Source: an uncultured virus (IMG/VR IMGVR_UViG_3300042868_013265) (lineage: Duplodnaviria > Heunggongvirae > Uroviricota > Caudoviricetes). From it: a stretch of DNA of 22,420 nucleotides. This document shows positions 1 to 22,420 of this stretch, in pieces; within the stretch, counting starts at the first letter, position 1; each line of letters opens with the position of its first letter. Under the pieces are notes generated by a model. That model was not told the DNA's origin and did no database searches. It saw only the letters and a list, made by a program, of their open reading frames with translations. Where the stretch lies: positions 62,001 through 84,420 of the IMG/VR virus record IMGVR_UViG_3300042868_013265; one strand, 5' to 3'. Both the position numbers and the translations under genes were made by a program.

Positions 1-1
1 C

Positions 2-3000
2 ACAGGCTCTTCAGGCACATCGGGCTCGGCAGGTTCTTCAGGAACATCAGGCTCGGCAGGTTCTTCAGGAACATCAGGCACAGCAGGTTCGAGTGGTACT
101 TCAGGAACACGTGGTTCTTCAGGTTCATCAGGTTCTACAGGAACGAGCGGTTCAAGCGGAACAAGCGGTAGCACAGGTTCAAGCGGTTCAACGGGTTCGA
201 GCGGAACAAGTGGAAGTACAGGTTCTTCAGGCTCTACAGGCTCAAGTGGAACATCAGGTTCAAGCGGAACAAGTGGAAGCACAGGTTCAAGCGGCTCAAC
301 GGGTTCAAGTGGTACTTCGGGTTCATCAGGAACATCAGCATCAAGCGGAAGTTCAGGAAGTGCGGGTACCTCAGGTAGTTCAGGCACTTCAGGGGCAAAT
401 GGGTCGAGTGGCTCAAGCGGAACAGCAGGTTCTTCAGGAAGCGCAGGTTCTTCGGGTTCTACAGGTTCTTCAGGAACAAGCGGTTCATCAGGAACAAGTG
501 GTAGCGCAGGTTCTTCAGGCTCTACAGGCTCAAGCGGAACAAGCGGTAGCGCAGGTTCATCAGGCACATCGGGTTCTGCAGGCTCTTCAGGCACATCAGG
601 TGCAAATGGTTCAAGTGGCACAAGCGGTTCAAGCGGAAGCGCAGGTTCTTCGGGTTCTACAGGAAGTTCAGGAACCTCAGGTTCAAGTGGCACAAGTGGT
701 AGCACAGGTTCAAGCGGGTCAACAGGTTCAAGCGGAACGAGCGGTAGCGCAGGTTCTTCAGGAACATCAGGCTCGGCAGGTTCTTCAGGAACATCAGGCA
801 CAGCGGGCTCTTCAGGCACGTCAGGCACAGCAGGTTCAAGTGGTACTTCGGGAACACGTGGTTCTTCAGGTTCATCAGGTTCTACAGGAACAAGCGGTTC
901 AAGCGGAACAAGTGGAAGCACAGGCTCAAGCGGCTCTACAGGCTCAAGTGGTACTTCGGGTTCGTCAGGAACATCGGCATCAAGTGGAAGTTCAGGAAGT
1001 GCGGGTACCTCAGGTAGTTCAGGCACTTCAGGGGCAAATGGCTCGAGTGGCTCAAGCGGAACATCAGGGTCTTCAGGAAGCGCAGGTTCTTCAGGTTCTA
1101 CAGGTTCTTCGGGAACAAGCGGTTCATCAGGAACAAGTGGTAGCACGGGCTCAAGCGGTTCTACAGGCTCAAGTGGGTCTACGGGAACATCGGGCTCAAG
1201 CGGAACTTCAGGGGTAAATGGGTCAAGTGGTTCTTCAGGAACTTCGGGTTCTGCGGGCTCATCAGGAACGTCAGGTTCTGCGGGCTCTTCGGGAACGAGC
1301 GGAAGCGCAGGTTCAAGCGGAAGCACAGGTTCATCAGGTTCTACAGGCTCATCAGGAACGTCGGGTTCTGCGGGCTCATCAGGAACGTCAGGTTCTGCGG
1401 GCTCTTCGGGAACTTCAGGCACAGCAGGTTCAAGTGGAACATCAGGAACTCGAGGTTCTTCAGGTTCATCAGGTTCTACAGGCACTTCAGGCTCAAGCGG
1501 AACAAGTGGAAGCACAGGTTCAAGCGGGTCAACGGGCTCAAGCGGAACAAGTGGAAGTACAGGTTCAAGCGGTTCGACAGGTTCAAGTGGAACAAGTGGA
1601 AGTACAGGTTCATCGGGTTCTACGGGTTCAAGCGGTACGAGTGGCTCATCAGGAACATCGGCATCAAGCGGAAGTTCAGGAAGTGCAGGTACGTCAGGTA
1701 GTTCAGGAACATCAGGAGCAAACGGCTCATCAGGCTCATCAGGAACTGCAGGTTCGTCAGGTAGCGCAGGTTCTACAGGTTCTTCAGGTTCCTCAGGAAC
1801 TTCGGGTTCATCAGGAACAAGCGGAAGCGCGGGTTCAACAGGTTCATCGGGCTCAAGTGGGTCTACGGGAACATCGGGCTCAAGTGGCTCAAGCGGTACA
1901 TCAGGTGCAAATGGCTCGAGCGGCTCAAGCGGAACAAGCGGTAGTGCGGGCTCATCAGGAACTTCGGGTTCTGCAGGCTCATCAGGAACGTCAGGTTCTG
2001 CAGGCTCTTCGGGAACTTCAGGTACAGCGGGGTCAAGTGGAACGTCAGGAACGCGCGGTTCGTCAGGTTCATCAGGTTCAACGGGTTCTTCAGGAACTTC
2101 AGGCTCAAGCGGAACAAGTGGAAGTACAGGTTCATCAGGTTCAACGGGTTCAAGCGGAACCTCAGGCTCATCAGGAACATCGGCATCAAGCGGAAGTTCA
2201 GGAAGCGCGGGAACATCGGGCTCAAGCGGAACTTCAGGGGCTAATGGCTCGAGTGGAACAAGCGGTTCGAGCGGAAGCGCGGGTTCTTCAGGTAGCACAG
2301 GTTCATCGGGAACATCAGGCTCATCGGGTACGAGCGGAAGCACGGGTTCTTCAGGTTCTACGGGTTCAAGCGGAACAGCGGGTTCAAGCGGTACTTCGGG
2401 TTCTTCAGGCTCAAGTGGCTCTGCAGGTACATCGGGCGCAAATGGTTCTTCAGGAACTTCAGGTTCAAGTGGAAGCGCAGGCTCATCAGGGTCTACGGGC
2501 TCAAGCGGAACGAGTGGCTCTGCGGGTTCATCAGGAACAGCAGGAACTTCGGGGTCTTCGGGTACTTCAGGTACAGCAGGTTCAAGTGGTACTTCGGGTA
2601 CACGGGGTTCATCAGGTTCTTCAGGGTCTACAGGAACTTCGGGTTCAAGCGGAACTTCAGGGGCAAATGGCTCAAGTGGAACGAGTGGCTCAAGTGGAAG
2701 CGCGGGCTCATCAGGCTCTACGGGCTCAAGCGGAACAAGTGGTAGCACGGGTTCTTCGGGCTCTACAGGGTCATCAGGAACAAGTGGTTCTTCAGGTACA
2801 TCAGGCTCAAGCGGTAGCGCGGGTTCAAGCGGTAGCGCAGGAACATCAGGAGCAAATGGCTCAAGTGGAACGAGTGGTTCTGCAGGAAGCGCAGGTTCTT
2901 CGGGTAGCACAGGTTCATCAGGAACTGCAGGTTCAAGTGGTACGGCAGGTTCTTCGGGTAGTGCAGGCTCAAGCGGGTCTACGGGTTCAAGCGGAACTTC

Positions 3001-5977
3001 GGGTTCAAGTGGCTCATCAGGAACATCAGGAGCGAATGGCTCAAGCGGTTCAAGCGGAACAAGTGGTTCTGCGGGCTCTTCAGGCACATCAGGAACTGCA
3101 GGCTCAAGCGGAACATCAGGAACTCGAGGTTCTTCAGGTTCATCAGGTTCTACAGGCTCAAGTGGGTCTACGGGTACGTCAGGCTCGAGCGGCTCAAGCG
3201 GAAGCGCGGGTACCTCAGGGGCAAACGGCTCAAGTGGTACAAGTGGGTCTTCAGGAAGTGCAGGTTCTACAGGGTCTTCGGGTTCATCAGGAACATCGGG
3301 TTCAAGCGGAACAAGCGGAAGTGCAGGTTCAAGCGGCTCTACAGGCTCAAGTGGCTCTACGGGCACTTCAGGCTCAAGTGGCTCGAGCGGAAGTGCAGGC
3401 ACATCGGGTGCAAATGGCTCAAGTGGTACAAGTGGTTCTGCAGGAAGTGCGGGTTCAAGTGGGTCTACGGGTTCGTCAGGAACTGCAGGTTCCTCAGGAA
3501 CGAGCGGTAGTGCGGGCTCAAGCGGCTCTACAGGCTCAAGTGGGTCTACAGGTACGTCAGGTTCCTCAGGCTCTTCAGGCACATCAGGAACTGCAGGTTC
3601 AAGCGGAACATCAGGAACTCGAGGTTCTTCAGGTTCTTCAGGTTCTACAGGCTCAAGTGGCTCTACGGGTACTTCAGGTTCAAGCGGAAGCGCGGGTACA
3701 TCGGGTGCAAACGGTTCTTCAGGAACATCAGGCTCAAGCGGAAGTACAGGTTCAAGTGGCTCTACAGGGTCAAGTGGAACATCAGGTTCTTCAGGAAGTG
3801 CGGGTTCTACAGGTTCTTCAGGGTCTTCAGGAACAGCGGGTTCATCAGGAACATCGGCATCAAGCGGAAGTTCAGGAAGCGCAGGTACTTCAGGGGCCAA
3901 CGGTTCTTCGGGTACTTCGGGCTCATCAGGAAGCGCGGGTTCTACGGGTTCATCAGGCTCAAGCGGAACAGCGGGCTCATCAGGAAGCGCAGGTTCAAGT
4001 GGTTCTACGGGTTCAAGCGGCACCGCAGGTTCAAGCGGAACTTCAGGTACACGCGGTTCATCAGGCTCAAGCGGTTCAGCGGGTACTTCAGGTGCGAATG
4101 GTTCAAGTGGTTCAAGCGGAACGAGTGGCTCTTCAGGAAGTGCAGGTTCAACAGGTTCGAGCGGTTCTACGGGTACATCAGGCTCAAGCGGCTCAAGTGG
4201 AACGAGCGGCTCTTCAGGAAGTGCAGGTTCAACAGGTTCGAGCGGTTCTACGGGTACATCAGGCTCAAGTGGCTCAAGTGGAAACACGGGTGCTGCGGGT
4301 TCATCAGGAACTTCGGGTTCTTCAGGAAGCGCAGGGTCAAGTGGTTCTACGGGTTCAAGCGGAACGAGCGGCTCATCAGGTAGCGCAGGCTCTACGGGTT
4401 CAAGCGGGTCTACGGGTACTTCAGGCTCAAGCGGCTCAAGCGGAAATACGGGTGCGGCAGGTTCTTCAGGAACGAGCGGCTCATCAGGTAGCGCAGGCTC
4501 TACGGGTTCTTCGGGTTCATCAGGAACTGCGGGTTCTTCAGGTACGTCAGGTACAAGAGGTTCATCAGGCTCAAGTGGTTCTACGGGTTCAAGCGGCTCT
4601 ACAGGTACGTCAGGCTCAAGCGGTTCAAGTGGAAACACGGGTGCGGCAGGTTCTTCAGGAACGAGCGGCTCATCAGGAAGCGCGGGTTCTACGGGTTCTT
4701 CAGGTTCTACGGGAACTTCGGGTTCGAGCGGTTCAAGTGGAAACACGGGTGCGGCAGGTTCTTCAGGAACATCGGGCTCAAGCGGTTCGAGCGGTTCAAG
4801 TGGAAACACAGGTGCGGCAGGTTCTTCAGGAACATCGGGCTCAAGCGGGTCAAGCGGAAACACGGGTGCAGCGGGTTCTTCAGGTACTTCGGGCTCAAGC
4901 GGTTCAAGTGGAAACACAGGTGCGGCAGGTTCTTCAGGAACTTCGGGTTCGAGTGGAAACACAGGTGCAGCAGGTTCATCAGGAACATCGGGCTCAAGTG
5001 GAAACACGGGTGCTGCAGGTTCTTCAGGTACTTCGGGCTCAAGTGGAAACACAGGTGCAGCAGGTTCTTCAGGCACAAGTGGTGTTAGTGGTGCAGCGGG
5101 TTCTTCAGGCACAAGCGGTGTCAATGGTGCGGCAGGTTCTTCAGGAACTTCGGGCGCGAATGGTGCGGCAGGGTCATCGGGTACGTCAGGAACAAGAGGT
5201 TCTTCAGGAACATCAGGTGCAAACGGTGCGAACGGTTCATCGGGTACAAGCGGTGTCAATGGTGCGGCAGGTTCTTCAGGAACTTCGGGCGCGAATGGTG
5301 CGGCAGGGTCATCGGGTACGTCAGGAACAAGAGGTTCTTCAGGAACATCAGGTGCAAACGGTGCGAACGGTTCATCGGGTACAAGCGGTGCAAACGGTGC
5401 AGCGGGTTCTTCAGGAACGTCAGGCTCAAGTGGTAATACAGGTGCTGCAGGTTCTTCAGGTACGAGCGGTACGAGCGTAGCCGTGAGCGGTACAACAAAC
5501 AGAATCGTTAAGTTTACGGCATCTACGACCATAGGTAACGCAAACGCGTCCGACGATGGAACGACATTCGAAGTCTTGAATACAGTTGGATTTAAGGCGG
5601 CCAAGTCGTTAGCAGTAGGTGCTTTGTCACCGTCAGCAACCACAGGTCGAATTGATGCTTCAAACGACATCGTAGCGTTCTCTACATCAGACAAACGCTT
5701 CAAAGAAAACGTGAAGCGAATTGAAAACGCCCTCGAGAAAATCAAGACAATCGGTGGATACTCATTCGATTGGCGCGAGGAAGGCTTCGAGGCTCACGGA
5801 TTCAAGGGAAGTGATGTCGGAGTAATCGCGCAAGAAATCGAGTCAGTGTTGCCCGAAATCGTGAAGGTAAAAGCAAACGGATTCAAGGGTGTACGTTATG
5901 AAAAAATCATCGCCTTGGTAATTGAAGCAATCAAGGAGTTGGATGATAAAGTGGAAAAACTAAAAAACAATCAATAA
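2..5977 (+). CDS. Giant Gly-X-Y (Ser/Thr-rich, Pro-free) collagen-like fibre protein with C-terminal peptidase S74 chaperone; 5'-truncated by the window edge, >=1991 aa
   Basis: Frame +2 reads TGSSGTSGSAGSSGTSGSAG... from base 2. Gly codons stay in 9-nt register from 5 to 5468 (5463 = 607 x 9). The frame continues without a stop into ORF 5483..5977 (...GTSGTSVAVSGTTNRIVKF...). That ORF has S74 motifs SDKRFKENV, YSFDW, DVGVIAQEIESVLPEIV and VRYEKIIALVIEAIKEL. Confidence 0.93.
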   Translation, partial: TGSSGTSGSAGSSGTSGSAGSSGTSGTAGSSGTSGTRGSSGSSGSTGTSGSSGTSGSTGSSGSTGSSGTSGSTGSSGSTGSSGTSGSSGTSGSTGSSGSTGSSGTSGSSGTSASSGSSGSAGTSGSSGTSGANGSSGSSGTAGSSGSAGSSGSTGSSGTSGSSGTSGSAGSSGSTGSSGTSGSAGSSGTSGSAGSSGTSGANGSSGTSGSSGSAGSSGSTGSSGTSGSSGTSGSTGSSGSTGSSGTSGSAGSSGTSGSAGSSGTSGTAGSSGTSGTAGSSGTSGTRGSSGSSGSTGTSGSSGTSGSTGSSGSTGSSGTSGSSGTSASSGSSGSAGTSGSSGTSGANGSSGSSGTSGSSGSAGSSGSTGSSGTSGSSGTSGSTGSSGSTGSSGSTGTSGSSGTSGVNGSSGSSGTSGSAGSSGTSGSAGSSGTSGSAGSSGSTGSSGSTGSSGTSGSAGSSGTSGSAGSSGTSGTAGSSGTSGTRGSSGSSGSTGTSGSSGTSGSTGSSGSTGSSGTSGSTGSSGSTGSSGTSGSTGSSGSTGSSGTSGSSGTSASSGSSGSAGTSGSSGTSGANGSSGSSGTAGSSGSAGSTGSSGSSGTSGSSGTSGSAGSTGSSGSSGSTGTSGSSGSSGTSGANGSSGSSGTSGSAGSSGTSGSAGSSGTSGSAGSSGTSGTAGSSGTSGTRGSSGSSGSTGSSGTSGSSGTSGSTGSSGSTGSSGTSGSSGTSASSGSSGSAGTSGSSGTSGANGSSGTSGSSGSAGSSGSTGSSGTSGSSGTSGSTGSSGSTGSSGTAGSSGTSGSSGSSGSAGTSGANGSSGTSGSSGSAGSSGSTGSSGTSGSAGSSGTAGTSGSSGTSGTAGSSGTSGTRGSSGSSGSTGTSGSSGTSGANGSSGTSGSSGSAGSSGSTGSSGTSGSTGSSGSTGSSGTSGSSGTSGSSGSAGSSGSAGTSGANGSSGTSGSAGSAGSSGSTGSSGTAGSSGTAGSSGSAGSSGSTGSSGTSGSSGSSGTSGANGSSGSSGTSGSAGSSGTSGTAGSSGTSGTRGSSGSSGSTGSSGSTGTSGSSGSSGSAGTSGANGSSGTSGSSGSAGSTGSSGSSGTSGSSGTSGSAGSSGSTGSSGSTGTSGSSGSSGSAGTSGANGSSGTSGSAGSAGSSGSTGSSGTAGSSGTSGSAGSSGSTGSSGSTGTSGSSGSSGTSGTAGSSGTSGTRGSSGSSGSTGSSGSTGTSGSSGSAGTSGANGSSGTSGSSGSTGSSGSTGSSGTSGSSGSAGSTGSSGSSGTAGSSGTSASSGSSGSAGTSGANGSSGTSGSSGSAGSTGSSGSSGTAGSSGSAGSSGSTGSSGTAGSSGTSGTRGSSGSSGSAGTSGANGSSGSSGTSGSSGSAGSTGSSGSTGTSGSSGSSGTSGSSGSAGSTGSSGSTGTSGSSGSSGNTGAAGSSGTSGSSGSAGSSGSTGSSGTSGSSGSAGSTGSSGSTGTSGSSGSSGNTGAAGSSGTSGSSGSAGSTGSSGSSGTAGSSGTSGTRGSSGSSGSTGSSGSTGTSGSSGSSGNTGAAGSSGTSGSSGSAGSTGSSGSTGTSGSSGSSGNTGAAGSSGTSGSSGSSGSSGNTGAAGSSGTSGSSGSSGNTGAAGSSGTSGSSGSSGNTGAAGSSGTSGSSGNTGAAGSSGTSGSSGNTGAAGSSGTSGSSGNTGAAGSSGTSGVSGAAGSSGTSGVNGAAGSSGTSGANGAAGSSGTSGTRGSSGTSGANGANGSSGTSGVNGAAGSSGTSGANGAAGSSGTSGTRGSSGTSGANGANGSSGTSGANGAAGSSGTSGSSGNTGAAGSSGTSGTSVAVSGTTNRIVKFTASTTIGNANASDDGTTFEVLNTVGFKAAKSLAVGALSPSATTGRIDASNDIVAFSTSDKRFKENVKRIENALEKIKTIGGYSFDWREEGFEAHGFKGSDVGVIAQEIESVLPEIVKVKANGFKGVRYEKIIALVIEAIKELDDKVEKLKNNQ
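4118..4279 (+). repeat. 81-bp near-identical tandem duplication inside the fibre gene
   Basis: ggaacgagYggctcttcaggaagtgcaggttcaacaggttcgagcggttctacgggtacatcaggctcaag occurs at 4118 and 4199. Confidence 0.85.
5111..5390 (+). repeat. 135-bp tandem duplication (2 copies plus 10 bp) inside the fibre gene
   Basis: acaagcggtgtcaatggtgcggcagg... starts at 5111 and again at 5246. A third start at 5381 diverges after 10 nt. Confidence 0.9.
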
Positions 5978-6654
5978 TGGCAGTTCCATCATCAAACATA
6001 AGTATGACGGCTATCTATCAGGAGGCGAACGCAGGTTCGCCTCCATCAGATTTAGCGGTGAGCGACTTATTCAAAAAATCATATTTTGAAAGTAATGCAT
6101 TTGGTGGCTCCCTTACATTTAATGCTTGGGGACAATATGGGAATGCGAGTGGAGCAGATAGGATTTATGGATTAAGTGCAAGTGATACCAATAACAATTT
6201 CAATCAGTTTGCGTCAAAAGTTTATTATATGGATAATTCAACTTATGCAAACTATGTAGATATTATTAATAATTTGAGTCCCCCCGCTCCCCCCGCGCCT
6301 CCTTTTGATAATGACATTGATGTATTTTGTAGATTATATGATTCTACAGGTACACATATTTATAGTTCATTTTTCCAAAGCGTATTTGCAGGTGGAAGTG
6401 TATCGCAAATATTCAGTAATACCACTGAACCGATTTTGGCAGTAGCATATTGGGAGGTTCAGTTTCAGCCTGTCAGTGGAAGTTTTGGTGGTACAACTTG
6501 TAATATTGGCATCAATAATACAAGTGTAGTAAGTGGTGGAACTATTAATGCAACAGGTATTACAACTTTTGATTTCAGCACTTTAGGAAGCGTAGCAGTA
6601 GGCTCAAGTTCGTCAGGGTATATTGGTACTTACTTTGATATTAGTATTGGTTGA
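5977..6654 (+). CDS. Probable fibre-associated virion protein (tip/adhesin-like), 225 aa
   Basis: TAATG-coupled to the fibre gene. The N-terminus MAVPSSNISMTAIYQEA...LAVSDLF resembles the MAxPxSxxIS motif of proteins that often follow phage tail fibres. A Pro linker (PPAPPAPP) precedes a beta-rich S/T/G/aromatic C-terminal domain. Confidence 0.55.
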   Translation: MAVPSSNISMTAIYQEANAGSPPSDLAVSDLFKKSYFESNAFGGSLTFNAWGQYGNASGADRIYGLSASDTNNNFNQFASKVYYMDNSTYANYVDIINNLSPPAPPAPPFDNDIDVFCRLYDSTGTHIYSSFFQSVFAGGSVSQIFSNTTEPILAVAYWEVQFQPVSGSFGGTTCNIGINNTSVVSGGTINATGITTFDFSTLGSVAVGSSSSGYIGTYFDISIG

Positions 6655-6655
6655 T

Positions 6656-6663
6656 TAAATTTG
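6656..6663 (+). promoter_or_regulatory. Bacteroidota sigma-70 -7 element (TAAATTTG)
   Basis: Matches TAnnTTTG, 21 nt upstream of the ATG at 6685. Confidence 0.45.
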
Positions 6664-6684
6664 TACAAAATTAAATATGTAATT

Positions 6685-6942
6685 ATGGAAAAAATATTAT
6701 TAACCGAAGAGGAATTAAATGAAAGCAGAATCATTAGCCAAATTCAGACCGATTTGAATTCACACGTAACAAAGTTTACAAGAGAAATAGAATCGCTAAA
6801 ATTGAAACGTAAATACGCCCTTGAAGAATTGAATGAATTGGATGAAAAAAACAAAGTCTTTTTTAAGGGAATCACCAACAAATATGGGTATGTTAAAATA
6901 AACCTTGAAACAGGCGAAGTAACCCCAATAGATGAAAAATGA
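6685..6942 (+). CDS. Small coiled-coil hypothetical phage protein, 85 aa
   Basis: ATG at 6685 (MEKILLTEEEL...) is preferred over TTG 6661, which overlaps the promoter motif. Heptad-like helix ending KYGYVKINLETGEVTP. Confidence 0.75.
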   Translation: MEKILLTEEELNESRIISQIQTDLNSHVTKFTREIESLKLKRKYALEELNELDEKNKVFFKGITNKYGYVKINLETGEVTPIDEK

Positions 6943-7412
6943 TAGTTGTTTTTTATGGTAAAAGAAACTCAGGAAAGACAACACTGTGTCGTGAGTTTTA
7001 CGGTTGGGTGAAGCAAAATTTACCTCTTAGGTGTCACTATTTAGATGCAGATAAACTGCGATTTGTTTATGGGTTAAAAGGGTTTTCAGAACAGACGGAA
7101 AGGGCTTTAATACAAAAAGCGATGGAAATATCGCGTTATGAGGAAAGTTTAAATGACGTTGTTTTGATTAGTATTTCTTTTGCATATAAAGACCAAAGAG
7201 CAATATTCGAAGAAAACAAAGGGATTTTATGGGTTCCGTTAACACACGATGAGTCTAAAAGACCTACCAATAAAAAAGAATTTGAAAATCCTGAATTTGA
7301 AAAATTAGAGAATGAAATTAACACATCTGAAAATGATGTTAAATCGGCATTGAATATGGTAATTCAACGCTACAAAGATTTTTGTGTAACTTCGCAATAT
7401 AAGGGGAAATGA
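6939..7412 (+). CDS. Adenylyl-sulfate (APS) kinase-like P-loop kinase, shortened CysC-like, 157 aa
   Basis: Walker A GKRNSGKTT. LDADKLR (cf. CysC LDGDNIR), GFSEQTER (cf. GFSxEDR), ISFAYKDQR (cf. ISPYRxDR) and FENP (cf. YExP) occur in CysC order. Confidence 0.7.
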   Translation: MIVVFYGKRNSGKTTLCREFYGWVKQNLPLRCHYLDADKLRFVYGLKGFSEQTERALIQKAMEISRYEESLNDVVLISISFAYKDQRAIFEENKGILWVPLTHDESKRPTNKKEFENPEFEKLENEINTSENDVKSALNMVIQRYKDFCVTSQYKGK

Positions 7413-7630
7413 CAACTCAACAGCAACAAAGCGCAATGATTGAAAAATGGGTAAATCGCATACTTCTTGGAATATGCGCATTTTTCTGTGCTCAATTATT
7501 TGCGGATATGAAAACTCAACGTCAGGACATAGAAGAAGTGAAATTGAGTAATGCGAGAATTGAAACGGAAATAAAGTACATCAGAGAAATGGTGGAGCCG
7601 TATCGAAATAATAAAATAGTTAACAATTAA
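7409..7630 (+). CDS. Small single-TM plus coiled-coil membrane protein (holin-like or virion membrane protein)
   Basis: Hydrophobic ILLGICAFFCAQLF followed by heptads. ATGA overlap with the upstream gene. Confidence 0.65.
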   Translation: MTTQQQQSAMIEKWVNRILLGICAFFCAQLFADMKTQRQDIEEVKLSNARIETEIKYIREMVEPYRNNKIVNN

Positions 7631-7636
7631 AAAATT

Positions 7637-7939
7637 ATGCCAATACCTGTAGCAATAGCGGCAGCATTAATCACAACGGCAGGTAGTACGGCTGTAGGTG
7701 GTTTAGATGTTGTCTCAAAACGAAAACTTGAAAAAAACCTTGCTAAATTAAACGCTGCGGAGGCAGAGGCTCTTCAAAAGCAATTAGCAAAAGAAAAGGA
7801 CGCTCAAACCAAATTGATTTTATTGCAGGATGCTGCGGATAAAGCGCAAAAAAGGAGCACGACGAATATAATTATTGGCTCTACAATAGGTTTAATCGGC
7901 CTCATTGCTGCAATTATCGTGTTTAAAAAGAAAAAATGA
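7637..7939 (+). CDS. Small membrane protein: hydrophobic N-terminus, coiled coil, C-terminal TM with KKKK tail
   Basis: MPIPVAIAAALITTAG... and IIIGSTIGLIGLIAAIIVFKKKK. Confidence 0.8.
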   Translation: MPIPVAIAAALITTAGSTAVGGLDVVSKRKLEKNLAKLNAAEAEALQKQLAKEKDAQTKLILLQDAADKAQKRSTTNIIIGSTIGLIGLIAAIIVFKKKK

Positions 7940-8256
7940 TGGAGTTTTCAAAAGAAGTAAAAAACGCTGTAATTATTGCAGTTGCGACAATTACTTTATA
8001 TATGTTGTTAAAACCTAAAAAGAATGGTATAAGTAAGCCTATGAAGGCTACTAAAGATGAATTGAGTCAAAAACAAAACGCCCGAACTATTTTGGATGCT
8101 TACTTAAACGCGGTTGATGCAAAAGAATCACCAACAGCATTGCAGAAGTTGAATTCAATTTTTGCAGATGAATATTCGATGAAGGTATTTAAAACCAAAA
8201 GTGGTAGTTATGTTGCAAGGACTTTAGATGGTAAAGATGTATTGGTAGCAAAATAA
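7936..8256 (+). CDS. Hypothetical protein with N-terminal TM anchor
   Basis: AVIIAVATITLYMLL followed by KPKK. ATGA overlap. Confidence 0.8.
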   Translation: MMEFSKEVKNAVIIAVATITLYMLLKPKKNGISKPMKATKDELSQKQNARTILDAYLNAVDAKESPTALQKLNSIFADEYSMKVFKTKSGSYVARTLDGKDVLVAK

Positions 8257-8705
8257 TGGCCACGTTCTCTCCAATCATAACGGTTTATCCTAATGACGCA
8301 GTAAGAGTTACGAGCGTTTCGGATTTGACTTATGAAACGGTGAACGCAAGTGTTGGAACAGGATACTATTACGATTTTAAAAATTTTTATCAGTATTCAA
8401 CATCCTTAGAACAATTAATTGAACCAATCTACTTGCTCAAATTTAGTAAACAGGGGGACCGAAATGTTTACTATTTGAATAATACGATTGACCCATATCA
8501 AAAATCATCGGCATTGTCTGTAGATGCTGAATATCTTGATTATAGATTTGACTCTAACAATGCATTCATACCACGAATACTTGCAAACACATCATTATTT
8601 TACCGCTTTGATATTCAAGAACTTAGTAATGAAGATTTTTTGACTAAAGGTGAAAGTAATTTTGGATTGATTGATTTTTACGAAAACTACGAAATAGACT
8701 TCTGA
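8256..8705 (+). CDS. Hypothetical beta-rich protein, possibly structural, 149 aa
   Basis: TAATG-coupled ORF rich in Y/F/N/S/T; no motif recognised. Confidence 0.75.
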   Translation: MATFSPIITVYPNDAVRVTSVSDLTYETVNASVGTGYYYDFKNFYQYSTSLEQLIEPIYLLKFSKQGDRNVYYLNNTIDPYQKSSALSVDAEYLDYRFDSNNAFIPRILANTSLFYRFDIQELSNEDFLTKGESNFGLIDFYENYEIDF

Positions 8706-9067
8706 TGCCCGCCAAAAAAATCATATTGAACATAGAAAATCATACGCCCTATCCTGCGTTAATTTCTATTTTAGGTGGACTTCAAGACCCAAACCAATAT
8801 AATGTGAATTCCGCAACGGAATACTTATATGATATTGGAAACTTTAATTGGAATAACTCAAGTACTTGGACAATACAGTTTAAACGAGTTGGAGCAGCAA
8901 ACTTCAGTATCAAACAAGGTTCTACAGGTGGTAATCCACAACAATTTTTAATAGCCCTTAATCTTTCGTCTTTGGGTTTATTTAACTATATCAAAATCAG
9001 TGCAAACATTTCGTTGATTTACACTTTCAACGATTATTACGAGTTTGGTCAACTTACATTAAACTAA
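8705..9067 (+). CDS. Hypothetical beta-rich protein, possibly structural, 120 aa
   Basis: TGATG-coupled; ends right before a terminator hairpin. Confidence 0.75.
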   Translation: MPAKKIILNIENHTPYPALISILGGLQDPNQYNVNSATEYLYDIGNFNWNNSSTWTIQFKRVGAANFSIKQGSTGGNPQQFLIALNLSSLGLFNYIKISANISLIYTFNDYYEFGQLTLN

Positions 9068-9089
9068 AAACCACCCCGAAAGGTGGTTT
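9066..9089. terminator. Intrinsic terminator between convergent operons, probably bidirectional
   Basis: AAACCACC-ccgaaa-GGTGGTTT inverted repeat; A-run on the left gives a U-tract on the minus strand. Confidence 0.75.
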
Positions 9090-9183
9090 ACAGTCTGAAG
9101 GAACAGTCACTTCTCAATAGAATCTTTAAAATCGTCGAATTCAAAATACTTTTATATTTTGCAACAACGACACGAATTTAAAC

Positions 9184-9969
9184 TCAATCCTCTGTATATG
9201 CAAGTTTTGCATATAGTCCCTTTTTCGTAGGCTTTTTGTCATTTACAATAATAACCCTTTCTTCATCATCGAGAGTCAAAACTGCACCACCCTCAACTTG
9301 GTCATCAAAACTTAACGCTCTTGAACCTAAGGAATCTTTTGGCAACAGTTTCGACAATTGTTTCAGGACGATTTTTTTAAGCATCCAAAATTGACTGTCT
9401 TTTGCATCATTGAAATACAATTCATTCCTGTTTGGTAAATTGGCAACAATAGTTTCTAATTCTTTTTTTGACATCACCTTAAAAACCTTTTCTTCATCGC
9501 GGGTTTTTACCATTGCGTAAATGTGAGTAAGCGAAATGGATGTTCTCAAATCGTCTTTGGGTTTATGTCGTAAAATTGGCTCAAGTCCAAGTTCATAATC
9601 AAATTCATCCGCTTCGTGCACAGACTCGCACCAAATCGTTTTTACGCCATTATTTCGCATCAGGAGTGTAATCACACCTTTGTATCCCAAAATAGGCTTA
9701 ATATGCCCCTTATAAGGCAAAAAGAAGAACTCTCCAACAGAAGGATTGGGACTCAATCCTAATTCTGCGCAATGAATGATTGCCGCAAATAGGTTGCGTG
9801 GATTTTTTTGGAAGGCAAAGAGCATTTCTTCATTTCTTCTGACTTCAGTTAAAACGACCTGTTTAAATTGCGCAGGTGAAATCGAATGACTTTTTAACAA
9901 ATCAACCAACACCTTTTGTTCAAAGGTGTCAAGTTGTATGCTGAATTTAGTTAGTAGTGCGTTATCCAT
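9184..9969 (-). CDS. recT: RecT-family single-strand annealing protein
   Basis: AIIHCAELGLSPN...FFFLPY...ILGYKGVITL...VHEADEFDYELG...IYAMVK...VMSKKEL...MLKKIVLKQLSKLLPK matches the RecT pattern. Confidence 0.9.
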   Translation of the reverse strand: MDNALLTKFSIQLDTFEQKVLVDLLKSHSISPAQFKQVVLTEVRRNEEMLFAFQKNPRNLFAAIIHCAELGLSPNPSVGEFFFLPYKGHIKPILGYKGVITLLMRNNGVKTIWCESVHEADEFDYELGLEPILRHKPKDDLRTSISLTHIYAMVKTRDEEKVFKVMSKKELETIVANLPNRNELYFNDAKDSQFWMLKKIVLKQLSKLLPKDSLGSRALSFDDQVEGGAVLTLDDEERVIIVNDKKPTKKGLYAKLAYTED

Positions 9970-9976
9970 TTTTATA

Positions 9977-10192
9977 TTATTGCGATTGTAAAATACTAAG
10001 AGCCTCTTTCATTAGTCTGACTTTCTTTAAGTCATCCTGTGTGTACCCGTGAATGTCAAGGATGCGATTAAATGTTGTCATTTTTTGCTTCAGAATGTCA
10101 ATTGAATCGGACAATGATTCATTTACAAGCAACTCATTTACAATTTGTGTGGCTTCTTTACAATCAGGGAAAGGAATAAAATTTTCGTTCAT
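9977..10192 (-). CDS. Hypothetical helical protein, 71 aa
   Basis: TAATG-coupled to the upstream gene; fills the operon gap. Confidence 0.7.
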   Translation of the reverse strand: MNENFIPFPDCKEATQIVNELLVNESLSDSIDILKQKMTTFNRILDIHGYTQDDLKKVRLMKEALSILQSQ

Positions 10193-11409
10193 TATGGCTT
10201 GGGATTAATATCAATGAGTGATTTTTGACCGATGTGAATGAATAAATTGTCTTTGGTTAAAATCTGTTGCCTGTTTGGATATTCATCCGCAAATGTCAAT
10301 TCCCATCCGTGGTCTTTGTGAAATATTTTATTCTCGAAAACACGTCTGCGAAAAATTGAAGGATTGTTACCATAGTTGTTCATTTTAACTTCTTGCCATT
10401 TTAAAAATCCATTTTGCATTTCGTAAAAGTGCCTGTAATCTTTAGGGAAAGGGTTTTTCCAATAATATTCGTTCACAGAAGTTTCGGCTTTAATTTCATC
10501 CGTCTGAATATCAAATACCTGTGAAAACATAATTTGGTCAAATGCGGAATGCTTTTTCAAATAGTTAATGTGTTTACCCAAATCAAGAGGTCTTACGGAT
10601 TCCCAATCATCTTCAAGTAAAAATACAAACTCACTTGGACCCATCAAATGTTTAATCATATTGAATTTGTCAACGTAATCAAATTGACCATTATTGTTGA
10701 AAGTAATCAAATGGGCTTTTTCACCAAACAAGGCATCCAAATATAATTCCATTTTATATCGCTCTTCAGAAGTACTTCGGTCATCTAAAACCCAAACTTC
10801 ATTGAACATTGTACGGTAGTTTGGATTGTGTTTTTGTAGCGATTTGAGAGTCCGCATAAAGTAATCAAAACGTCTCCCTGAAGAAATTATCAAGTTAGGG
10901 GCAACGTGAGGCTCATAATTAATGTAATAGCCATATTCGTCATCTCCGAATAATAACTTCAAATTTGGGTATCGGCTTGCCATTATTTCGGGTGTTAAAT
11001 CGGGCTGATGGTGTGTCTCATAAATATTGCCTTCATATTCACCTTGTTCATCTAAATAAGGAACAGCAACTAAACATTTGATGTTGTACGTCTCGATTTG
11101 ACCCATCAATAATGTTGCATCAGATGGCGTAAGATGTTCAAGTACATCTCCCAAAATAAGATAATCATACATTAAAATATTGACTGTCATAATGTTTTGC
11201 TGATAAATGGTATTATATTTAGAAGCAAGGTTAAATTGAGCAATGTAAGGGTCCCAAATTTCAACAGCATCCATTGGGATTTTTAAAAGGTCTGCATAAG
11301 TCCCTGAACCCGCTCCAACATCAAGGACGCGGGGATTTGAGGTGTTTTGGAGTTCTAAGAGGATGTGCTCTCGAACATTGTGCTTGAATTTATTGTATGA
11401 GTATGGCAT
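10192..11409 (-). CDS. Fusion of a class I SAM-dependent methyltransferase (N-terminal) and a GT-A/GT2-like glycosyltransferase (C-terminal)
   Basis: N half: VLDVGAGSG and LILGDVLEHL. C half: IISSGRRFDYFMRTLKSL, VWVLDDRST, FVFLLEDDW (acidic metal-binding motif), NNPSIFRR and FIHIG. Confidence 0.8.
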   Translation of the reverse strand: MPYSYNKFKHNVREHILLELQNTSNPRVLDVGAGSGTYADLLKIPMDAVEIWDPYIAQFNLASKYNTIYQQNIMTVNILMYDYLILGDVLEHLTPSDATLLMGQIETYNIKCLVAVPYLDEQGEYEGNIYETHHQPDLTPEIMASRYPNLKLLFGDDEYGYYINYEPHVAPNLIISSGRRFDYFMRTLKSLQKHNPNYRTMFNEVWVLDDRSTSEERYKMELYLDALFGEKAHLITFNNNGQFDYVDKFNMIKHLMGPSEFVFLLEDDWESVRPLDLGKHINYLKKHSAFDQIMFSQVFDIQTDEIKAETSVNEYYWKNPFPKDYRHFYEMQNGFLKWQEVKMNNYGNNPSIFRRRVFENKIFHKDHGWELTFADEYPNRQQILTKDNLFIHIGQKSLIDINPKP

Positions 11410-11410
11410 A

Positions 11411-12205
11411 TTAGTAAAACACTTGTTTAATTTTGGGTAACAGGGCGCGTTGAGGGCAAGTCTCGTTTAAATGACATTTGTTGCATCTTTTCATCTCAGG
11501 ATATGCTTTCCATCCATTTGCTGATTTGATTTCTCTTTTAAGTGCTTGAGAGACATTTTTCACCCCTTCTAAATGCTCCATCTCCTTGCTTGGGTCTACC
11601 AACACTTCAAAAATGCGAACATCCATTGGGTCTTTGGTATTGAATACAAAAAAGTAAAAAGGCACATCCGTGGTTTTAAATTTTTCTTTAGCAATAATTT
11701 TGTAATGAACTGCCTGAGTCAAAATCTTTTCCTTTTGCTCAAGGAAGTCTTCGTGCCAACCCATTTCATTCCATTTGTCATCTACCAAGCCCGAATATTT
11801 CAAATCGATGATACACTTCTTTCCATTCCACTTTGCAATAATATCGGTTGTGCAAGACATATTCAATTTTGAACTCACCAATTTCTTTCCAAAACTGAGA
11901 ATTTTGATGTTCATCGCTTTGAAAATTGCTTTGCAAAAAATCGAACTTTGAAATGCTCTTTCGTAATCTTCTGAAAGTTTTTCTTTTGCGGTTCCTTTGT
12001 ACACTTTATCGGGCTCAGGCGGTGTTCCATCACCATAAGCGGGAAGTCCTCCCGTGGCCATATATTCGAAATATTGACCAAGTTTCATTGCTTTAGTGGG
12101 TGTAGATTGAATACCGTCGAGGTATTTTGCTTTCACAACTAAGCCACACTCTTCCTTTACCTTGTATTCGGCAAAAGATTTCATAAAGGATTGACTAATT
12201 TTCAT
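11411..12205 (-). CDS. PD-(D/E)XK exonuclease, Cas4/AddB-like with Fe-S cysteines; likely RecE-role partner of RecT
   Basis: ISQSFMK start, TTDII...IIDLKYS and QAVHY motifs. One N-terminal Cys (EECG) plus C-terminal CNKCHLNETC. Confidence 0.8.
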   Translation of the reverse strand: MKISQSFMKSFAEYKVKEECGLVVKAKYLDGIQSTPTKAMKLGQYFEYMATGGLPAYGDGTPPEPDKVYKGTAKEKLSEDYERAFQSSIFCKAIFKAMNIKILSFGKKLVSSKLNMSCTTDIIAKWNGKKCIIDLKYSGLVDDKWNEMGWHEDFLEQKEKILTQAVHYKIIAKEKFKTTDVPFYFFVFNTKDPMDVRIFEVLVDPSKEMEHLEGVKNVSQALKREIKSANGWKAYPEMKRCNKCHLNETCPQRALLPKIKQVFY

Positions 12206-12410
12206 TTGGGTTATGTTTTAAAAAATAAGTTTTGAAAAATGAATCGCTTACGCTCATTTGTACTAAAATCAGATTGCTCCAATTAATTGCAGCGTAGAAT
12301 TTGCCGTCTTTTTTTCGGAGCAGTACATCAAAACGTCGGCATACAAAATATTTGTTCTCTTCTGTCGCTGACAGGGCTTTGGTAAAATACTCTTCTACGG
12401 TGTTTTCCAT
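12195..12410 (-). CDS. Hypothetical protein, 71 aa
   Basis: Overlaps both neighbours in the leftward operon. Confidence 0.65.
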   Translation of the reverse strand: MENTVEEYFTKALSATEENKYFVCRRFDVLLRKKDGKFYAAINWSNLILVQMSVSDSFFKTYFLKHNPNEN

Positions 12411-12883
12411 AAGGGTAAAATATCAATTAGGGTTTGCCCCTGATTCAATACATAGCAATTTGATTCCCGTTGACGTTCAATCAACCAATCGTCCCAATTG
12501 TCCATTACAAGTGTTATCAAACTTTGGGGTGATTCACGTTGTTGCATTCTTTTGTAATATTCTTTTTTACAATTCAATGCAGGAATTACAATTGTAAAAT
12601 CTATGTAGTTTTGCTGCATACACTCACGAACATTTTCGTGACTACTCACAAACACGAAATCAAGAAAATCGTGCTTAATTTGAAATTTAATGTGGTCAAT
12701 ATAGTTTTGTGGGAAAGCAGGATTTGGTATTCTTGCCCCATTATCCGTTTTAAGGAAATCGCCATTAGGGTCCGTAAGCCAATTCCATTGACTTGAATCA
12801 CAGTCAACACACATAAAATTGGAATTGCGAGCCGCATAGGTCTTTCCAATCGCGGGAAATCCTGATATTATTTTTGTAGCCAT
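12395..12883 (-). CDS. Small phage P-loop (NMP-kinase-like) NTPase
   Basis: IISGFPAIGKT Walker A, DCDSS, FPQNYIDHIK, VFVSSH and KKEYYKRMQQR. Confidence 0.8.
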   Translation of the reverse strand: MATKIISGFPAIGKTYAARNSNFMCVDCDSSQWNWLTDPNGDFLKTDNGARIPNPAFPQNYIDHIKFQIKHDFLDFVFVSSHENVRECMQQNYIDFTIVIPALNCKKEYYKRMQQRESPQSLITLVMDNWDDWLIERQRESNCYVLNQGQTLIDILPLWKTP

Positions 12884-13137
12884 AAAAAATTACGGGTGTT
12901 AAAACCGATTTGATAATTTACTTCTTGATTAAATTTTGGGCGATTTTGCTCAATAAATTCAACTTCAAGTTGTTTGACATACACATCAAGCCATTCGCGT
13001 GCTTGAGAAGGAGTCTCAAAACTGCGGGATGGCTGTTTAATAAGAGGCAACCATAACAGATTAAAAATTCTTCTGTCAATCACGTACCCCCCTTGCGAAA
13101 ATTCGCGAATTCGGAATTGTAGTTTTTTTGTTTTCAT
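12868..13137 (-). CDS. Hypothetical protein, 89 aa
   Basis: ATGA-type overlap with the upstream gene; operon continuity. Confidence 0.7.
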   Translation of the reverse strand: MKTKKLQFRIREFSQGGYVIDRRIFNLLWLPLIKQPSRSFETPSQAREWLDVYVKQLEVEFIEQNRPKFNQEVNYQIGFNTRNFLWLQK

Positions 13138-13388
13138 ATGTTAGTTGTTTTTTTGGACCAACCCCTTCCATTCCACATCACTTGACCCGTTTTTGTTTCT
13201 TTAACGCTCACATCAATCACAAGAGTCTCAGAAGTCTCTCTAACCAAATTTGTCAATATATAACCTTTGTCTTTAAAATGGTCATCGTTACATACTTTTT
13301 CAAGGACCGCTCTTGCACTGTGCTTATTATGCGCCTCTACGCTTATTGGCTTGTCGATGTCAAGGAAATAATACTTGTAGATTTTCAT
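13134..13388 (-). CDS. Hypothetical protein, 84 aa
   Basis: ATG start, operon continuity, plausible composition. Confidence 0.7.
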   Translation of the reverse strand: MKIYKYYFLDIDKPISVEAHNKHSARAVLEKVCNDDHFKDKGYILTNLVRETSETLVIDVSVKETKTGQVMWNGRGWSKKTTNI

Positions 13389-13426
13389 TAACTTCGAAGT
13401 GATTTACTGTAATGGTAAGTCGTGTG

Positions 13427-13460
13427 AAAAGGGGGAGTTTTGCCAACTTACTCCCCTTTT
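13427..13460 (-). terminator. Intrinsic terminator hairpin
   Basis: AAAAGGGGGAGT...ACTCCCCTTTT inverted repeat directly after the stop of 13462..13800. Confidence 0.7.
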
Positions 13461-13461
13461 A

Positions 13462-13800
13462 TTATTTTCCGTAACCCAAATCTTTTTTTACCACCCTTGT
13501 GTGTTTTTGACGCGATAACCATTGCTCTCCGCGCAAATTAGGATTCTCTTCTTGAACCTTTTGCCATTGGCGGGCAATAGATGCTTGGTGGTCAAATTTT
13601 CCATCAGCATAATGAGTAAAAAACTCGGTTGCGCTTAATGTCTTAAAATCAATTTGATTGGTGGGGCCATTAATATGAAACCAATAGTTGCATATTGTTC
13701 GAAGTAAATTGTCACGGAGGGTTGCGTCCGATTCCAATAGAAGTTTTACATTGTGTTTTACGTCACCACGTTTTCCGTTTATTTTAAATGCTTGTGTCAT
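13462..13800 (-). CDS. Hypothetical phage protein, 112 aa
   Basis: VKLLLESDATLRDN...SIARQWQKVQEENPNLRG; ATGA-coupled to the upstream gene. Confidence 0.75.
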   Translation of the reverse strand: MTQAFKINGKRGDVKHNVKLLLESDATLRDNLLRTICNYWFHINGPTNQIDFKTLSATEFFTHYADGKFDHQASIARQWQKVQEENPNLRGEQWLSRQKHTRVVKKDLGYGK

Positions 13801-14180
13801 AAGTCAAATGAATCAATATCAAAAAATTGAATATGGTCTTTAATGTTGTCAAAAATTTGTCGGTGGGCTACAGACTCACCGTCTTTGTCACAACCGATTA
13901 TTAAACCGTTGTTAAAAAATGGTCCATAGACGTTGTCTTTAGCGGCTTGGAATGCAAACGCACCTTTAATATAGCCGTCGCCTTTGACAAGACTTTCCTC
14001 GTCAACAAAACAAGTGTCTATATGCGATTTAGATTCAACAGCAGAAACAATTGGTAGGTAAAAACCTTTTTCAATCATTTCGCATTCAAGACCTAACGCA
14101 TCATACATAGATTGTAGGCCACCTTCGATTTCGATTTCGTAAACCTCTTTGCTTACTACGTCAATTTTGATACATTTCAT
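13797..14180 (-). CDS. DUF3846-like phage protein
   Basis: GLQSMYDALG...IE...CFVDEESL...GLIIGCDKDGES pattern recalled from DUF3846-type proteins. Confidence 0.6.
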   Translation of the reverse strand: MKCIKIDVVSKEVYEIEIEGGLQSMYDALGLECEMIEKGFYLPIVSAVESKSHIDTCFVDEESLVKGDGYIKGAFAFQAAKDNVYGPFFNNGLIIGCDKDGESVAHRQIFDNIKDHIQFFDIDSFDL

Positions 14181-14184
14181 ATTT

Positions 14185-14355
14185 TTATCTTTTGGGTTTT
14201 AAGTTGTTCATCAATATTGAAATCCTTGCAGGTATGACAAATTCCATATTGCAGGAATCGCAACACTTGCCTAATACGTTTAATGGAAACGAATTGTTTC
14301 CGTGGCCCACAAATAGCACGTGGCAAATAGGGCATTTTTTTAGAGAGTTTCCCAT
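14185..14355 (-). CDS. Small Cys-rich putative Zn-binding phage protein, 56 aa (below the ORF-track cutoff)
   Basis: Manual translation MGNSLKKCPICHVLFVGHGNNSFPLNVLGKCCDSCNMEFVIPARISILMNNLKPKR* has CxxC...CCDxC and fills the operon gap. Confidence 0.8.
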   Translation of the reverse strand: MGNSLKKCPICHVLFVGHGNNSFPLNVLGKCCDSCNMEFVIPARISILMNNLKPKR

Positions 14356-14424
14356 TGTTTTCGATTTTTACAATTCAATATTACAAACAAAAACTTATTT
14401 TGCAAAATAATTTTTGTGAATGGA

Positions 14425-14832
14425 TTAAAATTTTATTGAAAAGGGTAAAAAGTCGGGTTGAGGCTCCAAATACTTTTTCAATTCGTTGTAAATAACGATT
14501 GCCGTAAGTCTATCAGAGGCCATTTTTTTGCCTTTGAAAAATAACGATGCTTCTTCTTTTACGGTGTCGATGCATCCAAAACAATAAGTTCTTTTAGATA
14601 CAGGTGATGCATTCAATTGATAAGGTTGCAGTACAGCAAACTCTTGTCCACTTTCTTCGTATTTGTAGTAATTAAAGAAATACCCATTCAATCTTATTTC
14701 CTTCGCAACTGAGTCATTAAATATCAGTCGGTTTCTCTCTACTACATTCTTACCATCATTTGTAAGGTAGTCCAACATTGTTGCTCGGTCCAAAACCTTT
14801 TCGAAACGCATAGGTGTAAGTTGTAAATTCAT
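14425..14832 (-). CDS. Hypothetical protein, 135 aa
   Basis: Starts 5 nt after the stop of the PolB-like gene. Confidence 0.75.
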   Translation of the reverse strand: MNLQLTPMRFEKVLDRATMLDYLTNDGKNVVERNRLIFNDSVAKEIRLNGYFFNYYKYEESGQEFAVLQPYQLNASPVSKRTYCFGCIDTVKEEASLFFKGKKMASDRLTAIVIYNELKKYLEPQPDFLPFSIKF

Positions 14833-14837
14833 ATTTT

Positions 14838-15569
14838 TTAATATTCTAACTGTTTATAAGAAAATTGCTCGGCATCCAAGTACTCGTACACTTTACGACG
14901 ATTATCTGCGGTGTCTCGGTAATAAATGCAATCAGTTCGGTAAGCCTCAAAATCATTACCAAGTATTTCTGCAATCGATGACATCATTTCAAAGCATTTG
15001 TACCTGATACCACGGTACAGCAGATTAATTCTTGGGTCTTCACATTCAATAATAATAGGTTTGTTTTGCTTGACACCATTTTGAAATTCCTGATAAGCAA
15101 CGCTTCTGCCTAAAACTGCAAGTGCAGCCAATCGAATTACTTTCCAATCGTTTCCTTGCGCTTTATTAAAAGTGTTGTCGCTGATGATTCCAAGTTTATG
15201 TGCAATTACCCAATATGCACTATTGATATCGGTCCCCGTGATAACCCCATAGGAAGCATCGTAATCATAATTGGTTTGGTTTACAGGATATTTATCGGGA
15301 ACCGTCCAATTTGGATTTTGCTTCAAAAACTTTATAGCATCATTTTTCACCAACTTGAATATGAACAACTTGTTTGCAGGGAAACTTTTTGTGTCTCGAC
15401 TTTTGTAAATCGTTTCAACACCCTGATAAACAATCTGAGTCATAAACTTAGTTTCGCGGTAAATGAAATTTTCACCCATTTTTACCAAACGATTCATCAC
15501 CGATTTGGGATTTGCACTTGGTTGAAAACGACTTTCAATAATGCCAAAGGTTTCGCTCTTTTTTGCCAT
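14838..15569 (-). CDS. Minimal family-B DNA polymerase-like protein (palm motifs only), 243 aa
   Basis: Motif A-like ITGTDINSAYW (D114, Y119), divergent motif B-like WKVIRLAALAVLG (K143) and motif C-like AYRTDCIYY (D213). No exonuclease motifs seen, and only 30 aa follow motif C. Confidence 0.65.
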   Translation of the reverse strand: MAKKSETFGIIESRFQPSANPKSVMNRLVKMGENFIYRETKFMTQIVYQGVETIYKSRDTKSFPANKLFIFKLVKNDAIKFLKQNPNWTVPDKYPVNQTNYDYDASYGVITGTDINSAYWVIAHKLGIISDNTFNKAQGNDWKVIRLAALAVLGRSVAYQEFQNGVKQNKPIIIECEDPRINLLYRGIRYKCFEMMSSIAEILGNDFEAYRTDCIYYRDTADNRRKVYEYLDAEQFSYKQLEY

Positions 15570-15578
15570 TGTGATTTA

Positions 15579-15609
15579 CGAAATTAAGCAAACAAATATT
15601 ATTTTCAAA
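15579..15609 (-). promoter_or_regulatory. Bacteroidota-type promoter for the PolB-like gene
   Basis: Minus strand TTTG-N19-TAATTTCG, 9 nt before the ATG. Confidence 0.5.
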
Positions 15610-15618
15610 AATAATTTA

Positions 15619-16662
15619 TCAAACTTGTCCACCACGTTTGAATTTTTCAATAGCGGCTGTTGTTTGAGCAATAATTGTTGCCCGTTCTGCCAAGAATTCT
15701 TTCTTGGTCAAAACCTTCGAATCAAAAAGTGCTTTTGAATCAGCCAACAAACGCTCTTGACGGTCAAGTGCTTTTTGAATATTTTCCGCACGACGCTTGT
15801 CAAATTTAGGTTCGGCTTTTACCTTAGGTTCTTTTTTGACTTCCTCCTCTTTTGGAGCAACTTTTTTTGTCGGTCTCTCTCTTCCACGAATGTCCTTTTT
15901 ACGAGCCTTTTCCCTTTTTTGTTTTCCAAGTTCTTTTCTACGTTTGACAATCTCCCTACGTCGCGCCCTACGTTCTTCCAAAGTTTCTTCAGACAAAACC
16001 ATTGGTTGCGCCTCTTCAAAAGTCTCAGAAGGCGGTACCTGTTGTCCACCGACAAAAAGAGTGAATTGAATGAAATAAGAATCGGGCCGTCCATCGTCTT
16101 GCATATTTGGCCTAACCCGAACTTCTCCCTCCCAATATGGCTCCGACTCATTCTCGGGCATTTCCCCCTGAATATAATCGCGAACACTTTCAATGATGTC
16201 ATTTAACCCACTACCCTCATATGTGTATTCGCTTAATTCTATAATACCTGTGCTACCGTACTCTCCCGCATTGACTTCAAATCGTAAATTTTTACCTCCT
16301 GTTTCAGCGGTTAAATCCACGTCAATAAAATTGTCCAAATCAAACCAAAACACACCACTCAAAAGAGTGACGGGAATACTCAATGGATTGACAAAATCAC
16401 CGACGTTAATTACACCTGAACCTGTTAAGGCACGGTCAACTGATTCACGGATGTCGGCAACTTTAACTTCACGGCTACTAAGCCCTTTATACTCGGGATA
16501 GATTTTTTCTTTAATAAAGGCGGTCAGGTCTTTTCCCTTTAAAGGTTTTTCCTGTTTTTCAAGTTCTTTAGAAACTGTTTTTCGAACCTTTTGATAAAGT
16601 CTCGAGGCCCGCGCAATCTTTTTGCGAGTTGCTTGGGTTACTTTTTTTTTCTTGTTAGCCAT
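15619..16662 (-). CDS. Highly charged hypothetical protein (basic N-terminus, acidic core, basic helical C-terminus), 347 aa
   Basis: Long ATG ORF; K/R-rich ends and a D/E/aromatic-rich centre; ends KFKRGGQV. Confidence 0.85.
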   Translation of the reverse strand: MANKKKKVTQATRKKIARASRLYQKVRKTVSKELEKQEKPLKGKDLTAFIKEKIYPEYKGLSSREVKVADIRESVDRALTGSGVINVGDFVNPLSIPVTLLSGVFWFDLDNFIDVDLTAETGGKNLRFEVNAGEYGSTGIIELSEYTYEGSGLNDIIESVRDYIQGEMPENESEPYWEGEVRVRPNMQDDGRPDSYFIQFTLFVGGQQVPPSETFEEAQPMVLSEETLEERRARRREIVKRRKELGKQKREKARKKDIRGRERPTKKVAPKEEEVKKEPKVKAEPKFDKRRAENIQKALDRQERLLADSKALFDSKVLTKKEFLAERATIIAQTTAAIEKFKRGGQV

Positions 16663-16675
16663 TGGTGAAGGGATG

Positions 16676-16707
16676 CGAAGTTATAGTTTGTTGTATATGC
16701 GAGCAAA
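16676..16707 (-). promoter_or_regulatory. Bacteroidota-type promoter for the 347-aa gene
   Basis: Minus strand TTTG-N20-TAACTTCG, 13 nt before the ATG. Confidence 0.5.
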
Positions 16708-16740
16708 TAATTTTTTACACCATCGTGTTATACCCTGTGT

Positions 16741-16974
16741 TTATGAGGGTTTGTGCTCTAATATACCTTGCTCATTTATATCGACATCAACAAGCATTAT
16801 TACCAATCGTTTTGCAGGGTTTTCCGTGTCTTGAAATACTACGGGCCTGTTTTTGGAAAACAATAAACTGACTGACATATCCTTTGGATTGCTTATCGTG
16901 TCCGTCCAAGGGTTTGACATTACTTCGAAAAATTCTTCGTTACCAAGTGTGATTTTAAATGCGGTGTGTTTCAT
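16741..16974 (-). CDS. Hypothetical protein, 77 aa
   Basis: ATG ORF with A-rich leader; first gene of the leftward block. Confidence 0.65.
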   Translation of the reverse strand: MKHTAFKITLGNEEFFEVMSNPWTDTISNPKDMSVSLLFSKNRPVVFQDTENPAKRLVIMLVDVDINEQGILEHKPS

Positions 16975-17117
16975 ATTATGTATTTTTGCGTGTTATCCAT
17001 TGTGATTAAGGGGTGGCCTTCGCTCAATTTGGCTGCCCCTTTTCGATACAAAGATGTATTGAATTTCAAATCATCACCCGCACATTTTAGCCAACGCATA
17101 CTTTTCTTTGTAAATGT

Positions 17118-17125
17118 TATATTTG
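17118..17125 (+). promoter_or_regulatory. Bacteroidota -7 element (TATATTTG)
   Basis: Exact TAnnTTTG, 7 nt before the ATG at 17133; would give a near-leaderless transcript. Confidence 0.55.
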
Positions 17126-17132
17126 TAAGTAA

Positions 17133-17771
17133 ATGAAAGTGAATAAATTTACCCTCATTCTGATTTCTGCCTTTACGGTAGGGATTCTTTATGCTTTGGG
17201 GAAAAGCCCTAAAAAATTCAATCCGCTTGGTAAAAAGGCGGTTTTTGTAGGGGATTCACATACTGCAGGTTATGGATGGGGATGGCAAGACTCTCTTGCA
17301 AAAAAATATGGTTTTACCATTCAACAGAATCTTAGTAAAGGTGGTTTAAGAACTGACCAATTGTTGCCCATTTTAGAAAAGTATTTGAAGGAGACCAAAT
17401 CAACTCCTGATATTTTATTCATCTACGCAGGTGCTAATGACAATTTCAGTTTGGTTCAAAATCAGAAAGCAACTGAAAACATACAAAAAATGGTGGGTGC
17501 AGGACGTGATGCAGGCATTGACAATATTTATGTGATTTCAGGATACAGGTCGAGCAAAGTCATTTATGATTTGAAACGGTATGGGGATTACATCCAAAAG
17601 AGTGATGCGTTTAAAGAAGGTCTGAGTAAAAATATCAAAAAGGCTGTTGTAGTTCCAATTTGGGAAGAAGCAGATTTTAAAATGAGCACTGATTCCTTGC
17701 ATTTAATTCAATCGGCCCAAACCAAATTTGCAGATTACATTGGGACCCAAATTTTTAAAAATACAAAATGA
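17133..17771 (+). CDS. SGNH/GDSL hydrolase with N-terminal membrane anchor
   Basis: Blocks FVGDSHT, SKGG, IYAGAND and DSLH; N-terminal hydrophobic LILISAFTVGILYAL. Confidence 0.88.
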   Translation: MKVNKFTLILISAFTVGILYALGKSPKKFNPLGKKAVFVGDSHTAGYGWGWQDSLAKKYGFTIQQNLSKGGLRTDQLLPILEKYLKETKSTPDILFIYAGANDNFSLVQNQKATENIQKMVGAGRDAGIDNIYVISGYRSSKVIYDLKRYGDYIQKSDAFKEGLSKNIKKAVVVPIWEEADFKMSTDSLHLIQSAQTKFADYIGTQIFKNTK

Positions 17772-18463
17772 AATTGACCGAGACCCAAAAGAAAATTATT
17801 TTGATTGTAGCCGCTCTGTTTGGGGTGGTTATTGCCGTAAATCTCACAGCGGCTCCATCGAATAAAAAGGCAAAAAGCAAGTGGAGGTTTTCAAAGTATC
17901 CTTTGCTTTGGGATATAGTTTTACGTGGTGAAGCAAAAACGTGGAATGATTATAATTTTTACAATAGCAAAGGTTTAAACTCACGTGTCAATGCTAAAAA
18001 CACACAACCTTTCACAGATAAATTATTGACGCAAATGACAATTGGAAAGGTTATTCAATATCAGTCTATGTCAAGGTCAGGAATAGGTCAATTATGGGCA
18101 ACAGGACACTTTCAAATTATACCAACAACCCTTAAAGGTTATTATGGTAAGGCGGGTTTAAATTTAGATTCCATTTATAACGAGGCCAATCAGACTAAAA
18201 TTGCAGATGCATTGATTGATGCAGAATCCACATTGCCAAAATATTTGAATGGAAAAATTGCTGATACGGATGCTAATTTGAAAAAAGCCGCGGTTGATAT
18301 AGCGACGGTATGGTCAAGTTTAGGTGTGCCTTATGGACTGACAAACTATAAAGGGGTTTATCGTCCATATAATGCCTCGTATTATGCGGGAGATAAAGCA
18401 AGCGTAGATACTGAGTTGGTTCAAAAAGTTTTACGCGAACAGAGAAAAGCGATAGTAAAATAA
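17768..18463 (+). CDS. Lysozyme-fold muramidase/lytic transglycosylase with N-terminal membrane anchor
   Basis: LRGE (candidate catalytic Glu)...YN...LTQMTIGKVIQYQ...ATGHFQIIPTTL...NQ...WSSL; N-terminal IILIVAALFGVVIAV. Confidence 0.8.
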   Translation: MKLTETQKKIILIVAALFGVVIAVNLTAAPSNKKAKSKWRFSKYPLLWDIVLRGEAKTWNDYNFYNSKGLNSRVNAKNTQPFTDKLLTQMTIGKVIQYQSMSRSGIGQLWATGHFQIIPTTLKGYYGKAGLNLDSIYNEANQTKIADALIDAESTLPKYLNGKIADTDANLKKAAVDIATVWSSLGVPYGLTNYKGVYRPYNASYYAGDKASVDTELVQKVLREQRKAIVK

Positions 18464-18512
18464 AATTACGTTCTCGGTGGCGGTTCCGAAGGATGGGTTT
18501 AGTATATAAGAA

Positions 18513-18539
18513 GGGCAACATTAATTTGTTGCCCATTTT
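18513..18539. terminator. Terminator hairpin between convergent genes
   Basis: GGGCAACA-ttaatt-TGTTGCCC followed by ATTTT. Confidence 0.65.
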
Positions 18540-18540
18540 G

Positions 18541-18801
18541 TTAATCGAAATCAGTCATAATAAATATTGGATAATCAATATCATCCCTTAAAGAGCCCAA
18601 TACGTTGAAATCAAAGTGTTCAACAGCCTCCTCTTCGGTCATACCATCATCTTCAATTAATACTTTAATTGCTAAGTAGTAATCATAAATCAAACGATAA
18701 TTTTTTACGTCAACTCCAATGACAGCCTTGTCAAAACCATCGGCCTTGAGGAATTCCACATCGGGATACATCTCAAGAATTTGTTCTAATTTGTTTTCCA
18801 T
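18541..18801 (-). CDS. Acidic hypothetical phage protein, 86 aa
   Basis: ADGFDKAVIGV...YD...DGMTEEEAVEHFDFNVLG, a pattern I recall from many aquatic phage hypotheticals. Confidence 0.8.
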   Translation of the reverse strand: MENKLEQILEMYPDVEFLKADGFDKAVIGVDVKNYRLIYDYYLAIKVLIEDDGMTEEEAVEHFDFNVLGSLRDDIDYPIFIMTDFD

Positions 18802-18853
18802 ACAGCGTAATTTTGATGTAAATTAAATGAAAATAAATGATTAATTCATTAAT

Positions 18854-18861
18854 TATATTTG
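18854..18861 (+). promoter_or_regulatory. Bacteroidota -7 element (TATATTTG)
   Basis: Exact TAnnTTTG, 4 nt before the ATG at 18866; same octamer as 17118. Confidence 0.5.
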
Positions 18862-18865
18862 TATT

Positions 18866-19378
18866 ATGAACAAAAAACAAATCATACTCTTGGCAGCAAC
18901 TGCTACAGGATTGTACTTGGTACTAAGAGGATTGAAAAAAAATACACCAAAAGGCGCGGGTGAAGAATTCAAAAATGCAGTAGGCGATATGCTTAATAAT
19001 GCAAAATCTTTCGGTCAGAGAGCAAATGCTACGCGATGTGAAACCAATCTTGAGCGTTTAGGCCGATTATTTCCCAATACAGACCAATACAATGAACAAG
19101 TAGGTTTGGCATATCAGAGACAGGGTTCTAATTTTACGAATTGGGCACAATCGGATGCGAAGCCTTGTTTTGTAGTTGGTGCAGACCAAGGTGGACTGCA
19201 AAGCGGTTTAAAGGGAGTTGCTCCTAAATCACCGTTATTTGGAAATGCAGGTAAATTACAAAAATTTAAAAAATCATCGTACAATAATTACATCGGTTCC
19301 GATGGTCAGGGGGTATATTTCAATGCAAATGGACCAATGTCATTAGAAAATCTTGTGCGTTCATATAAAAGACCATAA
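18866..19378 (+). CDS. Hypothetical protein with N-terminal membrane anchor, 170 aa
   Basis: MNKKQIILLAATATGLYLVLRGLKK followed by a G/N-rich soluble region. Confidence 0.8.
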   Translation: MNKKQIILLAATATGLYLVLRGLKKNTPKGAGEEFKNAVGDMLNNAKSFGQRANATRCETNLERLGRLFPNTDQYNEQVGLAYQRQGSNFTNWAQSDAKPCFVVGADQGGLQSGLKGVAPKSPLFGNAGKLQKFKKSSYNNYIGSDGQGVYFNANGPMSLENLVRSYKRP

Positions 19379-19380
19379 TT

Positions 19381-19596
19381 ATGAGTTTCGACAATTTAAA
19401 AAAGAACACAACAGCAATAGTTGCAATAATTATTCTAACACTGAGTTATGCTATTTTGTTTAGCATAATTTTTTGGGATTTCCCAACAGACCAAAAAGAT
19501 ATTTACTTCACCATTGCAGGTGGGGTAACTTCAATTGTTACTATGGTGGTTTCCTTTTACTTTGGAGCCTCTAAAAATCAAAACGAAGAAAATTAA
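19381..19596 (+). CDS. Holin-like two-TM protein
   Basis: Two hydrophobic segments ending VVSFYFGAS; lies directly before the endolysin candidate. Confidence 0.7.
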   Translation: MSFDNLKKNTTAIVAIIILTLSYAILFSIIFWDFPTDQKDIYFTIAGGVTSIVTMVVSFYFGASKNQNEEN

Positions 19597-19609
19597 ATCA
19601 TAATATATT

Positions 19610-20191
19610 ATGGTATTTAGTAAAGAAAAAATAGAAAAAACTTTAAAAAGTAAAGATTACGTTTTTTTTGAAAACGGAGAGTTAAATATCAATATCGTCG
19701 GTATTAGAAATTCGGCAACGGGTAAAAGAGTCACCAATTTATTTGATGATTGGATGACCATTTCATATCAAGAAAATGGAGAATGGAAATATTTTGAATG
19801 GCCTTGTACTGTAGACAATGGCGATGGTAGTGCGCGTCTCGTAGAGGGACAATATCGTGGTTGCTTTACAATCGGTCTACATCAGGGTAAATACACGGCA
19901 TTAAAGCAATGTAAACCTTTAAAAGTCTATCGTGATTGGAATTTGAAAGACGGTACGTATGACGAGAGTAAAATTTACAACGATGTTGCAGGATTAAATA
20001 TCCATAAGGCAGGTTTAAACAGTCAGCAAGTCAACAATTGGAGTGAAGGTTGCCAAGTTTTCAAAATGTCACCCGATTTTGATGCGTTTATGAAAATTGT
20101 GTTACAATCTTCCTCAATACACGGGAAAATTTTTACTTACACCCTTATCAATAGCAATGATATTGCAACTGCAAACCCTCCAATAGTTTAA
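19610..20191 (+). CDS. Putative endolysin with an L,D-transpeptidase (YkuD)-like catalytic motif
   Basis: NIHKAGLNSQQVNNWSEGCQV fits H-x(n)-S-x-G-C. No signal peptide; sits between the holin-like and spanin-like genes. Confidence 0.65.
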   Translation: MVFSKEKIEKTLKSKDYVFFENGELNINIVGIRNSATGKRVTNLFDDWMTISYQENGEWKYFEWPCTVDNGDGSARLVEGQYRGCFTIGLHQGKYTALKQCKPLKVYRDWNLKDGTYDESKIYNDVAGLNIHKAGLNSQQVNNWSEGCQVFKMSPDFDAFMKIVLQSSSIHGKIFTYTLINSNDIATANPPIV

Positions 20192-20194
20192 ATT

Positions 20195-20479
20195 ATGACA
20201 GCGGCAAAAAAAGTAAGTGCTAACACCTTGCCTGTTAGTTTTGACCAATTTAGAAAAAATCCTGTGGCTGCGGTAGCATTTTGTATGCTTGCGGCAGTGG
20301 GTTATCTTTATTATGATTTGAGAGATGGTTATAAAGACCAAATTGACTCTTCAAACAAGAAAATTGATAATTTGGATGTAAAAATTGACAAATTAGGAAA
20401 CGCATTAAAGAAATCTGATTCTGCATTAAGTGCAGCAATCACGGAATTAAGAATTATTAATACAATGAAAAAATTATGA
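20195..20479 (+). CDS. Single-TM plus coiled-coil protein (lysis accessory, i-spanin-like)
   Basis: PVAAVAFCMLAAVGYLYY followed by heptads. Confidence 0.7.
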   Translation: MTAAKKVSANTLPVSFDQFRKNPVAAVAFCMLAAVGYLYYDLRDGYKDQIDSSNKKIDNLDVKIDKLGNALKKSDSALSAAITELRIINTMKKL

Positions 20480-20886
20480 AAAAACCATTATTGATTTTTG
20501 CAATATTATTCATATTGTTGGAAATAGTTACACCTTTAGGGGCCATCAATCAGCCTAATGTTGATGATATTGAGTTGATGCTTAAAAAAATTGAAAACAA
20601 TTTAAAAAGTGCGTCTCAAGTCACTTCTTTGGCTAAAGCAAATGGTGAAAAATTGGTTGAGAGTAAAGTCCAAGAAAAAAATGAATTGAAACAAAGTGTT
20701 CAGGCATTATCTGAGAAAGTAGAAATATTTGCGGTCAAAATGACTGAGGCGGGTATTGATACTTCTGTAAATACCGATAAATCCGATGATTTTCATTATG
20801 AAGGGCCATTATATGAGGAATGGCTTGAATATCAGAAGAATGGTGGTGAATCAGATTTTGAATACTACAGATTATACAAGAAATGA
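20476..20886 (+). CDS. Signal/TM-anchored coiled-coil protein
   Basis: MKKPLLIFAILFILLEIV followed by long heptads; ATGA overlaps on both sides. Confidence 0.7.
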   Translation: MKKPLLIFAILFILLEIVTPLGAINQPNVDDIELMLKKIENNLKSASQVTSLAKANGEKLVESKVQEKNELKQSVQALSEKVEIFAVKMTEAGIDTSVNTDKSDDFHYEGPLYEEWLEYQKNGGESDFEYYRLYKK

Positions 20887-21302
20887 GATTTATTAAAGCA
20901 ATCTTTATCGTATTAGTGTTAACGGGTTGCTCCGCTAAATGGCATTTAAATCAAGCAATCAAAAAGAATCCCGCTATGGCGCAAATTAGCGTTTACGGGA
21001 TTGATACTATTTTTGTTAGAGACAGTGTTGTAATGACGGATACTTTTACAACGAAAGAAGTTGATACTTTAACTTTGACCAAAGATGGAGTTACAACCAT
21101 TATTTATCGAGACCACGATGTTATTCGTGTTAAAACCATTGTAAAGGCTGATACCATTCGTTATACCAAGACTATTACTCTTCCTCCACAAATAAAATTC
21201 GTAGAGAGAAAAAAAGGAATGGAAAAGTATGCTCCTTACTTGGGCATTTTACTGCTCATTCTTTTGATGATATCAATATTAAAAAATTCAAGGAGAGGTT
21301 AA
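20883..21302 (+). CDS. u-spanin-like lipoprotein
   Basis: Lipobox VLTG-C16, beta-rich DT repeats (DTIFV, DSVV, DTLTL, DTIRY) and C-terminal TM YLGILLLILLMISIL. Confidence 0.75.
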   Translation: MRFIKAIFIVLVLTGCSAKWHLNQAIKKNPAMAQISVYGIDTIFVRDSVVMTDTFTTKEVDTLTLTKDGVTTIIYRDHDVIRVKTIVKADTIRYTKTITLPPQIKFVERKKGMEKYAPYLGILLLILLMISILKNSRRG

Positions 21303-21304
21303 AT

Positions 21305-21490
21305 ATGGCTTTGATAAAAGGAAAAGATTATTTTGTCATTGGAAATTTGGGCAAGTTTCAAAGGGAACCTGTTAGACAATGGATGAAAGAAAATAACAAA
21401 GTCAGCCCTGTAGTTGCTGAGGAGGCTATTTCCGCAAATGATTACAGGACGTGGATAAAGACTCAAATATGGCCAATTGGACCAAAGTAA
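21305..21490 (+). CDS. Hypothetical protein, 61 aa
   Basis: ATG 2 nt after the previous stop. Confidence 0.65.
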   Translation: MALIKGKDYFVIGNLGKFQREPVRQWMKENNKVSPVVAEEAISANDYRTWIKTQIWPIGPK

Positions 21491-21536
21491 ACCTATAGGT
21501 TAATAATTTTTGTTCGTTTGCAACTCAAAGGTTTAT

Positions 21537-21544
21537 TAAATTTG
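21537..21544 (+). promoter_or_regulatory. Bacteroidota -7 element (TAAATTTG) upstream of the tRNA
   Basis: Exact TAnnTTTG ending 5 nt before tRNA position 1. Confidence 0.55.
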
Positions 21545-21549
21545 CAGAT

Positions 21550-21621
21550 AGCGGGGAAGTGTAGTGGTTGCATTCTTGGCTCATAACCAAGAGGAAGTAG
21601 GTTCGATTCCTACCCCCGCTC
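21550..21621 (+). tRNA. tRNA with CAT anticodon (Met-like; atypical; CCA not encoded)
   Basis: Acceptor AGCGGGG/CCCCGCT, D arm GTGT-AGTGGTT-GCAT, anticodon arm CTTGG-CTCATAA-CCAAG and T arm GTAGG-TTCGATT-CCTAC. Confidence 0.9.
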
Positions 21622-21634
21622 CTAAATTACAAAT

Positions 21635-22276
21635 ATGGAACTTGAAAAATATGTGTATCCCGAAAATCACGGTGAATTGGCAGAATCTTTTTATGATGAA
21701 ATTTATCACGGACACGAGTACGACAGGTACTTCAAAATAAATAAATACGACACGATTATTGATTGCGGAGCGTTCATAGGAATGTTTACCAATTATGCTA
21801 TCACGCAAGGCGCGATGCGTATTATCACCGTTGAATGTGAAACCCCATATTACAATTGCTTAATTAAAAACGTCAGCAACATCAGAGTTGAAACTCTTTT
21901 TGCAAAAGTGTCTCAAGAAAATATACCAAGTGATAATCCCAAGGTTCCACCTTCAATTACAATTGAAGAAATTATGAATCAAAAGAACTTACCTAAAGTC
22001 GATATGGTAAAAATGGATATTGAGGGTGCAGAATGGGGTGTTTTAATTAATATGGACGATGATGTTATGAAGAGGGTGGATAAGTGGGCTATTGAAGTTC
22101 ATTTGGATTGGAGTCAAAACGATACAGTTTGGGCAGGTCACGGTAGAGACTTTGATGGGCACCTTTTAAGCAAACTTGTATTCGTGATGGAAAAGTTCTC
22201 TAAGAATGGCTTTAAAGTCAATTACGAGCAGATACACAAAGATTGCAGGCTTGCAATGTTGTATGCGTACAAATAG
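21635..22276 (+). CDS. FkbM-family SAM-dependent methyltransferase
   Basis: TIIDCGAFIGMFT, ITVE, VDMVKMDIEGAE and AIEVH motifs. Confidence 0.9.
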   Translation: MELEKYVYPENHGELAESFYDEIYHGHEYDRYFKINKYDTIIDCGAFIGMFTNYAITQGAMRIITVECETPYYNCLIKNVSNIRVETLFAKVSQENIPSDNPKVPPSITIEEIMNQKNLPKVDMVKMDIEGAEWGVLINMDDDVMKRVDKWAIEVHLDWSQNDTVWAGHGRDFDGHLLSKLVFVMEKFSKNGFKVNYEQIHKDCRLAMLYAYK

Positions 22277-22301
22277 GGTTAGTATTTGTTTCGCGAAAAT
22301 G

Positions 22302-22324
22302 GAGCCCTGAGGGGCTCTTTTTTT
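22302..22324 (+). terminator. Intrinsic terminator
   Basis: GAGCCC-tgag-GGGCTC followed by T7. Confidence 0.85.
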
Positions 22325-22326
22325 GT

Positions 22327-22419
22327 TTAAGGGGTACTTGTACCCCATTTACCCCTTTTCCTTTCCCTGAGAGCCTCCTTTACCCTGTTACCGTTTACTG
22401 TTACCGTAACACTCTTCGG
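22327..22419 (-). CDS. 3' end of a leftward gene entering from beyond the window
   Basis: Open frame PKSVTVTVNGNRVKEALRERKRGKWGTSTP* stops next to the terminator. Confidence 0.4.
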   Translation of the reverse strand, partial: PKSVTVTVNGNRVKEALRERKRGKWGTSTP

Positions 22420-22420
22420 T

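What the first reader, a model, noticed from the sequence alone, without database searches (positions are those of the whole stretch)
1..22420. Apparent total absence of GATC, AGCT, CATG, CTAG, CCGG and the non-palindromic CCAG/CTGG
Seen (manual scan, could miss isolated sites): none of these 4-mers in 22.4 kb, where tens of each would be expected from base composition. Other palindromes are present (GTAC, TCGA, ACGT, TGCA, GCGC, CGCG, GGCC, GAATTC). Established: phages purge host restriction sites. Inference: the host range carries many 4-base restriction-modification systems. Loss of both CCAG and CCGG while CCTG/CAGG is abundant goes beyond CCWGG avoidance and points to an asymmetric CCAG or CCRG target, possibly an undescribed defence specificity. 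It also suggests the phage DNA is not globally shielded by modification.
Basis: partly seen in the sequence, partly recalled or inferred. Interest (0 to 1): 0.7.

Follow-up and report, generated by a model that had tools for sequence, protein, structure and literature searches.

The report
Virus genome purged of restriction sites
An uncultured lake-water virus has removed essentially every copy of seven four-letter DNA words that bacterial restriction enzymes typically cut, even giving up the amino-acid pair proline-glycine to do so, which makes it an unusually extreme example of a known way of escaping host defences.

Summary
The window has 0 GATC, AGCT, CATG, CTAG, CCGG, CCAG and CTGG. The whole 84,420-bp genome has a single CCAG and nothing else, against about 1,400 sites expected. 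Synonymous-codon shuffles give 68-357 copies per word, so codon and dinucleotide bias do not explain it.

Independent assemblies of diverged relatives show the same purge, but with a different word set in each lineage. That rules out an artefact and marks each word as a separate selective target.

CCAG/CTGG is avoided without CTAG in several lineages and without CCGG in one. It is therefore its own asymmetric target, not CCRG and not my own CYRG idea. A CCAG-specific methyltransferase is already published for Helicobacter pylori (PMC10689673).

Avoidance works by context-dependent codon choice. Where that is impossible (Pro-Gly = CCNGG), the dipeptide is lost: 1 seen against about 48 expected. 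The one survivor, in the conserved jelly-roll protein, is the genome's only CCAG.

No DNA methyltransferase or nuclease gene was found. The host is probably a freshwater Bacteroidota. Verdict: known phenomenon, extreme member. Relatives hint at 3-4-bp CAG-centred targets.

The parts
1..22420 (.). Whole window: zero copies of GATC, AGCT, CATG, CTAG, CCGG, CCAG and CTGG on either strand, in coding and non-coding DNA alike
   Evidence: Exact counts. Markov and base-composition expectations. Codon-shuffle null for the whole genome.
1..5977 (+). 3' part (1,991 codons) of a 5,338-codon Gly-X-Y (collagen-like, Ser/Thr-rich) ORF, 55% G+C. It lacks all seven words although it is G+C-rich and repetitive. 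CAGG recurs with a 9-base period.
   Evidence: ORF lists, sequence, composition, k-mer table for bases 1-5500.
9184..9969 (-). RecT-family single-strand annealing protein (context gene; not a DNA-modification enzyme)
   Evidence: PF03837 E 3e-28. phrog_148 E 2e-44. TIGR00616.
10192..11409 (-). 405-aa protein with a generic class-I SAM methyltransferase domain. It was checked as a possible DNA methyltransferase and looks like the sugar or small-molecule type.
   Evidence: Methyltransf_23 below the Pfam cut-off. Atlas neighbours are Methyltransf_11/23/25, often fused to glycosyltransferases. No PDB relative.
11411..12205 (-). PD-(D/E)XK-like protein (DUF3799), the likely exonuclease partner of RecT. 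It is the only nuclease-like domain found and is not a restriction-enzyme family.
   Evidence: PF12684 E 3e-8.
21550..21622 (+). tRNA-Met gene (anticodon CAT)
   Evidence: ARAGORN.
21635..22276 (+). FkbM-family methyltransferase. It is one of six FkbM-type genes in the genome and is not a DNA methyltransferase family.
   Evidence: PF05050 E 3e-10. TIGR01444 E 3e-15.

Best explanation
The window belongs to an 84.4-kb genome of an uncultured lake-water virus. The virus is probably a tailless, jelly-roll-capsid virus of Bacteroidota.

The genome has been cleared by natural selection of every copy of at least six independent short restriction targets. These are GATC, AGCT, CATG, CTAG, CCGG and the asymmetric CCAG/CTGG, which includes CCWGG. 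The longer words RGCGCY, CGSCG and GRCGYC are also cleared. With no site to bind, host restriction endonucleases cannot cut the incoming DNA, so the virus needs no protective methylation.

The clearing is achieved codon by codon through context-dependent synonymous choice. Where no synonymous escape exists (Pro-Gly = CCN GGN = CCNGG), the amino-acid pair itself has been lost.

Shown here: the counts, the null models, the codon mechanism, the dipeptide loss, and the conservation and mosaic pattern among relatives.

Inferred: that the agents are host restriction enzymes, that each word corresponds to a separate enzyme specificity circulating among host strains, and that the host is a Bacteroidota.
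For: 1. Total absence against about 1,400 expected sites, with other 4-bp palindromes near expectation.

2. Codon-preserving shuffles never come near zero.

3. The mechanism is visible in codon choice:
- Asp GAT is used 0 of 107 times before C, but 58-81% of the time before A, G or T.
- His CAT is used 0 of 60 times before G.
- AGC is used 0 of 95 times before T.
- CTA and CTG are each used 0 of 150 times before G.
- CCA is used 1 of 208 times before G.
- Met (0 of 424) and Trp (0 of 261) never follow a codon ending in C.

4. Pro-Gly is the only dipeptide that cannot be encoded under the ban. It is seen once against 48 expected, while Gly-Pro is seen 30 times.

5. The single Pro-Gly is the genome's only CCAG. 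It lies in a conserved S-P-G motif of the 233-aa jelly-roll protein. Of 53 motif matches in the fetched loci, 51 are S-P-G and 2 are S-P-N; the 51 encode that Pro as CCA (25) or CCT (26) and never as CCC or CCG. L072, the one lineage that tolerates CCGG, uses CCC GGC. L104, L090, L021 and L096 have replaced the Gly.

6. Independent assemblies of relatives at 59-96% identity in that protein also show total purges, with lineage-specific word sets. Of 63 loci of 7 kb or more, GATC is avoided in 62, CCGG in 53, CCAG and CTAG in 42 each, AGCT in 36, GGCC in 31 and CATG in 25.

7. The 40 listed differences of a roughly 1% diverged strain in another run create no forbidden site. The null expectation is 2.8 and P(0) = 0.057, so this is weak support.

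8. No DNA methyltransferase or restriction-enzyme family was found in the 78 ORFs of 90 aa or more scanned with Pfam and PHROGs, or in the 67 of them scanned with NCBIfam.

9. Site elimination is an established anti-restriction strategy, mostly against orthodox Type II enzymes (PMC6286503, abstract and section 13 read).
Against: - The host is not identified, so no depleted word could be matched to an actual host enzyme.
- The only genome-collection hits are two short MAG contigs with conflicting labels, Bathyarchaeia and Ca. Planktophila. They are probably mis-binned.
- About 70% of the ORFs have no family. A very divergent methyltransferase, nuclease or modification pathway could therefore be hidden.
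- Relatives were examined only as loci of about 7-24 kb, not as whole genomes. Several loci are the same or nearly the same virus, so the tallies are not independent events.
- The passages I read of PMC10689673 describe a CCAG methyltransferase and no CCAG endonuclease.
Confidence: 0.82

Rival explanations
1. One degenerate specificity explains several words at once. The candidates are CYRG (= CCAG, CTGG, CCGG, CTAG; my own idea) or CCRG.
For: In the focal genome and its closest relatives, all of CCAG, CTGG, CCGG and CTAG are absent together. A homodimer with a degenerate half-site would give exactly the CYRG set.
Against: The words separate in relatives. CCAG/CTGG is avoided while CTAG stays common in four loci: L095 (CCAG 1 seen/84 expected; CTAG 32/65), L100 (1/60; 21/46), L047 (1/74; 50/68) and L107 (3/46; 45/48). 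CCAG is avoided while CCGG is kept in L072 (2/64; 8/23). CCGG and CTAG are avoided with CCAG normal in L008, L018, L053 and L066. One search of the held paper library found no paper pairing 'CYRG' with restriction enzymes.
Confidence: 0.04
2. The virus encodes its own frequent-cutting nucleases, for example to degrade host DNA as chloroviruses do, and protects itself by carrying no sites.
For: Earlier notes of this scan report giant viruses whose GATC or CCGG loss goes with a virus-borne nuclease/methylase pair (unchecked AI notes). About 70% of the ORFs here are unannotated, and restriction enzymes are hard to recognise by sequence.
Against: Pfam and PHROGs on all 78 ORFs of 90 aa or more, and NCBIfam on 67 of them, found no restriction-enzyme, HNH, MutH/Sau3AI or DNA-methyltransferase family. 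The only nuclease-like domain is the RecT-partner PD-(D/E)XK protein. This reading would need six to ten different nucleases in each genome, swapped between close relatives.
Confidence: 0.07
3. The pressure comes partly from modification-dependent (Type IV or IIM) nucleases. Sites methylated by one host strain's methyltransferases become targets in the next strain, so having no site is the only safe state.
For: Inference only. Total rather than partial elimination, and universal loss of GATC (62 of 63 loci), would help against both DpnII-like and DpnI-like enzymes. GATC-specific Type IIM sites show reduced counts in all phage genomes examined in PMC6286503 (section 13).
Against: There is no direct evidence here. 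This is a variant of the main explanation (host nucleases select against sites) rather than an alternative to it.
Confidence: 0.06
4. The absence is an artefact of sequencing or assembly, or a by-product of base, dinucleotide or codon bias.
For: None found.
Against: The same purge appears in independent assemblies from many samples, at 59-96% identity in the 233-aa protein. Twenty lake-water runs from 18 studies hold the stretch. Markov and codon-shuffle nulls are exceeded by tens of standard deviations. ORFs are intact, with a coding density of 96%.
Confidence: 0.01

Closest known systems
Restriction-site avoidance in prokaryotic viruses (Rusinov et al. 2018, PMC6286503; abstract and section 13 read)
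   Same: Short, mostly palindromic Type II targets are under-represented or eliminated in dsDNA, chiefly non-temperate, viruses. The principle is 'no sites, no cleavage'.
   Different: In that survey only 7.1% of (Type II site, genome) pairs are eliminated, and under 0.5% for other enzyme types. Here six tetranucleotide targets and at least three longer ones are all at zero in one 84-kb genome. One of them is an asymmetric 4-mer, and the proteome has lost a dipeptide.
CCAG-specific DNA methyltransferase of Helicobacter pylori A45, and CCAG methylation in Thermacetogenium phaeum (PMC10689673; passages read)
   Same: It shows that an asymmetric 4-bp CCAG specificity exists in bacterial methylation systems. 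In A45 it sits alongside CATG, GATC and other 4-bp motifs.
   Different: Only methylation is shown there. I saw no cognate endonuclease in the passages read. The organisms are unrelated to the likely host here, and I made no sequence comparison with that enzyme.
CCWGG systems (EcoRII/Dcm type; from my own knowledge, not from a call)
   Same: CCWGG is avoided in nearly all relatives, even where the 4-mer CCAG is normal. The tolerated Pro-Gly site is always CCAGG or CCTGG.
   Different: In the focal genome CCAG/CTGG is absent in every flanking context (1 seen against about 390 expected). A CCWGG enzyme alone, with about 77 sites expected, cannot explain this.
Earlier notes of this scan on other viruses with multi-word purges (e1-6084496, e1-5600007; unchecked AI notes)
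   Same: They also report many restriction-type words removed, in two cases with effects on protein sequence.
   Different: They concern different viruses and different word sets. Here GATC is purged rather than enriched, and no virus-borne methylase or nuclease was found.

Membership tests
Restriction-site avoidance (anti-restriction by site elimination) | Word counts far below composition-, Markov- and codon-aware expectation | tested here: met
   0 or 1 seen against 81-414 expected (Markov) and 68-357 (codon shuffles).
Restriction-site avoidance (anti-restriction by site elimination) | The effect is specific to some restriction-type words while comparable palindromes are unaffected | tested here: met
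   GTAC, TCGA, ACGT, TGCA, GCGC, CGCG, GGCC, AATT, TTAA and ATAT are near expectation.
Restriction-site avoidance (anti-restriction by site elimination) | [quoted passage not shown] | not testable with these tools
   Host unknown. The genome-collection scan gave only two short MAG contigs with conflicting labels.
Restriction-site avoidance (anti-restriction by site elimination) | The pattern is heritable and varies by lineage, as expected from differing host enzyme repertoires | tested here: met
   Mosaic of totally avoided words over 63 loci and a 57-row tree.
Restriction-site avoidance (anti-restriction by site elimination) | No self-protection by virus-encoded DNA methylation or hypermodification | tested here: inconclusive
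   No such family was found in the 78 ORFs of 90 aa or more (NCBIfam on 67 of them). About 70% of the ORFs have no family.
Single degenerate target CYRG or CCRG | All member words are avoided together wherever CCAG/CTGG is avoided | tested here: not met
   L095, L100, L047 and L107 keep CTAG. L072 keeps CCGG.
Asymmetric CCAG-specific restriction-modification | CCAG and its complement CTGG are absent in all flanking contexts, beyond CCWGG | tested here: met
   1 seen against about 390 expected, while CCWGG alone expects about 77.
Asymmetric CCAG-specific restriction-modification | A CCAG-specific enzyme exists in bacteria | tested here: met
   Methyltransferase confirmed by knockout in H. pylori A45 (PMC10689673). 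This shows methylation only.
Asymmetric CCAG-specific restriction-modification | A cognate CCAG endonuclease is present in the host | not testable with these tools
Virus-encoded restriction/nicking systems (chlorovirus type) | The virus carries nuclease and/or methyltransferase genes for the avoided words | tested here: inconclusive
   None detected by three profile libraries. Restriction enzymes are often unrecognisable by sequence.

The most novel reading that the evidence does not exclude
The hosts of this virus family, probably freshwater and marine Bacteroidota, deploy restriction activities with very short asymmetric targets centred on CAG. No endonuclease is characterised for any of them, to my knowledge.

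The targets read from the virus genomes are:
- CCAG in the focal clade and many others.
- CAGG in another set.
- The bare trimer CAG/CTG in one subclade, depleted about 12-fold in nearly every flanking context, least in GCAGC.

If this is right, the word sets missing from a virus genome give a direct read-out of its host's defence repertoire and could be used to pair viruses with hosts.
Probability: 0.35. Interest if true: 0.75.

Novelty: new member of a known kind. Interest (0 to 1): 0.58.

Why it matters
The genome shows how far site elimination can go as a sole anti-restriction strategy. About 1,400 expected sites of six 4-bp targets are held at zero across 84 kb, and the cost reaches the protein level: Pro-Gly is effectively forbidden, and a conserved capsid-type motif is the one place where a site is tolerated.

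The family-wide mosaic covers at least 285 relatives in metagenomes, of which 80 were fetched. It is a natural experiment for three questions: which defence specificities circulate in uncultured freshwater and marine hosts, how fast avoidance is gained and lost, and whether viruses can be matched to hosts by comparing missing words with host methylomes.

The asymmetric CCAG, CAGG and CAG footprints point to short-target enzymes worth looking for.

Tried and rejected
- My own CYRG hypothesis (CCAG + CTGG + CCGG + CTAG as one degenerate palindrome) was rejected by relatives that separate the words.
- One search of the held paper library for 'CYRG' with 'restriction' returned a single unrelated paper.
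- One search for papers linking restriction-site avoidance to dipeptide or amino-acid loss in phages returned nothing relevant among the 12 rows listed. No paper held the phrase 'restriction site avoidance' together with 'dipeptide'. This is not proof that the idea is unpublished.
- Host identification failed. The tool draws no relatives for a virus record. The genome-collection scan gave only two short, conflicting MAG contigs. There is no cultured phage relative for the 233-aa or 1094-aa proteins. RecT hits are distant, at 35% identity or less, and taxonomically scattered.
- Whole-record counts of 4-mers in relatives were not possible because the pattern search needs at least six plain bases. 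Relatives were therefore judged on loci of about 7-24 kb.
- The first structure model of the 233-aa protein was poor (9-sequence alignment, pLDDT 50). A 51-sequence alignment gave pLDDT 65 with a confident beta-sandwich core.
- Foldseek found no PDB match at E <= 0.001. VIA-align gave only generic jelly-roll matches (best Z 6.8; viral capsid jelly rolls Z 5-6.6), which is within the range the tool calls common.
- The strain-difference test was only suggestive: 40 of 122 differences could be seen, none created a site, P = 0.057.
- Four earlier-findings look-ups were made. The one by place on this genome was empty, and the first word search returned nothing.
Full report
**1. The observation**

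The window contains no GATC, AGCT, CATG, CTAG, CCGG, CCAG or CTGG.

Expected duplex sites in the window, as maximal-order Markov / base composition, are:

| Word | Markov | Base composition |
|---|---|---|
| GATC | 60 | 82 |
| AGCT | 73 | 82 |
| CATG | 70 | 82 |
| CTAG | 22 | 82 |
| CCGG | 59 | 39 |
| CCAG+CTGG | 108 | 114 |

The first 6 kb is a 55% G+C repetitive gene. The other 16.4 kb taken alone is also empty, against 15-56 expected per word.

The window is the last 22,420 bp of an 84,420-bp single-contig virus record. In the whole genome the only occurrence of any of the seven words is one CCAG at position 35910. Markov expectations are GATC 234, AGCT 242, CATG 265, CTAG 81, CCGG 179 and CCAG/CTGG 414, about 1,400 sites in all.

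I ran 200 permutations of synonymous codons within each gene, keeping the protein sequences and per-gene codon usage. They give mean sense-strand counts of 336, 232, 93, 122, 68, 121 (CCAG) and 357 (CTGG). No single shuffle fell below 48 for any word.

**2. How the avoidance is achieved**

Codon choice depends on the neighbouring base exactly as needed:
- GAT is 0 of 107 Asp codons before C, but 58-81% before the other bases.
- CAT is 0 of 60 His codons before G.
- AGC is 0 of 95 before T.
- CTA and CTG are each 0 of 150 CTN-Leu codons before G.
- CCA is 1 of 208 and CCG 0 of 208 Pro codons before G.
- ATC is 0 of 219 after G.
- GCT is 0 of 390 after A.
- CAG is 0 of 106 after C.
- Met (424 codons) and Trp (261) never follow a codon ending in C.

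CCN GGN is CCNGG, that is CCAGG, CCTGG, CCCGG or CCGGG. Leaving out the giant repeat ORF, the proteome has 1 Pro-Gly against 48 expected, and 30 Gly-Pro.

That single Pro-Gly is the genome's only CCAG (CCA GGC). It lies in the C-terminal S-P-G-I-V motif of a conserved 233-aa protein. The regular-expression search for this motif matched 53 of the fetched loci. In 51 of these the motif is S-P-G, and its Pro is CCA (25) or CCT (26), never CCC or CCG; the other 2 have S-P-N. A lone CCWGG is therefore tolerated and CCGG never is.

The exceptions fit the rule:
- L072 is the only lineage that keeps CCGG (8 seen, 23 expected) while avoiding CCAG. It writes the pair as CCC GGC.
- L104, L090, L021 and L096 have replaced the Gly by Gln or Asn and carry no CCNGG at all.

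**3. Relatives**

Using the 1094-aa and 233-aa proteins I fetched loci from three collections:
- IMG/VR: 4 and 17 loci.
- Metagenomes: at least 285 relatives, of which the best 80 were kept.
- The genome collection: 2 short MAG contigs.

I analysed the genome plus the 62 fetched loci of 7 kb or more. I left out L001-L005, L009 and L010, which are the same virus. Several of the remaining loci are duplicates or near-duplicates, and L007 and L011 overlap on one contig. The tallies therefore count loci, not independent events.

With 'avoided' defined as expectation of at least 8 and observed at most 7% of expected, the tallies are:

| Word | Loci avoiding it (of 63) |
|---|---|
| GATC | 62 |
| CCGG | 53 |
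| CCAG/CTGG | 42 |
| CTAG | 42 |
| AGCT | 36 |
| GGCC | 31 |
| CATG | 25 |
| CGCG | 24 |
| GCGC | 18 |
| CAGG/CCTG | 14 |

A tree of the 233-aa protein (57 rows, quick IQ-TREE search, SH-aLRT support only) shows the word sets changing between neighbouring clades. For example, the sister groups of the focal clade additionally avoid GGCC, and one of them (L012/13/40) has also lost CATG avoidance.

Degenerate 5-mers are purged as well, in lineage-specific ways: CCWGG almost everywhere, and GGWCC, GCWGC, CTNAG, CGWCG, ACNGT and GANTC in subsets.

In the focal genome a 3rd-order Markov scan finds RGCGCY 0 seen/44 expected, CGSCG 0/25, GRCGYC 0/13 and CCGCGG 2/22.

Independent assemblies sharing total purges, but with different word sets, exclude an artefact. 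They also identify each word as a separate selective target.

**4. What the CCAG/CTGG loss means**

I first thought that CCAG, CTGG, CCGG and CTAG might be one degenerate palindrome, CYRG. Both fail:
- CCAG/CTGG is avoided while CTAG stays common in L095 (CCAG 1/84; CTAG 32/65), L100 (1/60; 21/46), L047 (1/74; 50/68) and L107 (3/46; 45/48).
- CCAG is avoided while CCGG stays in L072.
- CCGG and CTAG are avoided with normal CCAG in L008, L018, L053 and L066.

The loss also exceeds CCWGG, which expects about 77 sites against about 390 for the 4-mer. CCAG/CTGG therefore behaves as its own asymmetric 4-bp target.

Such a specificity is not unknown. Konanov et al. (PMC10689673; passages read) found CCAG methylation in H. 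pylori A45, abolished it by knocking out gene hp0944, and also saw CCAG methylation in Thermacetogenium phaeum. I saw no cognate endonuclease in those passages, and REBASE could not be consulted.

**5. Is the DNA shielded?**

Pfam and PHROGs were run on all 78 ORFs of 90 aa or more, leaving out the giant ORF. NCBIfam was run on 67 of those 78. None of them found a DNA methyltransferase, restriction enzyme or base-hypermodification family.

The methyltransferases present are six FkbM-type enzymes and one generic class-I SAM enzyme (window 10192-11409). The Atlas neighbours of the latter are sugar or small-molecule types fused to glycosyltransferases. About 70% of the ORFs have no family, however, so it is not proof.

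**6. Context**

- The virus is found in lake water: 20 runs from 18 studies hold at least 64% of the sampled words of window 6001-16000.
- A strain about 1% diverged in run X13 differs at 122 places in that stretch.
- Only 13 of 109 genes have a Shine-Dalgarno-like core, and upstream regions are A-rich.
- TAnnTTTG occurs 12 times in the forward sense in 3,269 bp of intergenic DNA, where I estimate about 1.5 by chance. That this is the Bacteroidota -7 promoter motif is from my own knowledge. Both features point to a Bacteroidota host. This is inference.
- No terminase, portal or HK97-type capsid family was detected.
- The conserved 233-aa protein models as a beta-sandwich (pLDDT 65 overall, 63-94 in the core at residues 55-200). 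It has only generic jelly-roll matches (best Z 6.8; PR772, phiCjT23, FLiP and PRD1 capsid proteins at Z 5-6).
- Earlier notes of this scan on related genomes read the family as large, tailless, membrane-containing viruses of Bacteroidota. My fold result is compatible with that reading but does not prove it.

**7. Comparison with what is known**

Site elimination is a long-known anti-restriction strategy. In the survey by Rusinov et al. (PMC6286503; abstract and section 13 read), 7.1% of (orthodox Type II site, genome) pairs are eliminated, and under 0.5% for other enzyme types.

This genome is an extreme member of that kind:
- Six tetranucleotide targets and at least three longer ones are at zero.
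- One of the targets is an asymmetric 4-mer.
- The cost is visible in protein sequence.

Earlier notes of this scan describe comparable multi-word purges in other viruses, in two cases with changes to protein sequence (unchecked). The scan has therefore seen this type of thing before, on other DNA.

**8. What remains open**

- The host is unidentified.
- The agents are unidentified. Host Type II enzymes are most likely. Modification-dependent nucleases or virus-borne nucleases are less likely.
- It is unknown whether the CAG-centred footprints in relatives reflect enzymes with 3-4-bp asymmetric targets. These footprints are CAGG/CCTG avoided in 14 loci, and the trimer CAG/CTG depleted about 12-fold in a subclade.

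Noticed in passing
Relatives L014, L015, L016, L020, L042, L043, L045 (whole loci): One subclade depletes the trimer CAG/CTG about 12-fold (for example 35 seen/414 expected, 39/505, 34/499). The depletion holds in nearly every flanking context and is least strong in GCAGC. The Leu codon CTG is used 0 of 427-537 times. Codon shuffles expect 122-164 CAG and 79-100 CTG, against 15-28 and 8-18 seen. This suggests a defence with a 3-bp target.
   Followed up: partly
Relatives L022-L025, L101, L104, L106: CAGG/CCTG, the mirror of CCAG/CTGG, is totally avoided (0/33, 1/55, 1/54, 0/35, 0/85), while CCAG/CTGG is normal in most of these loci. L106 avoids both.
   Followed up: partly
Genome 51961-67977 (window 1-5977 is its 3' end): A single 5,338-codon Gly-X-Y, Ser/Thr-rich collagen-like ORF at 55% G+C in a 39% G+C genome. 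The genome also carries many glycosyltransferases, six FkbM methyltransferases and an Aah/TibC-like protein O-heptosyltransferase (L001:4885-5805, TIGR04414 E 1e-39). This looks like a heavily glycosylated giant fibre protein.
   Followed up: partly
Many relatives, e.g. L012, L013, L036, L037, L060, L069-L082: The dipeptide Gly-Pro (GGN CCN = GGNCC) is absent (0 seen) where GGWCC and GGSCC/GGCC are avoided. This is a second dipeptide lost to restriction avoidance. The focal genome keeps Gly-Pro (30).
   Followed up: partly
Whole genome G000: Further words are absent: RGCGCY 0 seen/44 expected, CGSCG 0/25, GRCGYC 0/13 and CCGCGG 2/22 (3rd-order Markov). The hexamers GCGCGC, GTATAC, AGGCCT, CTTAAG and CGTACG are absent at lower expectations.
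   Followed up: partly
Genome intergenic regions, e.g. 8127, 8394, 9391, 13739, 14325, 30653, 32460, 35050, 80808, 80854, 83537: TAnnTTTG is enriched in intergenic DNA (12 forward hits in 3,269 bp), and Shine-Dalgarno cores are nearly absent (13 of 109 genes). These are Bacteroidota-type expression signals.
   Followed up: partly
Genome 35250-35951 (L002:16250-16948): A conserved 233-aa protein (at least 285 metagenomic relatives) with a jelly-roll-like beta-sandwich core. It is probably the small major capsid protein of a tailless virus. No terminase, portal or HK97-type capsid family was detected in the genome.
   Followed up: partly
Genome 27676-28791 (L002:8676-9788): A virus-encoded RelA/SpoT-type small alarmone synthetase domain fused to DUF2958 (PF04607 E 4e-16; PF11171 E 2e-12).
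   Followed up: no
window 21550-21622: A tRNA-Met gene, the only tRNA found in the genome.
   Followed up: no

Follow-up and report, generated by a model that had tools for sequence, protein, structure and literature searches.

A 16,017-nt gene in the genome of an uncultured virus (IMG/VR record IMGVR_UViG_3300042868_013265) encodes a 5,338 amino acid protein whose main part is a single run of Gly-X-Y triplets without proline. We regard it as somewhat probable that this protein forms a trimeric, serine-O-glycosylated fibre of the collagen type, up to ~1.3 µm long, on the virion of a lake-water virus that is most likely a tailed phage. Within the library searched, no paper was found that describes a giant virus fibre of Pro-free Gly-Ser/Thr triplets or a TibC-type enzyme encoded by a virus. 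The window, i.e. the whole stretch of 22,420 nt that was analysed, carries the 3' third of what is a single real gene; adding 62000 to a window coordinate gives the genome coordinate (Table 1).

Table 1. Features of the fibre gene and its neighbours.
Feature	Window position	Genome position or residues	Strand	Basis or remark
659-aa GT4-type glycosyltransferase + FkbM methyltransferase		genome 46068-48047		upstream of fibre gene
587-aa protein with FkbM methyltransferase domain		genome 48058-49821		upstream of fibre gene
716-aa protein, GT4-type domain + TibC/Aah-type O-heptosyltransferase		genome 49818-51968		upstream; 8-nt overlap with fibre gene start
N-terminal module		aa 1-105, genome 51961-52275	+	aa 3-59 similar to other fibres
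Small collagen segment, 76 triplets		genome 52276-52959	+	
Small collagen segment, 14 triplets		genome 53266-53391	+	
BclA-C/C1q-like knob (predicted)		aa 478-639, genome 53392-53877	+	AF2 model, PDB matches, family matches
Main array, whole		aa 640-5172, genome 53878-67476	+	1,511 unbroken triplets, 4,533 residues
Fibre gene, share in window	1..5977		+	frame +2, from base 2
Last 608 triplets of main array	5..5476		+	triplet count in frame +2
Non-collagen tip	5477..5686	aa 5173-5242	+	sequence; confident trimer-model contacts begin here
S-D-K-R-F-K motif, predicted autocleavage site	5687..5704	Ser 5243 to Lys 5248	+	aligned C-termini; alignment to PDB 6f45
Peptidase_S74 Pfam match	5687..5866		+	domain continues to the C-terminus at 5974; stop 5975-5977
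225-aa ORF	5977..6654		+	1-nt start overlap with fibre stop

The fibre gene and its reading frame

The fibre gene was delimited by walking its frame upstream through the genome. It occupies positions 51961-67977 on the plus strand, which is 19% of the 84,420-bp virus record, and starts at an ATG located 10,040 nt 5' of the window. Window positions 2-5977 hold the 3' 37% of the gene, whose full length is 2.7 times this share. An earlier note on this DNA had proposed that frame +2 hides a fibre gene which begins before the window, and had dismissed the Q/V/L-rich ORFs of the same region as shadows; all of this was borne out. No stop interrupts frame +2 from window position 2 until the stop codon. 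Since the array is overlapped by five long ORFs, an open frame on its own is no evidence for coding. The fibre frame is fixed by other means, namely because it connects without a break to the S74 domain at one end and to the upstream domains at the other, because dN/dS in the array is 0.12-0.28 and because the known length variants (9 nt and 135 nt) stay in frame. The long ORFs in the other frames are compositional shadows: a minus-strand ORF over the array (1..5745) consists of 32% Pro and 22% Glu, and two plus-strand ORFs (3..1217 and 1218..5480) are rich in Gln, Val and Ala. In comparison with a relative of 4,183 amino acids, dN/dS was 0.12, 0.25 and 0.28 in three segments of the array, 0.03 at the C-terminus and 0.10 at the N-terminus, which shows that the array is under purifying selection.

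The triplet array

The part of the array within the window contains 608 consecutive triplets (1,824 residues). The first triplet position is Gly in 603 of the 608 and Ala in the other five, all of which are 'ASS' triplets, and the stretch is made up of S 782, G 603, T 254, A 134, N 36, R 11 and V 4; Pro, Asp, Glu and Lys are absent from it. Over the whole array the Gly position is held by 1,489 Gly and 22 Ala, Ala being the only replacement (S 1972, T 658, A 287, N 81, E 20, R 16, P 0, K 0). Ser and Thr together account for 58% of the array, or 2,630 residues per chain. The count of at least 608 triplets in the earlier note was therefore a lower bound to a single run of 1,511. Its description of this part as free of Pro and of acidic residues in unbroken register holds for the window, with the corrections that five Gly positions are Ala and that 11 Arg are present. 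Its length of ~0.5 micrometre for the window part rightly pointed to a giant fibre and was an underestimate, since 1,511 triplets would extend to about 1.3 µm.

The collagen family profile in Pfam (PF01391) matches the first 500 residues of the window translation with an E-value of 2e-73. The array thus agrees with collagen repeat proteins both in this match and in the long stretch over which Gly recurs every three residues. The known stabilisers of collagen are absent, with 0 Pro, 0 Lys and 0 KGE/KGD triplets, and the charge is almost nil. For these reasons the unmodified chain would form at best a weak triple helix, in line with the earlier view that such triplets have too little intrinsic stability. 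We also looked at a fixed higher-order period in the array, which was dropped as the autocorrelation is flat (0.50-0.54); only an Arg-bearing motif recurs along the array, at uneven spacing.

Domains at the ends of the array

The order of the domains is an N-terminal module, short collagen segments, a BclA-C/C1q-like knob, the 1,511 triplets, a short tip and the S74 chaperone. Residues 3-59 share 45% identity with the start of other fibre proteins (3,811-4,543 amino acids), and a search with the N-terminal module returned nothing beyond three contig-end fragments. The AF2 model of the knob has a pLDDT of 93.5, and its top PDB matches are the BclA C-terminal domains 3tyj, 1wck and 2z5w together with F-BclA 9h38 (TM 0.62-0.69 to the BclA C-terminal domains, normalised to the target). 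Pfam BclA_C matches 19 of the 47 members of the knob family, and does not match the knob domain itself at E 0.01. The predicted fold is that of a C1q/TNF-like trimeric jelly-roll joined to a collagen region, which adds a second putative trimerisation domain to the S74 cap.

The last 166 residues of the fibre are not collagen-like. They begin with the tip, which would form the distal end of the mature fibre once the S74 domain is cleaved. The S74 cap that had been read from the C-terminus is supported by a Peptidase_S74 match (PF13884) over model positions 1-58 of 58 (E 1.6e-16; 60.7 bits against a cut-off of 22), and S5243, D5244, R5246 and K5248 of the S-D-x-R-x-K motif are invariant in all ten aligned C-termini. 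We take the Ser/Lys dyad at S5243/K5248 to be the S74 cleavage residues. The C-terminus matches 40 PHROG families, and 'tail' is given for 22 of the 25 shown (best E 9.5e-44). When the last 238 residues (aa 5101-5338), i.e. the end of the repeat with the tip and the cap, were modelled in three copies, the score was 0.93, compared with 0.00 for the best of three controls; at least 68% of the contacts agree between runs, with a partner pLDDT of no less than 77. When such models were calibrated, 20 of 30 solved one-chain pairs and 1 of 23 single chains attained the mark. Few confident contacts fall in the 72-residue collagen stub of the model. The pass may merely mirror a resemblance to S74 trimers that are already solved, and it is through this likeness that the model supports trimerisation by the S74 end.

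Neighbouring genes and probable glycosylation

The gene that overlaps the fibre start encodes a 716 amino acid protein which matches the TIGR04414 equivalog over model positions 7-373 of 374 (302.5 bits, cut-off 200; E 3.9e-90). Its TibC-like domain matches PDB 4rap at E 4.5e-54, and the alignment shows that Asp110, Lys230, Arg286, Trp305 and the four Cys of the iron finger are all kept, while Thr226 is replaced by Ser and Pro300 by Gly. The excerpts of PMC4358343 describe the roles of such residues in TibC (catalysis, sugar binding, iron finger) and name Pro300 as a determinant of stereoselectivity. By these sequence features, the neighbour gene classes as a genuine full-length O-heptosyltransferase of the TibC/Aah family. 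The earlier idea that the fibre needs modification thereby gains strong context, and the neighbouring enzymes probably coat the fibre with sugars. In the same excerpts, the only substrates given for TibC-type enzymes are autotransporter beta-helices (PMC4358343). Among the ORFs scanned here there are no autotransporter families, and the candidate substrate is the fibre; the lack of an autotransporter passenger makes a classical BAHT system less likely and leaves unaffected the possibility that the locus works like one.

A gene with Gly-Ser/Thr triplets lies within ~6 kb of a TibC-like gene in five of six viral lineages with enough flanking DNA (raw count), namely the fibre's own lineage, L055-57, L059, the Microcystis phage Mel-JY01 and LR756501. 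The megaphage locus LR756504 has a TibC-like gene and no triplet gene nearby. Beyond the viral records, an alignment-based scan of genome contigs yielded 20 MAG loci with a TibC-like gene, where a single TibC-like sequence used as the query had found none; by raw counts, 5 of the 20 are paired with a triplet gene and 15 have none nearby. Their taxa are so scattered that they do not point to a host, the best being a Flavobacteriales MAG at 45%. In more distant relatives of the fibre (L017-L022; 2,268-2,702 amino acids), the flanking 10 kb contain no TibC-like gene. On the other side of the fibre gene, the 225-aa ORF lies directly 3' in nine related loci with 69-100% identity. It has no family match in the scans, Pfam and PHROGs among them, and its AF2 model, with a pLDDT of 42.3, is too poor to be used.

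Relatives and known systems

A search for giant proteins via the S74 end found 22 S74-capped proteins of 2,935-9,342 amino acids, and none of the 18 that were inspected, which span 2,962-5,999 amino acids, is a collagen array. The search via the array found four proteins at E <= 1e-10, with a longest run of 84 triplets; the collection searched in this way probably lacks the fibre and its known relatives as called genes.

Several known systems share parts of this organization. BclA of Bacillus anthracis and F-BclA of B. thuringiensis also join a hydroxyl-rich collagen-like stalk to a C1q/TNF-like trimerising jelly-roll. In BclA the knob is C-terminal, distal to the stalk, and the repeats contain Pro, whereas in the fibre the knob precedes the Pro-free array of 4,533 residues and the C-terminus is an S74 cap. 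The neighbouring enzymes also belong to another family, and the stalk is far longer, as the Bcl collagen stalks listed in the excerpts of PMC8968730 have 27-1,158 residues; BclA is described there as O-glycosylated. S74-capped phage fibres and spikes, such as the tip of the S16 long tail fibre (PDB 6f45), resemble the fibre in having S74 at the extreme C-terminus with the conserved Ser/Lys motif. A collagen and S74 protein of 1,796 amino acids (L032), which occurs in other viral contigs, has a C-terminus 57% identical to that of the fibre; its triplets are ordinary, charged and contain Pro, in contrast to the extreme length and composition of the fibre.

With respect to the modification, the closest likeness is to TibC-TibA and Aah-AIDA-I, the autotransporter hyper-heptosylation of E. 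coli as given in the excerpts of PMC4358343. In the neighbour enzyme the catalytic base, the residues that bind the sugar and the iron finger are all preserved, and this enzyme would likewise modify many Ser of one long repetitive substrate. The system differs in that the presumed substrate is a collagen-like array and not a beta-helix, that the enzyme is GT4-fused and virus-encoded, and that Pro300 is Gly. For collagen, the vent-worm cuticle protein and (Gly-Pro-Thr)n, as presented in the excerpts of PMC11923368, indicate that glycosylated Thr can replace hydroxyproline in a triple helix. Those chains still contain Pro, whereas the fibre is dominated by Ser and has no Pro.

A shorter version of the module is found in the cultured phage Mel-JY01 (PP395634.1). 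A plus-strand frame of at least 1,016 amino acids encodes GSSGTSGTRG-type triplets (Pfam Collagen E 1.4e-66), and ~1.7 kb 3' of it lies a 1,226-aa fusion of GT4 and TibC-like domains that is 38.9% identical across the whole TibC-like domain. If the ends of the record are joined, the Mel-JY01 fibre has 1,788 amino acids, with a longest run of 149 triplets; it differs from the 5,338-aa fibre in its N-terminus and lacks the S74 cap. In place of the triplet gene, the annotation deposited for this phage shows shadow ORFs on the minus strand that are rich in Pro and Val.

Proposed structure and alternatives

In the structure that we favour, the two trimerising domains would bring three chains into register, after which the S74 domain would cleave itself at Ser 5243. 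The triplet array would then form a triple helix of the collagen type, about 1.3 µm long and held by dense O-glycosylation of its Ser and Thr in place of proline, hydroxyproline and Lys-Glu/Asp clamps. According to this model the glycan would begin with a heptose that the TibC-like domain transfers from host ADP-heptose, and would then be lengthened by the GT4 domains and methylated by the FkbM-type enzymes. A precedent for stabilisation by a sugar is (Gly-Pro-Thr)10, which is a random coil unless its Thr is galactosylated (excerpts of PMC11923368).

One question is whether such a length is real. A different explanation is that short-read assemblers mis-joined similar repeats in the same way, and that the true gene is much shorter or variable. 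The record does come from a de Bruijn assembly, as its exact 127-nt terminal inverted repeat is of a typical k-mer length, and no contig spans the array among the k = 31 Logan contigs of four runs, which are fragmentary. Hundreds of short-sided joints appear in these k = 31 data; the listed ones, with sides of 19-24 letters, are repeat artefacts. In one related contig (L025) the frame shifts within the array, close to its end. Against this, the 13,599-nt array has no repeats of 150 nt or more, and its 19 repeated 127-mers are all at the site of the 135-nt variant. The 16,017 nt of the gene are the same in three records, with 0 mismatches to two other contigs from other assemblies, and in a third contig the one difference is an exact deletion of 135 nt, located precisely at the one ambiguous site. 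The array DNA is contained in 20 runs. Coverage extends to all 30 bins in four of four lake or metagenome runs, in which unique pieces of the array lie near flank depth, as expected for a single copy (e.g. X1, 38-43 vs 34.8), with 0 differences in three of the runs and 0-6 in X16; the 4,183-aa relative is likewise intact in its own assembly. An artefact of this kind is thus very improbable. Another question is whether the fibre belongs to a virus particle at all, or whether the record is a plasmid-like or mobile element with a surface or secreted fibre, or the fibre a product of the infected cell for cell-cell adhesion or as a decoy coat. No capsid or portal was recognised among about 80 ORFs with Pfam and PHROGs, no baseplate or tail-tube gene in the ORFs scanned, and the one terminase-nuclease match is weak (E 0.0011). 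For a 550-aa ORF, the ESM Atlas added no more than a lead of 0.89 to viral DUF7192 clusters. Searches of 50,697 deposited phage records also gave no match, be it by megablast with window positions 5400-22420, by tblastn with the 550-aa ORF or by blastn with the terminase-like region. Because no capsid or portal was recognised, the assignment to a virion rests on the IMG/VR label, on the tail-fibre-type domains and on the knob, which is common in uncultured Caudovirales proteins with collagen, S74 or side-tail-fibre repeats. It is also favoured by the PHROG matches of the C-terminus, where all named families among the 25 shown are in the 'tail' category, by RecT and a phage-type PD-(D/E)XK nuclease in the record, and by the location of the fibre and enzyme module 7 kb from the large terminase in Mel-JY01, a myovirus-type phage. 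Small collagen and fibre-like genes lie just 5' of the fibre gene. We consider a fibre outside the virion unlikely, though less so than a false length.

The alternative that we take most seriously concerns the fold of the array. In this view the ends are trimeric, and the array between them would be either a mucin-like 'bottle-brush' tether, flexible and heavily glycosylated, or a different Gly-rich fold, for instance polyglycine-II bundles; we give this a limited chance of being correct. A chain without Pro, Lys or salt-bridge triplets would suit such a fold, as the folding-code paper, in its excerpts, takes salt-bridge clamps to be general for long triple helices (PMC11923368). The high Ser and Thr content next to glycosyltransferase genes recalls a mucin domain, and the collagen stub is mostly outside the confident contacts of the trimer model. 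Yet a disordered linker has no need of Gly at every third residue, and here this position is Gly with Ala as the only exception, a pattern that is kept across DNA which has diverged enough to leave no 150-nt repeat. The length variants, too, are multiples that preserve the triplet register, and two trimerising domains bracket the array. These points argue for the collagen-type triple helix.

Implications

If the glycosylated triple helix is correct, the fibre would be a collagen-type structure outside the accepted rules of stability, formed without proline, hydroxyproline or charge clamps, and its ~1.3 µm would, to our knowledge, rival the longest known collagens. A broader and more tentative proposal, which we put at somewhat below even, is that heptosyltransferases of the TibC/Aah type have a second, unrecognised class of substrates in Pro-free Gly-Ser/Thr triplets, that dense heptosylation of Ser, which the partner enzymes extend and methylate, takes the place of proline, hydroxyproline and salt bridges in holding a micrometre-long triple helix, and that viruses of lake bacteria use it as a 'fishing line' many times the length of the particle, the enzyme-substrate pair recurring in unrelated phages and in MAG contigs. 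This would give the TibC/Aah enzyme family a new role, and would make glycosylation a general route to long protein threads, which may be of interest for biomaterials. The cultured phage Mel-JY01, with its shorter version of the module, makes the question directly testable. As to function, we can only speculate that the fibre projects from the virion and enlarges its capture radius in dilute water, or that it clings to host surfaces or appendages; the former would offer phages a way to raise their encounter rates in such water.

The fibre gene and its array

In the window the fibre frame runs without interruption from base 2 to its stop codon at 5975-5977, as an earlier note had claimed for frame +2, and the 608 triplets it had counted lie in one register at bases 5-5476. 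The claimed Gly-X-Y pattern holds for 603 of these triplets, in which Gly comes first, but not for the remaining five, which begin with Ala. The note was right that Pro, Asp and Glu are absent from all 608, as is Lys; the residues at X and Y are Ser, Thr, Ala and Asn, plus Arg (11) and Val (4), and no others. Competing long ORFs across the array, which it had dismissed as shadows, are indeed compositional (Pro/Glu/Val-rich on the minus strand, Gln/Val/Ala-rich on the plus strand), and the G+C content is 54-57% over the array versus 34-40% elsewhere in the window. The final 166 residues are ordinary, non-repeat protein, in which a profile search found the expected S74 cap (Pfam Peptidase_S74, E 1.6e-16). 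The fibre C-terminus matched 40 PHROG families, with 22 of the 25 matches listed falling in the 'tail' category.

The gene begins before the window, as had been proposed: when extended upstream, it continues without a stop as far as an ATG at genome position 51961, so that the gene's first 8 nt overlap the preceding ORF. With 16,017 nt and 5,338 encoded aa, the whole gene takes up 19% of the 84,420-bp IMG/VR record, of which the window is bases 62001-84420. The N-terminal module is shared with other fibre proteins, of 3,811-4,543 aa, whose N-termini are 45% identical to aa 3-59. The main array is composed mostly of S (43.5%), G (32.8%), T (14.5%), A (6.3%) and N (1.8%), with no Pro and no Lys over 1,511 triplets. 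The charge is polarised, with 21 of 21 acidic residues in the first 470 residues (aa 668-1103) and all 16 Arg beyond this stretch, at aa 1860-5124 (11 of the 16 sites are within the window). The context of the Arg is fixed in 16 of 16 cases, G(T/A)AGSSGTSGTRGSSG, i.e. GSSGTSGTRGSSG, at an uneven spacing of 45-351 residues. The Arg-bearing decapeptide GSSGTSGTRG has 13 copies in the fibre of Microcystis phage Mel-JY01 and was not found in the array of L056, a viral locus with a TibC-like gene. This motif may serve as a sequon or mark the register.

Features of the fibre protein and of other genes in the record (genome coordinate = window + 62000)
Feature	Position	Strand	Remarks
Fibre gene	genome 51961-67977	+	
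Fibre N-terminal module	aa 1-105		
Fibre first short collagen segment			76 triplets, after N-terminal module
Fibre globular part			102 residues, between the 76-triplet and 14-triplet segments
Fibre second short collagen segment			14 triplets, before knob
Fibre knob	aa 478-639		162-residue domain
Fibre main array	aa 640-5172		1,511 triplets without break
Fibre tip			70 residues, between main array and S74 domain
Fibre S74 domain	C-terminal end		after tip
476-aa collagen-like protein	genome 16658-18088		~60 Gly-Ser-Gln triplets
294-aa collagen-like protein	within genome 44423-46071		Pro-free Gly-Ser/Thr triplets
716-aa enzyme	genome 49818-51968		
RecT-family annealing protein	window 9184-9969	-	Pfam E 3.3e-28
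405-aa methyltransferase-like protein	window 10192-11409	-	
PD-(D/E)XK nuclease (DUF3799)	window 11411-12205	-	
GDSL/SGNH hydrolase	window 17133-17771	+	
FkbM-family methyltransferase	window 21635-22276	+	

Reproducibility and selection

The record is a de Bruijn assembly, judging from its 'inverted terminal repeat' (genome 1-127 and 84294-84420; window 22294-22420) of exactly 127 nt, a usual assembler word length. A near-identical 84,705-bp record is colinear with it, its left end being 362 nt longer and its right end 77 nt shorter; given these offset ends, the 127 nt may be a fragment of a longer, real terminal repeat and not proof of genome completeness. Within the array no exact repeats of 150 nt or more were found, and the 19 repeated 127-mers all lie at one site near its 3' end. 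The fibre gene is identical (0 differences in 16,017 nt) in two other contigs, of 84,705 and 37,011 bp, while a third lacks exactly 135 nt at this single site and a fourth encodes a relative of 4,183 aa.

Array DNA is present in 20 public metagenome runs, nearly all labelled lake water, 18 of which contain at least half of the array's sampled words. Contigs covered 30 of 30 bins in all four runs examined, and unique array pieces were found there at near single-copy flank depth; no contig spans the array because the contigs of these runs are k = 31 fragments. The unique pieces (280-742 nt) match exactly in three runs and with 0-6 differences in run X16. In X16 the fibre gene also carries an in-frame insertion of 9 nt, or one triplet (L012:3870), and scattered single-base variants, which is natural strain variation with the register kept. 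Selection is seen in comparison with the 4,183-aa relative, where dN/dS is 0.12-0.28 in three array segments, 0.10 in the N-terminus and 0.03 in the C-terminus, values that are rough because alignment within repeats is uncertain. In L025 (IMGVR_UViG_3300008258_000028), a 26-kb relative contig, the triplet frame (1-493) shifts by one base ~490 nt from the contig start, probably through an end-of-contig assembly error inside the array.

Predicted trimerising domains

The knob belongs to a family of 2,830 representative proteins (E <= 0.001); among its aligned members 19 of 47 match Pfam BclA_C and five match C1q, and the fibre's own knob sequence matched neither profile. Its AlphaFold2 model is an all-beta jelly-roll (pLDDT 93.5) that, among solved structures, most resembles the BclA C-terminal domain, F-BclA, C1q domains and TNF ligands, and in a viral structure library this fold is frequent among proteins of uncultured Caudovirales that carry the names collagen repeat, S74 or side-tail-fibre repeat. 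The S74 domain aligns with a solved phage long tail fibre tip (6f45, E 5e-12), and all 10 C-termini aligned have the same S, D, R and K in its predicted autocleavage site, S-D-K-R-F-K (window 5687-5704).

A trimer of repeat plus tip, suggested earlier as a check, was modelled for the C-terminal end. Three copies of aa 5101-5338 score 0.93 versus 0.00 for the best of three controls, with contact agreement of at least 68% and partner pLDDT of at least 77, but the stub of 72 collagen residues made few confident contacts; since S74 trimers have already been solved, the pass may reflect only likeness to them. In calibration, 20 of 30 solved one-chain pairs reached the mark for the complex score, as did 1 of 23 single chains. 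From these domains we infer that three fibre chains would trimerise and that the S74 domain would cleave itself from the fibre.

Candidate glycosylation genes and related loci

The enzyme encoded directly before the fibre gene has a GT4-type glycosyltransferase as its N-terminal half. It matches NCBIfam TIGR04414 ('autotransporter strand-loop-strand O-heptosyltransferase'; 302.5 bits, cut-off 200, 367 of 374 model positions) and the sequence of the TibC crystal structure (E 4.5e-54). In TibC, Asp110 is the catalytic base, Arg286, Trp305, Thr226 and Lys230 bind the sugar, Pro300 determines stereoselectivity and the dodecamer requires four iron-binding Cys (PMC4358343). By alignment, the equivalents of Asp110, Arg286, Trp305, Lys230 and the four Cys are conserved in the 716-aa enzyme, with Thr226 changed to Ser and Pro300 to Gly. 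The products of the two preceding genes are a GT4-plus-FkbM fusion and another protein with an FkbM domain. More glycosyltransferase and FkbM genes are found at both record ends, and at least six glycosyltransferase and five FkbM-domain genes are spread over the record, to which the window's GDSL/SGNH hydrolase, FkbM-family methyltransferase and 405-aa methyltransferase-like protein can be added; judged by gene content, glycan chemistry is a major theme of this virus genome. Among the ORFs scanned, none was recognised as a gene for heptose-nucleotide synthesis, so the heptose donor would come from the host.

The 716-aa enzyme and the two genes before it are kept upstream of the fibre gene in four close contigs. 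More distant relatives of the fibre, 'beads on a string' proteins of 2,268-2,702 aa in which the collagen runs span 7-430 triplets, were not found to have this trio in their 10-kb flanks. Other viral records contain TibC-like genes at 33-42% identity. In loci L055-57 a protein made of GSS/GTS triplets, at least 1,701 aa long and with a 201-triplet run and 1% Pro, is encoded 3.7 kb upstream of such a gene; in L059 a 1,241-aa protein with 30 triplets of this kind is encoded 266 nt upstream, and the loci L054 and L058 are truncated. Megaphage LR756501 has a 699-aa protein with 19 triplets ~3.6 kb from its TibC-like gene, and no triplet protein was found near that of megaphage LR756504. Of 20 MAG loci with a TibC-like gene, 5 are flanked by a Ser/Thr-rich triplet gene; like the other pairings, this is a raw, uncorrected count.

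In the cultured Mel-JY01 (L060, PP395634.1) a 1,226-aa GT4-plus-TibC-like fusion follows a plus-strand collagen-like frame of at least 1,016 aa, which is rich in GSSGTSGTRG triplets (Pfam Collagen, E 1.4e-66) and runs off the record start; when the record ends are joined the protein has 1,788 aa. The deposited annotation of this region (1-3052) has Pro/Val/Leu-rich minus-strand 'hypothetical proteins' at 1-651 and 739-2298, and the collagen-like gene was probably mis-called.

Other genes and host

RecT and the PD-(D/E)XK nuclease are a phage-type recombination pair, with Microcystis phages among the stronger RecT matches (E 5e-28). The 294-aa collagen-like protein and the next, 255-aa fibre-like protein have a common N-terminal motif, EGNGLA. 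No capsid genes were recognised among about 80 ORFs of the record scanned with Pfam and PHROGs. The sole packaging hint comes from a 273-aa ORF, whose terminase-nuclease match is weak (E 0.0011); before it lie a 325-aa ORF and the gene of a small HTH protein, and this region (genome 33103-34911) may encode a terminase that is split or very divergent. Of cellular TibC-like genes, the nearest is from a Flavobacteriales MAG (45%), which, together with Microcystis as the Mel-JY01 host and the Microcystis-phage RecT matches, gives weak hints of the host.

Discussion

The array is without every stabiliser that is usual in the literature. Lys-Glu/Asp clamps have been argued to guide long triple-helix folding in all domains and viruses, and (Gly-Pro-Thr)10 folds only with galactose on Thr (PMC11923368). 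Prokaryotic collagen-like chains of up to ~2,000 triplets are described in the same source, so the length of the array alone is not unprecedented. One possible option is that the array is a loose linker; the strict Gly/Ala rule, maintained over diverged DNA, favours close packing of three chains. The likely fold of the Gly-X-Y array is a triple helix, which at the collagen rise of 0.286 nm per residue would span ~1,296 nm. The Ser/Thr array may become glycosylated, most likely by the 716-aa TibC-type enzyme.

Phages are long known to have collagen-like fibres, for example P-SSM2 orf028 (PMC1079782), collagen-plus-S74 fibres are already known from other viral contigs, and BclA-type glycosylated filaments are well studied (PMC8968730). 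In the literature searched we found no paper on a Pro-free Gly-Ser/Thr giant virus fibre or on a virus-encoded TibC-type enzyme. The novelty lies in the combination and its extremes: a Pro-free, near-uncharged run of 1,511 triplets, two predicted trimerising domains and a virus-encoded TibC-type enzyme that would probably modify the fibre. We can speculate that such a fibre serves in long-range host capture or in adhesion to host appendages.

Follow-up and report, generated by a model that had tools for sequence, protein, structure and literature searches.

Family B DNA polymerases (PolBs), such as the Pol alpha catalytic core, E. coli Pol II, the archaeal KOD and Tgo enzymes and RB69 gp43, are proteins of roughly 550 to 1000 aa or more. 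They share a palm fold with one aspartate at the end of its first strand and another at the turn of a hairpin, and their motifs follow the order A-B-C. Motif A has the consensus DxxSLYPS, with a steric-gate tyrosine, and motif B follows the pattern Kx3NSxYG. The PolBs known to be protein primed bear TPR1, TPR2 and thumb subdomains, from which tunnels for the terminal protein and for DNA are built, and the terminal protein is attached covalently to the 5' ends by way of a serine, threonine or tyrosine. The phi29 p2/p3 and PRD1 P1/P8 modules belong to linear genomes with inverted terminal repeats, and in the PRD1 record the gene for the non-enzymatic (terminal) protein, followed by the polymerase gene, lies near the left genome end. 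To our knowledge, all genomes for which protein priming has been described are small and rely on polymerases of full size. Streptomyces linear replicons (Tpg/Tap) have long terminal inverted repeats, with the cellular replisome acting inside and a short protein-primed fill-in at the ends, and this end patching is thought to use cellular polymerases.

Reduced or derived forms of replicative polymerases have also been described. Herpesvirus UL8 and poxvirus F12 have PolB-derived folds and have lost catalytic residues. F12 is described as an inactivated polymerase (PMC4304020). According to PMC10061031, a truncated A-family polymerase and an SSB, which binds single-stranded DNA, of the SCCmec CcPol-MP type act as a primase on mobile elements. 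The literature on minimal or palm-only PolBs, and on phages of the kind considered here, yielded no description of a family like the one reported below. A term search of the main text of a study of PolB diversity found no truncated or thumb-less forms, and the data set of that study excluded fragments under 200 residues (PMC7544198).

The window analyzed in our study, a stretch of 22,420 nucleotides, forms the right end of a virus record that is 84,420 bp long and classed as having inverted terminal repeats. A preliminary description of the window had pointed to a palm-only, PolB-like protein of 243 aa and to a neighboring gene of 347 aa. Both ORFs are real and lie on the minus strand. The palm gene is intact and starts with ATG, and the plus-strand translation of the same interval is full of stops. 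The preliminary description had also credited the palm gene with its own promoter-like motif, a 9-of-12 sigma-70-like match (TTGATA, 16 nt, AATATT) in the gap that separates the two genes. This claim was not sustained: there were 7 sigma-70-like sites in the 3.3-kb region, compared to 8.7 ± 2.8 in shuffled sequences. When 62 related viral loci were compared for gene neighborhood, 58 of them had a gap of -11 to 51 nt between the partner gene and the palm gene and the other 4 had one of 377 to 812 nt, and the predominance of short gaps suggests that the two genes form one operon. A third gene follows in the cassette; its blastp relatives were found in a minority of the loci, and a downstream ORF of 97 to 146 aa with similar start and end motifs was present in about 43 of the 62 by a crude motif count.

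Features of the palm-protein locus (positions in the window; residue numbers refer to the palm protein)
Feature	Position	Strand	Remarks
RecT single-strand annealing protein	9184..9969	-	Same gene block as the palm gene; Pfam PF03837, E 3.3e-28; relatives in 48/62 loci
PD-(D/E)XK exonuclease (DUF3799)	11411..12205	-	Same leftward gene block; Pfam PF12684, E 2.9e-8; relatives in 48/62 loci
Third cassette gene, 135 aa	14425..14832	-	Starts 5 nt past the palm gene; blastp relatives in 18/62 loci
PolB-like palm plus mini-fingers protein gene, 243 aa	14838..15569	-	
Motif C-like segment, residues 210-217 (YRTDCIYY)	14919..14942	-	Hairpin 207-211 / 214-218 has D213 at its turn
Motif B-like segment, residues 143-154	15108..15143	-	Lies within helix 140-151; key residue, K143
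Motif A-like segment, residues 113-120 (TDINSAYW)	15210..15233	-	D114 ends strand 110-115; candidate steric gate, Y119
Gap between partner gene and palm gene, 49 nt	15570..15618	-	Contains the promoter-like motif
Conserved partner gene, 347 aa	15619..16662	-	Upstream of the palm gene; present in 62/62 loci
Right copy of inverted terminal repeat, 127 bp	22294..22420	.	Identical to reverse complement of bases 1-127 of the 84,420-bp record

The motifs on which the polymerase reading was first based are all present in the protein. DINSAY, compared earlier to PolB motif A, occupies residues 114 to 119; the proposed substitute for motif B begins at K143, is followed by VIRLAALAVLG and lies 24 residues past Y119; and YRTDC, with the presumed catalytic aspartate D213, spans residues 210 to 214, the chain ending 30 residues beyond D213 as had been reported. 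Residues that were invariant among 37 closer homologues include T113, D114, A118, Y119, W120, K143, T212, D213, C214, I215 and Y217. In a wider alignment of 131 diverse homologues, with identities down to about 20%, D114 was kept in all 131, K143 in 130 and D213 in 129, the remaining two sequences having gaps at that position. The two aspartates singled out in the preliminary description are therefore essentially invariant. Residue 119 was tyrosine in 121 homologues and phenylalanine in 10, W120 was kept in 127 and T212 in 99. Because of this conservation, the motifs stand far above chance, and the most conserved residues are exactly those that the polymerase reading requires.

The family as a whole departs from the PolB consensus in several respects. 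Its motif A reads D-[IL]-x-[HS]-[AC]-Y-W, with tryptophan where PolBs have proline. At the fourth position after K143, leucine was found in 83 and asparagine in 34 of the 131 homologues, and the tyrosine of PolB motif B was absent. Motif B of the divergent members, K-x3-N-[AS]-x-[IL]-G-x-L-[GA], nevertheless looks far nearer to that of PolBs than does the version in the protein from the window. Motif C of the family, [YWF]-x-T-D-[CAG]-[IV], retains the T-D pair and lacks the first aspartate of the PolB DTDS; lysine or arginine occupied that position in 79 of 131 members. As in PolBs, the motifs come in the order A-B-C, and motifs B and C are 70 residues apart, which is inside the usual PolB range.

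An AlphaFold2 model of the palm protein, built from the 37-sequence alignment, had a mean pLDDT of 92.9 and a pTM of 0.82. From residue 110 the order of elements was strand (110-115), helix, insertion, strand (207-211), strand (214-218), helix (221-233) and strand (238-241), which in the model corresponds to the beta-alpha-beta-beta-alpha-beta palm of right-hand polymerases. As in PolB palms, D114 was found where strand 1 ends and D213 in the turn of the hairpin. The insertion (residues 131 to 206) contained the helix with K143, a small hairpin and a long helix, and is best described, on the model, as a strongly reduced fingers element; unlike the fingers of PolBs, it amounts to two short helices, with 29 residues from D114 of motif A to K143 of motif B. 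The chain ends at residue 243, two residues past the final palm strand, so there is no thumb, and the roughly 95 residues ahead of the palm are too few for a 3'-5' exonuclease domain. The best fold matches began to align at model residues 64 to 95. The earlier statement that the protein has no room for exonuclease, thumb or TPR domains thus agrees with the 243-aa model, in which neither an exonuclease domain nor a thumb was seen, the stretch between motifs A and B is short and nothing follows the palm. The absence of a thumb and an exonuclease domain also fits the earlier view that this protein is unlikely to be a standalone replicase. Since both domains and a significant profile match, including one to PF00136 or PF03175, are lacking, the palm protein was filed as a variant outside PolB membership.

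Structure searches with the model returned polymerases. In a Foldseek search of the PDB there was no match at an E value of ≤0.001, and the matches listed were nearly all polymerases, with telomerase reverse transcriptase (TERT), LINE-1 ORF2p, HIV reverse transcriptase (RT) and retron RTs in the top rows and the abortive-infection proteins Abi-P2 and AbiK at E values of 0.065 to 0.069. This ranking raises the alternative that the palm protein is a nucleotidyltransferase that is RT-like or works without a template (similar to AbiK/Abi-P2 or DRT enzymes, or else a signaling nucleotide synthase) and that serves in counter-defense or regulation instead of replication. A weak match to RVT_1 (E value, 0.0024) in one of the 131 homologues points in the same direction, as does motif A, in which D-x-x-S-A-Y-W also resembles the RT pattern. 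However, the TM-scores to RTs were low (0.21 to 0.26), and under full structural alignment the closest solved structures were PolBs, with a best Z score of 8.8 compared to 6.6 for RTs, about 2 Z units lower. The preliminary description had called for a structural comparison, and its outcome is a palm fold that most resembles those of PolBs. PolB-like motif B in the divergent members, the lack of any PADLOC match and the status of the palm gene as a core gene of the lineage, with recombination genes around it, are further points against an RT-like enzyme, which we regard as improbable.

Among predicted viral structures in BFVD there were five matches at an E value of ≤0.001, and entries lower in the list bore names such as "Divergent family B DNA polymerase" (290 aa) or "DNA polymerase B-like protein." The nearest named clusters in the ESM Atlas carried PF03175 or PF00136 on 10% of their members (scores, 0.86 and 0.84), and these are leads only. 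UL8-type proteins appeared at rows 22 and 28 of the BFVD list. UL8 and F12 resemble the palm protein in having a PolB-derived fold with similar structural scores, and the loss of the exonuclease domain and thumb looks like decay, so that the palm protein could be an inactivated PolB relic retained as a structural or scaffolding subunit, a role that has been proposed for UL8 and F12. In contrast to UL8 and F12, the catalytic residues are invariant in the palm-protein family, and the presumed metal ligands and the phosphate-binding lysine are its most conserved residues. An inactive relic is thus highly improbable.

The family is large, and its members are uniformly short. A word-indexed search found 125 relatives from 327 candidates, and those listed were 133 to 289 aa in length, unnamed and without a Pfam domain. 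When 1.84 billion cluster representatives (50% identity) were searched exhaustively, 317 had E values of ≤0.001, 111 with E values of ≤1e-10 and 36 with E values of ≤1e-30. The best 150 of the 317 representatives ranged from 67 to 359 aa, and none was a full-length PolB. No fused or longer forms were found among 886 candidates of 427 to 2000 aa, which is weak evidence. The preliminary description had considered that the gene might be a decayed fragment of a full-length polymerase. Given that no longer homologues were found, the palm protein is not such a fragment.

Profile and sequence databases contained little that resembles the family. The palm protein had no Pfam match at an E value of ≤0.1, and searches of PHROGs, NCBIfam and PADLOC with the palm protein and its neighbors returned nothing beyond chance. 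When Pfam was searched with the 131 homologues (E value, ≤10), each family was matched by 2 members at most, and the 25 families listed included none of PolBs; PHROGs gave one marginal match for the same set. The database name "enamine deaminase RidA" attached to some members had no Pfam support. A PDB sequence search with the family profile found only chlorophyll a/b-binding proteins at E values of 0.31 to 3, which were taken as chance. An hhalign comparison of the family with a phi29/PRD1 profile gave a probability of 0.6%, a weak negative because that profile is narrow (Neff, 2.6). A tblastn search with the palm protein (E value, ≤0.001) found no match in 50,697 INPHARED phage records. Five matches were found in metagenome-assembled genomes (MAGs), and their labels (Planktophila, Bathyarchaeia, Sediminibacterium, Ignavibacteria and a gammaproteobacterium) were mutually inconsistent and point to no single host.

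The upstream gene is a constant neighbor of the palm gene. A homologue of the partner was detected by blastp in 53 of the 62 loci, and seven of the nine loci without a blastp hit were inspected, each of which had an ORF of 310 to 327 aa with the same build. A profile constructed from 35 partners matched in all 62 loci, always upstream, on the same strand and with a length of 284 to 354 aa; the 35 training sequences match by construction, and the other 27 loci are independent. The neighborhood of the homologues, to which the preliminary description had directed attention, therefore includes the same partner throughout.

The partner itself gave few clues to its function. Besides the start methionine, only T138 and R161 were invariant in the alignment, and a conserved tyrosine lies near residue 197. 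In the partner model (pLDDT, 84.6; pTM, 0.43), a basic N-terminal region with three helices is followed by an alpha/beta domain in the middle of the chain (about residues 95 to 205), a disordered linker rich in lysine, arginine and glutamate and a C-terminal helical hairpin. No solved fold or named family was recognized. The best E value with Foldseek was 0.58; a separate fold comparison (VIA) returned a list taken up by the C-terminal hairpin and thus in effect covered only residues 280 to 346; the Atlas search returned no usable match, and no likeness to any terminal protein was detectable. Weak matches to SHOCT and SHOCT_2 were found at the C terminus in 5 and 8, respectively, of the 35 partners. 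Two palm-protein variants (355 and 359 aa) bear one or two copies of the same SHOCT-like motif at their N termini, a fusion that gives a weak hint that the partner tail and the palm protein may act together. The genomic context of these two variants was not found in viral contigs.

Neither a DNA polymerase, primase, helicase nor protelomerase was recognizable in the genome with Pfam or PHROGs. No terminase, portal or capsid protein was recognizable either, which indicates that much of the genome is simply unreadable. Four large ORFs had no sequence match in the PDB, and an ORF of 1094 aa had no tblastn match in the 50,697 phage records; a divergent replicase could be hidden in such large unannotated ORFs. 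The recognizable genes included RusA, in addition to the RecT and exonuclease genes in the leftward block shared with the palm gene.

The company of these recombination genes suggests another possibility, that the pair serves recombination-dependent replication of the phage as a polymerase, whether DNA primed, de novo primase-like or gap filling, acting with RecT, the PD-(D/E)XK exonuclease and RusA and having neither protein priming nor a special role at the ends. The conservation of the active site fits this possibility equally well, and there is a precedent in the CcPol-MP type, in which a truncated replicative-type catalytic domain is likewise encoded beside a small second protein that binds DNA, the two being carried by mobile elements and acting in initiation and not in bulk synthesis (PMC10061031). 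There are also differences: the CcPol-MP catalytic domain belongs to family A, its partner is an OB-fold SSB, while no OB fold was seen here, and its hosts are elements of Bacillota rather than phages with terminal repeats. RecT and the exonuclease were missing from 14 of the 62 loci, some of them short, whereas the partner was missing from none, and a polymerase devoted to recombination leaves unexplained both the location of the pair relative to the genome ends and the recurrence of inverted terminal repeats in this group of viruses. We consider it unlikely.

The evidence on the genome ends came from related records and from assemblies of other samples. Of 21 records that contain the palm gene and for which the ends were reported, 5 were classed as having inverted terminal repeats, 16 as linear and none as circular. 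The repeats were 127 bp in G000 and G014, 123 bp in G012 and G020 and 653 bp, without mismatches, in G007, and a sixth record had an inverted copy of its first 114 bp located 791 to 905 bp from the opposite end. The largest k-mer of a common metagenome assembler is 127, and the 127-bp and 123-bp repeats of the four records look like assembler overlap lengths. A sister record, 100% identical to the one studied here, was 362 bp longer at the left end and 77 bp shorter at the right. The ends of the record are therefore not physical ends, and the real inverted terminal repeat may be longer than 127 bp. Contigs from four other lake runs began 12 to 84 nt from the extended left end, and none passed it; the runs that contained the end sequence of the genome were lake-water and freshwater metagenomes. 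No terminal fold-back palindromes were found in the two end regions examined. Of 30 contigs at least 45 kb long, 26 had the palm gene no more than 11 kb from one end, which was the end upstream of the palm gene in 23 and the opposite one in 3. This distribution argues that the genome ends are fixed and that the pair belongs to a terminal region.

Taken together, these results make it probable that the palm protein is an active PolB-like nucleotidyltransferase that works with its partner. We infer catalysis, the use of dNTPs and physical pairing with the partner from the observations above. The gene product would be a family-B-type catalytic core, consisting of a palm and vestigial fingers behind an N-terminal domain of about 95 residues. 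D114, at the end of the first palm strand, and D213, at the tip of the palm hairpin, would hold the pair of catalytic metals, the phosphates of the incoming dNTP would be bound by K143 of the short helix in the fingers, and Y119 would be the steric gate for the sugar. A steric gate at this position would imply that the substrate is a dNTP. Because such a core is too small to hold a primer-template by itself, we propose a two-protein enzyme formed with the product of the upstream gene, and the basic partner may be the DNA-binding subunit and possibly also a protein primer (terminal protein). A dependence on an adjacent partner gene, as proposed here, would set the palm protein further apart from PolBs.

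Within the range of functions that the preliminary description had listed as possible (priming, protein priming, template-independent or end-processing nucleotidyl transfer, or service as one subunit of a split polymerase), the obligate partner, the inverted terminal repeats and the terminal position of the pair favor an enzyme that is both partner dependent and linked to the ends. Since the freshwater phage genome is linear, measures about 85 kb, bears inverted terminal repeats and encodes no second recognizable polymerase, the most likely job of the pair would be to start or patch synthesis at the ends, with bulk synthesis left to the host replisome and to recombination by RecT, the exonuclease and RusA. 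This full explanation, with its initiation or patching step at the genome ends, is offered tentatively, at somewhat less than even confidence. In a more specific version, the core would join the first nucleotide or nucleotides to a hydroxyl of the partner at the inverted-repeat ends of freshwater phage genomes of 60 to 130 kb and would then hand over to the host replisome or patch behind it. The protein priming step is speculative, and true priming by the pair, for which T138 of the partner and the conserved tyrosine near residue 197 are candidate residues, is doubtful.

Comparison with the known protein-primed modules shows where this locus agrees with them and where it differs. As with phi29 and PRD1, the genome is linear with inverted terminal repeats, and as in PRD1, a gene for a protein that is not recognizably an enzyme precedes the polymerase-like gene near a genome end. 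Unlike the polymerases of phi29 and PRD1, the palm protein has no TPR1, TPR2 or thumb, for which a 243-aa protein has no room, and its family was negative in the comparison with their profile. The pair lies 1 to 11 kb from the end rather than at the end, and the phage genome is 4 to 6 times larger than genomes of the phi29/PRD1 type. No known terminal protein resembles the partner, whose role in priming is putative. The likeness to the Streptomyces Tpg/Tap replicons is in concept only, the proposal here being a dedicated mini-polymerase instead of cellular polymerases.

What is new at this locus is the combination of a PolB-like palm protein with an obligate partner, inverted terminal repeats in related records, a terminal position and no other recognizable polymerase in the genome. 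The family is abundant, as its 317 clusters attest, yet it is unannotated dark matter, absent from Pfam, PHROGs, NCBIfam and PADLOC. If active, the palm protein would rank with the smallest known DNA polymerases of the right-hand type, and its compact core could interest enzyme engineers. It would also be a natural experiment on how far a family-B enzyme can be reduced and still carry out nucleotidyl transfer, given a partner that takes over the binding of substrate. If protein priming proves true, it would be by far the smallest protein-priming DNA polymerase, the first without TPR1, TPR2 and thumb, and the pair would give phages an equivalent of the end patching seen in Streptomyces. An active enzyme would also represent a new way for large linear phage genomes to handle their ends.

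Two database relatives of the 243-aa family-B polymerase-like palm protein, P0126 and P0134 (355 and 359 aa), are variants with an N-terminal extension that bears SHOCT-like motifs, and these motifs match the C terminus of the 347-aa partner protein encoded upstream of the palm gene. In the cluster of another relative, P0087, one source labels some members of the palm family "enamine deaminase RidA (YjgF/YER057c/UK114 family)," a name that was not backed by any Pfam match. A metagenome-assembled genome labelled Sediminibacterium (G021) carries both a homologue of the palm protein and a 1411-aa open frame matching DNA_pol_B. The frame lies on contig 12 (loci L091/L092), and its DNA_pol_B match falls in two halves ~1 kb apart; the split could reflect an insertion, such as an intein.

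Within the leftward block of minus-strand genes, the palm gene is followed by a 135-aa ORF. Small ORFs akin to it, sharing its N- and C-terminal motifs, were present downstream of the palm gene in ~43 of the 62 related loci, and a distant clade has a dissimilar ORF of ~150 aa in its place.

Features of the virus genome G000 (window or whole-genome coordinates as indicated)
Feature	Location	Strand	Remarks
135-aa ORF	window 14425-14832	-	starts 5 nt past the palm gene
DUF3846 protein	window 13797-14180	-	leftward block; Pfam E 1e-5, just short of Pfam's cut-off
phrog_4182 member, 162 aa	window 12395-12883	-	leftward block; E 8.7e-43; PHROG of unknown function
Giant ORF, 5338 aa	genome 51961-67977, of which window 1-5977	+	Ser 40%, Gly 30%, Thr 14%
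Glycosyltransferase/FkbM-type methyltransferase and collagen-repeat ORFs	genome 139-13419, 46071-51968 (loci L002, L004); window 10192-11409, 21635-22276
371-aa ORF	genome 27676-28791 (L003:8676-9791)		DUF2958 and RelA/SpoT nucleotide pyrophosphokinase domain; E 3.8e-16
tRNA-Met (CAT) gene	window 21550-21622	+	close to the right end of the genome
Inverted terminal repeat	window 22294-22420 and genome 1-127		127 bp

Inverted terminal repeats recurred in this virus group, with lengths of 127, 127, 123, 123, and 653 bp (including loci L070/L071 and L078 to L085), and the 127- and 123-bp lengths look like assembler overlaps. The left end of the G000 record was exceeded by 362 bp in a sister record of 100% identity. 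At the left end of the sister record (L084:1-1500), the mean word depth of contigs over the terminal ~490 bp was below that of the adjoining inner contigs in two of four lake runs (4 versus 6 in one run and 4.7 to 5 versus 10.1 in the other). This is contrary to expectation, because an inverted repeat that is present twice should raise the depth. Because the depths are low and are per-contig values, the difference is only a hint that the ends are under-recovered.

No terminase, portal, major capsid protein, helicase, primase, or polymerase was recognisable by Pfam or PHROG in the whole genome, and no PDB sequence match was found for its ORFs of 550, 764, 969, and 1094 aa. The lineage of this virus is very poorly charted.

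The window's first 6 kb have a GC content of 55% and three stop-free frames that overlap, both features being explained by the giant Ser/Gly/Thr-rich ORF. Collagen-like Gly-X-Y runs make up ~4700 of its residues and are followed by a globular C-terminal tail of ~100 aa. The phage genome also has two more collagen-repeat proteins and at least 10 glycosyltransferase or FkbM-type methyltransferase ORFs, the products of which may decorate the Ser/Thr-rich giant fibre.
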